DNA from: Rhizaria sp. SCN 62-66 | Lineage: Eukaryota | Direction: 5' to 3' | Length of the DNA stretch: 64,000 nucleotides | NCBI GenBank assembly: GCA_001724265.1 | Contig: MEDY01000014.1 | Location: 1-64,000 of the forward strand | Part shown: in pieces, positions 1-64,000 of the stretch | Layout of the letters: the number at the start of each line of letters is the position of its first letter | Position numbering within the stretch: the first letter of the stretch is position 1 | Notes under the pieces: model-generated | Databases searched by the model: none | What the model saw: the letters and a program-made list of their open reading frames with translations, nothing else | What the model was told of the DNA's origin: nothing | Made by a program: the position numbers and the translations under genes

Positions 1-2160
1 GCGGGCCGCCGCGGCGTCGGCCTTGGCGGCGGCGGCGTCCGCAGCGGCCTCGGTCGCCGCACGCTCGCGGGCCCATTCCTCCTGCGCCTGCGCCAGTCGC
101 GCCGCGGCGTCTGCTGCGGCGGCGCGCGCGGCCGCGGTTTCCGCAGCAGCGGCCTCCGCAGCGGCCTCGGCCTCGGCCGCGGTCTCGGCGTGCGCGCGCG
201 CGCTCTCAGACAGCGCGGCAGCCTAGGCCCGCGCGCGCGCGGCGTCGGCGGCGGCGTCGGACAGCGCGCCCGCGAGCTGCGCCAGCCGCTGCGCGTCACG
301 TTCGGCGCGCGCCTCAGCCTCCGCGGCGGCGGCGGCGCGGGCCTCGTGCGCGGCCTCGTCGGCGACGCTGCGCACGCGCTGCTCCGCCGCTGCGGCAGCT
401 TCCGCAGCGGCCACGGCCGCGCGCTCGAGCGCCTGGCGCTCTTTCTCCTCGCCGACCTGCCGCGCGATGACCAGCGCGGCCTTGGCAGTCGCCAGTTCCG
501 TCTCGGCCGCGCGCGCGCGCGCCTGCGCCTGCGCGACGGCCGCCGTGCCTTCGCGCACTGCGGCCGCGGCCTCAGCGGCAGAGTCGGCGTGGCGGCCCTC
601 GCGCGCGCGCGCCACGGCCAGCGCTTCCTCGGCCGCAGCCAGCTCGCTCTGCAGGCGCGCGGCGTCGCCGGCGCGCGCTTCGGCCGCGGCGAGGCGCGCG
701 GTGGCGTCGGCGCGGCGCGCGCGCTCGTAGTCGACCAGCTCAAGCGCGTGTGCGGCGGCGGCGCGCGCTGTGCTGCTGCTGCCACTACTGTGAGCCGCGT
801 TGCTGTTGTGGATGTCGCCACCAGAGACCGAGCTCGCTGTGCGCTGCGCGGCGGGGGCCAGCGCCGGCGAGCCGTCTCTCACAGTCGCCCTCGGCGGCGC
901 GGCGCTGTTGGCCGTGCCGTTGTTATGCTGTGTTGAAGAGGATGGGTTGCGCTGGTTGTTGACGAGAGCGCGCGCGAGCGCCAGCGCGTCGCTCAGGTGC
1001 GCGTGCATGTGCATGTTCGACGCTACGGCGGCCGCGGCAGTGGCGGCGTTGGCCGCGCTCGCCGCGACAAGCTCCGCGCCAGCGCCGTGGCCGGTCGCGG
1101 CCGCAGTGAGCGCGGTGACGGGGGGAGCGTAAGGCGCCAGTGCAGAGCTCAGCACACCGGAGCTCGGAACGGAGACAGAGCCTGAACGGTCAGCAGCAGT
1201 CGCTGCAGCAGAGCCAGCGCCATTGCCGTTGCTGGCGGCGAGCTGGGCCGCGGCGATGGCGGCGGCAGCAGCGGCCGCGGCCGTGGTCATCGCCTCAGAG
1301 TGACCGTGAGCCGAGTGACCGTGGGCAGGGGGCAGCATGTATGCGTCCGCAGTGTCGATGGCGTAGTCGGCCGCGTGCGTCGACGGGCTCAGTGGACCCA
1401 CGGTCGCCGCGCCAAACGTCAACGGCGGCTGCAAAACACCCTTGTTATTCGCGGGATACTGCTGCTGCTGCTGCTGCTGCGAGACGGCGTGGTGAGAGCC
1501 GTTACCGGGCGCGCGCGCACGGGGCGCGGGGGACAGGTGCGCCAAGCGAGCGGACGCAGCGGTGGCGGCGTGCAGACCGACGCCGGGCGCCACGGGGGCC
1601 GGAAGCGGGTACGCCACAGAGCCTGTACCCGCGCCAACACCCGCAGACGCAGCAGTAGCAGGAGTGGGGAAGGGGATGGCGCCGGGCGGGGCGGGCTCCA
1701 GCAGGAGATCCTGGCGCAGACGCCGCAGCAGCTTGTTGTAGTTGGCGATGTCCGAGTCCAGCGGTGTCGCGCTCGCGCCCGCGGACGAGGTCGTAAAGTA
1801 ACCCGCGCCGGCAGCCGCGTGCGACGGGGCCGCAAACGGGGCCGCGAACGGCGGCTGCGCAGACGGCGCGAAGCCAGGGGTGGCGGGCAGCGCGGCGTCG
1901 TGGATGGGGACGGAGGCCTGCAGACCGGGAGGCAGGCGCAAACCGGACCAGGCGGGCTTGCCGGAGCCGCTGGCCAGAATGCCCGAGCTGGGGTAATGCG
2001 GACGGTCCGTGGAGGAGGCGGCGCGGGCACCGGGGAGGTGTGACGAGGCGCCCATGGAAAGATTCACAGATTGGGTGCTTGTGTCCATGCCAGAGGCGCC
2101 AGCGAGCACGGGCGGGATATTCCCGAAGTCAATCGAACTGTAAAACACGTCGCGGCTCAT
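1..2160 (-). CDS. Uncharacterised protein, low-complexity N-terminus and Ala/Glu/Arg-rich coiled coil; contains in-frame TAG at 223-225; 3' end runs off the window
   Basis: ORF 223..2187(-), first ATG at 2158-2160 (MSRDVFYSS). Past the TAG the same frame stays open for the remaining 74 codons to base 1 with identical coiled-coil character (ARARA*AAALSESARAHAETAAEAEAAAE...LAQAQEEWARER) and no drop in GC. Confidence 0.75.
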
Positions 2161-2551
2161 TTGGTAACGAGTGACAAGCTCGTGCACGAATGCAGATAAG
2201 TTTTGATCCCGAGCGGTCGTCTAAATGTAGATATGACAGAGAGGTAAAGGACGCTTCTGGGAGCACGTAGGCGGATTCAAAATTAAAGAGGTTAGCAAGA
2301 AAAAATTCAAAAAAGAATAATAGAACCTTCATTTTTAGGAGCGGAATTAACACAAATCAAGACCCATTTAATCTAATGACGTTTAACAAGATCAGGGGTG
2401 ACCCGTGAATTCGAGCGTATCATCGAAGGATCCGTTGGCGCGCCAGCGACAGCCGTCGGCCACCGCTCGGTGGTCGCCGAAGGGGGGTGCAGGTTTGGGT
2501 GATTTCATGCAAGTTGCCTGAGTTGAGCGTGATCGTCGAGAACATAGCAGC

Positions 2552-4254
2552 ATGTCTGAGACTCTTCAGAACATCTTTTCTATTCACAGGGTACGTTTAA
2601 TACTGGCTGAACGCTGATCTATCTCATGATATAAGCTTTTATAGCCACTCACATCACAGCCTTCCACGTCATCGCTCCTTTGCCCGTCGTCCTGCAGCCC
2701 GCGGTGACCGTGACCGCGACCTCTGCGTCTGCCGCGCCGGTGACGCTTTCGCATGCGCAGCTTGCTGCGAACACCGACGCCTTTTCGCGCCAGCTGCGCG
2801 CGCTGGGCGTCGCTGTGGGCGAGACTGTGTCGATCCCCATCATCAATAGCGCCGAGTTCATCGTCGCCTTCATCGCCACCACGCTCACGGGCGCGGCCGC
2901 GAACCCGCTCAACCCTGACTACACGGAGGCTGAGTTTACCTTCTACCTTCAGGACACCAAGTCGCGCTTTATGCTCCTCCTCAAAGGCTCCTGCCCGAAC
3001 GCGCGCGCCGCCGCCGCGGCCAACAACGTCGCCGTCATCGAGGTGACCTGGTGCCCTACCACGGGCTCCGTCATCTTCGCCTCTTCTTCCCTGCCCGCGC
3101 CCGCGCCCGCCGCGCTGCCCGCGCCGCCTGCGGACGCCGTCGCGCTGATCCTGCACACGTCCGGCACGACCAACCGCCCCAAGGCCGTGCCTCTGACGCA
3201 CGCGAACCTCATGGCCTCGGTCCGCAACATCGCCGGCACCTACGCGCTGACGCCCGCCGACATCGGCCTGCTCGTCATGCCGCTGTTTCACGTCCACGGT
3301 CTCATGTGCGGACTGCTCGCCCCGCTCTACGTCGGCGGCTCCGTCGTGGTGCAGTATCACAAGTTCTCCGCCAGTCGCTTCTGGACTGACCTGCTCGCGT
3401 ATAAGTGCTCGTGGTTCACCGCCGTGCCCACGATGCACCAGATCCTGCTCTCGGGCGTCGGCAAGCGCGGCCCCGCGGCGCGCGCCGAGCTCCAGTCCGC
3501 TTTGCGCGCACAGGGCCGTCTGCGCTTTGTGCGCTCGTGCTCTTCCGCTCTGGCGCCTGCGACGCTGCGCGCGGTGCACGAGCTGCTGGGGGTGCCCGTG
3601 ATCGAGGCCTACGCCATGACCGAGGCGAGCCACCAGATGACGTCCAACACGCTCACGGTGCAGAAGCCGGGCTCGGTGGGCGTTGGCCACGGCGTCGCTG
3701 TGTCAATCCGCGACGACTCTGGCCGCGCGCTGCCGGCGGAGAGCGAGGGCGAGATCTGTGTCCAGGGCCCCAACGTCACCGCGGGGTACCTCAACAACCC
3801 CAAGGCGAACGCGGAGAGCTTCTTCCCGGGCGGCTGGCTGCGCACGGGCGACCGCGGTCGCGCTGACGCAGATGGGTTTATCTACATCACCGGTCGGCTG
3901 AAAGAGATGATCAACCGCGGCGGCGAGAAGATCATGCCCGGCGAAGTCGACGCCGCGCTGCTTGAGCACCCACTCGTTGCGGAGGCTGTCGTCTTCGCGG
4001 CGCCGCACGCGCTCCTGGGCCAGGTCGTGCACGCCGCTGTCGTGCTCAAGCCCGGCGCGCCTGACGCCACAGGTGACAGCAAGGTGGCGGCGGAGCTCAA
4101 GGGGCAGATCCAGCAGTTTGTGCGCGGAAAGCTCGCCGCGTTTAAGGTGCCTGTGGAGGTCTACTTCGCCAAGTCTGTGCCGCGGACTGCGACGGGTAAG
4201 ATCCAGCGCCGCTTTGTCGCGGAACACTTCCTCAAGCCCCAGGCCAAGCTTTAA
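2552..4254 (+). CDS. Peroxisomal acyl-activating enzyme, oxalate--CoA ligase type (AAE3/PCS60-like); 2 exons (2552-2590, 2698-4254), ~531 aa
   Basis: AMP-binding motif LHTSGTTNRPKAV, PLFHVHGL, EAYAMTEASHQMTSN, GWLRTGD, GRLKEMINRGGEKI, PRTATGKIQRR; C-terminal PTS1 tripeptide AKL; TAA stop. An upstream ATG exon (MSETLQNIFSIHR) joins in frame through GTACGT...CTGCAG. Confidence 0.88.
2591..2697 (+). other. Spliceosomal intron, 107 nt, phase 0
   Basis: GTACGT donor, CTGCAG acceptor, restores the frame from ATG 2552; the nearer AGs at 2644 and 2659 are out of frame. Confidence 0.7.
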
Positions 4255-4756
4255 GCAAAATGGCTTAATCAGTGCACATTTGCGCGAGAGAACGCACTTG
4301 GGACGAACGCGCCAGCAAACACGACTGCGGCGATGCATCGGTTGCGATATGTCGCCGCGTTACAGTCTAACACAAGCTGCATGTGATCTTAGATGATCTA
4401 TGACAGCTCTCTTTTATTATTTCTTCCCTTTGGAACTACCGACACTTCTCACTTTAAAATGCATCCCTGACGGATGTACGTGCATTGCTTTTCAGAGCTA
4501 AAATCACAATGAGAAACAATACACACAATCAATAAATTTCACACACCACACCAGACGTCTTAGATATTAAAATACATGTATTTTTGTTTACGGAGATGCA
4601 CAATTTCAAGATAGTCATTGTGTCACCTGTGACCATATCTAGTTTGAATAAGTTTCCAGATGCGTGCAGAATCAAATCACGGGTACAATATATGTTAAAT
4701 ACTGCTGATTCACGTTTCAGCAGAGAAATTAACGTCTCAGACCTTGGCAGGCACAA

Positions 4757-7700
4757 TTACTTGCTGAGGTCGAGCGTGAGCTCGGGCGCGGCGTTGACGG
4801 CATGCATCTTGAGCAGGTGCGCCATCTGGGCGTCGCGCTTGAGCGCACTGAGCCCGCGCGCGACACGCACCGCGGCGCCGGCCGCAGCCGCCGCAGCATC
4901 AGCCGCACCAGTGTGCCAGAGCACTGCGATGGCCCAGGCGACGACGGCCGCTAGCGCAGGCGCGCGCGAGACGATGCCGATGGCGGCAATAAGCGCCAGC
5001 GCGGCGGCGGCCAGCGCAGTGCGGTCGTCGCCGGCGTCCCACGTCACGAGCGCTCGCGCGCGGTGCAGCGCCGTGGCGGCGCGGCCGCAGCCGACCTGAA
5101 GCGCGGTGAGCAGCGCCGTGCTCTGCGGCGACACTGTGGGGGCGAGCGCGCGCAGACGCGTGGCGTAACCCTCGAGCACGATGTCGCGGTGGTCCGCGGC
5201 GTAGTACGACGCGGAGAGCTGCGCGCGGCTGAGCTCGAAGTGGTCCTCGGCCGCCGAGACGACGATGCCGCACAGAAGCAGCAGCGCAGCGACGGTGATG
5301 AGCAGCCACGGTGCGTACACAGCACCCGCGGCGACGCCGACGAGCACCAGCGCCGACAGACTCGGGTTGCGCCACGCCAGCACCGAGTACACGGCAGCAG
5401 CCACGGTCAGCAGCCCGGAGCACGCGTCGGCGAACCGCGCGACGTTGAACACGAAGACTTCAGGAATGAAGACGTTGGTCGCAGCGACAATGCCACCCGC
5501 GGCGCCCGACTGCGACGCAGCGGCGTCGCCCGCGCCCGCGGAGGCCAGGATCGGCAGCCAGAGCGAGGGCTCGTCCGCGGCGCCGAGGTCGCCCAGCGTG
5601 CCCGCGCCGGTCATCGCGCGCGCGGTCGCAACGGCAGACTGGATGAGCTCCGCATCCGCCGCGGTCTGCGGCCGCGACCAGCCGTCCCACATCAGCCCCG
5701 CGCCCGCCGCGCCGGCACTGCCGGCCGCGGCGCCCGCGGGCGCGACGGCGGCCGAGGCGGCGGCCGAGGCGGCGGCAGCAGCGGCGGCGCGGTTGAAAGC
5801 GCCGGTGACGCCGTTGCGCGCGGCCCACTGCGCGACGGGGTGCGCGCCACCCGTGGCGGCCGCGGCGGCGATGGACGCAGTCGCGGCGTCGTCCGCATTC
5901 GTGGCGGCACCCGGGAGACGCGGCGCCGAGTAGGAGCGCGAGCCGTGCTCGACCTCCCAGAGTGCCCACGCGAGGCGGCTGAGCGCGAGCGTGGACTCGA
6001 CGCACACGAACAGGCCCTTGGGCGCGTCGGCGGCGTCGCCCGCAGCGGCGCTCGCGTCGGTGTGCTGGGACGCGAGGATCTCGTGGCGCAGCACTGCGCG
6101 GTCGACCTCGAGCGGGACGCCAGAGAGTGCGTACCACGCGCGGCGCACGGGCAGCTCGCCAGCGGCGGCGAAGGACTCGGCCGTGAAACCGTCGACCTGC
6201 GCGTCCGCCATGAGCTCGCCCAGCGACAGACGCAGCGCGCCGAGGCGGATCGGCCGTGCGGTCTGCGCAGCGGCGGCGCCGGCAAGGGCGGCGGGCGACA
6301 GCGCGGCCGCAGCGCCAGAGGACGCCGCTGCGGCAGCCGCGGCCGCGGTGGGCTTGGCGTAGACAGTGATGAGGAAACGCGTGTCGGGCGCGGCAATGGG
6401 GCTGCAGAGCCCGCGCGTGGGGGCGCCGGCGGCTGCGGCGGCCGGGGCCGATGCGGCCGGAGCGCGCGCCATGTGCGCAAAGACGGGGCCCGGGGAGGTG
6501 ACGTACTGGTCGTCGAGCGCGACGCCAGCGGGGAAACGTGTGCTTACGGTCATCGTGCAGTACAGCTGATACAGAGGCTCGCCCGCGGTGTCGCCCACCG
6601 CGCCCGCAAGCCCGTTGCCTAGCACGGCGGCGATGGAGCCGCCGAGACGCACGAGGCGCAGCGCGTAGTAACCGAGCGCCGCGGGGTCGAAGTCCTCTCC
6701 GACTGTCGCCACTGTGGTTCCGGCCGCAGCGGGCGTCGGCGCGGGGCGCGCACGCAGAGCGCGGAGTCCGCCCTTCGCCGCGGCACGCGCACGCACAGCG
6801 GCAAGCACGTCCGAGGTGGTGCGCGCGGCGAATGAGCGCAGCGGCGCGTGCCACGCGGCGTCTTCCTCGCCCGTCGCGGGCCAGGAGACCGTGCGCAGAC
6901 CGGGGATCAGATCGCCCGCGCCCGCACCACCGGCACCAGAAGCGCCAGAAGTGCGCGCGAGCACGGTGGCGTACTGCTTGCGCTCGAACGCCACGGCGGC
7001 GCGCACGGCGGCAGGATCCGTGGAGATGAGCTTGCCGATGCGCGCGATGCAGAGCGGCTGCTTGATGTTGGCCGCGTTGACGAGCGAGATGGGCAGCGAG
7101 CCGCAGAGGTCGGAGCCGAGCGCGTAGATGATGTCCGACTGCGGCGGCGCGCCCGCGGGCAGGTCTGTGGCGGGCGAGATGAGCAGCGCCTGCACGTGGA
7201 GAATGCCACGGACGAACTTCTTCCCCACGGGCACGCGCGGGTCGACGTAGTTGGTGAAGTACACGAAGATGGCCTTGTTGGGCAGCAGCTCAGAGCGGCC
7301 CAGCGTGCAGAAGTCGCGGCCGGACACGGGCCACGGCGCCTTGAACCCAGCCGTGGCGATGACCGTGTTAGTGTCGATGCTCTCGACGACGCGACCGGAG
7401 TCGTACGTGTCGTCCCACTTGGGGCGCGTGTTCCCGGCCGCGAACATGCAGCGCACCGTTTCGGGGTCGCCCGGAATGCGGCCGACGCCCTTGGTGTAGT
7501 TGAGCGGTGTCTTGCCGTCGCTGCCGGGCGGGCCCTGCTTCTGGTAGATCTTAATCCCCTCGAGCTCGGTGACAAACTTCCACCCGTCGTCCTCGTTCTG
7601 ATTGGCCGCGCGCCACGCCGCCGCGCGCGCAGTCACCAACAGGGCGTCGTGCTTGCACGGGCCGGTGGGCGCGATCGAGATTGCGTAGTCTTCCTGAGAC

Positions 7701-10700
7701 ACGCCTTCCACAGCGCCCGCGGGTGCAGCGGCACCAGCGCCGGCAGAGGCAGAGCCCGCGGCCGCCGCGGCGGAGGGACGGAACGACTCGAACTTGCGGC
7801 GCTCGAGTGCGACGGCCTCCTGCGCCACGGCGGGGTTGGACGCGATGAGCTTGCCGATCTTCGAGATGCACAGCGGCTGCTTGATGTTGGCGGCGTTGAC
7901 CAATGACTTGGGCAGCGAACCGCAAGGATCAGTGCCGATAGCGTAGATAACATCCGTGGCGTTGGGCTGGCCGTCGACGGGGCGCAGCAGCAGCGAGTTG
8001 TACAGGAGACGGCCGCGCACAAACTTCTTCTGCTTCGGCGCGTCGGGGTGATCCCAGTTACCGCTGTAGACGAAGATGGATCCGTCGGGGCGCACGACGG
8101 AGCGGCCCAGCGAGCAGAAGTCGCGGCTCGACACGGGCCAGGGTGCCGTGAAGTAGGCCCACGAGATGACGGTGTTGGCGTCGACGCGCTCGACCACGCG
8201 GCCGTCGCCGTACATTTCGTCCCACTTCGGCCGCGCTTCGGCAGAGGCGAACATGCACCGCACCGTCTCCGGCGGCGCGGCGATGCGTCCGACGCCCTTT
8301 GTGAAGTTGAGGTCCTGGCCGACAGGGCCCTTCTTCTGGTAGATCTTGATGCCCTCAAGCTCTGTCACGAACTTCCACCCGTCGTCCTCGTTGCGCGTGA
8401 CGGCGCGCCATGCCTCGGCCTCGCAGGCCTCGAGCGCGGCGTCGTATTGCGGCGACGGCGGCAGCGGGTCGACGCTGATGCCGTAATCAGCCTGGCGCAG
8501 ACCACTCGCGCTGGCGCCTGAGCCCGCCGCACCGGAGCCGCCCGCAGCAGCAGCGGCCGCGGCGGCCGAGTCGGCGGCAGCGGCGGCGGCGGCGGCGGCC
8601 TCCTGGAGCGCGGTCTTGAACTTCTCCGCCTCGGTCTCTATCGCAGTGCGCACGGCGGCCGGGTTGGTCGCGATGAGCTTGCTGATCTTGGCCATGCACA
8701 GCGGCTGTTTGATGTTCGCCGCGTTCACCAGCGACTTGGGCAGCGAGCCACACGGGTCAGTGCCGATGGCGTAGACCACGTCGGTTTTGTCGGGCTGGCC
8801 GGGCACGGGCCGCAGCAGCAGCGCAGTGTACAGCAGCACGCCGCGCACGAGCTTCTTCACCGGCGGCGCGTCCGCGTGGTCGAAGTTCGTGCTGTAGACG
8901 AAAATAGCGCCGTCGGGCAGCACCATCGAGCGGCCGATGGCGCAGAAGTCGCGCCCAGCGACGGGCCACGGCGCCTTAAAGTTGGCATACGACACGACGG
9001 TGTTGGCGTCAATGCGCTCGACGACGCGGCCCTCGCCGTACATCTCATCCCACACAGGCCGGATCTCGCCGCACGCAAACACGCAGCGGACCGTCTCCGG
9101 CGAGCCGTTGATGCGGCCCACGCCCTTGGTGAAGTTGAGGTCCTGCCCCGTGGGGCCCTTCTTCTGGAAAATGCGGATGCCTTCCAATTCAGTGACAAAC
9201 TTCCACCCGTCGTCCTCGTTGCGCGTCGCCGCGCGCCACGCCTCGGCGTGCGCGGATTGCAGCGTCACGTCGAACTTGTTCGCAGGCAGCGGCGCCACCG
9301 AGATCGAGTACTTGCTCTGATCCAGTCCAGACGCAGCCGCAGCGTCATCGGGCTTCGCAGCGGAGGCAGCGGCAGCGGCGGCTGAGGGCGAGCCCGCCGC
9401 GACGCTGACCACGCCCTCCACAGCCCCAGCCCCGGCGGCGCCAGTGACCGTCGCGTTGGGCGCGCCGAAACGCGTGATGTTCTCGTTGAACTTGTCCATT
9501 TCAAGCTTCTTGGCCTGCGCCACGGCGGCCGGGTTTGTCGCGATCAGCTTGCCGATCTTGGCCACACACAGCGGCTGCTTGACGTTGACCGCGTTAACGA
9601 GCGAGGGCGGCAGCGATCCGCACGGGTCGGTGCCGATGGCGTAAACCACGTCCGAGAGCTCCGGGGCGCCGGGCACGGGCTTGATCCACGTCGCCGAGAA
9701 GATCACCAGTCCACGCACGACCTTTTTGACCGGTGGCACGGCCGGATGGGTGTAGTTGCCGTAGTACACGAGGATCGAGCCGTCCTTGGGGTCGACGAGC
9801 GTGCGGCCAAGCGAGCAAAAGTCGCGGCTCGCCACGGGCCACGGCGCCTTGAAGCTGGCGTACGACACCACCGTGTTGTGGTCGATTTGCTCCACGACGC
9901 GGCCCTCGCCGTACATCTCGTCCCACTTGCTGCGCGTCTCGCCGCATGCAAACACGCGGCGCACCGTCTCGGGGGAGCCCACGATACGGCCCACGCCCTT
10001 GGTGAGCTTCACGTCCTTGCCCGGCGGGCCCGGCTTCTGGTAGATCTTGATGCCCTCAAGCTCGGTGACAAACTTCCACCCGTCGTCCTCGTTGCGCGTA
10101 ACGGCGCGCCACGAGTCGGCCTCGCTCTGCGCCAGCAGTGCGTCGTAGCGCGACGGCGGCAGCGGGTAGATCGACACCGCGTAGTCAGCCTGGTTCAGAC
10201 TCGTGCAGAACGCAGCGCTGCCGGATGCAGACGCAGCGCCTGCAGCGCCAGCAGAAGCGGGCGCGGAAGCAGAGGCGGGGCGCCGAGTAGTGCCATGTTC
10301 GTCGTCGCCCTCGTCGTCTTGATCATCGTCCTCGTCCTCGTCTTCGTCGTCGTCACTGACTTCGCTGTCGTCGCTCTCCTGCGCGTGACCGTGCCCGCCC
10401 TTGTTCGCGGTGGGCGCTGCGCCAGCACTAGCGGCGTTTGCGGCATTCTTGACGGCGATGTTAGACGCGGCGAGGATGGGAGCGAGAGGAATGCGCGCGA
10501 CACCCTTCTCGCCCAACCTGTCCCACGACCAGCTCTCCTGGCACCGCGCCGGGTCCAGCTGCCCCGGAATCGCGTCCCCGGTCATCGCGCCGCCAGCGGT
10601 GTTGATGTTGGTGTTACCGGCGCCAGTGCTGATGCCCGCGCGCTGTGCCTCGGTCCAGAAGCGCTGCGCCAGCTCGACGTGTGCCATCACACGCTGCTCC

Positions 10701-11428
10701 ACGGCCGCGGCCGCGTCGGGCGCCTCCAGCACGCGGCGAATGCCGGCGATAAGCAGCGGCAGCGTTGGCGCGGACGCGTTGACGAGCGCGGCGGGGATGT
10801 TACCGTTGGGGGAAGAGAGCACGGCGTACGTCAGGCGAGTGAGCGTGCCGTCGCCGAGGGGCGCGAAGAGGAGGCCGCAGTAAGGAATGCTGGAGCGCAC
10901 GTAGCCGTCGCGCGGCTCGGGCACGCAGGGATGGGAGACGGCGGTGGAGAAAACGAAGATGGAGCCGTCAGCACGGGGCTCCCACCGCATCACCACCAGG
11001 GCCTCGCGGTTGGCGATCGGCCAGCCAAGCTTGTAGGCGCTGTAAATCACGTCCGTGCGCTTGTCGACGCGTTGAATGTGGCGACCCTCACTCAGCATCG
11101 GGTCCACGGCCATGCGCAGCGGCAGGCAGTGGTTCGCAGTGAAGTGTGTGATATCGGGCGAGGCCTGGACGATGCCAACACCTTTGGTGCCAACGAACGG
11201 GTCGCCCTCAACTTGCTTGAGAAAGATCTCGACGCCGTCCTTCGTGTCCTTGTATTTCCAGCCGGCGTTGCCGGCTAAAGCTTCGGGCGTCGCGTCGTGC
11301 GAGACGCCGCACGTGACGGCTTCGAGCGCGAGCGGACGCGCCCGCGCCAGAGCGGCCTCCCACGATGCCAGGATCTCGGCGCCCTGCGGCGTCAGCGGCG
11401 TGAATGCAGGGGAAGAAGACTGACTCAT
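4757..11428 (-). CDS. Multi-START-domain lipid-binding/transfer protein (5 START domains, possible C2-like region, C-terminal hydrophobic membrane anchor), ~2223 aa
   Basis: One divergent START domain ([14 protein letters not shown]...WPIANRE...[11 protein letters not shown]) plus four similar copies ([20 protein letters not shown]...KWDEMY..GRVVE.ID...APWPV..RDFC...DPCGSLP.SLVN); hydrophobic segments near the C-terminus; ATG at 11426-11428; TAA stop. Confidence 0.88.
6970..10190 (-). repeat. Four tandem intragenic START-domain repeats, period ~800-870 nt
   Basis: Near-identical DNA block 'aacttccacccgtcgtcctcgtt' recurs near 7575, 8371, 9198 and 10071. Confidence 0.9.
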
Positions 11429-11912
11429 CCCTCTTGGTCTCGGTGTGCAACCACACAACGCAGCGTTGACTGGTAGAAAGCGAGCAGCTCAGACAGAGCG
11501 GGCGGGGGGAAAGAGGCAGAAAAGGTTGTGTTGCAGAAGGGAAGCAGGTCCGTCCGAACACTGAATGACAGATATTCACATAGGGGAGATCGTTGTGAGA
11601 AATGTAGATGATAAGAATAGCCGCGCCACAAAAAATTCTTGTTAGGAATCACTATTGCAATATTGAGAAACGGTTCTACCAAGGCTGACATGTGTGTTTC
11701 TACAAGCACCGAATCGACACGTAGACTAAGCCGTCAGAAACAGAACGGTGCTTCAGGAGCCCAACAAGCAGCTTCGACTCTCATCATCGCGACGTCTTGT
11801 GTATCAGGAATAGCTTTTATCCACATTCTGGTTTTTGCATAGTGTAGCAGCGACTCACATTTATTCTCTTTTTCTCCCTTTTTTCATTCTGACGTTGCAG
11901 TGACCGGTCACC

Positions 11913-12601
11913 ATGGTCGGATGTCAGGCAGCTGCCTCCAGCTGTCTCTGGCTTCTTCTCATTGTGGCTTCCCTTTGCGGGCTCACACTCGCGGAGGTAT
12001 GTTCCCCACTCCGCATTTGTTTAGTACCCGTGTTTTTTCTCTACCCTGTACAATGCCACCCCGAAATTCTTCTGTGTAGCCCCCTCACATTACCTCCCCG
12101 CTCACCCACCCTGCCTCCTTCTGACTTGCTGTCCCCAACTTGCTTTTGTCCCCTTCCCCACAGGATGCGCCCCCGGCGGGCCAGGCGTACTATGCACCGA
12201 CGGACAACACGATCGACACCCCGACGTACGTGTGGCGCAACTTCCCTTCCGGCGCGAGCTCGATGACGCACCGTCCGTGGGTGCAGCCCCGTGTACCGAC
12301 CGGCCCTATCGTGATCCCCGCCACGAGCTCAATCGGCGCACAATACGCCGGCGTGCTCCTGCCGCAGCCCATCCTGCCCTTTGCCGCCAACTACGTCTCG
12401 CTGCCGCTGCGCGACGGCCGCGGTGGCAATCCCAGCGGGTTCGCAGACTACACGAACCATCTCACCCCGCCTATCTTCATGGAGATGGGCGTCAAGATCT
12501 TGCTCCCCGTCGCCGCCACCGCCGCCGCTGACGCTCCCGCCGTTGCTGCTGTTGCCCCCGCCGCGGACGCGGTGGAGCCCGTTGTGCCGCCCACGTTCTA
12601 A
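11913..12601 (+). CDS. Small secreted Pro-rich protein of unknown function; 2 exons (11913-11996, 12164-12601), ~173 aa
   Basis: Exon 1 encodes a signal-peptide-like segment MVGCQAAASSCLWLLLIVASLCGLTLAE; the GTATGT...CACAG intron joins it in frame to DAPPAGQAYY...; TAA stop. Confidence 0.75.
11997..12163 (+). other. Spliceosomal intron, 167 nt, phase 0
   Basis: GAG|GTATGT donor, pyrimidine-rich body, CACAG|GAT acceptor, frame preserved. Confidence 0.8.
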
Positions 12602-13020
12602 GCGCTGAGTATTGCTCAAAGCGACGACTCGGAGTGCTCGTAGACCTGAAGGCAGTGAGGCGCGTGTGAGTGTGAGCGACGATTGAGCGAGAGCGCGTGC
12701 GTCAGTGCGAATGCACAGGCGCATTGCGATGCTCGTGTCGTGGAAAGGACGTCTATTGGCAGCGCAGCGCAGTAAGGTGCAGCGTAACACAGTGAAGGTG
12801 TGGCGCGGCGTGGCGACTGAGACGTGATGTGCGTTCGGTAGCGACGCATCTAAGTTAGATTAGACATACATTAGCAGTTTATTTTCACATCAGAGCGAGT
12901 ATTGTCAAACTTAATTGCGTTTATTCGAAATCATATCTTGTTATGGGCATGTATTGATGAAGTTCTAGATAAACTGTGACATGTGTCATTCGTTGGTTAG
13001 TGATTATTATATTCCCATCG

Positions 13021-14553
13021 TTACCAAGACCAGTCATCCTTGCCCTTCGCAGGTGCAGCTGCACTGCTAGCTGCACTGCTAGCTGCAGGTGCAGCAACAG
13101 TAGACGCGGCAGCAGCTGGCCGAAACGCCACAGGCGGGAACGCGGGCATGACCGGTGCCGGCGGCGCAGTGACCGTGGGCATCGCTAGTGCTGGCGCAGC
13201 AGCGACCGCGGGCATGGCAAACGTTGGTAGCGCCGGCGCAGTGACCGCGCTCGCATTGAGATTGCTGCCGGTGATCAGAGGCGTGCGCAAAGGGGGTGCG
13301 GGCGAGAGCACCGGGGCCGCCATCGCGCCCGACAGTGACGGCGACACGGCACTGACTGTCTGCGAGACTGTCAGGGGGGCGACGGACACGGCGGGAGCGG
13401 GAGCGGACAGCGACGGAGCTGGCGCTGGCTGCGCGACTGTCAAGGGCAGCGAACGCGCTGGCGCTGGCGCAGGCACAGGGGCGGGGGCCGCGACGGCGGG
13501 GACGGCAACGGGAGCGGCGATGGGGATAGGGAGGGTGAACGAAGGCGCCGGGACCGACAGGACTGGAGCTGAGATGGGCGCTGACACGGGAGCAATTGGA
13601 AACGAAAAGGACGGCGCGGCGACGGCGAATGTGGGCATTGTGAAGGCCGGTAGCGGCGGCGCGGCGACGGAAAAGCCCGGCATCGTTGCCGCGGGAAGCG
13701 CAGTCACGTCAGACGCAGTGACGACAGGCTTCACCACTGACGCTGCAGACGCCGCCGCAGACGATGGTGCGGGGGCAGGCGCAGGCGCAGGCACAGAAGG
13801 CGCAAGCAAAGCAGCCGGAACAGAAGCAGCGGGGACGATAACAGTCGGTGCAACAGGAACCGGAGCAAGAACAGGAGCAGCAGCAGCAGGAGCAGGAGCC
13901 GTAGGCGAAACGACAGAGGCAGCCGATGGGGCAGCAACAGAGCCGGTTACGGGAGAAGAACTGCTCGCAGCTACAGGACTGATCGGAATAGGCAGGGTGC
14001 CGCTCGCAGCAGCGATCATATTGTTGAGTGTGGTTGTCACAGTTACAACATTGTTACCAACGCTACCAGAACCAACGCTGCCAGTGCCACCGACGGCGAA
14101 GGTAAGCGCGGGCCCTTGCGCCGCTTTCGCCCCGCGGCGGCGCAGCACCCGCAGAGCGGCCTCCGTCTCGGCGTCTGTCTCGGCCGCAAGCGCGCGCGAG
14201 AAGGCCGTCTCCGCGGAAACCTCAGTTGCGCCGTACGCTAACGTGCCTTCAGCGGGGGCCAGCGCGGCAAGAGCGGTGATGCGGTCCAGCGAGCGCGACA
14301 GAGACGCGGCGGCAAAGGCGGCGGCCACCGTGGACGCCGCGCGCTGCGTGCAGGCGTGGTGCCGCGCGACGTCGACCGTTATCGTCGGGGCAGCGTTGGA
14401 GCTCTGGGAAGAACTGACAGCGGTGCTTGCACTGGTCGCGGGGGCGGGTGCGGCGGAGTAGCAGGGCAGGGTAAGGACCTCGCTGTGCGCGGCAAGCAGG
14501 GCCACATCGGAGGCAACCTCGGAGGGCAGCGGGAAAAACGACAGCGCGGACAT
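13021..14553 (-). CDS. Uncharacterised Pro/Ala-rich protein ending in ...KGKDDWSW, ~510 aa
   Basis: Long ORF flanked by AT-rich spacers, ATG at 14551-14553, TAA stop; short helical N-terminal part followed by a P/A/V/S low-complexity tail. Confidence 0.75.
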   Translation of the reverse strand: MSALSFFPLPSEVASDVALLAAHSEVLTLPCYSAAPAPATSASTAVSSSQSSNAAPTITVDVARHHACTQRAASTVAAAFAAASLSRSLDRITALAALAPAEGTLAYGATEVSAETAFSRALAAETDAETEAALRVLRRRGAKAAQGPALTFAVGGTGSVGSGSVGNNVVTVTTTLNNMIAAASGTLPIPISPVAASSSSPVTGSVAAPSAASVVSPTAPAPAAAAPVLAPVPVAPTVIVPAASVPAALLAPSVPAPAPAPAPSSAAASAASVVKPVVTASDVTALPAATMPGFSVAAPPLPAFTMPTFAVAAPSFSFPIAPVSAPISAPVLSVPAPSFTLPIPIAAPVAVPAVAAPAPVPAPAPARSLPLTVAQPAPAPSLSAPAPAVSVAPLTVSQTVSAVSPSLSGAMAAPVLSPAPPLRTPLITGSNLNASAVTAPALPTFAMPAVAAAPALAMPTVTAPPAPVMPAFPPVAFRPAAAASTVAAPAASSAASSAAAPAKGKDDWSW

Positions 14554-15080
14554 CAATGGGCACGCTGCTGTGGGAAGGGATTAGTGCTGTGATCGAGGTC
14601 AAGTGCCATGTCAGCAAAAAAAGAGGTCATGTGAGCATTGTTCGAGAAGTGTTATGAGAATGTAATTTGAAAAGAGAGTTGAAGAACACAAAAAAGTATA
14701 GGGAGAGCGGCGGATATCTCTCTTTGACGATCCTAGGTTGTGGATCCGCTTGACTTAAGTCAACGTCCACAGCGATCCTGTTTGGGGTCGCGCGGCAGCA
14801 GTGGTCTCCCCTTGGCAACTTTCTTATCAACACTCCCTTGACATACCCTGAACGTTAATTGTTCCATATCTTTCATCACGGATTAATTGTGATGCGATTT
14901 ACATTATATTTAACTTTCGCATTTATTGGATCAATTTATAGTCCTTTCATTCCGTCGATACATCCATCCTTGTCCTCCTCTAGGTTTCTCTTACTTTCGA
15001 TTGCTTACCCGTCTTCCTTGCCGCCATTCTTCAAACTATTTTCCTGTGCCCGCCCCCTATATTACAGACCACAGACTCCT

Positions 15081-16529
15081 ATGTCCACCGCGTCCACGAG
15101 CCGCCGCGGCGCGAAGGAGATGGAGACGTTCGAGTACGACCCCACTGCGTCGCAGCTGGTGTCCAAGGTGGCCGCCTACGACGCCGGCCTCACCTCGGCC
15201 GCGCGTGCTTACGCCGCCGAGCTGCGCCCGCAAGACGAGCACGCGCTTGTTAGCGAGCCCTTTGACCCTAAGCTCGCCTTCGAGCACTTTGCCGGCGCTG
15301 TCTTCGTCCCTTCGCGTCCTTGCACTGGCTCCGCTGTCGCTTCCGCCGCCTCCGCCTCGGCCGCCGCTGCCGCCGCCGCCTCCGTCCAGGCTCGTTTCGC
15401 ACGCCCCGAGACGCCCGAGGAGCGCCTTCAGCGCTTCCGTCGCGAGGTTGCCGCCTTTAAGTCCGAACTGGAGGTTCTCACCCGCCGCCACAAGGCCGCC
15501 GCCGCCGTCGCCAACGCCGGCTCTACCCCAAACAACAACGCCAACGCCCCGCTGGCGGCCGCGCTGCTGGTGCAGACCGACCTCGACTTGCTGGCTGAGG
15601 AGCTGGGCGCGGCGTCGCTGACTCAGGACGCCGCTGCAGTCTCCAAGCCCCCCGGCGCGGCCGCCGGCGCCGCCGCGTCTCTGGCCGCCGGCCTTAAAAC
15701 CATCAAGCCCTCCGCCTCTGCCCCCGCTGCTGCTGGCGCGAGCGCGAGCTCGACCGTCGCGGCAGCTGCGGGGACTAGTAGTGCGACAATGACCGTAAGT
15801 ACTGGGATGACCGTGAGCGAGGCTGCGGCGGCCGAGCGCCGTCTGGCCAAGCTGGAGCAGGTGGTCGGTATGTCACGCGCGAGCGATCTCGCCAGCGCGG
15901 ACCTCTGCTCGGGGCTCGCCGCGCTAGGCCGCCAGGTCGAGCTACTTGACATGGGCCGCATCGAACGCATCGTGCGCCGCACGCGGTCTCTGGCCGCTGA
16001 GCTGGATTTACTCACCGCAAAGCAGCAGCAGCAGGCCACCGCCGCCGCCGTCGCCGCCACTGCGTCCTCCTCCAGCGCGCCCGCCGCTGTCGCTGGGACT
16101 CCCGCTGCCGCTGCTGCTGCTGGTGGTTTGGCGGCCGCGGGCGCCGGCGCGGCGAGCACCGGCGGCGCCGCGGGCTCTGCGGCCAACGCCAACGCTAGTG
16201 GTGCGAGCCGCGAGCAGCTCAACGCGATGTACACGCTGCTGCAGCGCTGGGACTCTGTCGCGGCCGCGGTGCCCACGGTTGTTGCGCGCCTGCAGTCGCT
16301 GCGCGGCGTGCATGACGAGGCTGTCGCGGCCGTTGCGCGCGTTGCCGCCGTCTCGCAGCAGCACGACGCTGCGCTCAAGCGCGCGCATGACGCCAAGGCT
16401 GCGGCGACGGCGCTGGCGGGCGCAGTGGAAGACAACGCGCGCGTCATGGCCGGGAATGTTGAGGCGCTGCAGGGACGCATGGAGGCGCTCACGGCGAAGG
16501 TTGACAAGCTCCTCGCGCAGCGCAAGTGA
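15081..16529 (+). CDS. DCTN2: Dynactin subunit 2 (dynamitin/p50), ~482 aa
   Basis: Dynamitin-like blocks ETPEERLQRFRREV, AERRLAKLEQVVG, LGRQVELLD and QLNAMYTLLQRWDSVAAAVPTVVARLQSLRGVH; ATG at the GC transition (15081); TGA stop. Confidence 0.85.
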   Translation: MSTASTSRRGAKEMETFEYDPTASQLVSKVAAYDAGLTSAARAYAAELRPQDEHALVSEPFDPKLAFEHFAGAVFVPSRPCTGSAVASAASASAAAAAAASVQARFARPETPEERLQRFRREVAAFKSELEVLTRRHKAAAAVANAGSTPNNNANAPLAAALLVQTDLDLLAEELGAASLTQDAAAVSKPPGAAAGAAASLAAGLKTIKPSASAPAAAGASASSTVAAAAGTSSATMTVSTGMTVSEAAAAERRLAKLEQVVGMSRASDLASADLCSGLAALGRQVELLDMGRIERIVRRTRSLAAELDLLTAKQQQQATAAAVAATASSSSAPAAVAGTPAAAAAAGGLAAAGAGAASTGGAAGSAANANASGASREQLNAMYTLLQRWDSVAAAVPTVVARLQSLRGVHDEAVAAVARVAAVSQQHDAALKRAHDAKAAATALAGAVEDNARVMAGNVEALQGRMEALTAKVDKLLAQRK

Positions 16530-17146
16530 GCGCGCAGGAGTGAGATAGGCTCATGAGGACATGAAGACTTAATATCACCACTCTGTGCATGAGAGCTGCC
16601 TGTTAGTAGCTGGGGCTAAAGATAAGCCCAGGATTACGTAGTTAGATTTTGAAAATGTGTTTTGTATCTGTGTATGTGTATTACCAGGTTCTGTTTGTGC
16701 TTTTTGACTTTTCGATCGTTTTTGTTTAAGTTTACATTGGTTGATGCAAATGTGAGACAAGTGTAACGATGCCGAGTGGCAGCGTTTTAGCGTCTCTGAT
16801 ATGCGTTGACGACACTATTTGCGAGTTACCACTTGTATTTTAGAGTAAATAAATACCACTTTCAATAATTCCTCTCTGGTCCGCTATCTTGACCGAATTC
16901 TCGTCGCTTTTCAGTTTCCACCACACACACATTTTGTTTTGACCGTTCGAGGAGTTGACCCGAACCCATCACAAAGAAGTGGCTGGATTGCGCATATACG
17001 ATCGTCAACAACGTACATGAGGTGAAATTTACGGATCACCTATACTATATTCTCAAAATATTTCACTGATACTCACAGTACCCCCGCGATACTATCACCT
17101 CTTGTTATTTCCACATTCCTGCGCTTCTTCGGTCGCATTCAGCGAT

Positions 17147-18076
17147 ATGTCTTCCGACGACGAGCCCGAGGAGCGCGAGATCATGCCCGGCGTGTACGTC
17201 ACACACTACGGCAAGAACAAGAAGTCCGCCGCTGCCACTGGCACTGCCGACCGCGACGAGTCGAAGGCGTCCGCGGCCGCTGCGATGGCCGCTGCCGCCG
17301 CGGGCGACGATGACGCCGACTTCTCCCAGTTCTCCACCGAGTTCCTGCTTGCTGAGACGCAGCGCCTCAGCGCGCAGATGGATGCCGTGCGCGCGCGCAC
17401 CGCCGAGGACACCGCCGAGCTTGCCCGGCTCCGCGCGCGCATGGCGGCCGAGCTCTCGGGTCACTCCGGCGCCGGCGCTGGGCACGCTGCGACTGGCTCC
17501 ACGCGCCTCCCGGGTTCCGCCGCGAGCGTCTCCCCCGCGATGCCTGGCTTCTCGCCTACGGAGGCCGTGCACCAGCTTGAGTTCCAGCTCCGCGCGGCCG
17601 AAAATGACCTGCGCCACCTTGAGCAGTCGCAGGTCACGTTGCGTGCTGCGCTCGAGGCTGAGCCTGACGACGAGGTTCTTCAGGAGGGTACGCACATTTC
17701 AGGCCTTATAATGTTGTGTTAGAAACTGATCTTTGGCGAAATAGCATGCTTGTTGTGATTTACTTCAATTCTCTTTGCCAGATCGTGTTATCTCCATCAT
17801 AATCTTTATTGTTTCCGATGTCGTATCGATGTTATTCCTTACATTCTTTTTTTTTCTTTTCTTCGCTACTGTTCTTTCGCATTGTTTGCGCCCACCACAG
17901 CCGTCACCGAGAACGAGCCCGTGCTGGCGAAGAAGCGCGCCGCGCTGATCCCGCTGCGTGAGGACATTGCGCGCCGCATCGCAGCGCTGGGCCCTGCCTA
18001 CAAGCCCGCTTCCGTCCCTGCCCCTGCTCCTGCAGCGAATGATGACGATGACGACGCTGCTGAGCGCGCAGAGTGA
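17147..18076 (+). CDS. Uncharacterised small coiled-coil protein; 2 exons (17147-17687, 17901-18076), ~238 aa
   Basis: Two ORF-track pieces joined by a GTACGC...CACAG intron give ...NDLRHLEQSQ..LRAALEAEPDDEVLQEAVTENEPVLAKKR...; TGA stop. Confidence 0.78.
17688..17900 (+). other. Spliceosomal intron, 213 nt, phase 1
   Basis: G|GTACGC donor, AT-rich body with T-tract, CACAG|CC acceptor; reconstitutes GCC (Ala). Confidence 0.85.
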
Positions 18077-18628
18077 GTGCCGAGAAGGAATCGCTTACAA
18101 TATATGTAGATCGTATTATTTTGGAACGATTGAGAGTGCCTGTGTGAAGCTGCGGGAGTTGTATCGGCTGTGCTGTGTCGCTAGAAGGCCGTGACCAAAG
18201 TGAAGAAGTTGAGTTATATACACCCAAACATATATATATACACTTAAAGATGCCTAAAATCAATTTCATCTCCCAACAATCATGAATAAATTTTGGTCAG
18301 ACCATCATTGGGCTCATTTTGATTGACTTGGCTTGATAAGTTTAGTAGAAGCTTCACCATTGCGAGTGTGCGACCGTTCTAACGGTCAGCACCCAGAAAC
18401 GGGTGGAGTTGAAATTGCGAAGCTACTTTCTCTGGTTTAAATGTCGTCAGTGCAAGTATGACAGAGATATATTATTTAAGTATCCGTTTTCTCTAACATA
18501 TTTAACCTTTCTTTTAATATTTTCGTTTTATGCTTTGATTCAGACTTTTCTAGGAACACCGTTCGTCTCCGTGTACCGTCGGTTATTGTGTCGGCTAGCT
18601 CTCACTACCCCACGCTCTGTGCTGTCCC

Positions 18629-19258
18629 ATGCACTCCACGCGTGCGCCCACGCGCCACCACGGCGACAGTCATGCGCGACCAACGCCTGCCTACGGCCCG
18701 GAAGGCGCTGGTGCTGCTCAGTCCCAGCCCCAGTCCCATTCGATGACCGCGACATCTTCGTCCTCTTCGTCCTCGGCCCCGGCCCCGCGCCCGCGCCCGC
18801 CAACGGCGCAGACCCAGCCCCACGGCTACTCTGCCGCGACGTCGTCCAGCACTGCTGGTGATTGCGGCCACGACCGCGCGCACGACCGCGGCGGATCTCG
18901 CTCTCGTCCTGTCTCCGCTGCACCAGCTCACCAAAGCTCAAGCTCAAGCTCTAGCTCTGGTCCCGCGCCGCCCGCAGACGTGCTGCAGCTGGACAAGGCT
19001 CTCCGCGAGTGGAAAGAGCGCTGCCACGGCGCCGAGCGCGCGGGCGCGCAGCAGCGCGCCCGACTGGCGCGGCTGCAAGAGCAGCTTGCGCGCGCAGAGG
19101 CCTACAACCGACAGTTGCTGCTGGTGAAGATTAAGGCGTACCAAACCCAGGTCGAGCACGAGGACCGCGCGCGCGCCGACCGCGAGCGTGAGCAAGAGCG
19201 CCGGCGCCAGGAACAAGAGCAGGAGCAGAAGTCCAAGAAGCAGCAACAGCAGCAACAA

Positions 19259-19323
<65 letters not shown>

Positions 19324-22300
19324 CGGTGAGCAAGAGCAGGAACAGAGGGATGTTGACGGCAAGCCTGTGCGTCGCACTACCGCCGACGCCTCTGGCCTGC
19401 GCCCTCCGCGCTCAACCACTGCGTCGCCTGCTCTCGAACAGGATACCGCTTCTGCCAGTAACGCCGACGCTAGCGCCGCCACTGACGCTACCAGCAAGGC
19501 CGGTAGTAAAACTGACGCTGCCGCTGACGCTGATAGCACTGCTGCAGCTGCTGACGCGCACGCCAATAAGGACGACAAAGCCAGCTCCCGCTCTAGCGCC
19601 AAACCCGGCTCTAGCTCTGGCTCTGGCGCTGCTGACTCCAGTGAGCCCCCAATGGCCTCCTTGACCGCGCAGCACCTCTCTGCGCTCGCGCGCGTCGTGG
19701 CCGACTCCGGCGCCCTGCACGCGCGCATCCAGGCCCTCGAAACCGCGCTGGCTGACCGAGACGCCGCGCTGGCGGCCGCGGAGCACGACTCACGCTACGG
19801 CCGCCGCCTCGCCGACGCGCGTGCCGCGCTGCAGCAGGCCGAGGCCGCGCGCGCGGAGGCCGACGCCGCGCGGGCTGACGCCGAGGCTGGGTGGGACCGT
19901 GCCGACGCAGCGGTGGCGAGCTATGGCCGCGCGCTGCGGGCGACGGAGCGCGAGCGCGACACCGCTGTTGCGGAGCGCGATGCTGCTCTCAGAGAGCGGG
20001 ATGAAGCGAAGAAGCGCGCGGCGAAGCTTGAGAGGCAGCTTGCGCGGGCCAAGCGCTACGCAGCGAAACGCGCTGCAGGCGGTGCTGATGCTGCTGAAGG
20101 TGAGGCCGAGTCTGACCTTTCCGAGTCTGAGGCTGAGGCCGAGGGTGCTCGTGACACTGATGCTGACACCCTGAGTTCAAGCGCGACATCCAAGCGGGTT
20201 CACACCAAGAACGGTCCGTCCAAGGGTCCCGAATCTAAGGGCCGCGACGAGATGATTCAGGCCTCAAACCCGTACTTCAAGCCCGTCCCGGCCTCGCCTC
20301 GCCACACCGAGACCGAGGGCCACAGCACTACCGCGGCGACTGGCGGCCGCCCCGGATACAGCGCCGCGCTCTCCCGCGACGGCCACGGCCACGGTCATGG
20401 TTCTAGCAAGGATGACATCAACGACCGTCTGCGGTTCAACGCGTTCACGCCGACGCCGCGCCAGCTCATGCTGCTGTCGAGCAACGTCTCCGGCTCGCCC
20501 AGTGTGTCCTCGATGCGCGAGACACGCGTCATCGCCGCCGGCCAGCCTGCCGCGGACCACGTTCACGGCCAGCAGCAGCACCAGCCACAGGGCGGATACA
20601 GCGGTTTCCGTGCGGCGGGGCACGCGCGCGGCCGCAGCCACGGCGCGACCGGCCCCTCGCCCTTCGCCGCCAGCGCCAGCGCCAGCAGCAGTGGCAGTGG
20701 CAACGGCGGCAACGCGAGCAAGAGGCCCGCTTCTGCGCGCCCCGCGTCGGCCGCGTTCCGCAGCCCCTACGCGCCCCCACAGTCCGCACAGTCGCAGGCA
20801 CATGCGCCTTCGCATAAGGCGCAATCGCAGAGCGGCAGGACGGACAGGCCCGCTGAGCAGGACGCCGGTGCAGTCGGGAGCGGCAATGGTGACGACGTTG
20901 GCAGCATGAACAATGTGAACGGTGACGATGATGACGGCGCGGGCTCTTTGCATGCGTCTACCACTGCGCCGGACGAGCACAGCCACACCCGCAGTCGCGG
21001 TTACAGCCACGAGCAGGGTCACGAGCAAGGCGGTTACGAGCAGAGCCAGGAGCGTCAACAGGAGCAAGGCAGACGCCAGCTCCGCGCCCGGCCCCAGACG
21101 AGCCCTTCTCGCCGCGCTTTCGCCCACGGTCACGCCCACAGTCACAGTTCCAGTCAAGATCACGGCCACGGCCCCGCGCATAGCGGCAGTCGCACGCCCG
21201 CGCGGAGCCCCGCGCGGAGCCCCGGCACGAGCCCCGCTCGGAGCCCCGCCGGCAGCCAGCGCAACAGCCCGATCCGCTCCGCGCCCGCGCCCGCGCACAC
21301 TGGAGACGGCCCGCCGCCGCCGCCGCCGCCGCGTCGCGTGCGGCCCACTTCCGCGCGCCCTCGGTCCGCGGCATCGCGCCCCGGCTCAGCCTCCAGCGTG
21401 GGCTCCGCCGCCGCTCACCCCGGCGCTGATGGCAACATGAGCGGCGGCGGCGGCGGTGTGGGGAATCCTTACTACAACAGCAGCGTGTTTGAGCTGCACG
21501 TGGCGCGCAAGCCGCTGCTGGAGCAGATCTCGGACGAGGACGAGGAGTCGCTCGCTGCTGAGAGCGCGCGGCGCGAGAGCGAGCAGGCAGCGCAGCAGTC
21601 GGCCGCGGCGGGCGACGCCGCCGCGCAACAGACGCCGCGGCGCGTGATTATGACGGGCTCGGCGCTGCGCCCTGTTGACGGCAGCAAGGGCAACGGCAAT
21701 GGCAGTAACGGCCCCAATAGCAGCCGCAAGAGTGACGACAAGCAGGCGCAGTCTGTCGACGGTGCTGACGGCTCTCAGCAGCCGCAGTCGCCGCCGCAGT
21801 CGCCGCAGTCAGCACGGCGCGCGCGGGGCCCGGCGTACATGGCGCCCACCCAGTCCTCAGCGCAGGCCGCTGCGGCCGCTCATAACAACGGTGGCGCTAG
21901 CAGTGGCGACAAGGCACGGTCGCGGTCGCGGTCGCCGCAGCGCGCGCGGCCTCATACGGCCCACGTGCGCGCTCCTGCATCGCACGACAGTGGCGACACG
22001 CAACCTCACTCTGGTCAGAGTGGTCAGAATGACCATGAGCGTGAGCCGTCCAACTCGCACTCGCAGTCACCGTCGCCCGCTCGCCGCGCCCGCCCCAGCA
22101 CCAGCACTGGCGTCAGCGGCAGGGGCGGCGAGAGCGCAGCTGCACCGGCCCGCCAGCGCCCACACCCGCCGTCCTCGGCCGAGTCCCAATCTGGCGCTCA
22201 CGCCCACTCTGGAGCCGGCTCCGGCTCCGGTGCGACTGCGGCTGCCGGCGCGCGCGGCGGCGCGGTCCGCGCGGCGATGGCCCGGCGCGCGGCGCGGCAG

Positions 22301-24923
22301 ACGTCTCTGCGCAACGCCGCTGCGGCCCGCGTGTGCGCGCAGTTCCAGGCGGACGTGCTACGCGCGGCGTCGCACCCTCTGCCCGCCAACGCCGCCGCGG
22401 TTGTCTGGCGCCGCCTCGATGCAGACTCCGTCTCCGCACCCGCCGACGTCGCCGCGGACGCCGCGCGGTGGAAGCTCGACGAGCGCAACGGGCTCTACTC
22501 ACGTGGCGCTGCGCGGTTGTGCCCCGCCGCTGCCGCTGCGGGTGGCAAGCAGTACACAGTCACCGTGCCCGTGGTTGTGCCCGCGCTCCCTAGCGAGTCG
22601 GGCGACTTTACCACTGCAGTCATGGGCGCTGTGTCGCCCGCACCGTCGTTGCAGCCACCGGCCACTGCCGCGAGCGTGCTGGCCGCTGCGCGCTGCCCCG
22701 GCGCGGTCCCGCTCTCGCAGCTTGGCGCATTCGCGGCGGCGTTCCTCAGTGCAAAGCGCCACGTGGTTTCGGCTGCGGTCGCCCAGGCCTTCGCTGCGCT
22801 GCCGCTCGTCGACGCCAAAGCCGCAACGGCGGCCGCGCACGCCGCCTCCGCCGCCGCCACGCCCGCAGGCGCCCGCGCGCGCAAGTCCCGCAGCAGCGCC
22901 AAGGCCCAAGGCGCCGTGAGTGATGCAGAGGGCGCGTCGCCGGCGCTGTTGGCCGCGATCGTGGCCGAGTTCGCGGTAGGCGAGCTGGACGAGGCGGTCG
23001 AGCTCACTTCCCTCATCGCCGCTGCGCATACGCATGTGAGTTTTGCCACGCCCGCGGAGTGCGCTGCCGCTGCTTCCTCTTCAACAGGCAACGCGGACGA
23101 CGATGATATGGAAAGCGTTGGCGTGTCCGAGACCGCGATCACGGTCGCGTTCGAGCCCGTCACCACTGCGCCCTCCTCTGCCGCCGCTGTGGCCGCCGCG
23201 GCCGCCGCGCTGCTGGCCGCCGAGCCCGCGACCCCGCGCCGCGGCCGCAGCGATAGCGCGCGGCGTGCGCTGTTCGACGACAGCGAGTCCGACGCCGCCG
23301 ATCGCAACTCCAGCGGCGACGCGGCCGGGGACCGCGTGGCCGACGAGGCGGGCGCGCGCCGCGGCGGTGTACGCCGAACAGCTTGCCCTCCGCGCCGGCC
23401 CCGCCGACTACCTCGTGTCCGCCCCTTCCCGCCAGCAGCACGGCGCCGGTGTGGCCGAGGACGAGCGCGAGGTGTTCGTGCCGCAGCCGCGCGACAAGAC
23501 CGCGCTGCGCGGGCGGCTGCACGCGGCCGCGCTCTCGCTCCTCGTGCCCGCTCTCAAGAACCACCCCGCGCTTGCTGCGGTCGAGTCCGGCGGCGGCCCA
23601 GAGCCCAACTCTGAATGCGACGCCGCGCTCGCGTCGCTGCGCATCACGGCGTACGCGCCCGACGTTGTGGCCGGAGCCGCGGCGCTGGACTCGCTGATCG
23701 AGACGTCGCTGCACCACATGGCGATCAAGCCCCGCGACCCGCCGCTGCCGCTCTCATTCGCAGCGGGGCACAACGCCGGCGCCGGGATCTCTGCGCTGCC
23801 CGTCGCAGCGCCAGTGACCAAGGTGATGTTCGGCAGCCCGACGTCAGTTCCCGCGACACCCGTCAAGACGAGCAGAGCGGACGCTGCTGTGACGCCCAGG
23901 GCTGATCCTATGACGCCCAGGGCTGAGTCTGCGGCTCACAAGGAGGAGCCTGTGACGCCCAAGACTGAGACTGGGACGAGGCACAGGCCCACGAGCGCGA
24001 GCGTCAGAGGACGCATGACACCGTCCAGTGCGGCGGTCTCATCCAGAGCCACTGCATCGCCCCGCAAGCCCGTCGACACCGTGCCTGCTTCTGCTCCTGC
24101 TTCTGTTTCTGCTGCAGACGCCGCGCCCCAGTCCGCCCACGCGGAGTCACTTAAGCCCGCTGCCGAGTCACCAAAGCCTACTGCAGCGTCCCCTAAGCCT
24201 GTAGTCGCATCGTCTCAGCCTGATGCGGAGTCACCTAACCCTATTGCAACATCGCCTAAGCCCGCTGTGGCGACCTCACAGAGGGACTCTAAGCCGGACT
24301 CCGCAACGATCCCCATCGCGTCACACAGTGATGCCGTTCCTGTTGCTAACGCTGCTGCTGCTCCAGATGCTCCTCATGCGGATGCTGCTGCTGCTCCTGC
24401 AGAGTCCAAGCCCGAGGCCCATGGCGCTGAGAGCGCTACTGCTCACGTCAAGCCCGAGGCACATGCGCAAACCAACGCTGCTGCTGCTGAAGTCAGGGTT
24501 GAGCCTGTCCAGTTGACTGATGCTGCCACTACCGCTGCTGCTGCCCCTACAGCGGCCGAGTCAACGCCTGTTGCCAGCACCGATGCTGCTGCTCCTATCC
24601 TCGCAAACGCTGGCGCTGGCGCGGACGCTGATGCGGAGATCGAAATCGAGGGTGACGGTGACATTGCTGCTGACCCAGCAAGTGCGAGCGCTGCGAGTGT
24701 GAAGCCGCCGAGTGCTGGTGGTGCTGCGGCGCCGACTAAGCTTGCGACTGAGGCCGAGACCGAGGCCAAGACTGACGCGAGCAAGCCTTCACCTGCTTCT
24801 GTGCTTGCAAGTCCTCCGGCCCCGGCTGCCGCTCCAGTTGCGACAGCTGCGACTGAGGCGAGTCCGGCTAGCCCGCGAGCAGGCAAGGGCACAAGCGCTG
24901 ATTACGATCTCGACTTTGAGTGA
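18629..24923 (+). CDS. Large uncharacterised protein (coiled coils, polyQ, Ser/Pro/Ala low complexity), ~2100 aa, with an apparent 1-nt frameshift at ~23350
   Basis: ORFs 18629..23614 and 23043..24923 overlap; native-looking Ala-rich translation switches frame at GAC GAG GCG G GCG CGC GCC GCG GCG GTG TAC (GGG at 23350-23352); TGA stop followed by AT-rich DNA. Confidence 0.72.
19241..19321 (+). repeat. CAG/CAA microsatellite encoding 27 Gln (20 pure CAG at 19262-19321)
   Basis: Read directly from the sequence. Confidence 0.95.
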
Positions 24924-25679
24924 GCCACACAAGATCTAAAGAGTGGCTATTATGTAATTATATTGTATATTTACACAAAACACACCCCCATTGTTTGTCG
25001 TCTGTATACCACAATTTATTTGATGCTGTCTCAGATGTGCCTAGCACGGTCATCGTTTATCCACATATTATTTTGTTTTTTTACTGTACCCACTGCAACC
25101 GCAGAGATATATCTTCATGCTTTTTATGCCATACACAGTTTCTACCGTTATTTGTCACACTTTTGCATGCAAAATGTTCGACATAAGCAGATGTTGCCGC
25201 TTTTGTTACTCAATATCTCTTCTGATGGTCGTGCGATATACGCCGCTAAACATCAGCTTTGAGTACAAAAACCGCACGGTTGTGAGTAATTCAACACGAA
25301 GCTAAAGCATGTTTTATATATGTTGATATAGATATCAGCCATGCGGAGATATGCAGAGTTTAGCTATCGCATAACCGTTGCTTCACTCGCGTGGCCCCGC
25401 TGGCCAGAGCCTCCGGCGACCGACTGCAGATGGCACCTTCTCGCAGTTTGCGACAGACCAATTCCTAAGGCTCATATACGTTAGTTTAACATTTCGATAC
25501 ATTTAGTCGCATTCAGACGTTTTTATTTATTCTTATGCAATTTGTCATTTTTGTAATTTCTCATTAACCTCTTTTGCTTGCCTGATTGAACTCGTCCTCT
25601 TTCCCACAGTTGACATCACTCGAAGGCCACTGCCCTAACCCTTCACACAGCCCCGCGCACTCCTACAGACACGTCCGCT

Positions 25680-28600
25680 ATGTTCACCCTGCGCCAACGC
25701 GCAGTGCGCGGACTGAGCTCCGCCCTGAGCGCTCCCGCATCACGCCTGCTGTCCGGCGCCGCTCCGCGCAAGCCCGCGGCCGCGGCCGGCAAGAAGGGCA
25801 AGTTCGCCAACTTCGAGGCCGAGTCAGTCACGCCCGCCGTCGCCGCCGCCGCAGTGGCCGCGCCTGCGGCGTCCCCCGCGAAGCCGTCTTTCAACCGCCG
25901 CCGCCTCGATGACGTCATGCCCACCATCGCGCCCCTCGGAGGCTCCGGCGCTGCCGCTGGATCCGCTGCCGCTGCCGGCGCCGGCTCAGTGTCGATTGAA
26001 TCCGCGTTCGAGGAGATCGCGCCAGGCGTGCGCGTGAAGAAGGAGGACATTATCCCCTGGGGCGGCGACGTTGAGGGCAACGCGGACCCCGCCAGCCAGT
26101 ACAAATACCGCTGGATTCAGTCCATCGACCGCTCCGGCCTTATCCCTTCCGCGTCTCTGCCCGACCCGAATGCAGCGCCCGCCAACGCGCTTGCGCACAA
26201 GTCCCCCGCGACGCCGCTTGTGGACGAGCTCAAGGCGCACATTTTATACCGCGGGCCGCTGTCGGTGGCCGAGTACATGCAGTTCTGCCTGGGCCACCCG
26301 CAACACGGCTACTACATGCACCGTGAAGCCATCGGCAAAGGCGCCGATTTCGTCACATCGCCCGAAATCTCCCCCATCTTCGGCGAGCTGCTCGGCGTGT
26401 GGGCCGTCTCCACGTGGATCAAGCTCGGCCGGCCCCCGCGTGTCAACCTCGTCGAGCTGGGTCCCGGCCGCGGCACTCTGATGCGTGACATGCTCTCCGC
26501 GGCGCAGCGGTTTCCCGACTTCCACCGCGCGCTCTCAGTGCATCTGGTCGAGAACTCGTACTCGATGCGCCGCCAGCAGATGCTCACGCTAGGCGTCGAG
26601 CTCGATGCGGCCGTGCTGGACGACGCCGCCGAGCCCTACCGCTCCGCGCTGCCGCTGCGGTCCGTCATGGGCATGCCCTCTGCATTCGAGGACCCCACTG
26701 CGCTGCGCGACGACTTCCTCGCGCGCGCCATGATCGACGTCCAGCGCGCCGTCGAGGAGCGCGTTGAGCGCGAGACCGCCGCGGCCGCCGCCGAGGGCCG
26801 TCCCGTGCCCGATTTCACCACGGCGGAGTTCCGCGCTGAGGTTGACGCCATGCGCGCGGCCGCGGCGCGGGACGCGAAGCGCGCGGCCCGCGTCGAGTAT
26901 GAGGCGCGCGTCAAGGCTATGGACGCCATCCACGGGCCCCTCATGTCCTCGCAGTCTATCACGGGCGCGGGCACTGGCGCTGGCGTCAGCCCCGCGACAG
27001 TCAGTGCGGCAGACGCCAACGGCACCGAGAGCACTGACGCTGTTGCTGCCGTGACCGCGGTTGATACCGAGGGCGACATGCGCGTGGGTGCTCGTTCGCG
27101 CCGCCCGCAGCCCGCGGCGGAGGTTCTGGAGGAGCACCGCGACGTGCTCGACCGCTGGGCCGCCGAGCGCGCGCCGACAGTCGACGACATCCCGGCCGAA
27201 CTGCGCGTGTTCACTAAGTCTCGCGTCTTCGGCACGCGCGCCGCCGCCGACGCCGCGCCCACGGTCACCAAGACGGGGCTCAACGCCAACGCTGCGCCCG
27301 CGGACCTACTGGCGCGCGACCGCGCCGGCGCCGCGACGACGCAGCAGATGGCCGTGCACTGGCACTGGAATGTCGGCACGCTGCCCACAGACGTGCCGAG
27401 CATCTTCTTCGGCCACGAGTTCTTCGATGCGCTGCCCGTGCATCAGTTCCAGTACACTGCACGCGGCTGGCGCGAAGTGCTCGTCGACGTCGACGAGGGC
27501 GCCGGGCCGCACCACTTCAAGTACGTTCTCGCGCCAATGGAGACGCCGGCGTCCAAGACGCTGCTCGCGCCCATCTCCGACCTCGACGAGTCCGCCGCGG
27601 CCGTCCAGGCGCGCGCCGCCGCCGCGGCCGCCGCCGCTGAGGCCGAGCTGGCTGAGCGCGAGGCCGGCATCAGCGCCGACGGGTTCGTTTCCACGCTGCC
27701 CACCGCGCGCCGCTCGGCCGCCGCGGCCGCCGCCACGGCGAAGGCGCGCGCCGCTGCCGACGCCGCGCGGGCCGAGGCCGCCAAGACGCCGCTGCCCGCG
27801 CTGACTGCGGCGGAGGAGGCGCTGCTGATCCGTCCCGCGGCTGACGCTGTGTTCACGCCGGGCGCGTTCAACCCCGCGGAGGCGATCCTGGGCGCGACAC
27901 AGCTGGAGCAGCACGCGCAGTACTGGCAGGCCAAGTCCGCGCAGGCGGGGCGCGGCCGCTCCGCCACGGGCGCCGCTGCCGTGTCGGCGACGGGCGCCAC
28001 GGGCGGCAAGGCTGAGGCGCTGCACCGCGTTGCCGACGTGCGCGACGGCGGCATCGCGCGCGCCGCGGCGGAGCTGCACGGTGACATGGCGGCCGCCGAG
28101 CGCAGCGGCAAGCTCGATCACACCACACCGCTCACCGCGCACGCGGGCAGGGCCGCTGCGGCGACCGCTGCGGCTGCGGCGGCGCGCAGCGGACCGCAGA
28201 TCGGCGACACGTACGAGGTGTCTCCCGTGGCGATGCTGTGGATGGAGCAGATCACACTGCGCCTAATGCGCTCCGGCGGCGCGGGGCTGTTCATCGACTA
28301 CGGCGACAACGAGACCGGGTTCGAGACGGACCAGGCGCGCCGTGCGTGGAGCCCCGCCGCGGAGGACTCGGCCGCGGCCGCCGCGGCGACGGGCAGCGTC
28401 AAGCGCCCGTTTTCGCTGCAGGGCATCAAGGCGCACGCGCACGCTGACGTGCTCAGCGAGCCTGGCCTGGTCGACCTGTCCGCGCACGTGAACTTCGGCG
28501 CGCTGTCCGTGGTGACGCGGCGCGTCGTCAACCAAGTGCGCCACCTGCTGCGCTGCCCGCCCGAGTCGGAGGACTTCAAGCGCGCAGCCTCGATGCTGGG

Positions 28601-28874
28601 GCTCGCGCCCACAGCTGTGACGGCCGACACCACGCTGCGGCGCGTCGACGCCTTCCCGGCTATCACGCAGTCCGCGCTGCTGCAGCAACTGGGCGTGGAA
28701 AAACGCTTCGAAGTGCTCGTTAAGAACTGCGGCTCCGAGGAAGAGGCGGAGGCGCTGTTTCAGTCCGTGAACCGTCTTGTGGACCCCGCACAGATGGGCG
28801 AGCTGTTCAAGTGCATGGCCGTTGGCCAGGCCGGCATGCAGCCCCCCGTCGGCTGGAACAAGGACGAGCAGTGA
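25680..28874 (+). CDS. NDUFAF7: Mitochondrial protein arginine methyltransferase NDUFAF7/MidA (complex I assembly factor) with long Ala-rich inserts, 1064 aa
   Basis: GPLSVAEYM..CL..P..GYY, GADFVTSPEISPIFGELLG.W, VELGPGRGTLM, LVENS, HEFFDALP, IDYG, PGLVDLSAHVNF, RLVDPAQMGELFK; Arg/Ser/Leu-rich, acid-free N-terminus resembling a mitochondrial presequence; TGA stop. Confidence 0.93.
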   Translation: MFTLRQRAVRGLSSALSAPASRLLSGAAPRKPAAAAGKKGKFANFEAESVTPAVAAAAVAAPAASPAKPSFNRRRLDDVMPTIAPLGGSGAAAGSAAAAGAGSVSIESAFEEIAPGVRVKKEDIIPWGGDVEGNADPASQYKYRWIQSIDRSGLIPSASLPDPNAAPANALAHKSPATPLVDELKAHILYRGPLSVAEYMQFCLGHPQHGYYMHREAIGKGADFVTSPEISPIFGELLGVWAVSTWIKLGRPPRVNLVELGPGRGTLMRDMLSAAQRFPDFHRALSVHLVENSYSMRRQQMLTLGVELDAAVLDDAAEPYRSALPLRSVMGMPSAFEDPTALRDDFLARAMIDVQRAVEERVERETAAAAAEGRPVPDFTTAEFRAEVDAMRAAAARDAKRAARVEYEARVKAMDAIHGPLMSSQSITGAGTGAGVSPATVSAADANGTESTDAVAAVTAVDTEGDMRVGARSRRPQPAAEVLEEHRDVLDRWAAERAPTVDDIPAELRVFTKSRVFGTRAAADAAPTVTKTGLNANAAPADLLARDRAGAATTQQMAVHWHWNVGTLPTDVPSIFFGHEFFDALPVHQFQYTARGWREVLVDVDEGAGPHHFKYVLAPMETPASKTLLAPISDLDESAAAVQARAAAAAAAAEAELAEREAGISADGFVSTLPTARRSAAAAAATAKARAAADAARAEAAKTPLPALTAAEEALLIRPAADAVFTPGAFNPAEAILGATQLEQHAQYWQAKSAQAGRGRSATGAAAVSATGATGGKAEALHRVADVRDGGIARAAAELHGDMAAAERSGKLDHTTPLTAHAGRAAAATAAAAAARSGPQIGDTYEVSPVAMLWMEQITLRLMRSGGAGLFIDYGDNETGFETDQARRAWSPAAEDSAAAAAATGSVKRPFSLQGIKAHAHADVLSEPGLVDLSAHVNFGALSVVTRRVVNQVRHLLRCPPESEDFKRAASMLGLAPTAVTADTTLRRVDAFPAITQSALLQQLGVEKRFEVLVKNCGSEEEAEALFQSVNRLVDPAQMGELFKCMAVGQAGMQPPVGWNKDEQ

Positions 28875-29238
28875 GCAGTGAACACGCTGCAACGTAACAC
28901 ACTCGTGTTTGTGAGTGCTCGCAAAGGCTGTGCTAAAGCGGTCAGTGCCACTGTCCGTGCACGGATCAAACGGCAGATGCTAGCAGCGCGGTGTGGGACA
29001 CATATTTAAAACAGTTTTTATTACTTTCAACTATTTTATGCGCTATTATATTTCCTTTGATAGAAATACACACTTCAAAACCGCGTTCTATTACACGTTA
29101 GACTGACAACGATAATAGACTTTGGACAATCCGAAGTCTTTATCACATTGCACATTTCATCAAAAGTACTTTCACTGGGATCATTCAAGGTGTTACTGTT
29201 ATATCTCGCTTTATCGCGAAGTGTTATTGTGAATATTT

Positions 29239-32200
29239 TTAGAGCCCATTGTTGCTGAGGGCTGAAGAGGCCGACCGCACAACGCGCTCATTGAGCCTTT
29301 GCACGCGACGCGCGTTGCCAAAGACAAGCGACTGGAAAAACTTGATGTCCTCCGCACTGGCAGCAATAGGCGACGCGCCCACAAGCCACGACACAGTTTG
29401 GTTGCACGGCCGCGTTGTCAGCGAGCCATCGTACGCAAAGAAGGCCGGAAACGAAGCACCGAATTGCACGCTGTTCAGCGGCGGTGTGAACGGGTGCTTG
29501 TTTGTGTCAGCGCTGCTACTGCTCAGACTAGGGCTATTACTGTTGTCATTGTTGCTGCTGCGGGCTGCGGCCGCGCTGGCCGCTGCTGCCGCGGCGGAAG
29601 ACGCGCGCGTGCTCACGGTTTGCGCTGTGGCAAACCGGCGCGTGTTGCTGCATGAGGCACTTTCATCATCACTGCACACGGCATTGGCGCCGCCGTTGCC
29701 GGTGAGCGTGTCCACAACGCGCGAGGCAACAGAGGCCAGCGCTGAAAACAACCCTGAAGCAGCGCCAACACCGTCCGTTGACAGGGTGCCGCTGCTGCGG
29801 CCGCGAGAGGTGGTGTTCAACGGGCTTCCGTCAGCGTTAACTTCGTTACCGTTGGCGTCCTCGTAGACCCACTCCCAGTCACTGTCATCACCGGTCCACT
29901 CGCCATTTTCATCATGCCAGTCCGCCTCATTCTCTTCCCAGTCCCTGCCCTCGGCTTCCTCGTGCGCGCGGTGGTCGCCGTCCAACGCCTGCAGCCGCGA
30001 GTTGCGCCACGCGCGCGCGTCATCGACGACGACACGGTTGCTGTCCGCCGCGTGCCCAAACACAGGCAGCAAGCAGGTAGACGCGCTATTGCGACCTTCC
30101 TCGCGGTACGGAAACAAAAGCTCCTTGCTCAGATCAACGTCGTCAAGCGTTGTCGTGGCACGGCCCATGACAACGCTCTCACCGCGAGTGAACTGCGCTG
30201 CGAGCACTGATGTCCCGCGCCAGCGCGCAAGTGGGTCAAAGACCGCGGCGCCCGCGCGCTGCCGTGCCTCTGCTGACACGCGGAAAGGTTCATTCACGAC
30301 GGGCAACGCGGGCGCCGAGAAACGCGGACCGAAAAAGCCCGTGTTGCTGCGCGTGGCCTCTAGCTCGCGCTCGCGAGCTGTCCGGTCATTGCGCAAGTCA
30401 TCGAGTGCGCGCCGGTCCATGCGCCGCTGGATCTCGGCAGCGACATCGGCACGGTGACGCACGCTCTCGGCCTCAATCGCGTTGCGCACAGTAGTCAACA
30501 GCGTCGGCGCGCAACCCTCGCGCTGCTGCACTAAGTAGGCAACGACAGCAAGTGACCGCGCGTTTGCGGGTGGCGGTGGCAGCTGCTGCAGTGCAAGCAC
30601 GTCTGTGTCGCGGTCAACTTCACTTGCACCAACAGCGCTCTGAAACAGGCCCGTGTGCGCCTCAAGCATGCTCTCACCCGCGGCGGCAATTGCGGGTGCA
30701 GCGCTAGTTGCCGCCAACGCCAGCTGCAGCGAGATGCGGTACGGATCCAGAGTGTCAAGGTCCGCAACTGCTTCAGGCTCTACGGCGCGGTTTGCAACGG
30801 GAGCCGCTGGAGTGGGCTGGGGTGTAGTCGTTGCACGCGGTGCGGCGGGAGGCGATGTCTGCGGTAACGCAATCGTAGTTGCAGTGTTAGAAGCTGGTGC
30901 CTCGGGCTGTGTGCTGCGTGGAGGCGTTGACGACGCAGCCGTTGGTTGTGCGGGAGCGGGCACGTTAATAAGCCCACCGCGCGCGATAGGCGTTGCCGTG
31001 GTGGGCTGCGACGCTGTTGCAACCGGCGGCTGCGTTGTAAACGGCTGAGGCGGAGTTAGCGGCGGTTGCGGGCTGAATGTGGGCGGGAGGAACGTTGGCG
31101 TTGGAATTGTTTGCATTGTTTGCTGAACACGCTGCGCATTACCAAGTCGACTGCCGCTGTCTACAGCGTCAGTTGCCACAGCATCTGAGTGCTCAAAGAT
31201 GCCTGAGCGACGCGCAGGAATTAGCGCGTTAGCTCTTGCGATTTCTGATGGAGTCAGCCCACGTGCCTGGCGCTTGAGCGCAGCGTATGCGGGATTGACG
31301 AGGCCGTAGACTGCGTGAATCTCAATCGGGCCGAGCATAAAATCGACTGAGTGTTCGGCGGGCGCGTGGATGTGCACCGACATTAGCTTATACAGTGCGC
31401 CATGCGGCAACGGAGCACCCGAGAGCAGGTTCTGCAGCGGGCGGTCAGGATCTTCAACGGGCGTCAAGGTCACGGTCGTGCTATCGCTGCTAATGGTGAC
31501 CGTCGAGAATGTTCCAAGCTGCTGCGTAAGCGGGTGTGATGTGTTGGCCAACAACAAGTCCACCAGACCTAGTGCTCCCCGGCTACCTGCAAATGGCGGC
31601 GGTGTAGTTTCGGGCTCAGTTGCACGCGTGCTGTTGTTTTCGCTGCCAGTGTTCTCGCGAGTGGTAGGGGCTGCACTTACGCTTGTGCTGCCGCTGGCCG
31701 TGGCGCCCGTGCTTGTGCCGGTGGTGGTGCTCGGGGCGGGTGTTGCTGGACGCACCGCCGCTGTCGGCTGCGCAGCTGACGGCGGCGCTGTTGGACCCGG
31801 CAGTGGCACTGGCGGTGGAATATCAATGATATCTGTTGCGACACGCGTGTTGGCGCCAGTTCGGCTATCACGCGTGGTAACTAGTGCGCGCCGCACCGTA
31901 ACTTCCTCTTCAGCCGCCGCTGCCGCATTCTGTGCTGCTGCTGCTTGCGGCTGCGGGATTGCTGCAGGTGCACTAATTGCTGTTGTACCGCTGGCTGTAG
32001 CGCCGCTCGCCGTAGTGCCGCTTGTTGCAGTGCCGCTGGCTGTTGTACCACCTGCTGTAGTGCCACTTGCTCTAGTGCCGCTGGCTGCAGTGCCGCTGGC
32101 TGAAGTGCCGTTGCTTGTTCCGCTGCGTGCGGGTGCGGCAGCAGGATTGCGGCCTATCACGAGCGCAGTGCCACCAACAGCTGTCGCAGTGCCAGGCGCC

Positions 32201-33801
32201 GCCGTGGAAGGCAGCGGGCCGGGGTTAGTATTTGTGTTTGTGCTTGTGCTGGCGCTGGTGTTGGTGCTGGTAGCGGGTGTGGGACTGTCAACGCGGCGGC
32301 GCCGGCGACGTACGAGAGTTGGCTCCGGCTCTGGTTCAGGCTCCGGCTCCGGTGGCGCAGCCGGGCGCGGGCGCGGTGCAGTGAGCGGTGCTACAGCCGC
32401 GTTGGGCTCAATTACTACGGGACCTGTTGGCGCAGGCGTAGGTGTTGTTGCGGGCGTCGTTGTCGCCGCAGGTCTTGGCGCAGGAGTTGCAGTTGCTGCC
32501 GGTGATGTTGTGGGTGTTGTCGCTGGTGTTGTTGCAGGCGCAGGTCTTGGGGCAGTCGTGGGTGCGGGCGTTGACGCAGCTGTTGGTGCAGGCGTTGAGG
32601 TTGCTGTTCTAGCAGGTGCTATTGCAGCTGGTGTCGTTGGGGTTATTGGTGCCCGCGTCGACGCAGTAGCTGGCGCAGGCGTAGCTACGGAGCTTGCCGC
32701 AGGCGTTGGTGCGCGTGGTGCTGATGTCGATGTTGCGGTATCAATGGGAAGAGAGTTGCTGGGAGTCAGACCAGAGAGGGCAACCGGTGCAGGCACAGCG
32801 CCGATGCCACCGACAGGCAGGCCGCCGACACCAGCATCGTTTGCCGCGGCCGCAATCGCGGCTGTTGATGGCGCTGCAGGCAGGCCTAGTCCGGAGTTTA
32901 TGTTCGTGATGGGAGACGGGAAAGTCTGTGCTGGTGACACTGGCTGAAACACTGATGCGGGTTGCAGCGTAGGTTGCAGCGTTGGTTGAAACGCGGGTTG
33001 AACTGTCGCGCGCACAGGCTGAACCAGCGGCGAAATCTGTGCAGGTCCTGTGTTAGCAATGCCGCCCTGGTTGAGGAAGGCGGGTGGGCTAAACACGCCT
33101 GTTGTGAGTTGTTGTGACTGAACCTGCCCAAAGCCTTGTTGGAAGCCTGGCTGCTGGAAGCCAGGAGTAAAGCCAAACCCAGGCTGACCAAAGAAAAACT
33201 GCTGTGTTGTAAAGCTATGATGTGCAGGGGTTGTGAGCGCAGCAAATGCGGTTTGATCAGTACCCAGTGCCGCAGGGGTGAACGTTGTGGCAGTGAGAGC
33301 AGGTTCGTCGATGGGCAACGGAAGTACGAGGGGAGATGAGACGAGACGGGGTGTAAAGTCGCGCGAGTGAGGAGGAATCGTTCCAGGCTCACTCTCACCC
33401 GCCGGGGTGGCTACAGAAAGACGCGGAACACTGAAGACTGTCAGACTTCGACGCGAAGGTGAGTGCGAGTTCGTGGTGAAAAGACGAGAGCGCACTGCTG
33501 ACGTATCGATGTTGATCGGCGACTGGCGTGTTCCATCGCACTGGTCTTCTTCATCTACGGAGCTTGACAACGCAAATGCAGAACGAGTTTGGAGCGTTGA
33601 CACTGCGTGATCAGAAGGTGATAGTGTCATTGTACTTTGGCTGTGATGCCAGTGCGCGCTCGACAGCGATTTCTTTGACTTGAGCTTCGAGACGGATGAA
33701 ACGATTGAGTGATGTGTGCCATGATAGGGACATGCCAGAACAATTGCGCTAAGACATAGCGCAAGTGTTGTTAGAATCGCGCAGTTAAAACGTGATATCA
33801 T
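29239..33801 (-). CDS. Secreted alpha-carbonic anhydrase with the catalytic domain split by mucin-like and acidic inserts, 1520 aa
   Basis: Signal peptide, then C-DGTRQSPINID (~33505-33543), YKLMSVHIHAPAEHSV...PIEIHAVY (~31310-31390), SLAVVAYL (~30532-30556), FFAYDGSLTTRPCNQTVSW and GNARRVQRLNERVV (~29278-29442), in the canonical alpha-CA order; TAA stop. Confidence 0.88.
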   Translation of the reverse strand: MISRFNCAILTTLALCLSAIVLACPYHGTHHSIVSSVSKLKSKKSLSSAHWHHSQSTMTLSPSDHAVSTLQTRSAFALSSSVDEEDQCDGTRQSPINIDTSAVRSRLFTTNSHSPSRRSLTVFSVPRLSVATPAGESEPGTIPPHSRDFTPRLVSSPLVLPLPIDEPALTATTFTPAALGTDQTAFAALTTPAHHSFTTQQFFFGQPGFGFTPGFQQPGFQQGFGQVQSQQLTTGVFSPPAFLNQGGIANTGPAQISPLVQPVRATVQPAFQPTLQPTLQPASVFQPVSPAQTFPSPITNINSGLGLPAAPSTAAIAAAANDAGVGGLPVGGIGAVPAPVALSGLTPSNSLPIDTATSTSAPRAPTPAASSVATPAPATASTRAPITPTTPAAIAPARTATSTPAPTAASTPAPTTAPRPAPATTPATTPTTSPAATATPAPRPAATTTPATTPTPAPTGPVVIEPNAAVAPLTAPRPRPAAPPEPEPEPEPEPTLVRRRRRRVDSPTPATSTNTSASTSTNTNTNPGPLPSTAAPGTATAVGGTALVIGRNPAAAPARSGTSNGTSASGTAASGTRASGTTAGGTTASGTATSGTTASGATASGTTAISAPAAIPQPQAAAAQNAAAAAEEEVTVRRALVTTRDSRTGANTRVATDIIDIPPPVPLPGPTAPPSAAQPTAAVRPATPAPSTTTGTSTGATASGSTSVSAAPTTRENTGSENNSTRATEPETTPPPFAGSRGALGLVDLLLANTSHPLTQQLGTFSTVTISSDSTTVTLTPVEDPDRPLQNLLSGAPLPHGALYKLMSVHIHAPAEHSVDFMLGPIEIHAVYGLVNPAYAALKRQARGLTPSEIARANALIPARRSGIFEHSDAVATDAVDSGSRLGNAQRVQQTMQTIPTPTFLPPTFSPQPPLTPPQPFTTQPPVATASQPTTATPIARGGLINVPAPAQPTAASSTPPRSTQPEAPASNTATTIALPQTSPPAAPRATTTPQPTPAAPVANRAVEPEAVADLDTLDPYRISLQLALAATSAAPAIAAAGESMLEAHTGLFQSAVGASEVDRDTDVLALQQLPPPPANARSLAVVAYLVQQREGCAPTLLTTVRNAIEAESVRHRADVAAEIQRRMDRRALDDLRNDRTARERELEATRSNTGFFGPRFSAPALPVVNEPFRVSAEARQRAGAAVFDPLARWRGTSVLAAQFTRGESVVMGRATTTLDDVDLSKELLFPYREEGRNSASTCLLPVFGHAADSNRVVVDDARAWRNSRLQALDGDHRAHEEAEGRDWEENEADWHDENGEWTGDDSDWEWVYEDANGNEVNADGSPLNTTSRGRSSGTLSTDGVGAASGLFSALASVASRVVDTLTGNGGANAVCSDDESASCSNTRRFATAQTVSTRASSAAAAAASAAAARSSNNDNSNSPSLSSSSADTNKHPFTPPLNSVQFGASFPAFFAYDGSLTTRPCNQTVSWLVGASPIAASAEDIKFFQSLVFGNARRVQRLNERVVRSASSALSNNGL

Positions 33802-34380
33802 GACTGGGCACTTTGCGAACAGACCGCTAGGGCCGCAATTATCTCAATTCTGTTCAAGTAGTCTCTGTTCAAGTTACTGTTTTTAATCCAATGTCTGCTT
33901 GATGAGAAATCAGTGATACAAGAGTAAATAATAGATATTTAGTTTCAATATACAATTTCATATAGTTACACGAGTGAAACTAATATGTTTAATGACATTA
34001 CACGACGACCATGTGCTGAGCAGAAGATTTTGGTTTGTGACCCTCTGAGGTTTGTTGCCGTACATTGATTGCTGTGGCAGGCCAAAGAAGCTTTGAGATA
34101 TCCGAAAATGTGGCTTCTTCTTTGCATACTTTATATTACGCTGAAATAAAGCTCAATAACGAAACTATTGTGCTATATGAGACTTAATTGTGAGCTGCTG
34201 GCAACTTAAAGTATTTTTAAGTCAACAAGATACCAACGCAAATTAAAGATAAATATCACTAGGACTAAATTTACATATGTATTGACTAAGTTATGATGCG
34301 TATTCATTTAATTGAGTTTAATTCGATCACTGTAGCCCGATAATTTCGTTCACACAGTCATTTGGAATTTACGTACAATC

Positions 34381-37300
34381 TCAGATATCAGAGCCAGGGT
34401 AGCGAACGTGGCTGTCGACAAACGACGCATAGCCTGTGAAGGCCACCGTTCCATCACCCAGTCCAAACGGCTCACCAGGCATGTTGCGGTTGGGCCCAGT
34501 TAACTCGGGATCTTCCTCAGCGGCAGTGTCGCGCGCCTCAGCTTCAGCCGAGGAAATCTCACCCTGCGGCCCGTGGCCGACCATGGTGAAGATGCGCACA
34601 CCAGCGCGCCGAGTCTGGCTCAGCACCGTGCCGGGCGCGGGCGCCACGTCGTCCGTGCCTCGGCCCTGCATCATCTGATAGCCCTCGGGGTCGCTGCCCA
34701 CAGTCATCACCGTCGTCGCATCAGACGCCGCCGGCGCAGCAGAGTCGGCGCCTTCGGAGGTATGCGAGTTGTGTGCGGGCAGCATTCCTAGCGGCGCGTC
34801 AGGGTGCGCCGCGCGCGCCCAGTGCACGGCTGAGACCTCGGAAGCGAAGGCTGACGCCACGGACATAGCTGCCGGGAGAGGCGCAACCACGCCAGAGTCG
34901 GCCTCGCTCTCGTACTGACCGGACTGGTCCGCCTGTTCTTGCTGTTGCTCCTCATTGAACTCGTTGTCGCCAGCGTATGCGGGCTCAGCGTAGGACGCGT
35001 CGGCGTAGGTCACTTCCACAGCAACGGGCGCAGCGTAGGGCGCGGGAGCATCGAAGAGTGCGAGCGCGCGCTCAGCACTCATCTCTTCTTCCTGCGCCGC
35101 AGCCAGTGCGCGCGTCTCGGCCTCAGCCTCAGCAGCAGCCGCAGCGGCGTTCGCAGCATTGATGACAGTATACGCACCGGGCTCGTCGTCGTAGGCGCCG
35201 ACGCCGTCCTCCCCGCCCACAGCGACTCCGTTGCGAGCGTCATGAAGCACCATGTCACCACCCACCTGCGCAGCGGCCGCAAGGCCAGCCTCAGTGCCCG
35301 CATCGCTGCGGGGCGCAAAGGCAGCGTGCAACACGCTACTCTGTGCCGCGCCGCTCGCGCCGGAGCCGGAGCCATCGTTGCTGCTGGCCGCGCTGGACTC
35401 ATACGGCGCGGGAGCAGCCTTGGGCGCGGGAGCGGGCGCGGCCGCCGATGCGGGCGGCGCGTTGTGACGCGCGGCGACGACGGAGATGCTGTCGTCCGCA
35501 ACGTCTTCAACACCAGCGCTGGTGCCCCAGTCGTCGCCGTCAGGTCCGTGCTCGCCGTCTTGGCCGTATTCGTCGTCGTCGTCGTCGTCGGCACCGCGAC
35601 GCGCGCGCGCAGGCGAGCGCTTGGTGCCAGAGTGGAACGACTGCGCTGCGGGCGAGCCCATCATCGCCGAGCTAGAGCCGGAGTGGCCCGCGCCCGTGGG
35701 GAGTTCGCGCATCGATGCCGCGCTGCCGTACTGTGCGCCGCTGCCAGAAGAGGCTGCTTCGCGCTGTTCGACAGCCTGAACAGCGCGCATAGTGACACTA
35801 AGTTCGTCCTTAGGCGCAGTGGCGTCAATGCCGGCGATGTCACCGCTATGCGCGGGTGTGTCACCGTTGATGGCGAGGCCAGCGGCGGGCTCCAGCTGCG
35901 CGGACGCCGGCATCTGCACCATGTCAGACGCGGCCAGTGGCAGCATGGAGCTGCCCGCACTGCTGTCGACGCCAGGGTAAAGCAGCGCCGAACCCGACGA
36001 CGACGCGCCAGTCAGCGACGCGGTGCCAGAGAGACGAGACGTGTCCAGCGCGGCGGCTTCGCGAGCGCGCAGCGAGGCAGCGGCGTCAGCGGCAGCAGCC
36101 TCAGCGGCTGCGAGCGCCTCGGCAGCGGCACGGGCGGCCTGTGCGGCGGCTGCAGCGGCAGAGCTAGTCTCCTGCTCGACGACTGTCACGGCACCAGCTT
36201 CAGAGCCATTCGCGCCGGCGTCACTGCCAGCAGCGAAGATAAGAGGCGTGTCAGCGGGCCGACCGGCGAAGGACGTGGCCGCGGAGGCACCGTCAAACGC
36301 GACGTGCACGACTGACTCTGTGGGAGCAGCGCTGAGCGACGCCGCAGCAGAGGACTGCGCGGACGAGTCAGCACTCACGACAGGCGCAGGCGCGGCGGCA
36401 GAGGCAGAGGAGTTGACGGCGTCAAGCTCGTGAGTGATGTCGGCAAGCCGCGCCTTGAGAGCGCGCTCTTCCTCAGTCTCACTGTTCTCTGCACCGGCGG
36501 CCTCCGCAACAGGTTCAGCCTTGGGCTGCGTCAGCTGGCGGGGCGAGGGCTCGGGCTTGGTCTTGACCGGGGAAGCGCCAAGTGCGTCAGCGTCGACGTC
36601 CGCATCGATGGCGTACGCAAAGTGCGCCACAGACTCAGCGGGTGCCTTCGACTGCATGCTCGCGCCCGCCGAGGAAAGACCGGCGGACAGCGCCCCCGGC
36701 GCGACGCCCGCAGCGGCCGCGGCAGCAGCAGCAGCGGCGACGACGTGTGAGTGCGCGCGCGAGGCGCGGCGACGAACCTGCAGCACGCCCTGCGGAATGC
36801 TGTCGTACTCCTCGTCCTCAACGTCGCTCGCGGTGGCAGACCCCGTCGCGGCGTCGTGCGCGGCCGCGCGGCGCGCCATCTCAACGCCCAGGTCAGCGCG
36901 CATGCGGTCAAGCGCGCGGCGCAGCGCCTCCAGCTCATCACGCGCGGCCGCAGCCTCGGCAGAGCGCTGGGCAGCGTCCGCAGATGCGGCGGCCGCGAGC
37001 GCGCGGGCGTGCGCGGTCTCGCTCGAGAGCTGGTGCTTGAGGGCGTCGTAGCGCATGCAGTCGTTAGTAAGATCGGCAACTACGGCGCGGCGCTGGTCAA
37101 TCTCGCCCTCGATCTCGCGCCGGCGCTGTGCCTCTGCACTATCATCGTCGGCGTTGGCAGTGGTGCTGTTCGTCGCGTTCGCAGCCTGTGCGGCGGTCGC
37201 CGTAAGCGAGCTGATTTCAACCTTCTGGCGTGAGATGACGTCGGCCAGAAAAGAGCGCTGCTCCTCGAGCACAGCGACAGCACCACGCAGCACCTTGACG

Positions 37301-40300
37301 TCCTCGACGGCCGCCGCCACCGCAGCCTGCGTGGCCGCAGCGTCGCTGGTGGAGCCCATGTGGGCGCTGGCCGTGGGCGAAGGCGGCATCATATGCATCG
37401 TCAGCGGCGCCGTGCCCGCGGCGAGCGGCGCAGAGTTGAAGTCAAAAGCGGAGCTGGAGTCGCCGGCGCCGCGCACAGGCAGGTGCCAAACAGACTCGGT
37501 TGGCGCGACTGAGCCAGCGAAGGACGTCCCACTGGCGAGCGCACTGGCGAGCACGTGGTCGCGAACGCGGTTCTCGCTTGCGCTAAGCGTTGAAGCACGG
37601 GCCTGCGCCAGGATCGCGGCGGCCTCTGCTTCAGCGTCGGCCACAATGGCCCGGGCGCGTGCCTCCGCCTCGGCATCAGACACGCCACTCTCGCCAGATG
37701 CCGACGACGAAGACGACGCGGGAGCAGCGGCGAGGGCAGCGGCGGCGGCGGCCTCACGGGCCTCAGCCGCGGCGATCGCATTCACCAGCGCGGCCTCCTT
37801 CTCTTCTACAGCGGCCTCGCTCTCAGCCAGAGTGGCACGGCTCTGCGCGAGCGCAGCCTTGAGCGCCTCCGTCTCCTCCACCGCGCGCGCCTGCGTCAGC
37901 GCGAGCTCTCTGTCGCGCGCGGCGGCCGCCACAGCGGCGGCGAGCTGCGCGCGCTCCGCCAGCAGCGCGGCGCGCTCGCTCTCGACGGCCGATCTCTCCC
38001 GCGCCACGCGGGCGGCGTCGCGCTCGACCTGGTCCTTGTCGCGGCCCACAGCGCGCGACTGTCGGTCGAGCTCGTCGGCGGCAAACTCGACCACCTTCTT
38101 CTGCTCTTCCAGACTTTCGAGCATCGCCTCGTACTGCGCGAACCGGTGCGCCGCAGCCGCGCGCGTGGCTTCGGACTCCTTCATCGCCTGCGCCGCGGCG
38201 GCCATGGCTTCCTCCGCCGCAGCCGTCGCCGCGACCGCGTTGCGCAGCGCCTGAGCGCCCGCGGCCGACGACCCTGATGCGGCGGGCGCGGTCACCGCCG
38301 CGGCCGCGGAGAGCTTCTGCAGCTTGCCCAGCTGTTTCTCGAGCAGCGCGTGCAGGCGCGCGTTCTCGCTGCGCTCCTGCGACAGCTGCTCAACGGCGCG
38401 TGAGAAGCCCGTCTGCGCAGCGGCGAGCTCCTCGCGCTCAGCGCGCGCGAGCTGGCCTTCGCGGGCAACGGCGTCGTGCGCGGCCTCAAGCGCGGCGCGG
38501 TCAGCAGCCAGGGAGCGCTTCTCGGCCACGAGCGCGTCTTTGACGGCGGCGATGGCGGCGCGGTCGCGCGCAAGAGCGGCGTCCGCAGCGGCAACACGCG
38601 AGGCGAGCGCAGCCTCAGCGGCGGCAATCTTGTTCTGGCGGTCGTCGAGCTCCTTCGCGTCCACACTCTGAGCAGCCGCGGCAGCGGGAGCAGGAGCGGA
38701 AGCAGCGGCAGCGGCTGCGGCGTTGAGTGTAGCCTCCATGCCAGCGAGCGCGGCTTCCTTGGCGGCTAGAACAGCCTCCTTATCAGCCAGCGCAGCCTCC
38801 TTGTTCGTTAGCTCAACAGCCTTGTCCTCTGCAGCGGCGGTCTTGTCGGCAAGCGCATCCTCCTTGGAGGCGAGAACACCCTCGCGCACAGCCAGGATCG
38901 ACGCCTTGGTCGCTAGCGCTTGCTCGTCGTCACCACTCTGTGTCGCGACGGCACCCGCCGCAAACGCGCCCTCGCGGGCAGCGATCACAGTTTCACGCGC
39001 GGCGAGTGCGCGCTCGAGCTCGGCCAGCGCGCGCTCGCGGTCCTCGGCCCACTGGCGCCGCGCCGCGCAGTCGCATGCGGGCGGCGCGGTCGTGGCGGCG
39101 CCTGCGGCGGCCACGGCGGCAGTGATGGTCGCCGCGATCGCGCGCTCCTGCTCAGCCACAGCGGCCTCCTTCTCAGCGAGCGTGGCGCGCTGCTCGGCAA
39201 GAGCTGCGGCCTCGGTGGCCACATCGGCGGCGCGCGTGTTCGCTGCGACGAGAGCGGACTCTGCAGCGGCCTTCTCGGCGGCGACTGCGCTCTGCTTGCT
39301 CTCAAGCGAAGCAAGCTTCTCACTAGCAGCGGCGGCGTCGCGCTCAGCAGCGGCCTCAGCAGCCGCCACCCGGGCCTCGCGCTGCGCGGCCGCGAACTCG
39401 CGCTCATCGACCGCGCGCGCGCGCTCTGCAGCGGCGGCATCACGGGCAGCAGTCGCGCGCTCGGCCTCTGCCTCCGCGGCGTCAAGCGCGCGCTCCCTGT
39501 CGCCCGTGGCGGCCTCACGCGCGCGCAGTGCGGCTTCGCGCCCGCCCAGCGCGGCTTCGCGCGAGCGCACGTCATCGTCGCGCGCAGTCGTGGCGTGTTC
39601 ACGCGCGGCGACCGCGGCCTCGCTCTCTTGCGCGGCCGCGGCCTTGCCAGCCAATGCGGCCTCGGCCTGAGCAGCCGCCGTCTCGCGCTGCGCCAGGGCC
39701 TCCTCGCGCGCGCCCAGAGCGGCGTCGCGCGCGGCCGCCGCGGCGGAGGTCGCGTCCGACGACGCCGCAGCGGCGGCAAGCGCGGCGGCGAGCGCGGCCT
39801 GGCTCTCGCTCAGCGCGGCGCTCTTCTCCGCCAGCGCGGTATCGGCGCGGCGCGCGGCGGCCTTGCTCTCGGCCAGCGCGGCCTGCGCCACGGTCAGTGC
39901 CGCCTGGGTCTCGGCTTCGGCGGCGCGGGCGGCGGCGCGCTCGCGGCGGGCCACGGCGGCCTCCTCAGTCTTCTCAGCGACGGCCGCGGCGGTCTCGCGG
40001 CGCGCGGCGGCCAGTGCCACGGTCGCGTCCTCAGCGGCGGTGGCGCGCGCGGCACGGGCATCGGCTAAAGCGGTGCGCAGTTCAGCGGCGACAGCGTCAC
40101 TGCGCGCGGCGGCGTCGCCCGCGGCAGCGGCCTCAGCGCGCGCTGCAGCAGCGTCCGCCCTGTGCGTGGCAGCGTCGGCCGCGGCGGTGGCGCGCGCGGC
40201 GTCGGCGGCGGCTTTCGCGGCGGCCGCAGCGGCAGCGGCCTCGTCGGACGCCTTGCTGCGCGCAGCAGCAGCAGCGGCGGACTGGATCGCGGCCTCTGCA

Positions 40301-43227
40301 CGCGCGCGCACTTCGGTGTACTCGCGCTCCCACTTGCTCCGCGCGGCCGCCAGCAGCGCGCGTTCCTGCTCGAGCGCGACGGCCTGCGTCTCCAGCTCTT
40401 CCTTCTCGCGCCGCAGCAGCCGCGCCTCGTCGGCCACGCGCGCCGCCTCCTGCCGCGCCGCGGCACGCTCGGCGGCGACCTCGGCCAGCGCGGCCTCGAC
40501 GTCAGCGCCCTGCGTCGCCAGCTCGGATGCAACAGCGCGGGCGTCGCTCGTCGCGGCAGCGCGCGTGGCAGCGGCGGCGGCAACCGTTGCAGCAGCGTTC
40601 GCGGCCGCGGTGGCCTCCGCAGCGGCAGCGGCGGCGGCAGCCTCGCTGCGGATGCGCTTGGCGTCAGACAACGCGTGTGCAGCGCGTTCGCGGTCGTTCT
40701 CAGCCTGCGTGCGCAGTGTGGCGACGGCGGCGCGGTCGTTCGCAGCAGCCCGCGCGTCCGAGTCCAGTGCAGCAGCAGCGGCGGCCAGCGCAGCCTTGTC
40801 GGCGGCCACAGCAGCAGCGGCGGCGTCGGCCGCGGCGCGCACGCGCGTGCCTTCCTCAAGCACTTGCAGCGCCTCAGTGCGCTCGGCGCGGACCGTGCGC
40901 TGCGCCTCGTCAAGCCAGGCCTCAAGCTTGAGCTTGCGTTCGCGGTACCGCTGCTTCGTGAGGGTGCACTCGCTCTCTGCAGCGGACAGCGCGGCGTCCA
41001 GGTCGCTGCGGCGCGCACGCGTCTCCTTCTTAAGCGCGGCGAGTGCGGCGGCGGACGACGCGGACGCGGCTTCGGCGGCGGCGGCGCGGCGGCGCGCGTC
41101 GTCGAGCTCGACAGCGTGCACGCGGGCGGCGTCACTCAGCGCGGCGCGGGCGCGCGCGTCGGCCGCGGCCACGGCCGCGGTCACAGCAGCCGCCATAGCG
41201 CGCTCCTGCGAGCCGTTGAACGCGCTCGCGGAGAAGGACGCCGCGGGCGACGCTGCAGCGGCAGCGGCGGAGGCAGCGGACACCGCGGCGGCGTCGGCGG
41301 CGGACGCAGCCTTGGCCTCCGCAGCACGCGCGCGCTCCTCAGCAACCGCCACGCGGGCCGCAGCGTCGGCGGAGAGCGCCTCGCTGTGGCGCTGGAACGC
41401 GGCCTGGCTCTCGCCGAGCGCGGCGCGCGCCTCGACCAGCCCGGCGCGAGACTCGGCCAGCGCGGCGCTGTCGGCGTCGCGCGCAGTCCGCGCGGCCGCG
41501 GCGGCCTGCTCGGCCTCAGCGCGCGCCGCGTCGCTCGTAGCTGCCTGCTGCTGCGCGTGCGCCAGCGCGGTCTGCGCGTCGGTCAGCAGCGCGCGCAGCG
41601 TCGCCTCGGCCTTAAGCGCGGCCGCAGCAGCGGACCCGGCCTCGGCGGCCTCGCCCGCGACCGCGGCCTTGCGCGCCGCGAGCGCGGCGGCCATGTCAGC
41701 GGCGTCCCTCCGCGCGGCGGCGGCGCTGGTCTCCGCGGCCTGCACGCGGCTCTCCGCGACGCGCGCGCGCGCCTCGGCCTGCGACTGCGCCTGCACGGCG
41801 GCCAGCGCGGCGGCCGTGGCGGCGGAGACTTCGAACCGCAGCGATTCAACCACGCGGTCCATTCCCGTGGCACTCCGGCCCACCGCCGCGGCCTCGGCGC
41901 CCGCGGCGGCTCCGGCGACGCGCGCGCTCACGCTTGCCATATTGGCCTCCGCGGCGCGCGCCTCAGCGGCCAGCGCGCGCGACTCTGCGTCTGCGGCCCG
42001 GCGCTCCGCTGCGCTTAAGTGCGCCTCGGCGACTGCGCGGCCTGCGGTGGCCGAGCTCGCGGCGTCGCCGACGGCAGCGGCGCGGGCCTCAGCCGCGGCA
42101 GCGCGCGCCAGTGCAGCCTGTAGCAGCGCTGCCTGTGCCTCCGCGGTCGCGGACGCGGCCGACGAAGCCTCAAGCGCAGCCGCGACTAAGGCGGTCGTCG
42201 TCTGCGTGTTCTCAATGTCCTGTGTGTCGGGCAGCGCGGCTTCGCGGGCCTCGAGCGCGGTCACAGCGTCCGCAACGGCGCGGCGCTGGCGCTGGACGTC
42301 CGCACGCTCGCTCAACACAAAGTGCAGTGCTTCGTAGAGCTTTAGCTGCGCGGCCTTTACATGCGCGGCGCCCGCAGCGGTGTCAAGCGCTTCGTCGAGC
42401 GCGGCGAGGACGCCCGCGGGCACGGCTCCCGTGGCGCGCGCCTCGGCCAGGAGGACCTCACCGAACTGCGCGCGCATCGGCGCCACAGCTGCGGATACGG
42501 CCGCGCCGACATCTCTGTCAGAGTCGTGCGCGGAGGCCTCGTTGTCCGGTTCTGGGTCAGCGACAACGAGGGCAGAGTCAGCGGCGTGAGATGATGACGA
42601 CGACAAAGGGCGTCCAGCGCGGCCGCGCGCGGTGGTCGGGGACGCGGTGTGCGCAGCGTCAGCGGCGTGGGAACTGCGCGCGACGTGGTGACTGGGGCTG
42701 TGGTCGTGTGCGCCGTACGCGCCCGTGGTGGCAGCGGGCGCGACGGTGAGCTGCGACACACCGCCACCACCGACGCCGCCACTGGCGACGCGAGTGGTCG
42801 CCGCGGGCCGCATTGAGGCCGAGCCGGCGGGCTTGGACGCGCTAAGTCCGGACGCCGCGCGCGAACGGGTCGGCGTGGACGTGGTGTGATGCGGCGCTGC
42901 GTCGGGCACGAACGCGCTGCCGACGCCAGCAACGGTCGGGGCGACGGGGCGCGATGACGTGATGGGGCGCGGCGCGGTGTGCGCGGCGTTGGACGTAGAG
43001 CCGGAGCGGGCTGCTGCGGGCGGCGTGGAAATGGAGCTGGCGACGCGGGACGAGTTGCCGCGCACGCCGTGGGCCGCGGGCGTTGCTGACGCTGAGTAGT
43101 TAGCAGCGGCAGCAGCAGCGGGTTTGGAGGCGGAGCCTGGGACGCCCGCAGTGGGCGCGCGGAGGCCCGAGGTGCGCGTCGCGCTGGCACGGGGCGGGCT
43201 CAGCGGCGAGTGGGCAGGGTGAGACAT
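34381..43227 (-). CDS. Giant Ala/Glu/Arg-rich coiled-coil protein of unknown function, ~2948 aa
   Basis: Uninterrupted ORF 34381..43284; first ATG at 43225-43227; basic Ser/Pro-rich head, long heptad-like rod, acidic disordered tail; TGA stop. Confidence 0.82.
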   Translation of the reverse strand: MSHPAHSPLSPPRASATRTSGLRAPTAGVPGSASKPAAAAAANYSASATPAAHGVRGNSSRVASSISTPPAAARSGSTSNAAHTAPRPITSSRPVAPTVAGVGSAFVPDAAPHHTTSTPTRSRAASGLSASKPAGSASMRPAATTRVASGGVGGGGVSQLTVAPAATTGAYGAHDHSPSHHVARSSHAADAAHTASPTTARGRAGRPLSSSSSHAADSALVVADPEPDNEASAHDSDRDVGAAVSAAVAPMRAQFGEVLLAEARATGAVPAGVLAALDEALDTAAGAAHVKAAQLKLYEALHFVLSERADVQRQRRAVADAVTALEAREAALPDTQDIENTQTTTALVAAALEASSAASATAEAQAALLQAALARAAAAEARAAAVGDAASSATAGRAVAEAHLSAAERRAADAESRALAAEARAAEANMASVSARVAGAAAGAEAAAVGRSATGMDRVVESLRFEVSAATAAALAAVQAQSQAEARARVAESRVQAAETSAAAARRDAADMAAALAARKAAVAGEAAEAGSAAAAALKAEATLRALLTDAQTALAHAQQQAATSDAARAEAEQAAAAARTARDADSAALAESRAGLVEARAALGESQAAFQRHSEALSADAAARVAVAEERARAAEAKAASAADAAAVSAASAAAAAASPAASFSASAFNGSQERAMAAAVTAAVAAADARARAALSDAARVHAVELDDARRRAAAAEAASASSAAALAALKKETRARRSDLDAALSAAESECTLTKQRYRERKLKLEAWLDEAQRTVRAERTEALQVLEEGTRVRAAADAAAAAVAADKAALAAAAAALDSDARAAANDRAAVATLRTQAENDRERAAHALSDAKRIRSEAAAAAAAAEATAAANAAATVAAAAATRAAATSDARAVASELATQGADVEAALAEVAAERAAARQEAARVADEARLLRREKEELETQAVALEQERALLAAARSKWEREYTEVRARAEAAIQSAAAAAARSKASDEAAAAAAAAKAAADAARATAAADAATHRADAAAARAEAAAAGDAAARSDAVAAELRTALADARAARATAAEDATVALAAARRETAAAVAEKTEEAAVARRERAAARAAEAETQAALTVAQAALAESKAAARRADTALAEKSAALSESQAALAAALAAAAASSDATSAAAAARDAALGAREEALAQRETAAAQAEAALAGKAAAAQESEAAVAAREHATTARDDDVRSREAALGGREAALRAREAATGDRERALDAAEAEAERATAARDAAAAERARAVDEREFAAAQREARVAAAEAAAERDAAAASEKLASLESKQSAVAAEKAAAESALVAANTRAADVATEAAALAEQRATLAEKEAAVAEQERAIAATITAAVAAAGAATTAPPACDCAARRQWAEDRERALAELERALAARETVIAAREGAFAAGAVATQSGDDEQALATKASILAVREGVLASKEDALADKTAAAEDKAVELTNKEAALADKEAVLAAKEAALAGMEATLNAAAAAAASAPAPAAAAAQSVDAKELDDRQNKIAAAEAALASRVAAADAALARDRAAIAAVKDALVAEKRSLAADRAALEAAHDAVAREGQLARAEREELAAAQTGFSRAVEQLSQERSENARLHALLEKQLGKLQKLSAAAAVTAPAASGSSAAGAQALRNAVAATAAAEEAMAAAAQAMKESEATRAAAAHRFAQYEAMLESLEEQKKVVEFAADELDRQSRAVGRDKDQVERDAARVARERSAVESERAALLAERAQLAAAVAAAARDRELALTQARAVEETEALKAALAQSRATLAESEAAVEEKEAALVNAIAAAEAREAAAAAALAAAPASSSSSASGESGVSDAEAEARARAIVADAEAEAAAILAQARASTLSASENRVRDHVLASALASGTSFAGSVAPTESVWHLPVRGAGDSSSAFDFNSAPLAAGTAPLTMHMMPPSPTASAHMGSTSDAAATQAAVAAAVEDVKVLRGAVAVLEEQRSFLADVISRQKVEISSLTATAAQAANATNSTTANADDDSAEAQRRREIEGEIDQRRAVVADLTNDCMRYDALKHQLSSETAHARALAAAASADAAQRSAEAAAARDELEALRRALDRMRADLGVEMARRAAAHDAATGSATASDVEDEEYDSIPQGVLQVRRRASRAHSHVVAAAAAAAAAAGVAPGALSAGLSSAGASMQSKAPAESVAHFAYAIDADVDADALGASPVKTKPEPSPRQLTQPKAEPVAEAAGAENSETEEERALKARLADITHELDAVNSSASAAAPAPVVSADSSAQSSAAASLSAAPTESVVHVAFDGASAATSFAGRPADTPLIFAAGSDAGANGSEAGAVTVVEQETSSAAAAAAQAARAAAEALAAAEAAAADAAASLRAREAAALDTSRLSGTASLTGASSSGSALLYPGVDSSAGSSMLPLAASDMVQMPASAQLEPAAGLAINGDTPAHSGDIAGIDATAPKDELSVTMRAVQAVEQREAASSGSGAQYGSAASMRELPTGAGHSGSSSAMMGSPAAQSFHSGTKRSPARARRGADDDDDDEYGQDGEHGPDGDDWGTSAGVEDVADDSISVVAARHNAPPASAAAPAPAPKAAPAPYESSAASSNDGSGSGASGAAQSSVLHAAFAPRSDAGTEAGLAAAAQVGGDMVLHDARNGVAVGGEDGVGAYDDEPGAYTVINAANAAAAAAEAEAETRALAAAQEEEMSAERALALFDAPAPYAAPVAVEVTYADASYAEPAYAGDNEFNEEQQQEQADQSGQYESEADSGVVAPLPAAMSVASAFASEVSAVHWARAAHPDAPLGMLPAHNSHTSEGADSAAPAASDATTVMTVGSDPEGYQMMQGRGTDDVAPAPGTVLSQTRRAGVRIFTMVGHGPQGEISSAEAEARDTAAEEDPELTGPNRNMPGEPFGLGDGTVAFTGYASFVDSHVRYPGSDI

Positions 43228-44307
43228 GTTGTGCGGCGAGGTGCGTGGCACCACCGGTGCAGGAAGTGTGTCTGGAGCAGGCAAAAGAAACGAAGCGAGT
43301 TCCTAATCGGATAGTTTCGCAAGCCAGGGGCGTTTGCCTAGAACGAAAATAGAGCAATAAATCATAAAACAGTTAGAGAAAATCTTGATTTATATATTGC
43401 ATCAATTTCAATTTGAAAGCGACGATCACAAGCGCGACTATCCACGTGAAACGTAGGGAGGTCAACACCCCTCTGCGACCGGTCTCTCACCACGCGCTCT
43501 CCAACGGCCACATCGAGATCGAGCTACTGCTCGGGCTGTGGTCGAAAAAAATTTATGCATTTTCGCTCGGCTCACCCATTCGTTGTTGCTGTTTTGGCTC
43601 CAACTCGTCCGACGACGACGAGAAAGCCTTCAGGTGCCATTTGTGCGTTGTGCGCAGCCTGGGAGGGTGCAAATTTAAGATATATGTTTAGCCATATGTG
43701 TTTCTTGGTTATACTTCTTTTTTTGCTCTCCGACGGCGAGGGGCTGTCTCTAGGCTCAATCGTTCATGTTTTGCGCAGAACCCTGTGCAGCAGGACTTAG
43801 GACAGATATCCACGCTGGGATCGGCGCTCTAGCTCAAGTCACGGATGATTTATGATAGTTGTTGGCCTTTAAAACGCTTCCGACTACTTACTTGTGCTTT
43901 GGGACATGTGTTTCTGCTCTATTTCATGTTCCGACTTGGACTACCACGCGCCGTCGAGCAGCGACGTCTTCACTTTTCTTTTTCTCTGTTTTGCGTGTAA
44001 GAAAACATCAAGACCACTCTACGACTTGACTACAGTGCCCTTGCAATATCTTCTCTCATTGTACGTTCTTGTTTCCCATCTTATGTGCTTTTTTCATCGC
44101 ACAGCCCACTCCCGCGGCTTCACCAAGTTCCCTTCGGTTGGTTGCCCTCCCCGCCCGCTCACTGCTTTCCCTCCCCGGGAACTGCCGTCCAGCGCTTTAA
44201 AGCACTTTCTGCACAACTCCACTACTTCTTCGCGTCTTCACCGCCGCCTGTCGTTGGTCTGCTATCCTTCTGAAGCGTTCCTGCTCTCGTCACCCTTGCA
44301 CCATTGA

Positions 44308-45865
44308 ATGGACAAAAATGCCCCCCGCTCTGCATTCGCCTCCTCATCCCTGAGCCCTGCCTCACCCCCCGCGCCCAATGGCTCCTCATCCGCCGCCGCT
44401 AAGTCCGGCGTCTCCGGCAGCGGTAGTGCTACCGGTGCCGCCGCACAGCCCGAGCTGTCCCCCGAGGAAAACCACTTGCACATCACCAAGTGCCAAGGCT
44501 TGCGTCGGACCACTCTGCGCACGTTGCGCCACTACCTGTGCTGCGCCATCTTCTCCGTCTTCTACGCCGTCTTTTGGGCCTGGTTCCCGTCCCACTTCTA
44601 CCGCTTCCGGTATCTGACCGTGCCACTCGTGCACGCCGAGTGGGTTTACATCACCGACAACCAGCAGCGCAAGACTCTCTGCCGCGTCGAGCTGCTCCGC
44701 GAAGTCGCCGACTACGAAGTCGCTGCGGGCGAGCGCGACCAGTCCCAGTCGGCCGAAATGGCCGCGGACGACATTCCGCTGCACTCGCGCATGCTCGTGT
44801 TCCGCAACCGCCGCTTCCTGCTGAACCCGGAGGCCGGCGAGTTTGAGCTCCTCCGTCCCCCCGCAACTGTGCCCCAGGGCGCCCTCCTCTCCGCCGCCGC
44901 GGGCGCCGGGCTGTCGCTGGAGGACTTCGGCGCGCGCGCGGCGACTTATGGCCGCAATCTGATGTGTATCCCGATCCCATCGATCCCGGCCGTGATGGTC
45001 GCTGAAGTCCTCTCGCCGTTCTTCGTGTTCCAGGTCTACTCCGTGATCCTGTGGTGCTTCGAGAACTACTGGGTGTTCGCCGCCGTCATCGGCTTCATGG
45101 CGCTCTGCTCACTGGCAATGACCGTTTACGATACACGGTCCTCGATGGTGGCGTTGCGTGAGCTCGCCAAGTCAGACTGCGCGCTCACGGTCATCCGCGG
45201 TGGCCGCCGTATGCTCGTCGCGTCCACCGATCTGGTCATTGGCGACGTCGCCGTGCTCAGCGAAGCGATCGACGTGCCGTGCGATCTCGCGTTACTTACC
45301 GGCTCCGTCGTAGTTAACGAAGCCATGCTCACTGGCGAGTCCGTCCCCGTTGTCAAAACCCCGATCGTCGACCCGGCGGCGACGCTCTCCGCCGCCGCGG
45401 CCGCCGCCGCCATCTCCGTCGGCAAGGACTCCCGCACCACACTCTTCGCCGGATCCCGCATCATGCAAATTAAGCCGCCTCGTGGGTCTGCCGCGATGCT
45501 TGCCGCGATCCCGCGCTCCGCCACGAGCACTTCGTTCGGCCTCTCACTGCCCGAGCACTTGCTGCAGTCCTCCTCTGGCGCTGACGTCGCCGGCGCCAGC
45601 GGCAGCGCTGGCGACAGCATGGCCGCGCTGACCGGCGGACTCGGCCCGTCGTCAGCATCGCTGCTGCAAGAGCAGTCCCCCGCCAAGAAGGCCAATGCCC
45701 GTTCCCCGCTCGTCTCCGCGCTCGTCGACGCAGACGACCTCATGATGTCGGGCGGCGCCGGCAACGGCCGCTCCGGTAGTTTTGACCCATATTCCTACGA
45801 CCCGCCGACTACGAGCCCCGCGCTGGCCGCCGCGGGCGCGTTTGGCGGCGCCGCGGACTTTGACC

Positions 45866-45899
<34 letters not shown>

Positions 45900-48800
45900 G
45901 CTCATGACCGACGCGTCGTCATCCAGCAGCACCACGGTCCGCGCGTCGTCGCACGCCGACGACTCGACCGCGGCGGGCGGCGCGGTGCTGGCCTACGTCG
46001 TGCACACGGGTTTCGCGACGAGTAAGGGCAACATGCTGTCGTCGATGCTGTTCCCGCCCAAGTCGCAGTTCGAGTTTGAGGCCCAGGCATACAAGTTCCT
46101 CGGTTTCCTCTTCTCTCTCGCCGCGGTTGGCTTCGGGCTCACGATCTGGCGCTACCACCTCATCGGCTCACCAATCAGCGTCATGGTGCTCCGCGCTCTC
46201 GACCTGGCCACGATCGTCGTGCCGCCGTCCCTCCCGCTCGCCATGTCCATCGGCATCTCGTTCTCCATCGTCTCGCTGAAGGCATACCGCATATTTTGCA
46301 TCGCACCGTCGCGCATCAATCTCTCGGGCCAGATCAAGCTCATGTGTTTCGACAAGACGGGCACCTTGACGACAGACTCACTGCGTTTCCGCGGTGTGCA
46401 CGCCTTCGTCCCGCTCGCCCCACTGACTCTCGCCGATGCGCGCGCCGTCGAGACCGTGGCCGCCGCCGTCGCCACTGCGCTCGGCACCAACCCCACCGTG
46501 GCGACGCGCCGCGCGTTGGCGACCATCAGCACGCGCGCCTCCGCGGCCCCCAACGCCGCCGCCACCGCCGCCGCCGCCGCCGCCGCGTTCTCGCCCGAGG
46601 CCGGTCTCTTCTCCCCTCCGCAGCAGCTCGGCGCTGCAGGCGACGCTCTGGGCGCTCTGCCCGACGGGCTTCTGTCACCCGACTCGACCCGCAGCAACGA
46701 AGCGCCCGCTGACGGCGGCAACGGCGCGGTATCGGTCTTCTCGTTCGTGCCCGCGAAGCTTCCCCCCGTCGTCCGCGCGTGTCTGGCCACGTGCCATTCT
46801 CTCACTATCCACGAGGGCGCTTTCATCGGCGACCCTCTGGAGATCGAGGGTTTCGGCGCCTGCCAGGCCGACTTCGCCGACGCTGCCGCGAAGGGCGTGC
46901 TGTTCCACGCGCACCTCAAGCGCCACAGCAACACGGCCGTGGGCAAGAAGCTCGACCGTATCCGCCGCCGGCTCCGGCGCGAGGCGCAGCTCCCGCAGCT
47001 CGGCTTCGGCCGCACCGCGTCTAGCGGCTTCGGCCAGGCTGACCACAGCGCGCACAGCGGCGGCGACAGCTATGACGACGGCGACGACGACACCGCTCGC
47101 CGCACCCCGCGCCGCCGCGACGGCGAGGACGCGTTTGGCGATGACGACGACGTCGAGGACGACTACGAAGAGCCCGACGACGATGCCGACCCCGCCACCG
47201 GCGCCGCTACCGAGGCCGGCTCCGATCTCTCTGCGCTGGGCTCCACCCGCGAGCGCTCGTCGTCGTCCGCACCCTTTGCGGGCGGCCGCCGCCACGGTGC
47301 CGCCGCCGCCTCGTGCGAATGCGACTGCCACTACTACGGCGTCCCCATCGCAAGCGACCCGTCCGCGCCGTCGATCGCCCCCGCGCTCGCCGCCGAGGTC
47401 TTCTGCGCCTGCGACTGCGCCAAGGAGACGGTGGCTGTGGCGTCGGCGTACGCAGACTCGCTCCGCCGCCGCCGTGGTGCTGCTGCCGCGTCTGGGTCCT
47501 CGGATGTCGGTCTCGGCGGCATCCGCGACCACAGCCACTCGCACGCCCACGGCCACCATCACCACGGTGGCGCCGCGGCTGCCCTCGCGCGCGGCCAGTT
47601 CGTCAAGGTGCCCACGGTCGCCGCCGCCACCGCGCTGCGCCCGGCTCCCCCGGCGCTGACCCAGCTCACCGCGGCGCTCACGGCCGCCGGCATGCCCCCG
47701 CGCCCGGCACCCACGAGCCTGGTTCCCGACGCACAGAGCCTCACCGAGCGCAAGTCCGCCTACGTCACCGCCGCCGCCAGCGCCTCCATCTCGGGCAAGA
47801 AGTCCTCCGCCAACAGCAGCTCTGAGACATCTCTCTCGTCTTCCGCGACGTCGTCGTCGTCCTCGGCGGCTGCCGAGTGGGCCAGCGGCGCCCGCGGTGC
47901 TCCCCGCGGCACCGGCGCCGAGGGCCGTTCGTGGTCGGTCATGCGCCAGTTCCCGTTCGAGTCCGGACTGCAGCGCATGGGTGTGCTCGCGCTCAATGAG
48001 TACGATATGACGCTCTTCTCGTTCGTCAAGGGCGCGCCTGAGATGGTCGCCAAGCTCTGTGACCCCGCGACTGTGCCCGCGTCCTACGCGGCCACGGTTG
48101 ACTGGTACACCAACGAGGGCCACCGCGTGATCGCGCTCGCCGCCAAGCCCGTTTCACTGGGCGAGCTCGACCCCGAGGCGTCGTTCGCGCAGCAGGCCGC
48201 GACTCAAAGCGCGGGCTCCGCCGCGGGCGCTGACATCACCGCCGCCGCGGCCGCCGCGTCCCCGCTGTCCGACCTGCGCCTCGACCCCGCGTCGGACGCC
48301 ACGGAGTCGCTGCCTCACCTGAGCCGCCTGCTCCACGGCGCCGCGCCCCTCGCCCCCACGGCGGACGGCGCCGTGCTCGCCGTCACTGAGGCGCTGGCCA
48401 AGCGCGATGCCACCGAAGTCCGCGGTTTCGCAGAGTCCGGGCTCACGCTGCTTGGTCTCGTCGTCATGGAGAACGCGCTCAAGCCCGCCACTATCCCCAC
48501 GTTAGCCGCCCTGCGCCGCGCCGCCGTGCGCTGCGTTATGGTGACCGGCGACAACGTCAAGACCGCGGTGTCAATCTCCAAGGAGTGCGGTATCATCGCA
48601 CCGGACGCCGCCGTCTTCGTATCCCAGGTTCCCAAGGGCGTTGCGCGACCGACCGCGCGCGACATCCGCTGGGTGCACTCGCACTCACCGGGCATCTCGC
48701 TCGACCCGACGACGTTCAGGGTCGTCGTCGCGCCGCCCGGGCTGGCCGGCGGGAAGCTGCCTTTCCAGCGCTTCGAGCTGGCCGTCACGGGCGACGCCTA

Positions 48801-50280
48801 CGCGTTGCTCTTGATCGATCACATCGCGGCTATCGAGGCCGAGGCACGTCGCATCGACGACGCACAGGACAGCGGCCACAACCACCTGATCCCGAACTCG
48901 CTCTCCATGGGCGGGTCGCACACCCCGCCGCTGGCGCGCAACCCCGACGGCGTGCGGCCCGCGTTCGCGGCTACCCCGGCTGCGTCCGCGGTCGGCCAAG
49001 GCGGGTCCCCGCTCAGCCCCGACGCTAACAACGGCAGCGCCTACAGTGGCGAGATCCCTCTCGCGGGCGCTGGCGAGACCAACGGCGAGCATCTGGGCCT
49101 CAGAGACCCCGAGAACTACGTCGTCGCCTCGGCCGGGTTCGAGTACCCCGCGCTGCGTGACCCGCACAAGGCCACGCTGCTGCAGCGCGTGATTCTCGCC
49201 GGCGCCGTTTTCTCGCGCATGACCCCCGACCAGAAGGCCGGACTCGTCTCGCACTACATGGCGCTGGGCATGTACACCGGCATGTGCGGTGACGGCGCGA
49301 ATGACTGCGGCGCTCTCAAGACGGCCCACATGGGCGTGTCGCTCGCCGAGTCTGAGGCGTCGATCGCCGCACCCTTCACGTCGCAAATCTCCGACATCTC
49401 GTGTATCCCCATTGTTCTGTGCCAGGGCCGGTCCGCGCTGGCGACGGCGTTTCAACTCTTCCGCTACATGGGCCTCTACTCGGTCATCCAGTTCGGCTCG
49501 TGCATCCTGCTCTACTTTAAGGGCGGCAACTTTTGCGATTACCAGTTTCTGTACCAGGATCTCTTCGCTGTGTTTCCGCTCGCACTCGTCATGGGCCGCA
49601 CGCCGTCTGCTGTGGAGCTTACCCCGCACCGGCCGTCGAGCAACCTGCTCTCGCCGCTCAACATCTTCTCTATGTTGCTGCACATGGCCGTCGCACTGGG
49701 CTTCCAGCTCATCGTGTACAAGCTCACTGGACGCGTCGATGGGTACATCGTATACCCCAACGAGGATTACTACTGCGAGCTCTGGGAAGCCACGGTGATC
49801 CACTACTTTGTATCAATGCAGTACGTGCTCTTCGCTGTCGTCTTCTCCATCGCGCCGCCGTGGAAGCGTGCTCCCTGGCACAATCCCGGTCTCGTTGCCG
49901 TTGTCATCGCCTCGTTCGTGTGCACTGTGACATTCTTCTTCGTCGGCCCCAAGTCGTTTATCCTGATGCAGGATGATATGCCGATCCCGCGCGACTGGAA
50001 GGTCATGGTCATGCTCATCTTCATCGCACACTGCATCGTCACCGTGGTCATCGAGTTTGGAGTCATGCGCCTCATCCGCTGGGCCGCGTCGCGCCGCCTC
50101 GCTGGTGTCCGCACGAATACTGTCTTCGGCCCCGGTGATGCTCGCATTGAGTCTGGCGCGCGCCCGTACCATTACCTGCGCCGTCAGTTTGAGGATATGT
50201 GGCCCGCGTCGCAGATTTCGATTGTCATCCCGCGCGCTGCGCACGCTTCGTCGCCCACGTCGTACGACCGTGTCGACTAA
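44308..50280 (+). CDS. P5B-type ATPase (ATP13A2/ATP13A3/Ypk9-like polyamine transporter family) with long inserts, 1990 aa
   Basis: PFFVFQVYSVILW, VNEAMLTGESVPVVKT, TIVVPPSLP (P5B-like PPxLP, not P5A PPELP), CFDKTGTLT phosphorylation site, FPFESGLQRMGV, KGAPE, MVTGDN, MCGDGANDCGALK, SEASIAAPFTS; C-terminal TM bundle; TAA stop. Confidence 0.93.
45868..45897 (+). repeat. (GCC)n microsatellite encoding a poly-Ala run inside the ATPase
   Basis: Read directly from the sequence. Confidence 0.85.
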
Positions 50281-50563
50281 ACAAGCACAAATGTGGCAAT
50301 CCGCAAGTTGTCACGAGTCGAGAACGTGATCGTGTGGCGTGAACGTCAATGTGTGATGCAGCTTATTTCTTAAGGCGTATAATTCTCTGTTCTACGCATA
50401 ACAACAGAAAAGATGCGCCGCACTCATATTTCATTTTTCGTTTTCATGTACATTTTGTACATTCTAATGTGTTTCGATCACGTTTGTAGTCCTTATCATT
50501 TTGATCTCGATGTGACGTGGCTAATGCGTGCTTTTGCTCGCAAACCAATTCATTTTTTTACTA

Positions 50564-50580
50564 CCCCCCCCCCCCCCCCC
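50564..50580. repeat. C17/G17 homopolymer in an AT-rich convergent intergenic region
   Basis: Read directly from the sequence. Confidence 0.9.
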
Positions 50581-51022
50581 ATCTCGAGAACAACACACAT
50601 ATTCTATCTATACCAAACATGGTATTCTCTTACATTTCATTTTGCGTTTCTTGTCTGTCATCCCCCTTTCGTTTCATTCCGTTTATGACTCATCAGTTTT
50701 ACAATACAAACGCTTTACAAAGCACGCACTCGTCTCGCGTAAGTGGCATATAAGTAGAGTAATATAAAATAGTATTTAATGTATTTGCAGGCAGTGCAAG
50801 CGTGCCACACGCGCACATCCATCCTTTTTCAGTTATCCATCCACTTGTAAACACAACATACTTTGGAAATAACTTTAACATAAAATAAATTACGTACACA
50901 TAGAATTCAAAAGTCGATTCAGAATTTTAATCAGTGCGCTCTGTTCCAAGTCAAGCATAACGCACCAGGCCTCCCCGACATTAACACAAAACTATCATAA
51001 CCGTTATTAAATTGTTGCTATC

Positions 51023-54000
51023 TCAACCGATCCTGGCGAGCGCCGCGGCGGCGCGGCCCTTAGCTCCACCCTTGAGCGCTTCCAAGAACTCGGCCTCTTC
51101 CCCCTCGTTCTCATCGTCGATATCGAGGTCGTCGACGTTATCGATCACGACGACTTCGTCGACGCACTCGTAGAAGTCATCCGGAAACGCCGGGAGATCG
51201 TACATGAAGCTCGCCGACGCGCCCTGCAGACTCGCGCTCGAAGGCCAGCCAGAGAGCGAGCTTTCCAACGCGCCTCCTTGAGCGACCCATTCTGCCACGG
51301 CCGCGGCCGCGGTCGCGTTGGAGTCACTGTTGTCAAAGTCGCCGCTACTAAGCATATCGCGATTCGCAACACCCGAACCAGCAGCGCAGAGGGCAGCAGC
51401 GTTGGCAGAAGGGCCGGCGCCGCTGAAGTCAATCGAGATCTCTCCGACCGCGCCGCTTCCGTTGCCAGCACCGCAGGCGCAGTCAGCGGTGGTGGTGCCC
51501 TGGCAGGCGCCGCAGGCGAGGCCAGTCTCCGGGTGCAAACGCGGGAAACGCTGCGGGGTGTCCTTGATCGCGAACGGCGGCTTGATGAACACGGCCTCGC
51601 CAGCGGAGAAAGAGAAGACTTCGGGCATCGGTAGCGTCTCGAGCTCCATGCCGCCGCCGTTGACGTCCATCGTCGCGACGCCGTTGTTGTCTGCGTGATC
51701 GCGAGGATCGTCGTCGGAAGCGCGGTCGCCACTGCGGTCCGTTGCGAGGGGTTCAACGGGGCTGACGCCGTCTTCTTTCCCGTCATCGTCGTCGTCGTCG
51801 CTGCCGCCGCTCCTCGTCAGCAGACTGCGTGTGTCGACCTCAAGCCGTGGGCGCGAGGCCGCAGTGGGCGCCGCGCCGGGCTGCCGCGTCGCAGGGGTAC
51901 TCGCAGCGGACCCCAAACCAAGTCCGAGGCCAGCGCCGGTGGGGGCAGGGACGGCGGCAGACGCGGCGCGGTCGTTGCGCACATTGTGCGGGCCCGTCGC
52001 CGCGGTGGGCTGCGGGCACGTGGCCGGCGTGCCCGTTTTGCTCCCAGCGGGAGCGGCGGATGTGGCGGAGGCGAAGTCGGGCGCGGCGGGGCGCACAGGG
52101 GTCGTGAACGCGCCCGCAGACATGTGGCCGCCACCGACGCTACGTGCACTGCGCGCGGGCGACAGCGGCGGGCCCGCGTCGGCCCCGTACCCGACCACGC
52201 CAGAGCCGCACTGCGCGCCGGGCGCGGGCGAGGCCGACGGGGACGGGGTGAGCGACGCTCCGTGCGACGCAACGGCCACGAGCTGTGGCGAGCCCGACGG
52301 CGCGGGGGACGGCGTGTACCGGATGTATCCGCCGCCGTCGAGCTGCACGACCTGCTGCTGCTGCAGCTGCGAGGCCTGGAACTGCAGCATCATTGCCGTC
52401 GCCACGGCGGCCGCCGCGGCGGCGCCCGCGCCCACGGCCGCGGTGAGAAACACAACGCTGTCGACCGCGAACGCGAACGCCCCCGCCGCGCCGGGGACCG
52501 GGAGGAAGCCCGCCGGCACGAGGTGCGACAGCGCGGGCGTCATACCAGGTGATGACGCAGTTGGCCCCGCAAGACCGAAGTTAGCGCCGTAGCCGAGACC
52601 GAGGCTGGTGCTGGACGACGAGTGCGGAAGCGCGCCGCTGTCGCCGGCCGACACAGCCGCGCCGCCGCTGCCGCCGCCACCGTGGAGACCGTGGGCGGCA
52701 TGCAGTCCCCCTTGTGAACCCGGCGTGCCATGCGGACCCGCGACTGCGCCGGGGCCGGCGCTGGAACCGGAGCCAGAACGGGGCAGCGCGGGCCGCGTGT
52801 CGACCGACGCACTGGTTGCGCGCGTGCCGTGGGGGCCGACGGGCAGTTGCAGCGGCACCGGGGCTGACAGCACAGTCGCCGTCCCGGCTGCAGTCGCACT
52901 CGCCGGGTTCGCGTCGCTGGAGCTGCTGTTGCTGTTGGCGATGTTTGTTGCGGCGGGCGCGGCGGTGAAGGACAAATGCGTGCCGTGCGGCAGCGGCTGC
53001 GGCAGCATCAACAACGAGCCCGAGCCGCGGCGGCGCGCGGACGAGCCCGGACTAGCGGGCGCGAGAGAGCCGGCGCGCGAGAACGAAGGCGCCGCCATCT
53101 GCTGCTGCTGTTGCTGCAGGGTCTGGAGCTGTTGGAGGATGTGGCGCGACAGCGGCGCAGCGGCGTCCAGCGGCAGCGGCGCGGTGATGAGCGTAAACGC
53201 CTTGCCCAGGTTGGTCAACGCAACCGCGCCAGTGCACGCAGCAGCCGCGGCCGCCGCGTCGGCGACGGTGACACCGGGCGCCACCAGTGCGCTTTGCCCG
53301 GCGAGCGAGACCGACACGGGGGGCGTCGCGGGCGTCACCGGCGTCGCGCCCCCGGACGCGCCCACCCAGCCGGCCACACTCACGTTGCCGCTGGCGCTGA
53401 CGCAGACGCCCGGGCTCGCGCCGGCGCTCCCGCTGGTGGCGCTGGCAAGAGCGCCCCCGCTGCCGGTCGCGTAAGAGCCGGCGGCGGGGCCGGAGAGCGA
53501 GAGGGCCGGCACGATGGCGCCGCAAGCCGCCCCCGCAGCCGGCGCGCCGTGCGGCCGCGCGGGCGACAGCGGGGGCTTGCCCGACGCGCTGCCGCCGCTG
53601 GGACCGGCGGCGAGGCCGGTGGGCGGCGCCAGCAGAGTCATGCTCGGTAGCGTGAGCGAGCTACGGGGGGCGTCGCCCACTGCAGGTGCGGCCGCATTGT
53701 TCACAATCGCAATTCCAGTTGCAGCAGTGCTGGCGGCACTAGAGACGGCGATGACGCGTGTAGTAGTCGTCGCAGCAGCCGAAGAAGAAGGCTCATCCGC
53801 CGCAGCGCCTGACACCAGAGCCGACACTGAACTCGACGCAGACACGACGGCGACCGCGAGAGCCGGAGGCACAGTGCTTGCAGCAGCGGAAACACTCACA
53901 CTCACTCTAGAGCTCACGTTTGCGCTAGCAGTGGAGTCTGCGCCAGTCACCGACGGAGCCGGACTCGCGCCGGCCGCTGCCGCCGCCGCCGCAGCGGCCC

Positions 54001-55717
54001 TGACGGTCTGCTCTTTGACCACGACGTGCTCTAAATACCACGCAAGCGAGCGCTCCAGCCCAGCGGCTTTCATTTCCGCCGCCGCCTGCAGCGCTTGCCG
54101 GCCCGAGATGCGCATGCTCGCCGCGGGCGGGCGCGCGGCGGGGCGCGCGCTCAGCTCTTCGTCGTCGAGGTCGTCGCCCACCACCAGCGGGGTCTGGCCC
54201 GCGGTGGATGCGGCCGCCGCGGCGGCTGCGGTGTCCGAGGCGGAATGTGGCAGACTGCGGCCGGCAGCGGAGTGCGCGGGTGAGCCCGGCGGCTGCTGAA
54301 AGGCGCCGATACCGCGCGTCGTCACAGCGGGCGAGGCGGCGGGACCAGCGCTCCCTCCAGCCACTGCGACCGTGTTGGCGTTGGCGTTTGTGGTGGCGTT
54401 TGAAAGGGACATTGCCAGCACGGGGCCGCCGCCGATAGCGCGTGGGGCGTTCATCGGTGACGCGGGCGTCGACGGAGCGCGTGACCCACGTGTTCCTCCG
54501 GCGGCCACGGGCGACACGGGCAAGGACCGCAGTCCGCCCGCGTTGGTACCGGCGTGGGCGCCACCAGCAGCGGCTGCAGCGGCTCCGCTCGCGCCCGAGA
54601 GCGCGCGGGAGTTAGCCGACGGCGACAGCGGCAGCGCAAGCGAGCCCGCGCGCCCGTGCCCTTGTCCCTGCGCGGCGTTGGCGGCGGCGATTAACGCGGG
54701 CGCGATCGCGGCTGGCGGCGGTGGTGACGCAGGCTGGCTGTTGAGGGCCGCCATCTGCTCTTCGTACTGCTGCTCTTTGCGGTCAGTGAAGGCCTTGCGG
54801 CGCGCGTCGACGGCCTTGGCATCGAGGATGCTCGAGTCGGCGCTGACGTTGCTGCCGCTGCCGAGGCCCGCGGAGCTTGCGGCCGCGGCAGTGGCGGTGG
54901 GAGACATCTCAAGCCGCGACCCGCGGCGTGTGATCGTGTCGATCAGCTTATCCACGTCGATGCTGAACGCTTCGAAGAACTTGGGCGACGCACCGACGAC
55001 GGCTGAGTACTCTGCGAAGTCGACCTTGCCGTTGCCGTCGGCGTCGACGTGGGCGAGGGTGGCGTCGCACAGTGCACGGACATCGGCATCGGTCATATCC
55101 ATCAGTACGACCGAGTCACGCACGGCGGCTTCGAGCAGTGCGCGCAATTCGTCCGTGTCAATCGTGCCGTCGCCGTTGAGATCGTAGAGTGAGAAGGAGA
55201 AACGGATCTTCTCGGCGAGAGTCGCGCGGTCAGAGAGCGCGGAGAGGGAGATGACCCAGGTGCGAAAGTTCACTTTTGCTGACTGAGTGACGTCAAACAG
55301 CCGGAACAGCGTGCGGGCGAGCGCCGAGGTGGGCCGCAGACCCATGGCCGAGGCGAGCTCTTCGCGGTCGATGAACTCGTCCGAAACCTGCGATCCGGAG
55401 ATGGCGTCAAAAATATGCTCAAGCTTGCGCAATGTCGCCAGAGGGAAATGCGTACTCTTGCTCAGCGCAAGCAAAGGAGCGTCCTCGTGTTTCGCCTCGC
55501 GCACGCCGCGCGTAAAGTCGCACGCGTTGTTGAGACGCTCGTCCGCCTTCTGCTTCTCCTTGCGGAAGGCCTCTTGCTGGCGCATCATTTGACCGAGACG
55601 CTGCTGCTCGATCGTTTTGTTGTGGTTCATGGAAGCGCGCCCCGTGGTCGAGCTCGCGCGCGCACCGCCGGTCTTGCCAGCGGCGGGCGCGCTGGGCTTG
55701 GAAGCACACACACCCAT
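51023..55717 (-). CDS. N-acylated calcineurin-B-like (CBL-type) EF-hand protein with ~1300-aa low-complexity C-terminal extension, 1564 aa
   Basis: MGVCAS start (Gly2, Cys4, Ser6); EF-hand module FDAISGSQVSDEFIDREEL, LFRLFD, EKIRFSFSLYDLNGDGTIDTDEL, DADGNGKVDFAEY (~54950-55465); TGA stop. Confidence 0.85.
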   Translation of the reverse strand: MGVCASKPSAPAAGKTGGARASSTTGRASMNHNKTIEQQRLGQMMRQQEAFRKEKQKADERLNNACDFTRGVREAKHEDAPLLALSKSTHFPLATLRKLEHIFDAISGSQVSDEFIDREELASAMGLRPTSALARTLFRLFDVTQSAKVNFRTWVISLSALSDRATLAEKIRFSFSLYDLNGDGTIDTDELRALLEAAVRDSVVLMDMTDADVRALCDATLAHVDADGNGKVDFAEYSAVVGASPKFFEAFSIDVDKLIDTITRRGSRLEMSPTATAAAASSAGLGSGSNVSADSSILDAKAVDARRKAFTDRKEQQYEEQMAALNSQPASPPPPAAIAPALIAAANAAQGQGHGRAGSLALPLSPSANSRALSGASGAAAAAAGGAHAGTNAGGLRSLPVSPVAAGGTRGSRAPSTPASPMNAPRAIGGGPVLAMSLSNATTNANANTVAVAGGSAGPAASPAVTTRGIGAFQQPPGSPAHSAAGRSLPHSASDTAAAAAAASTAGQTPLVVGDDLDDEELSARPAARPPAASMRISGRQALQAAAEMKAAGLERSLAWYLEHVVVKEQTVRAAAAAAAAAGASPAPSVTGADSTASANVSSRVSVSVSAAASTVPPALAVAVVSASSSVSALVSGAAADEPSSSAAATTTTRVIAVSSAASTAATGIAIVNNAAAPAVGDAPRSSLTLPSMTLLAPPTGLAAGPSGGSASGKPPLSPARPHGAPAAGAACGAIVPALSLSGPAAGSYATGSGGALASATSGSAGASPGVCVSASGNVSVAGWVGASGGATPVTPATPPVSVSLAGQSALVAPGVTVADAAAAAAACTGAVALTNLGKAFTLITAPLPLDAAAPLSRHILQQLQTLQQQQQQMAAPSFSRAGSLAPASPGSSARRRGSGSLLMLPQPLPHGTHLSFTAAPAATNIANSNSSSSDANPASATAAGTATVLSAPVPLQLPVGPHGTRATSASVDTRPALPRSGSGSSAGPGAVAGPHGTPGSQGGLHAAHGLHGGGGSGGAAVSAGDSGALPHSSSSTSLGLGYGANFGLAGPTASSPGMTPALSHLVPAGFLPVPGAAGAFAFAVDSVVFLTAAVGAGAAAAAAVATAMMLQFQASQLQQQQVVQLDGGGYIRYTPSPAPSGSPQLVAVASHGASLTPSPSASPAPGAQCGSGVVGYGADAGPPLSPARSARSVGGGHMSAGAFTTPVRPAAPDFASATSAAPAGSKTGTPATCPQPTAATGPHNVRNDRAASAAVPAPTGAGLGLGLGSAASTPATRQPGAAPTAASRPRLEVDTRSLLTRSGGSDDDDDDGKEDGVSPVEPLATDRSGDRASDDDPRDHADNNGVATMDVNGGGMELETLPMPEVFSFSAGEAVFIKPPFAIKDTPQRFPRLHPETGLACGACQGTTTADCACGAGNGSGAVGEISIDFSGAGPSANAAALCAAGSGVANRDMLSSGDFDNSDSNATAAAAVAEWVAQGGALESSLSGWPSSASLQGASASFMYDLPAFPDDFYECVDEVVVIDNVDDLDIDDENEGEEAEFLEALKGGAKGRAAAALARIG

Positions 55718-56802
55718 CGAGTAGCAGGGGGAAGATCAGACTTGTTGCGCTGCCGAAAGAGTGCAGGAGAAGTGGGTGTGTTTGATCCGGCTCGGTGCGG
55801 GCCGAGGTCAGATTAATGGTGAGGCTTGAGAGCCGACGGTTAGAAAGTTAGAAAAGAAACGCCCCAAACGGGGTTCACAAGCGTGTCCTCAAGCTATGTG
55901 CGCGTGCCGTTTGAACTGGAAATAAGAGTTCGCCCCTGGATTGAAGGTGGGAAAGAAGAGGAGAGCGATAGGTTGGGGCGCGAGTGAGTGATGAGATGTA
56001 CCGAGAGGTCTTGGGAGGAAGAGTGAGCGTATCCTCGCGCTTCAAAGTCATATATTAATACAAATGCGTTGCTCAAGTGCAATGACTATGCTCCGAATCG
56101 CCACATCGTGTCCGGTCAGAGTCAGAAACAACATTTCGATATGGTGGGCGATTCGTCCGTTTTGGCCAATCTGACATATCGCCATGCGGTTCAGAAGCGA
56201 AACATGTACGCGCAGGATTTAAGCATTATAAGCCGGCGCTAATAAACGGCCCATTCCAACCTAAAATGCCGCCTTCATTGGACTTCAATGTCCCAAGTGG
56301 ATCGTTTGTTCTGCGTTGTCACCCCAGCTTTCCTAGAGCTTCACTGTCATCGTCTCTGCCACAAATTCATTCAACTCACTGTTGTGACAGTAATGTGTCT
56401 TGTTTGTGCATATACTCGATTGTTTGACGTAGTATAATTTGTGGTAAACGACAAATTAATGTTATTAACTCATATGAGGCTCGTTTGTAACATCATTCGG
56501 CTTAGATAAACCTTGAGTGAGAACGGTGACTTGCGGTGTTAGCCGAATATCCGACGGTTTCTGAGACTTTCTTATGTATTCGATGTGTTCTTACTTCAAT
56601 AAATGGTCAACCAACAATTGGACCTCTGCATACCTCTTCCAAACAGGGAATATATTACTTATAGCTGCAGTCGCGTATCGCGCTACAACACTGCTCGAGG
56701 CACGTGCGTAATTTGTAGTTGCACGCCCAACCTCAAACACGACAGCAGCGCTGCGCAACGTAGTGCGGCTCATCGTGCCTAAGCACCGCCCGGACCGCGC
56801 GC

Positions 56803-57207
56803 TTAGCGGCGCGCGTTCGCGGCAGCGGCGATGTCGCCCTCGAAGCCGTGCTGGCCCGCAGTGACGGTCTCACCGTTGCGGCCCATAAGCGGGTTCGAAA
56901 TGGGCAGATACGGCGGCTGGAGAGGGATGCCGTGCAGCTCGCGGAGCTCCTTGGCGGCGTACCACATCGGGCGCGTGAGCAGAATCTCCTCCTCGTCCTT
57001 CTTAGAGAGACGCATGTGGTTGGGGTCGAAGACGAAGAACGGGTCATTCTCCCAGTGCTTGTTATTTTCCTTCCACTCCTCCAAACGCGCGCGGCGGTCG
57101 ATGTACACGCGGCCCGAGTTGTAGGCGATCAGTCCGCCAACAATAAAGAGCGTGTTAAGCGCCACGCGGTGCGTGAAGTCAAAGAGCGAGTCGAGACGGG
57201 GCGGCAT
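56803..57207 (-). CDS. Small single-TM protein, possibly COX14-like mitochondrial assembly factor, 134 aa
   Basis: ATG ORF with coding-like codon use; N-terminal FDFTHRVALNTLFIVGGLIAY followed by a charged helix resembles the D-x-x-H-R plus TM layout of fungal Cox14 (from memory, unverified); TAA stop. Confidence 0.6.
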   Translation of the reverse strand: MPPRLDSLFDFTHRVALNTLFIVGGLIAYNSGRVYIDRRARLEEWKENNKHWENDPFFVFDPNHMRLSKKDEEEILLTRPMWYAAKELRELHGIPLQPPYLPISNPLMGRNGETVTAGQHGFEGDIAAAANARR

Positions 57208-57799
57208 GGTGCGGTCAGGTCAGACGGAGTGAGCGGAGTGGCGGAGAGAAGACTCTGGAGTGCAGAGGCTTTTGGCGGAGACAAGCGGGATAGGGCGGGG
57301 TGTCACAAGGCTCTAGCTCAAGGATTTGGTAGGATAGCTATAGTACTTTAGAAAAACAACGGCATTTCCAGAGGTGATGGACGAAGTAAGGCAGGACAGT
57401 GAGCGGGAGGAGCGCGAGTGCAGAAGCTTGGAGTGCAAGCATGACCGAAGTGCGGCGTGAATCGTTGCGGAGCATAATCGCAAGTGTAAAGCAAACTGTA
57501 ATAGATTCATTATATATGTCTTGTGTTATGCATGATGTACACGTTTAATTTTGCGTTGACGACGGAGTTATGCCAAGTAATGAGTTTTTCATAGCCTACT
57601 TGGGATGGTGACAAGTTGATGGATTATGATATAGACTGCATCACTCGTTTACTGGGACGATATATGATGTACATTCTACATTTGTAGCTGGCATATCGTG
57701 CCGCAGCATATACGACGTAAAGCCTTTTAAGAGATTGAATCTTTAACGTAAACACTCACCAGCTAACATCATGCTCCGAATCCCTCATCATAGACTCGT

Positions 57800-59966
<2,167 letters not shown>

Positions 59967-60214
59967 GAAGAGCAGTCGTGTGCGTCTTGTGCGCAAACTA
60001 TAACTCGAACTTGTTCAATAATTGGAATTTTCGGGCCCGCTTGCATCGGCCTGCTTGCAGATCCTATTTTCAGTTTGTCTGTTAATATTGACCAGAGTTG
60101 CATGTATGGAGATCCCGTCTTGAGAATAAATTGTATTAATATATATCATGCAGGTTTTAATTCAAAATTCAGAAAATGTTCGTTCTTCATAACGTCTAAG
60201 TAAAAGAGAGTCAC

Positions 60215-63200
60215 TCAGTCGAGCGCCTGCAACACTTCTTGGAGTACCATGAACGCGGCCTCAGCCTCAGCGCTTTGCTGCCACGGCAAGTGCGTCGTCT
60301 TATCGGGGTGCAACGGCACCGAGATCTTAAGCAGATGCTTGCGCACAACGCGCGCGCTGCTCAAATCGCCGTAGTCGCGTCCGCGCTCCCCGAAGATGCC
60401 CAGCACCTGCGCGGGCGTCTTGCTCGCCACGCGCGCCTTGAGCCGCCGGTAATGTTGGTCCAGTAGCGCCCCGCGCGAGGCCGGGTCGTCCTGCAAACCG
60501 CCGGCCCTGGCGGCGGCCACGCGGGCAGACGCGCGCGCACCGCCGTTCGCATTTGACCCAGCGTTGGCACTTGCACTCGCATTCGAGCTCGCATTCGAGT
60601 TGGCCCTGGCGCGGGCCTGGGCCTGCGCTTGTGCCTCCGCGTGCGCCCTCGCGGTGGCCCGGGCCTTAGCCTCAGCCTCCGCTTGCGCGCGCGCACGCTG
60701 CGCCTGCACGTGCGCCTGCGCTTGTGCCTGCGCCTGCTGTGCACGCACACGCGCCGCGGCCGCTGCCATCGCTTCCGCCTCTTGCGCACGCGCGCGCTCG
60801 AGCGCGCGTTCACGTTCGAGCGCGCGTTCACGCTCACGGCGCTCGCGCAGCTCACGATCCTGCTCCTCCGCGACCCGCTGCTGCGCTGCCCGCAACGCCG
60901 CCTCCGTCGCGGCCGCGGTCGCCGCCGCCGCAGCAGCAGCAGCGCTGTCGCCGCCGCCGTTCGCGCCCATGAAAGAGAAGCCGCGCACGAGCGCGGGGGC
61001 GGACGTGGCCGTGCCGCCGGCCTGACGCAGTGCGTCGCGCTGCCGGGCCAGTGCCGCCGCCAGTTGCGGCTGCGGCGCGGACGTGTGCGGCGTCGCGCCC
61101 TTGGCCACGCGCGCGCGCGAGGACATGCCGTGCGTGTACGCATGCGCGTACGCTTGCGACGGGGACTGCGGCTCGAAGGAGCGCTCGTCGCTCGCAGCGT
61201 TGTCATCGTAGCTGTATCCTGCGCTGCTCTGATGGATGTCGCCGTGGCCGTGGCCGTTGGCGTCATCGGTGTCATAATCACGGTCTTCGTAGGCCTGGCT
61301 GTGCGCGGAAGCAGAGGCGACGGCTGCGGCAGCGGACTCTGCGGCGGCGGCAGCAGCGGCGGCCGCGCTTGAGGCTGCGGCCTGCGCGGCGGCAAGAGCA
61401 CGGCCTTCCTCAGTCTCATACTGGTGACTGTGATCAACCGAGTGATCGTGAGCAGCGGGGTGGACGGAGTGGGCGGCGCTGAGGTAGGGGTGACCGTGCT
61501 CGTCGCTCTGCTGATACTGCTCGTGTCCTTGGTGCTGAACGTACTCGGCGTACACTCCCCCGTGGCCGTGACCATGGCCGTGAGCGTGGCAGTGCTAGCT
61601 GTGCACATACTGCCCGTGCGCATACTGCGCGTGGTAGTGCGCACTGCTGTTCTCATCGAGCCCGCCCCCCGCGCCGTGCTTCTCGACCGCGTCGCGCTCG
61701 TCGTCGTCGTCGTCATCGTCGTCGCCATGGTCGTGACTGTGCGCAACGCGCCGCGCCACGCGCAGCATGTGCTCGCGCACCGCCTCCATGCCCTGCTTGC
61801 TGCCCGCACGCGTCGCGCGCGCGCGCTCGCCCGCGCGCTCCCGAGCCAGCGCCTGCGCCCGCGCGCGCGCACCAGCGCCCACTGCGCCAGCAGCAGCGGC
61901 CGCGGCTCCGGGGAGCTTGTCTTTGATCTCGCCCGCCGTGCGCCGCACCGTCGGTAGACGCGCACGCCCTGCCAGCGCGGCTGCGGCCGCAGCGGCAGCC
62001 GACTGCGCCTTCATCGCATCGCGGAACCACGCGGCCTCGCTACGGAGACCTGAGCTCGCGCCGTCTGTATTGTCGCCGTGCAGTTGCGCGTTGTTGGTGT
62101 GCGACGCGAGTGAGGCCGCGACACTGCGCAGCCGCCGCAGGCCGCCAGCCGCAGCAGCCTGCGCTTCGGCCTCCGCGAGCGCGGCCGCGGCTGCAGCGGC
62201 GACGGCGCGAACACGGGCTTCCGCCTCGGCCTCCGCGGCCGCCACCGCCACGCTCCGTCGGCTCGCGCGGCGGCCGCCGGGGACCGTCGCGCTGCCCAGC
62301 AGCTTGGCGGCCGCGGCGGCCGAGGCAGACAGCGTGCGCGCGGAGGCGGGGCCGCCGGGTGTGCGGCGGCGGGCCGCGGTGCTGCTGAGGCCGGAGACGA
62401 GATCGCCCTCGTGACTCTCGGCGTCGCTGTCGTAGACAGGAACGGCTGTGCCCAGCTCAACAGTGACGTTCGCGCCATCAGCGTCGACGTCGTCGGAGTC
62501 GCCGTCGTGACTATCAGCGTCCCGCTTGCTAACGCCGCGCTTGCTACCCTGCACTAAAGTGGCAGTAGTGTTTGCGGCAGAGCCGGTCGACTGACGGCCC
62601 CTGCCGCGGCCCACCGGCATCGCCGCAGACGCAGCCTCGCTCGCAACAGCGGCGGGGCTGGGCCCGCTGGCACTGGCGCGGGCCCGGCGACGCACTGCGG
62701 GGATAGACTTGTTGTTGCGATCGCTAATAACCGCAACGTCGCTGTCGCTGCTTTCGCGGTGCTCGTGGTCGCGCTTCGAAGCAGCTGCAGTGCCCCGACG
62801 TGTCGCAGCGCCAGTCGCCGTCGCAGTCGCCGTCGCCGCCGCCACAGATGCAGGCGTGGGGGTGGGGGAGCGCGGGCGGCGCGCGCGGGACGTGGTGGCT
62901 GGCACGGCCGCGCGCGATTTCACACCCGCGCCGGTGCTGGTGCGGCGCGCTGCCGTGTCCGCCACGGGAGCCCGTAACTGACCGTGGGCGGCAGCGGCGG
63001 GAACGCGTGCCGCAGGTGCCGGGGTGTCCATCATGGGAATCGACTGGCCCCGCATAAGCGTGTTGACGCCGAGTGAGCTCGAGCCGTGCGCGCCGTGGCT
63101 GCCGCTATAGTGGTCATAGTCGCGGTCATTGTCGACGTCGTCGCCGTCGTCGACGTCGCCTTCGTTAACAGTGGTAGCCGGCGTGCTGTTGTTGTTGTTG

Positions 63201-64000
63201 TTGTTGTTGTGGCCAGCGCTGACTGCACTTGGAGCAGCGAGCGTAGTGGCGCTAGAGCTAATGCGCTTGCGCCCACGTGCAGCAGCCGCAGTCCCCTTGT
63301 TAGCGCCGCCCGCGGTCTTGGCGGTCGTCGCGGCAACGTACGGGGTCGCTGTCATCGCCGCGCCGCCGCCGGAGTGGCCGTGAGCCGCCGAGTGACCGTG
63401 AGCAGCGGCGACAGAGAGGTGGTCCCCGTCGCCATGTAAGTACCCGCCGTCGCTGTGTGCGCCGTTCCCCATCGCCGGCGTGGCCGCAGTGACTGTGAGC
63501 ACGGGCGCGCGCCCCGGTGTCGCGACACCAGCACTGTCGCTGCCGCTATTAGCGCTGACGTTTGTGGCGGTTGTGGTGCGACGGCGGCGGCGTGCAAGGC
63601 CGAGACCGAGCTTTGTCTTGCTCACTGTCATCACGGCCTCAGACTCCGCCTCATCAGCCGCCGCCGCAGCAGCAGCAGTGCTGGACTCGTCGACGCCAGC
63701 GCCACCTCGACTCGCGCGCTGGGGATTGCTCCCAGTCGCGCCCGCGGACGGTGGCCGAGCCACCACGGCGGCGGCCGCTGCAGCGGTAACGGCGGCGGCG
63801 GACGCGGCGGCAGCGGCCGAGAACGATGACGGCAGCGCAAAGAGCGGGTTCGGCGTCGAAGCCAGCCCCGCGCCGCCAGCGCCCGGGGTCGCGCCGCCGA
63901 TGCTGCTCCTCGCGCCGCCCCTGTCCGCAGTCGCCGCGGCACCACTACCACTGCCACTGCCGGCCCCTGCGTTGGCGCCGTTGTTGTTGGCGAGGCTGAC
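60215..64000 (-). CDS. Large low-complexity protein with C-terminal J-domain-like module; in-frame TAG at 61595-61597; 5' end outside the window
   Basis: The frame is open from base 64000 to the TAG. ORF-track entries 61595..63766 and 60215..61555 are in the same frame and separated only by *HCHAHGHGHGHGG. C-terminus AQVLGI...VRKHLLKISVPLHPDK...AEAEAAFMVLQE; TGA stop then AT-rich DNA. Confidence 0.8.

What the first reader, a model, noticed from the sequence alone, without database searches (positions are those of the whole stretch)
1..64000. Candidate non-standard nuclear genetic code: UAG read as sense while UAA and UGA remain stops
Seen: all 15 gene ends visible in the window use TAA (4254, 4757, 12601, 13021, 29239, 50280, 56803) or TGA (16529, 18076, 24923, 28874, 34381, 51023, 59966, 60215), and the DNA beyond them turns non-coding and AT-richer. 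None uses TAG. The only two in-frame TAGs in the reconstructed CDSs are internal, in different genes, with coding-style sequence continuing in frame. Arithmetic: 0/15 has probability ~0.002 if TAG were a third of stops and ~0.035 if a fifth. Known: UAA and UAG are usually reassigned together; UAG-only reassignment is rare but reported (Gln in the fornicate Iotanema spirale, Leu in the rhizarian exLh, and some ciliates). Inference: this organism may have such a code with UAG as a rarely used codon. The amino acid cannot be fixed here because neither site is in a conserved domain. Caveat: the assembly also has one apparent indel, so errors exist.
Basis: partly seen in the sequence, partly recalled or inferred. 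Interest (0 to 1): 0.92.

Follow-up and report, generated by a model that had tools for sequence, protein, structure and literature searches.

The report
Two in-frame TAGs; code change unproven
An uncultured, GC-rich sewage eukaryote ends every visible gene with TAA or TGA and carries two real-looking in-frame TAG codons, but these fit two truncating mutations in repetitive orphan genes better than a changed genetic code.

Summary
All 15 visible gene ends are TAA (7) or TGA (8). Two in-frame TAGs exist, at 223-225(-) and 61595-61597(-), each in the best-scoring of six frames on both sides.

The inference is weak.
- P(0 of 15) is 0.035 at the 21% TAG share seen in non-coding DNA, and 0.06-0.21 once the unknown TAG preference is integrated out.
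- 67-69% of all possible nonsense substitutions in these genes give TAG, so "both are TAG" has P of about 0.45 under plain mutation.
- Only 2 TAG occur in 17,726 codons. A settled TAG=Gln code would predict about 76, from TTG:CTG = 79:522.
- Both TAGs, and a frameshift in a third gene, lie in low-complexity orphan genes. None lies in a recognised domain.
- No tRNA is in the window. No homologue spans either TAG.
- No more DNA of this organism could be fetched.

An independent Logan contig of run X3 reproduces TAG 61595, so that site is unlikely to be a one-off assembler error.

My odds: standard code with young truncations about 0.55; UAG read as sense about 0.09. The whole assembly is needed to decide.

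The parts
223..225 (-). In-frame TAG no. 1, context gcc-TAG-gct, inside an Ala/Glu-rich coiled-coil-like stretch
1..2220 (-). Gene 1: orphan low-complexity ORF of 665 codons before the TAG and 74 after it, running off the left end; first ATG at 2160
   Evidence: no Pfam family; no homologue
61595..61597 (-). In-frame TAG no. 2, context agc-TAG-cac, inside a His/Tyr/Gln-rich stretch that continues on both sides
   Evidence: reproduced without difference by X3 contig 58380-63320
60215..64000 (-). Gene 16: orphan ORF, at least 801 codons before the TAG (5' end off the window) and 459 after it, ending at TGA 60215; sub-threshold J-domain-like end at about 60221-60358
   Evidence: DnaJ E=0.0078, 16.7 bits against a cut-off of 27.8; no homologue
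4252..4254 (+). TAA end of the Pcs60-like acyl-CoA synthetase, directly after a conserved C-terminal AKL
4757..4759 (-). TAA end of the 2243-aa START-domain gene
12599..12601 (+). TAA end of a small orphan gene
13021..13023 (-). TAA end of a 519-codon orphan ORF
16527..16529 (+). TGA end of the dynamitin gene
18074..18076 (+). TGA end of gene 7 (two exons)
24921..24923 (+). TGA end of gene 8 (frameshifted orphan)
28872..28874 (+). TGA end of the Methyltransf_28 gene
29239..29241 (-). TAA end of the alpha-carbonic-anhydrase gene with giant inserts
34381..34383 (-). TGA end of the 2973-aa Ala/Glu-rich (coiled-coil-looking) gene
50278..50280 (+). TAA end of the P5-type ATPase gene
51023..51025 (-). 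TGA end of the EF-hand gene
56803..56805 (-). TAA end of a 138-codon gene (weak COX14 match)
59964..59966 (+). TGA end of the class-III aminotransferase gene (three exons)
60215..60217 (-). TGA end of gene 16
23310..23340 (+).
17688..17900 (+). GT-AG intron (213 nt, AT-rich) of gene 7; holds the TAG at 17720-17722 that closes the exon-1 frame
58703..58944 (+). Intron 1 of the aminotransferase gene (GTACGT...TTAG), AT-rich
59033..59145 (+). Intron 2 of the aminotransferase gene (GTACGC...ACAG), AT-rich

Best explanation
The organism most likely uses the standard stop set. The two in-frame TAGs are working stop codons made by recent single-base nonsense substitutions, fixed in a nearly clonal population. 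They sit inside very long, repetitive, fast-evolving orphan genes that tolerate truncation. Because the DNA there is 66-85% GC, the old reading frame downstream stays open and still looks coding. The lack of TAG among 15 gene ends is a small-sample effect in an organism that prefers TAA and TGA followed by G. Shown: the codons, frames, composition and mutational arithmetic. Inferred: that the TAGs terminate translation and that they are young.
For: (1) Of all possible single-base nonsense substitutions in 17,726 window codons, 2384 of 3571 (66.8%) give TAG, or 68.8% with transitions and GC-to-AT changes up-weighted. Two random nonsense hits are therefore both TAG with P of about 0.45. (2) TAG is extremely rare in frame: 2 in 17,726 codons. 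The synonymous first-position pair TTG:CTG is 79:522, which would predict about 76 TAG beside 503 CAG if TAG were a neutral Gln codon. (3) Both TAGs lie in genes with no above-threshold Pfam family and no homologue (none of 8000 candidates; 4 hits at E<=0.001, none at E<=1e-10, all to coiled-coil-like parts). None lies in the genes with recognised domains, which hold 56% of the codons. (4) A third orphan gene carries a frame change, so ORF-breaking lesions occur on this contig whatever the code. (5) P(0 of 15) is 0.035 at the 21% TAG share of non-coding DNA (188 of 882 stop triplets). It is 0.06-0.21 when the unknown preference is integrated over broad priors. If the two TAGs are counted as ends, 2 or fewer of 17 has P = 0.31 at f = 0.2. 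(6) The population is nearly clonal. X3 shows 0 differences over 13,844 nt of listed contig pieces, and X4, from another study, 1 difference over 7,723 nt. A fixed truncating allele is therefore plausible.
Against: Two nonsense lesions in 16 genes is a high rate for a free-living organism. The coding signal downstream shows no decay: 0.60 after against 0.49 before TAG 223, and 0.22-0.33 after against 0.23-0.28 before TAG 61595. The 459-codon frame after TAG 61595 has P of about 1e-4 of staying open by chance at 70% GC, so the lesions would have to be very young, or the downstream parts still translated. Across 50 eukaryotic genomes TAG usage rises with GC3 (rho 0.64; Ho and Hurst 2022, PMC9348620, passages). 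This makes 0 of 15 in a genome with GC3 near 0.85-0.9 more surprising than a flat 20% suggests. All 15 accepted ends are followed by AT-richer DNA and the two TAGs are not.
Confidence: 0.55

Rival explanations
1. UAG has been dropped as a terminator and is read as an amino acid, at a very early or inefficient stage, while UAA and UGA stay stops.
For: 0 of 15 gene ends use TAG. Two in-frame TAGs lie in the best coding frame with undiminished coding signal and high GC on both sides. TAG 61595 is reproduced in the X3 contig. The His/Tyr/Gln-rich composition continues across TAG 61595. The precedent of exLh and Iotanema shows the same pattern of ends: UAA and UGA only (PMC5304391 passages).
Against: Only 2 TAG occur in 17,726 codons, against about 76 expected from TTG:CTG and against 5.4 and 1.6 per gene in the two documented cases. 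None lies in a conserved domain. No homologue aligns across either site. There is no tRNA in the window (a 64-kb sample says little). TAG is the default product of nonsense mutation here. The prior for a non-ciliate lineage is very low (my estimate).
Confidence: 0.09
2. One or both TAGs, and the frame change in gene 8, are sequencing or assembly errors in poorly covered, extremely GC-rich repeats of a low-depth metagenome assembly.
For: The depth of the organism's contigs is only about 4-7 in X3 and X4. The frame change lies in a GC-dinucleotide run. TAG 223 follows a similar gcgcgcgcgcggg run. Site 223 was not checked against any run.
Against: The X3 Logan contig 58380-63320 carries TAG 61595 with 0 differences and 0 gaps, and the listed X3 pieces show 0 differences in 13,844 nt. 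Only 2.2% of random substitutions make a stop, so two nonsense errors would imply roughly 90 substitution errors, which is not seen. X3 may be the source sample, so it is not fully independent.
Confidence: 0.12
3. The code is standard, but the two TAGs are leaky: they allow programmed or tolerated read-through by a near-cognate tRNA, giving short and long protein forms.
For: TAG 61595 is followed by C, recalled as a weak termination context. All 8 TGA ends are followed by G and 5 of 7 TAA ends by a purine. The downstream frames are intact.
Against: There is no stimulatory structure: the 100 nt after each TAG fold no better than shuffles (z = +0.75 and +0.35). The contexts TAG-GCT-GCC and TAG-CAC-TGC do not match the recalled CAR-YYA read-through motif. 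A 459-codon extension would be unusually long.
Confidence: 0.07
4. The TAGs are ordinary, old gene ends, and the sequence after them belongs to separate downstream genes or GC-rich untranslated regions.
For: Counting them as ends gives 2 of 17 TAG, unremarkable at f = 0.1-0.2. An ATG lies 157 codons after TAG 61595, at 61126. At 81% GC a 74-codon frame stays open by chance with P = 0.55.
Against: All 17 intergenic and intron stretches I delimited are AT-richer, 44% GC overall. There is no such spacer after either TAG. The downstream sequence is in the same frame, with the same composition and the best coding score of six frames.
Confidence: 0.08

Closest known systems
UAG-only nuclear reassignments: rhizarian exLh (UAG=Leu) and Iotanema spirale (UAG=Gln), Panek et al. 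2017, PMC5304391 (passages read)
   Same: Bona fide ends are only UAA and UGA (56+15 in exLh; 104+15 in I. spirale), and UAG occurs only inside frames. The window shows 7 TAA, 8 TGA and 0 TAG ends, with 2 internal TAG.
   Different: Those cases have 384 in-frame UAG in 71 genes and 204 in 126 genes, many at conserved aligned positions that fix the amino acid. Here there are 2 in 16 very long genes, both in orphan low-complexity sequence, with no alignment possible. The tables of that paper are in supplements I could not open.
UAG reassignments in phyllopharyngean ciliates (PMC11687900) and a ciliate with UAA and UAG coding different residues (PMC10553269); search listing and start of abstract only
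   Same: They show that UAG can change meaning on its own.
   Different: Those are ciliates. This contig is 66% GC with compact genes and GT-AG introns. The closest named matches of one enzyme are fungal.
Premature-stop (loss-of-function) alleles in dispensable, fast-evolving genes of natural isolates (general knowledge, recalled)
   Same: Single in-frame stops in otherwise intact frames, enriched in non-conserved genes and accompanied by a frameshift in another such gene.
   Different: Three of 16 genes affected is a high rate, and the downstream coding signal shows no decay.
Programmed stop-codon read-through (recalled: tobamovirus-type UAG-CAR-YYA; C-terminal extensions in fungi and animals)
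   Same: An in-frame UAG is followed by an intact frame.
   Different: Neither the motif nor a downstream structure is present.

Membership tests
UAG-only stop-to-sense nuclear code (exLh / Iotanema type) | UAG never marks a bona fide gene end, while UAA and UGA do | tested here: met
   0 of 15 visible ends use TAG. The sample is small: P = 0.035 at f = 0.2 and 0.06-0.21 integrated over priors.
UAG-only stop-to-sense nuclear code (exLh / Iotanema type) | Recurrent in-frame UAG inside conserved genes, at positions aligned to one amino acid in orthologues | tested here: not met
   No TAG lies in any Pfam-matched gene of the window (codon tally). The two TAG genes have no homologues.
UAG-only stop-to-sense nuclear code (exLh / Iotanema type) | UAG used at an appreciable codon frequency | tested here: not met
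   2 in 17,726 codons, against about 76 expected from TTG:CTG = 79:522 applied to 503 CAG. The documented cases have 1.6-5.4 per gene.
UAG-only stop-to-sense nuclear code (exLh / Iotanema type) | A tRNA with anticodon CUA | tested here: inconclusive
   No tRNA of any kind is in the 64-kb window (ARAGORN; Rfam). The rest of the genome is not held.
UAG-only stop-to-sense nuclear code (exLh / Iotanema type) | eRF1 N-domain changes that weaken UAG recognition | not testable with these tools
   eRF1 is not in the window, and no further DNA of the organism could be fetched.
UAG-only stop-to-sense nuclear code (exLh / Iotanema type) | The in-frame UAGs are real in DNA and RNA | tested here: inconclusive
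   TAG 61595 lies in X3 contig 58380-63320 with 0 differences, and no variant row appears at the site in X3, X4, X5 or X7. Cover of the site by X4, X5 and the RNA run X7 is not shown, and X3 may be the source.
Programmed stop-codon read-through | Stimulatory 3' context or downstream RNA structure | tested here: not met
   The contexts are TAG-GCT-GCC and TAG-CAC-TGC. Folding z-scores are +0.75 and +0.35 against 200 shuffles each.

The most novel reading that the evidence does not exclude
An unplaced, GC-rich wastewater eukaryote has already purged UAG from its gene ends and begun to read it as an amino acid, perhaps inefficiently. It would be caught at the earliest stage of UAG capture, with UAA and UGA still stops. 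One of its enzymes is most like fungal ones. If it sits in or near Fungi, I recall no nuclear stop-codon reassignment there.
Probability: 0.09. Interest if true: 0.85.

Novelty: not a real feature. Interest (0 to 1): 0.3.

Why it matters
If UAG were sense here, this would be a rare UAG-only nuclear code in a new lineage, at a stage with hardly any UAG codons yet. That would give a direct view of how a stop codon is captured. As it stands, the value of the case is cautionary. In very GC-rich genomes, nonsense mutation yields TAG two times in three. The old frame then stays open and coding-like for a long time, so a few in-frame TAGs plus a small TAG-free sample of gene ends imitate a code change. 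Such candidates need genome-wide evidence before they are believed.

Tried and rejected
- Homologues across the TAGs. Gene 1 read with TAG=Q gave no hit at E<=0.001 among 8000 candidates, probably swamped by Ala-rich words. The last 1200 residues of gene 16, read with TAG=Q against 1.84 billion representatives, gave 4 hits at E<=0.001 and none at E<=1e-10, all to coiled-coil-like parts.
- More DNA of the organism. No genome is held.
  - The metagenome scan with the Pcs60-like protein gave 80 loci, the best at 57% identity (L001), and not the window's own contig.
  - L001 is 51% GC and its large neighbouring gene is unrelated to the window's, so I dropped it.
  - The genome-contig scan with the P5-ATPase gave 14 loci, all at E of about 1e-5. 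I examined two, L083 and L085, and both lack the AT-rich spacers seen here; L083 is uniformly 68-78% GC.
  - The viral-contig scan gave none.
- Reads. Only one stretch could be laid, so site 223 is unchecked. Cover of 61595 by X4, X5 and RNA run X7 is not shown in the cut table, so I draw nothing from them.
- Introns around the TAGs. The three verified introns are AT-rich and start GTACG[TC]. I saw no GT...AG unit around the TAG at 61595 that would keep the frame and no AT-rich stretch at either site, so I rejected this.
- Other frames at site 223 give Arg/Pro nonsense.
- Read-through structure: none.
- Rfam: 0 matches.
- Protein Atlas: only confirmed the dynamitin family.
- Earlier scan notes: nothing on this genome or its relatives, and the 8 notes concern other genomes.
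- Literature on wastewater eukaryotes with reassigned stops: nothing relevant in the listing.
- One coordinate slip was corrected.
Full report
WHAT THE WINDOW IS

The window is 65.9% GC. GC-rich blocks of 60-80% are separated by short stretches of 36-50% GC.

It carries 16 compact genes on both strands, most of them single very long ORFs. Recognised families are:
- a Pcs60-like AMP-binding acyl-CoA synthetase
- a 2243-aa protein with five START domains
- dynamitin
- a Methyltransf_28 protein
- an alpha-carbonic anhydrase stretched to 1534 aa by Thr/Pro/Ala-rich inserts
- a 1990-aa P5-type ATPase
- an EF-hand protein
- a class-III aminotransferase

Three GT-AG introns can be read directly: 17688-17900, 58703-58944 and 59033-59145. 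All are AT-rich and start GTACG[TC]. It is therefore nuclear DNA of a eukaryote.

No whole genome is held. The stretch 59000-64000 is held almost completely by three bioreactor or wastewater runs, and in part by runs of other studies, including a poly(A) metatranscriptome.

The organism is not placed.
- The P5-ATPase has a 100% match (P0001) and a 76% relative (P0002), both unnamed. Its named matches are only 29-38% identical.
- Every organism name among the 120 listed matches of the Pcs60-like enzyme is a fungus by my recollection of the taxonomy, at 47-52% identity. Unnamed metagenome proteins reach 57-77%.
- I treat a position in or near Fungi as a lead only.

THE OBSERVATION

- After each of them GC falls to 31-60% within 150 nt.
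- The next 74 in-frame codons score -0.04 to -0.95 on a codon log-odds model trained on eight window genes.

A greedy, code-blind selection of high-scoring ORFs gave no additional TAG-terminated gene. The one ORF that closes with TAG, 17021-17722, is exon 1 running into the intron of the gene that ends at TGA 18076.

- At both, the TAG frame is the best of six on both sides. The values are 0.49 before and 0.60 after the first, and 0.23-0.28 before and 0.22-0.33 after the second.
- The flanks stay at 85/81% and 67/66% GC.
- The alternative frames at site 223 translate to Arg/Pro- or Arg/Gly-rich nonsense.
- The 459-codon frame after TAG 61595 would stay open by chance with P of about 1e-4. The 74 visible codons after TAG 223 would do so with P = 0.55, so there the composition, not the openness, is the evidence.

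The "apparent indel" is a frame change at about 23310-23340 in a GC-dinucleotide run of orphan gene 8.

IS TAG 61595 REAL?

A Logan contig of run X3 covers 58380-63320 with no difference and no gap.
- The eight listed X3 pieces show 0 differences in 13,844 nt.
- The eight listed pieces of X4, from another study, show 1 difference in 7,723 nt.
- No variant row falls on 61595-61597 in any of the four runs.

X3 may be the source sample.

Only 2.2% of possible substitutions make a stop. Two nonsense errors would therefore imply an error load that these comparisons exclude. I take TAG 61595 as real DNA and TAG 223 as probably real.

HOW MUCH THE PATTERN SAYS ABOUT THE CODE

1. The gene ends.
   - TAG is 21% of stop triplets in the 9,183 nt of intergenic and intron DNA (188 of 882) and 21% in the off-frames of the training genes (258 of 1,234).
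   - At f = 0.2, P(0 of 15) is 0.035. With the unknown preference integrated over Beta(2,8), Beta(1,4) or a flat prior it is 0.13, 0.21 or 0.06.
   - Against this softening, TAG use rises with GC3 across 50 eukaryotes (rho 0.64; PMC9348620 passages), and GC3 here is about 0.85-0.9.
   - Yet this organism uses TAA for 7 of 15 ends despite that GC3, so its stop choice does not simply follow GC3.

2. The identity of the internal stops.
   - With this codon usage, 66.8% of all possible nonsense substitutions give TAG, or 68.8% weighted. CAG, GAG, AAG, TCG and TAC are abundant, and their A- or T-ending counterparts are rare.
   - "The only internal stops are TAG" therefore has P of about 0.45 under plain mutation.

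3. Frequency.
   - There are 2 TAG in 17,726 codons.
   - If TAG were an established, neutral Gln codon, the TTG:CTG ratio (79:522) applied to 503 CAG predicts about 76.
   - In the two documented UAG-only codes there are 384 in-frame UAG in 71 genes and 204 in 126 genes (PMC5304391 passages).
   - A settled reassignment is thus effectively excluded. Only a nascent or inefficient one remains possible.

4. Location.
   - Both TAGs, and the frame change, lie in orphan low-complexity genes that hold 44% of the codons.
   - None lies in a gene with an above-threshold recognised domain.
   - Neither TAG gene has any homologue, so no aligned residue can be read.
   - The J-domain-like end of gene 16 is below threshold (E = 0.0078, 16.7 bits against 27.8).

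5. Machinery. There is no tRNA or other Rfam family in the window, which says little for 64 kb. eRF1 is not in reach.

WEIGHING

Taking a prior of a few in a thousand for a non-ciliate lineage (my estimate), the likelihood ratio from 0 of 15 ends and two TAG-only interruptions is roughly 5-50. It is reduced by the very low TAG frequency, the orphan location, and the frame change that shows lesions occur anyway.

That gives odds near 0.09 for UAG being read as sense.

The most likely reading, at 0.55, is a standard code with two young truncating TAG substitutions fixed in a nearly clonal population. The high GC content preserves the old frame.

Its weak points are the high rate (two nonsense lesions and one frame change in 16 genes) and the undecayed downstream coding signal.

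Other readings:
- Errors (0.12). This is disfavoured for 61595 by X3 and open for 223.
- Leaky read-through (0.07). There is no stimulatory context or structure; z = +0.75 and +0.35.
- Ordinary old gene ends followed by separate ORFs (0.08). No AT-rich spacer is present; the frame and composition are the same.

COMPARISON WITH WHAT IS KNOWN

The pattern of ends matches exLh and Iotanema. The defining abundance of UAG at conserved positions was tested and not met, so I do not file the window under that code.

VERDICT

The sequence observation is confirmed. The genetic-code inference can be neither supported nor refuted from this window, and is more likely wrong than right.

The decisive data exist in the public runs that hold the organism: a stop-codon tally and codon-meaning inference over the whole bin, a search for a CUA-anticodon tRNA, eRF1, and raw reads at both sites.

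Noticed in passing
window 223-225 and 61595-61597: Both in-frame TAGs sit in 6-nt palindromes, CCTAGG and GCTAGC. Only 26 of 386 TAG occurrences inside gene spans do (6.7%), so both by chance is about 0.0045, but this is a post-hoc pattern. It is unexplained.
   Followed up: partly
window, the 15 gene ends: All 8 TGA stops are followed by G (TGAG), and TAA is followed by g,t,g,c,a,a,g. This points to a strong preference in the base after the stop.
   Followed up: no
window 23310-23340 (+): A frame change within orphan gene 8 (18599-24923) inside a GC-dinucleotide run. It is either an assembly indel or a real frameshift, and was not checked against reads.
   Followed up: partly
window 29239-33843 (-) and 44308-50280 (+): Conserved enzymes are inflated by huge low-complexity inserts: an alpha-carbonic anhydrase of 1534 aa with Thr/Pro/Ala-rich tracts between its conserved blocks, and a P5-ATPase of 1990 aa. 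The relative P0002 has similar Ala/Gly-rich inserts.
   Followed up: no
window 2635-4254 (+): The Pcs60-like synthetase ends in AKL like its relatives, which looks like a peroxisomal PTS1 signal (recalled). Its conserved N-terminal part lies upstream of the first ATG of the ORF (2971), so a small 5' exon or a non-ATG start is likely.
   Followed up: no
window 58527-58780 and 58876-59141: Contigs of the poly(A) RNA run X7 are colinear with the DNA across the aminotransferase introns. They are unspliced RNA or DNA carry-over, so X7 is weak evidence of mature mRNA.
   Followed up: no
window 62140-62145: One contig each in X3 and X4 carries a CC insertion plus a 1-nt deletion (net +1) in the upstream ORF of gene 16, at organism-like depth. 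It may be an allele or a look-alike repeat from elsewhere.
   Followed up: partly
window 4757-11488 (-): A 2243-aa protein with five START lipid-binding domains in tandem.
   Followed up: no
L001 (255-kb metagenome contig, 51% GC): It encodes the closest DNA-level relative of the Pcs60-like enzyme (57% identity), beside a 2463-codon ORF unrelated to the window's neighbouring gene. Whether it is eukaryotic was not established.
   Followed up: partly

Follow-up and report, generated by a model that had tools for sequence, protein, structure and literature searches.

The DNA analysed here, called the window throughout, is a single stretch of 64 kb with 52-78% GC, in which long and mostly intron-free open reading frames (ORFs) are separated by short AT-rich spacers. 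The features needed in the following are, in the order of their coordinates:

1-222, minus strand: part of gene 1 behind the first in-frame TAG (TAG #1), 74 codons within the window, continued by 54 in contig L001
223-225, minus strand: TAG #1 in the minus-strand translation, with agreement of L001 and a contig of run X3
226-2160, minus strand: gene 1 from its ATG (2160-2158) to the TAG, 645 codons, the N-terminal part disordered and of low complexity, the later part rich in Ala, Glu and Arg
2635-4254, plus strand: AMP-binding CoA ligase (Pfam)
4757-11488, minus strand: one protein with five START-domain matches (Pfam)
11997-12163: intron of the small secreted-protein gene 11913-12601, donor GTATGT
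14859-16529, plus strand: dynamitin (Pfam)
17688-17900: intron of the small gene 17147-18076, donor GTACGC
25614-28874, plus strand: Methyltransf_28 protein (Pfam)
within 29239-33843, minus strand: end of an alpha-carbonic anhydrase (Pfam)
44308-50280, plus strand: P5-type ATPase (Pfam)
51023-55735, minus strand: EF-hand protein (Pfam)
58703-58944 and 59033-59145: introns of the aminotransferase gene, donors GTACGT and GTACGC, respectively
59073-59966, plus strand: part of a class-III aminotransferase (Pfam)
60215-61594, minus strand: gene 14 behind the second in-frame TAG (TAG #2), 459 codons, with an auxilin-like J-domain candidate containing the HPD motif, and terminated by TGA (60217-60215)
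61595-61597, minus strand: TAG #2, in a His-rich stretch with 801 open codons upstream and 459 downstream
61598-64000, minus strand: gene 14 before TAG #2, 801 codons, the 5' end lying beyond the window

The four spliceosomal introns that can be read in the window are visibly AT-rich and about 113-242 nt long (manual count), and the source is therefore a eukaryote; it is no ciliate either, given the 52-78% GC, the long contigs and the AT-rich spacers. Among protein matches with names, the best overall are fungal, at 40-53% identity. With the CoA ligase as query, all of the best named matches among the 120 listed are fungal (47-52% identity), and unnamed environmental proteins among the same 120 are nearer (57-77% identity). 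The P5-ATPase has its best named match in Coemansia, with 40% identity across 15% of the query sequence. A single-gene, midpoint-rooted tree was built from 42 AMP-binding proteins selected from these 120, comprising the named ones and the closest unnamed ones. The window protein is placed there among unnamed environmental sequences and falls outside the named Ascomycota, Mucoromycota and Kickxellomycotina. The possibility of a zoopagalean fungus from sludge was considered for the lineage and dropped, as the searches gave it no support. Metagenomes from bioreactors, wastewater and activated sludge contain the sequence of the window, with 96-97% of its sampled words found in the runs X1-X3 and 25% in X5, a polyA metatranscriptome, and the samples that contain it are near-identical to each other.

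With respect to gene 1, 665 codons without a stop precede TAG #1, 645 of them counted from the ATG, and a further 74 stop-free codons follow it up to the edge of the window. This stop-free continuation on the minus strand, already described in the initial annotation, is borne out both by re-translation and by L001, a public metagenome contig of 3011 nt that equals positions 1-2848 of the window with 0 mismatches, TAG #1 included. L001 adds 163 nt beyond the window edge, by which the frame of gene 1 can be followed for 128 codons past TAG #1; the real stop, which the initial annotation had proposed to look for in the neighbouring sequence, lies further on still, as L001 ends within the open frame. 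In another study, run X3 yielded a contig that spans 149-1327, again including TAG #1, with 0 differences. Since L001 and the independent X3 assembly both carry the triplet, an assembly slip is unlikely, and TAG #1 is real. That very GC-rich DNA is hard to sequence and that the contig seems to be frameshifted at another place (see below) would speak for an error of sequencing or assembly at the TAG, but in view of the two identical contigs, and of the fact that no variant at 223-225 is listed in four runs at the level of contigs, in which rare variants get dropped, such an error is hardly credible. The 645-aa product that ends at TAG #1 is found letter for letter as an Atlas entry. Among the listed RNA contigs of X5, two lie on gene 1 (1177-1430 and 1755-2003), and none of the listed pieces of X5, X4 and X6 covers TAG #1, a neutral result with 4137 more pieces unlisted in four runs.

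An intron that removes TAG #1 can be set aside, since not one GTAYG donor is present on the gene strand of the full contig L001, in agreement with the initial annotation, which had seen no GTAYGY donor nearby, and since the known introns of the window are visibly AT-rich, whereas the DNA around TAG #1 has 77-88% GC. At such a composition, an open frame carries little information of its own. In fact, 9193 of 20000 mononucleotide shuffles (46%) of the 384 nt behind TAG #1 stay open, as do 146 of 368 off-frame windows with a GC content of at least 0.75, and over the same 384 nt stops are missing from four of the six frames, that of gene 1 included. With about 80% GC and nearly half of the shuffles open, the stop-free frame alone is therefore no evidence, and it is the codon usage that has to be considered.

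Codon usage was scored with a log-odds table built from eight long ORFs, with genes 1 and 14 excluded. Over 60 codons, the score of the gene 1 frame is 0.67 before TAG #1 (best other frame -0.51) and 0.66 after it (best other frame -0.45), so that the codon pattern initially described as unchanged past the TAG indeed shows no drop. Over all 128 codons behind TAG #1 the score amounts to 0.685, compared with -1.09 and -0.44 for the two alternative frames; none of 2000 off-frame windows of 128 codons reaches this value (maximum 0.43), and in-frame windows from the nine long ORFs of the window have a mean of 0.40 (sd 0.16, maximum 0.78). GC content by codon position is 0.93/0.64/0.89 before and 0.91/0.73/0.85 after TAG #1, and total GC, taken over 150 nt on either side, is 0.85 upstream and 0.81 downstream. 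Behind the 12 terminators that were scored, the codon score is negative in 11 cases and 0.20 in one, and the GC content after the 12 measured gene ends is 0.31-0.51, as against 0.81 after TAG #1 and 0.66 after TAG #2. The coding signal is thus undiminished past TAG #1. A genuine stop behind which GC-rich repeats resembling Ala codons happen to give a coding-like frame would be compatible with the many open shuffles and with the four open frames, but not with a score that no off-frame window attains, nor with the lack of the GC drop seen at real gene ends, nor with the recurrence of the same pattern at TAG #2; this explanation is very improbable and close to refuted.

The segment of gene 1 in question consists of 48% Ala, 13% Glu and 11% Arg. 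The label of a coiled-coil gene, under which it was first annotated, is not borne out, as the 3.5-residue periodicity expected from heptads is not above that of shuffles, 197 of 1000 of which reach it. Searches with both halves of gene 1 against Pfam gave no family, apart from one match at chance level (E 0.33) in the 74 codons behind the TAG. Similarly, no homologue of the 128 residues behind the TAG was found among longer proteins at E <= 1e-5 in 8000 scored candidates, and the read-through product (774 aa, table 15) had 0 matches at E <= 0.001 among 1.84 billion representatives, in a search that missed even the query itself, for which the composition filter is probably to blame. Look-alikes of the 645-aa part in the Atlas had a top score of 0.82, which is under the bar of 0.9, and gave no family. 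With no homologue of gene 1 found, there is no orthologue column from which the residue at TAG #1 could be read, and a comparison with internal repeats, which might have revealed an ancestral residue at this position, returned only low-complexity matches.

The second in-frame TAG lies in gene 14. The GC content is 0.67 before and 0.66 after TAG #2, with no AT-rich spacer between the two halves of the gene, and AT-rich DNA (GC 0.31) follows only after the TGA of gene 14. Behind TAG #2 the mean codon score is 0.31, and the gene frame scores above both other frames in all eight blocks of 60 codons. The introns that can be drawn here from a nearby GTAYG to a downstream CAG all have a length of 1 modulo 3 and would break the frame (manual reading). 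The only recognisable part of gene 14 is the J-domain candidate, which lies downstream of TAG #2. It is matched by Pfam DnaJ with E 0.0067 and 16.9 bits, below the cut-off of 27.8 bits, and by auxilin J-domain chains of the PDB at E 0.4-0.6, and a Foldseek comparison of a low-confidence AlphaFold2 single-sequence model (mean pLDDT 59.8) with the PDB yielded no match at E <= 0.001. The C-terminal part of gene 14 may thus be regarded as a weak candidate for an auxilin-like J-domain.

With regard to stop codons across the window, the 16,471 codons of 12 coding stretches comprise two in-frame TAGs but no in-frame TAA or TGA. The two TAGs belong to two of 16 genes, and neither is found at an alignable or conserved protein position. 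In turn, the 15 genes having their 3' end in the window terminate with TAA (seven genes) or TGA (eight genes), and none with TAG. Three of these terminators are backed by the end of a domain: in the CoA ligase (539 residues, with AKL at the C-terminus), AMP-binding_C extends to residue 522; dynamitin (556 residues) is matched up to the last of 396 profile positions, at its residue 544; and in the carbonic-anhydrase protein (1534 residues) the match reaches residue 1524, at position 252 of a profile of 254. The missing TAG terminators are only a weak hint, since TAG is scarce in non-coding DNA as well, where 10,854 nt contain 200 TAG, 339 TAA and 407 TGA; given this share of 21% of the stop triplets, finding none among 15 terminators has a P of about 0.03.

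Several further observations concern the triplets of this genome. In non-coding DNA, the trinucleotide TAG/CTA reaches 0.56 of its expectation, compared with 0.85 for TAA and 1.14 for TGA, a deficit according to which TAG is generally avoided. Among 12,437 codons, ATA (4), CGA (9) and AGA (10) are rare and CAG (374) is common. The base following the terminator (+4) shows a strong preference, with G after 11 of the 15 terminators and TGA-G in all eight TGA stops. Two other TAGs, at 17720-17722 (an ORF end) and at 43303-43305, were rejected both as coding TAGs and as terminators, the former being located inside an intron and the latter in an AT-rich 5' leader. The 64 kb window contains no tRNA genes of any kind and no eRF1 gene, and an Rfam scan of it gave 0 matches.

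The sequence contexts of the two TAGs bear on explanations in which TAG remains a normal stop. In gene-specific programmed readthrough, a fraction of the ribosomes would make an extended isoform in these two genes, and the likeness to such cases lies in the coding extension that continues behind the stop codon; in addition, the base behind TAG #2 is C, a leaky one at position +4. However, TAG #1 is followed by G, the same base as after 11 of the 15 true terminators. Known readthrough motifs are UAG-CAR-YYA of tobacco mosaic virus and UGA-CUAG of animals and fungi, and the contexts found here, GCC-UAG-GCU-GCC and AGC-UAG-CAC-UGC, match neither. Moreover, with no fewer than 128 codons in one gene and 459 in the other, the extensions of these two of 16 genes go far past the usual length, the one of gene 14 carries the domain-like part, and the local RNA structure at neither TAG is stronger than in shuffled sequences. 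Readthrough of this kind is consequently improbable.

Another route past the TAG would be restorative A-to-I editing of the mRNA, by which UAG becomes UGG (Trp). In filamentous ascomycetes, premature UAG codons are corrected in this way at the sexual stage, and, according to the available excerpts of these reports, the editing prefers U at position -1, often hits UAG and restores 71 'pseudogenes' in Fusarium graminearum (PMC10776026, PMC11156358). As in the cases that these excerpts describe, genes 1 and 14 have a genomic in-frame TAG in an otherwise intact frame, and a full-length product requires that the TAG be overcome; the best named protein matches being fungal, and the A of TAG #2 lying at the 3' margin of a hairpin loop of 7 nt in the predicted fold, would also agree with editing. 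Unlike a change in decoding, however, editing acts on the mRNA, and its preference for hairpin loops is not seen at TAG #1, which is paired in the predicted fold; both folds are in fact weaker than those of shuffles (z +1.5 and +1.9). The organism also falls outside the Ascomycota in the single-gene, midpoint-rooted AMP-binding tree, the absence of TAG terminators would not be explained, and two affected genes out of 16 are far above the known rate. The 71 restored genes are a small share of the gene set of F. graminearum. Editing, although a genuine alternative in a fungus-like organism, is thus quite improbable for the two TAGs described here.

A more serious competitor, although an unlikely one, is that the two TAGs are nonsense alleles or mark young pseudogenes, i.e., recent mutations such as CAG to TAG in two fast-evolving, low-complexity genes, the downstream codon pattern of which has not decayed yet. 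Both genes are indeed of low complexity and without detectable homologues, and with CAG being a common codon (374 of 12,437), TAG is the likeliest product of a nonsense mutation. Because the samples are near-identical, a single clonal lineage could carry such defects in a fixed state. In addition, another gene of the contig contains an apparent frameshift, from which it follows that this contig is not free of defective genes or of faulty assembly, and this leaves room for gene decay. Against it stand the very high load implied by the truncation of two genes in 16, the loss of the only domain-like part that gene 14 would suffer, the lack of decay over 128 and 459 codons, and the coincidence that TAG accounts for both triplets, to the exclusion of TGA and TAA, with no TAG among the terminators.

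The apparent frameshift itself is found in a plus-strand gene at 18599-24923, where the frame changes near 23,330-23,370 between the overlapping ORFs 18599-23614 and 23040-24923. The change takes place within about 40 nt of GC-rich sequence in which no plausible intron can be placed, and it would be due to an indel of the assembly, to a true frameshift or to recoding.

By comparison, a single cause suffices for the TAGs in two of 16 genes with continuing frames, for the absence of TAA and TGA in frame and for the absence of TAG terminators if UAG is read as sense, which is therefore the simplest explanation. We consider the chances to be roughly one in two that UAG is a rare sense codon in the nuclear genes of this organism and that TAA and TGA serve as its terminators. 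Two in-frame TAGs are too few to prove a changed genetic code, and confirmation of such a change is beyond the reach of one window. Of the four options that the initial annotation had offered for TAG #1, an error is thus disfavoured by the presence of the triplet in L001 and in the X3 contig, decoding is favoured by the undiminished coding signal, the second in-frame TAG and the 0 of 15 TAG terminators, and a nonsense allele and readthrough are kept as lesser readings.

A ribosome would have to pass the TAG at 223-225 to make full-length gene 1 product, and the TAG at 61595-61597 to reach the J-domain end of gene 14. The decoding might be accomplished by a tRNA with the anticodon CUA or by strong near-cognate suppression. 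Gln would be the prior favourite for the amino acid inserted, for the sole reasons that CAG and TAG are separated by a single transition and that UAG=Gln is the commonest code change of this type. That TAG is so rare, with two cases in about 16,500 codons, agrees with a genome in which A/T-rich codons are avoided. This rarity and the location of both TAGs in low-complexity, unconstrained segments would also agree with a reassignment that is young or little used, new sense TAGs appearing first at unconstrained sites.

Reassignments that affect UAG only have been described before. In the excerpts available of the respective reports, UAG encodes Leu in the rhizarian exLh, with 384 UAG codons in 71 genes and 56 UAA, 15 UGA and 0 UAG as terminators, it encodes Gln in Iotanema spirale (PMC5304391), and it encodes Leu or Gln in phyllopharyngean ciliates (PMC11687900). 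The likeness to these codes, as far as they are described there, is that UAG is found inside genes and that UAA and UGA are the sole terminators, which compares with seven TAA, eight TGA and 0 TAG in the window. However, according to the same excerpts UAG is frequent in these organisms and located at conserved Leu or Gln columns (PMC5304391, PMC11687900), whereas the window has only two TAGs in its roughly 16,500 codons, and each lies in a segment of low complexity. Further differences from these descriptions are the 52-78% GC and the other lineage, with fungi as best named matches, and no suppressor tRNA is seen in the window. Ambiguous codes, in which a stop codon is read as sense within genes and still terminates near the 3' end, are known from Condylostoma, karyorelict ciliates and Blastocrithidia (10.1101/2022.04.12.488043, PMC12153298). 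The sense reading within genes is shared with the window, but, by the partial accounts at hand, termination by the same codon is not, since TAG terminates 0 of 15 genes here; in addition, only one stop of three is affected.

Taken further, it is conceivable, if rather doubtful, that the window derives from an uncultured, GC-rich, intron-poor eukaryote of wastewater reactors, with its nearest named protein matches in early-diverging fungi, in an early stage of UAG capture, the codon having gone from the terminators and come back only at unconstrained sites, independently of ciliates, rhizarians and fornicates, and that this might be the first stop reassignment in a fungus-like nuclear genome. 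In the titles and opening lines of abstracts covered by our literature search, no TAG reassignment was reported for a wastewater eukaryote or for fungal nuclear genomes, and no stop-codon reassignment for those fungus-like groups to which the best named matches belong. If true, this would be a new and independent UAG-only reassignment in a GC-rich, non-ciliate lineage, and as such a further case of a known phenomenon. The small number of reassigned codons would make it useful for understanding stop capture, with disappearance of the codon coming first and its reappearance at neutral sites next. On the practical side, if TAG is sense, gene callers will truncate proteins of this organism, and the Atlas version of gene 1 is already cut at this point. 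If the TAGs are merely nonsense alleles, the finding is an ordinary one.

Finally, some of the proteins encoded in the window have features of their own. The CoA ligase ends in ...QAKL followed by TAA (4240-4254, plus strand), and AKL, a peroxisomal PTS1-like tripeptide, fits the names Pcs60 and oxalate-CoA ligase among the fungal matches. The START protein (4757-11488, minus strand) has an unusual architecture, with five matches to this lipid-binding domain in one chain of 2243 residues (Pfam E 1.6e-73). Very large low-complexity insertions are present in conserved enzymes at 25614-28874 and 44308-50280 (both on the plus strand): the Methyltransf_28 protein has 1086 aa and its Pfam match is split into three separate stretches, and the P5-ATPase has 1990 aa, compared with mostly 1200-1500 aa for its matches.

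Follow-up and report, generated by a model that had tools for sequence, protein, structure and literature searches.

UAG is very probably a rare glutamate codon in this genome, read by a tRNA-Glu(CUA), with UAA and UGA kept as stops. A gene on the minus strand of the window (the whole 64,000 nucleotide stretch analysed, taken from the start of contig C14 in an assembly of 34.9 Mb and 714 contigs) would under this code be translated across an in-frame TAG into one protein of 1765 residues with a degenerate J domain. The initial annotation treated this TAG as a local event; it appears instead to be one instance of a codon reassignment that is genome-wide.

The in-frame TAG of the J-domain gene

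Within the window, the gene has the following features:

60215 to 64000, minus strand: in-window part of exon 2, encoding an Ala/Ser/His-rich low-complexity protein with a C-terminal degenerate J domain
61595 to 61597, minus strand: in-frame TAG, codon 1306 of the 1765-codon gene, predicted to encode Glu; the same in the contigs of runs X3 and X4
60221 to 60358, minus strand: degenerate J-domain segment, downstream of the TAG and bearing HPD (Pfam DnaJ, E=0.004)
60215 to 60217, minus strand: TGA stop, then AT-rich sequence (29% GC)

The 1765 codons lie in two exons, the upstream one of which is past the window edge (C14 65648-64970, the gene thus extending to C14:65648), and the sole intron is 136 nt, GT-AG, and 41% GC. 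From position 64927 to the TGA at 60215-60217 the single stop in frame is the TAG at 61595-61597, and the peptide quoted in the initial annotation is found on either side of it. The next ATG downstream is 157 codons on, which bears out the earlier statement that there is none for more than 150 codons. There is likewise no AT-rich spacer at the TAG, as had been noted, the 100 nt before it being 69% GC and the 100 nt after it 64% GC. In the 100 nt past 12 gene-end stops in the window GC ranges from 29 to 73%, and is at or below 56% in 11 of the 12; the exons are GC-rich, and introns and spacers are AT-richer. The initial proposal of one long protein, with the TAG read as an amino acid, is supported over a split gene.

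The description of a His/Gln/Tyr-rich tract over the TAG stands for its His-rich part, with His at 15% of the 60 residues before the TAG and 27% of the 60 after, but not for its Gln-rich part, where the shares are 3% and 10%, with 3% in the protein as a whole. Similarly, the HPD-containing domain reported downstream does have its HPDK, but the J domain is degenerate, reaching 17.6 bits against the curated cut-off of 27.8 for Pfam DnaJ (PF00226). Among the three matches listed from the ESM Atlas is a cluster with 13% DnaJ members. The 1765-residue product may be an Hsp70 co-chaperone. Elsewhere in the gene, at window position 61240, a short repeat is longer by 6 bases, in frame, in both X4 and X5, which is a strain-level length variant.

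The TAG at 61595-61597 is real and is not a base-call error. The contig from run X3, which is possibly the source of the assembled DNA itself, has 0 differences across the whole 3201 nt stretch, and the contig from run X4, which belongs to another study (2025, depth 3.4), covers 61527-61876 and also has 0 differences. Reads supporting CAG had been suggested as a check on the TAG, and both contigs show TAG. The runs that cover most of the stretch are described in their records as metagenomes from bioreactors and wastewater. None of the pieces listed for X5 and for the RNA run X11 bridges the TAG, and such absence of cover is not evidence.

Were the standard code in use, the TAG would need a local cause, whether a sequencing error, a nonsense mutation, an unrecognised intron, or readthrough confined to this gene, and the chance of this is very slight. 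There are two GTATG donor-like sites 13–28 nt upstream of the TAG that could pair in frame with a downstream AG, random nonsense changes would mostly be TAG, and no listed RNA piece crosses the site. The candidate introns that would remove the TAG are, however, 62–68% GC against the 41% of the real intron, and the base is identical in the second study (X4). TAG is also carried by eRF1 and other conserved genes where no intron is possible, there is a cognate tRNA, and no clean gene end has TAG, all of which are set out below. The standard-code reading is already largely refuted.

Distribution of TAG in the genome

The 49 long frames in 574 kb of sequence, taken from five contigs, contain 21 TAG in 106,681 codons, alongside 3651 GAG and 2905 CAG. 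UAG is very rare, at ~0.5% of Glu codons; of 113 long coding segments, 12 have it. Besides the TAG of the J-domain gene, the window has one more:

223 to 225, minus strand: the window's other in-frame TAG, within a gene rich in Ala and Glu; the coding score is high on both sides

This TAG is the same phenomenon as that at 61595 and fits the same code.

When stops with coding-like sequence on both flanks were sought in the 574 kb, with all three stops treated alike, 10 of 452 TAG passed at a threshold of 6, as did 1 of 1019 TGA and 0 of 183 TAA. Passes for TAG, TGA, and TAA numbered 14, 2, and 0 at a threshold of 4, and 9, 1, and 0 at a threshold of 8. The stops that fall in protein family hits across the whole genome were assigned by eye, with 12 of the 35 TAGs inspected judged exonic, 22 intronic or at a splice acceptor, and 1 unclear, while all 29 of the TAA and TGA inspected were judged intronic, none being found exonic in the conserved domains. 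The TAGs of kinesin, DEAD, and myosin hits are splice acceptors and were discounted as sense codons; searches of the ABC, AAA, WD40, and dynein DHC_N2 families found no TAG inside the hits.

Of the 150 coding-segment ends in the 574 kb (1.6% of the genome), 62 have no donor-like motif, and these clean ends are 21 TAA, 41 TGA, and 0 TAG, with a filter that also drops some true TAA ends. There are 8 segment ends at which a TAG comes first, 4 of them plainly intronic by sequence; four such ends that were examined closely are intronic in two cases, a further in-frame TAG in one, and probably an antisense frame in the last.

Among the genes with an exonic TAG are the sole eRF1 gene found, a methionyl-tRNA synthetase, Suv3, UBE2J1, and FAP21, which are unlikely to be dispensable. 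Under the codon usage of this genome, nonsense changes arising at random would be expected to give TAG ~70% of the time, and against that expectation 22 TAG versus 1 TGA has p ~0.003. The stop counts therefore have to be read together with the evidence from the tRNA, gene ends, and essential genes, and the stronger support for reassignment comes from the 0 TAG at gene ends and the TAG in the sole eRF1 and other conserved genes, together with the tRNA.

So low a usage suggests that UAG is a young codon, or that its decoding is slow or contested. It might be that UAG is ambiguous, with an amber suppressor tRNA-Glu set against an eRF1 that still partly terminates there, giving both truncated and full-length protein. 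This is improbable, since a working stop would not be expected at 0 of 62 clean gene ends and essential genes tolerate the TAG, but there is something in its favour in that 12 of 113 long coding segments have UAG here, as against 78–91% of genes in phyllopharyngean ciliates (PMC11687900), that one copy of the tRNA(CUA) was found, and that the T32S change in eRF1 is conservative. The difference between this and UAG as a Glu codon is one of degree, which DNA alone cannot separate.

A cluster of TAGs was seen at L129 (G000:C42:20001-30000), where there are at least four in frame on the plus strand in ~3 kb (24538, ~25170, 27051, and 27276). Their density is far above the genome average, and the cluster adjoins a ubiquitin C-terminal hydrolase domain.

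A tRNA gene with a CUA anticodon

A pattern search identified a tRNA gene with the anticodon CTA at G000:C84:76008-76080, which scores 58 bits with the Rfam tRNA model. It has no CCA and has poly-T downstream, and the contig on which it lies also bears kinase and kinesin genes of eukaryotic type. A search of the genome gave no further copy. The 'Pyl' label given by ARAGORN comes from the anticodon alone and was rejected, Rfam making it a plain tRNA.

Among the tRNAs of the genome that were read, the closest match is to tRNA-Glu, with 47/73 positions identical to tRNA-Glu(CTC) in an ungapped comparison and 46/73 to tRNA-Glu(TTC), and with 36/73 to both of the tRNA-Gln; the figure for tRNA-His is 46, with gaps. 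The two tRNA-Glu are themselves only 49/73 alike, which would make tRNA(CUA) a paralogue of long standing with its structure intact, as opposed to a recent anticodon mutant. Its first five acceptor pairs are common to both tRNA-Glu and its T stem is common to tRNA-Glu(CTC). The anticodon stem is weak, with a G-U and three A-U pairs, and the variable loop is short.

The tRNA(CUA) has U11-A24, U13-G22/A46, no base 47, and A37, which are determinants for GluRS in Escherichia coli, where U34 and C36 also are Glu determinants (PMC9976931). The CUA anticodon is without U34 and C36, and the list of determinants is bacterial, the host being a eukaryote. Judged from its sequence, the candidate tRNA would be charged with Glu. 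There was no tRNA with a UUA anticodon among those of the 70 loci read, with 63 of 506 candidates scored.

Changes in eRF1

In comparison to 117 homologues, eRF1 has four changes found in none of them (T32S, G57S, L124M, and K130Q) and two, T58K and M34V, each found in 1 of 117, which is the relative P0004. In the motifs that read the stop codon, GTS has become GSS, and G57S and T58K are just before ASNIKS. The eRF1 of P0004, the closest relative at 84% identity, keeps GTS and G57, which makes T32S and G57S the better candidates for the change of code; P0004 may be a sister lineage from before that change.

T32 bonds the G at the third position of the stop codon (PMC5681627; PMC5304391), and T32A is lethal in yeast (PMC4381064). 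In Iotanema, where UAG alone is recoded, the same Thr is changed, there as T32G (PMC5304391). According to the text of Fig. S2 in PMC5304391, K at position 58 is present also in ciliates where UAG still terminates, and M34V is common to Guttulinopsis and apparently to Giardia, with columns that may be shifted in the PDF. T32S would be expected to weaken the reading of UAG.

Together, these features would fit a mechanism in which GluRS charges the CUA tRNA, the affinity of the altered eRF1 for UAG is mostly gone, letting the tRNA win, and the CUA anticodon would be unable to read UAA, leaving that codon as a stop. Glu would then be inserted at codon 1306, giving a single protein of 1765 residues that ends in the degenerate J domain.

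The eRF1 gene has an in-frame TAG of its own:

L106 4464-4466, equal to G000:C63:103463-103465, minus strand: in-frame TAG at codon 111 of eRF1, in a conserved Glu column

The metagenome contig L193 carries a copy identical to the genomic eRF1, TAG included; metagenome contigs searched for eRF1 relatives yielded 32 loci, none of them at 70–99% identity. Bacterial RF2 is autoregulated by an in-frame stop in its own gene. By analogy, it is conceivable, if rather unlikely, that this is an early UAG=Glu code of low usage in which eRF1 still partly contests UAG and the TAG in its gene is a feedback sensor, such that an excess of eRF1 would truncate its own synthesis and a scarcity would allow readthrough by tRNA-Glu(CUA). 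A gene of ~440 codons would have a TAG ~8% of the time by chance at the genome-wide rate, and the TAG in eRF1 is therefore only suggestive of autoregulation.

Identity of the amino acid at UAG

The initial annotation favoured Gln at the TAG, weakly, which is not supported, as the context is barely Gln-rich, the CUA tRNA is Glu-like, and the best conserved of the TAG columns are Glu. The column in eRF1 is E in 106 homologues, D in 10, and V in 1, with Q in 0 of 117, and it is not absolute, since there is Val in P0004 and Gln in the metagenome locus L198. At the kinase hinge, aligned by motif, the TAG column is E in 121 of 147 representatives (Q in 2 of 147) and in 22 of the 28 kinases of this genome. 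In the case of FAP21/EFHB, E is present in all 5 of the alignments listed, these being the best 5 of 8 hits, and Q in 0/5.

Other columns are less uniform. UBE2J1 has D67/N25/S11/H10/E3/G2 in 120 sequences with no Q, Suv3 has D in the human protein and S in 6f4a with no Gln, and SNF2 is mixed (E, V, V, A, and A). For the NEK-like, MetRS, and TKL sites, alignment to PDB entries paired them with remote proteins or ones outside the family, with Ala in STK10 and Ser in the pseudokinase KSR2. The Pfam bits summed over 11 sites are E 777.8, K 774.1, Q 773.6, S 770.4, Y 762.1, L 759.7, and W 758.2, with 7 residues scored and the other 13 not, and with a margin for E over Q and K of ~4 bits. Leu, Tyr, and Trp are excluded at UAG. 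A UAG=Leu code was rejected since Leu is 18 bits below Glu over the 11 sites and the tRNA(CUA) has a short variable loop in place of a long arm, and a UAR=Glu code was rejected as TAA is a common terminator with none found exonic.

The alternative that UAG is Gln, a code of the NCBI table 15 type that Iotanema spirale and two phyllopharyngean ciliates use, would have GlnRS charge the CUA tRNA through U35, which is improbable, though marginally less so than an ambiguous UAG. Among 17 relatives of the CaMK-like kinase (C16) with at least 50% identity, the TAG column is Q in 6, K in 4, V in 2, E in 1, and something else in four; one TAG sits within a poly-Gln tract; CAG to TAG is a single transition; and amber tRNAs are mischarged with Gln in E. 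coli (PMC9976931). Against this, the body of the tRNA(CUA) is of the Glu type and has low identity to either tRNA-Gln, and Q is absent or nearly so from the eRF1, kinase hinge, FAP21, and UBE2J1 columns. Glu is preferred because it ranks first in the most conserved columns, in accord with the tRNA. With UAG as Glu, the TAGs at Gln-like, weakly constrained sites would fit CAG-to-TAG transitions that were tolerated as changes from Gln to Glu.

The organism and other features of the sequence

The genome is that of a flagellate: FAP21 is present, as are 11 candidates for dynein heavy chains. Its closest relatives are metagenomic, these being P0004 by eRF1 and P0391 by HSP90 (88%), and comparison with the eRF1 residues in Fig. 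S2 of PMC5304391 gives a weak hint of rhizarian affinity. The SSU rRNA gene is highly divergent, with several large insertions (L116 ~1502-5950, G000:C706). The first of these insertions has a 176-amino-acid ORF with a His-Cys-rich motif, which we take to resemble a homing endonuclease. A pattern search for polyubiquitin junctions gave no match.

There are two further long frames in the window, both on the minus strand. That at 4757-11488 is open for 2243 codons and has five START-domain stretches, while that at 29239-33843 is open for 1534 codons, with a carbonic anhydrase fragment confined to the C-terminal end.

Comparison with known nuclear codes

The first two nuclear codes in which UAG alone is reassigned were those of the rhizarian exLh (Leu) and Iotanema spirale (Gln) (PMC5304391), with further cases described in phyllopharyngean ciliates (Leu and Gln), Protocruzia tuzeti (Gln), and Scotinosphaera (Ser) (PMC11687900). 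As here, UAG is a sense codon in these and UAA and UGA are stops, and the phyllopharyngean ciliates also have a CUA suppressor tRNA in two assemblies (PMC11687900). These codes give Leu, Gln, or Ser, whereas here the residue would be Glu, and the genes here are GC-rich with UAG in a small share of the long segments, unlike the ciliates, where most genes have it (PMC11687900).

Glu at UAG is known from codes that also change UAA. In Oligohymenophorea sp. PL0344, UAG is Glu by way of a tRNA(CUA) nearest to tRNA-Glu, as here, but UAA is Lys and only UGA stops, whereas UAA is a common stop in this genome; PL0344 is described as having ten CUA tRNA genes with 69–93% identity to tRNA-Glu, in comparison to the one found here at 64% (PMC10553269). 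Peritrich ciliates and Blastocrithidia, too, are described as having Glu at UAG through a tRNA-Glu(CUA), but in both UAA and UAG are Glu (PMC11687900, PMC12153298), and here no exonic TAA or TGA was confirmed. The change in Blastocrithidia has been tied to AT pressure (PMC12153298), whereas coding GC is ~65–75% here. No nuclear code with UAG as Glu and UAA as a stop was found in the literature searched, which was mostly open papers, such that an earlier mention is possible. UAG=Glu with UAA kept as a stop is most likely a new variant of the nuclear code.

Annotation with the standard code would split or truncate about 1 in 10 of the long genes here, on the basis of the 113 long coding segments sampled. 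The natural eRF1 changes T32S, G57S, and T58K may remove recognition of UAG and keep that of UAA and UGA, a combination that is wanted for amber code expansion in eukaryotes. If the reassignment is true, this would be another independent origin among the few nuclear codes that separate UAG from UAA, and the GC-rich genes, the still rare UAG, and the candidate tRNA and eRF1 changes would allow the codon-capture and ambiguous-intermediate models to be tested directly in this organism.
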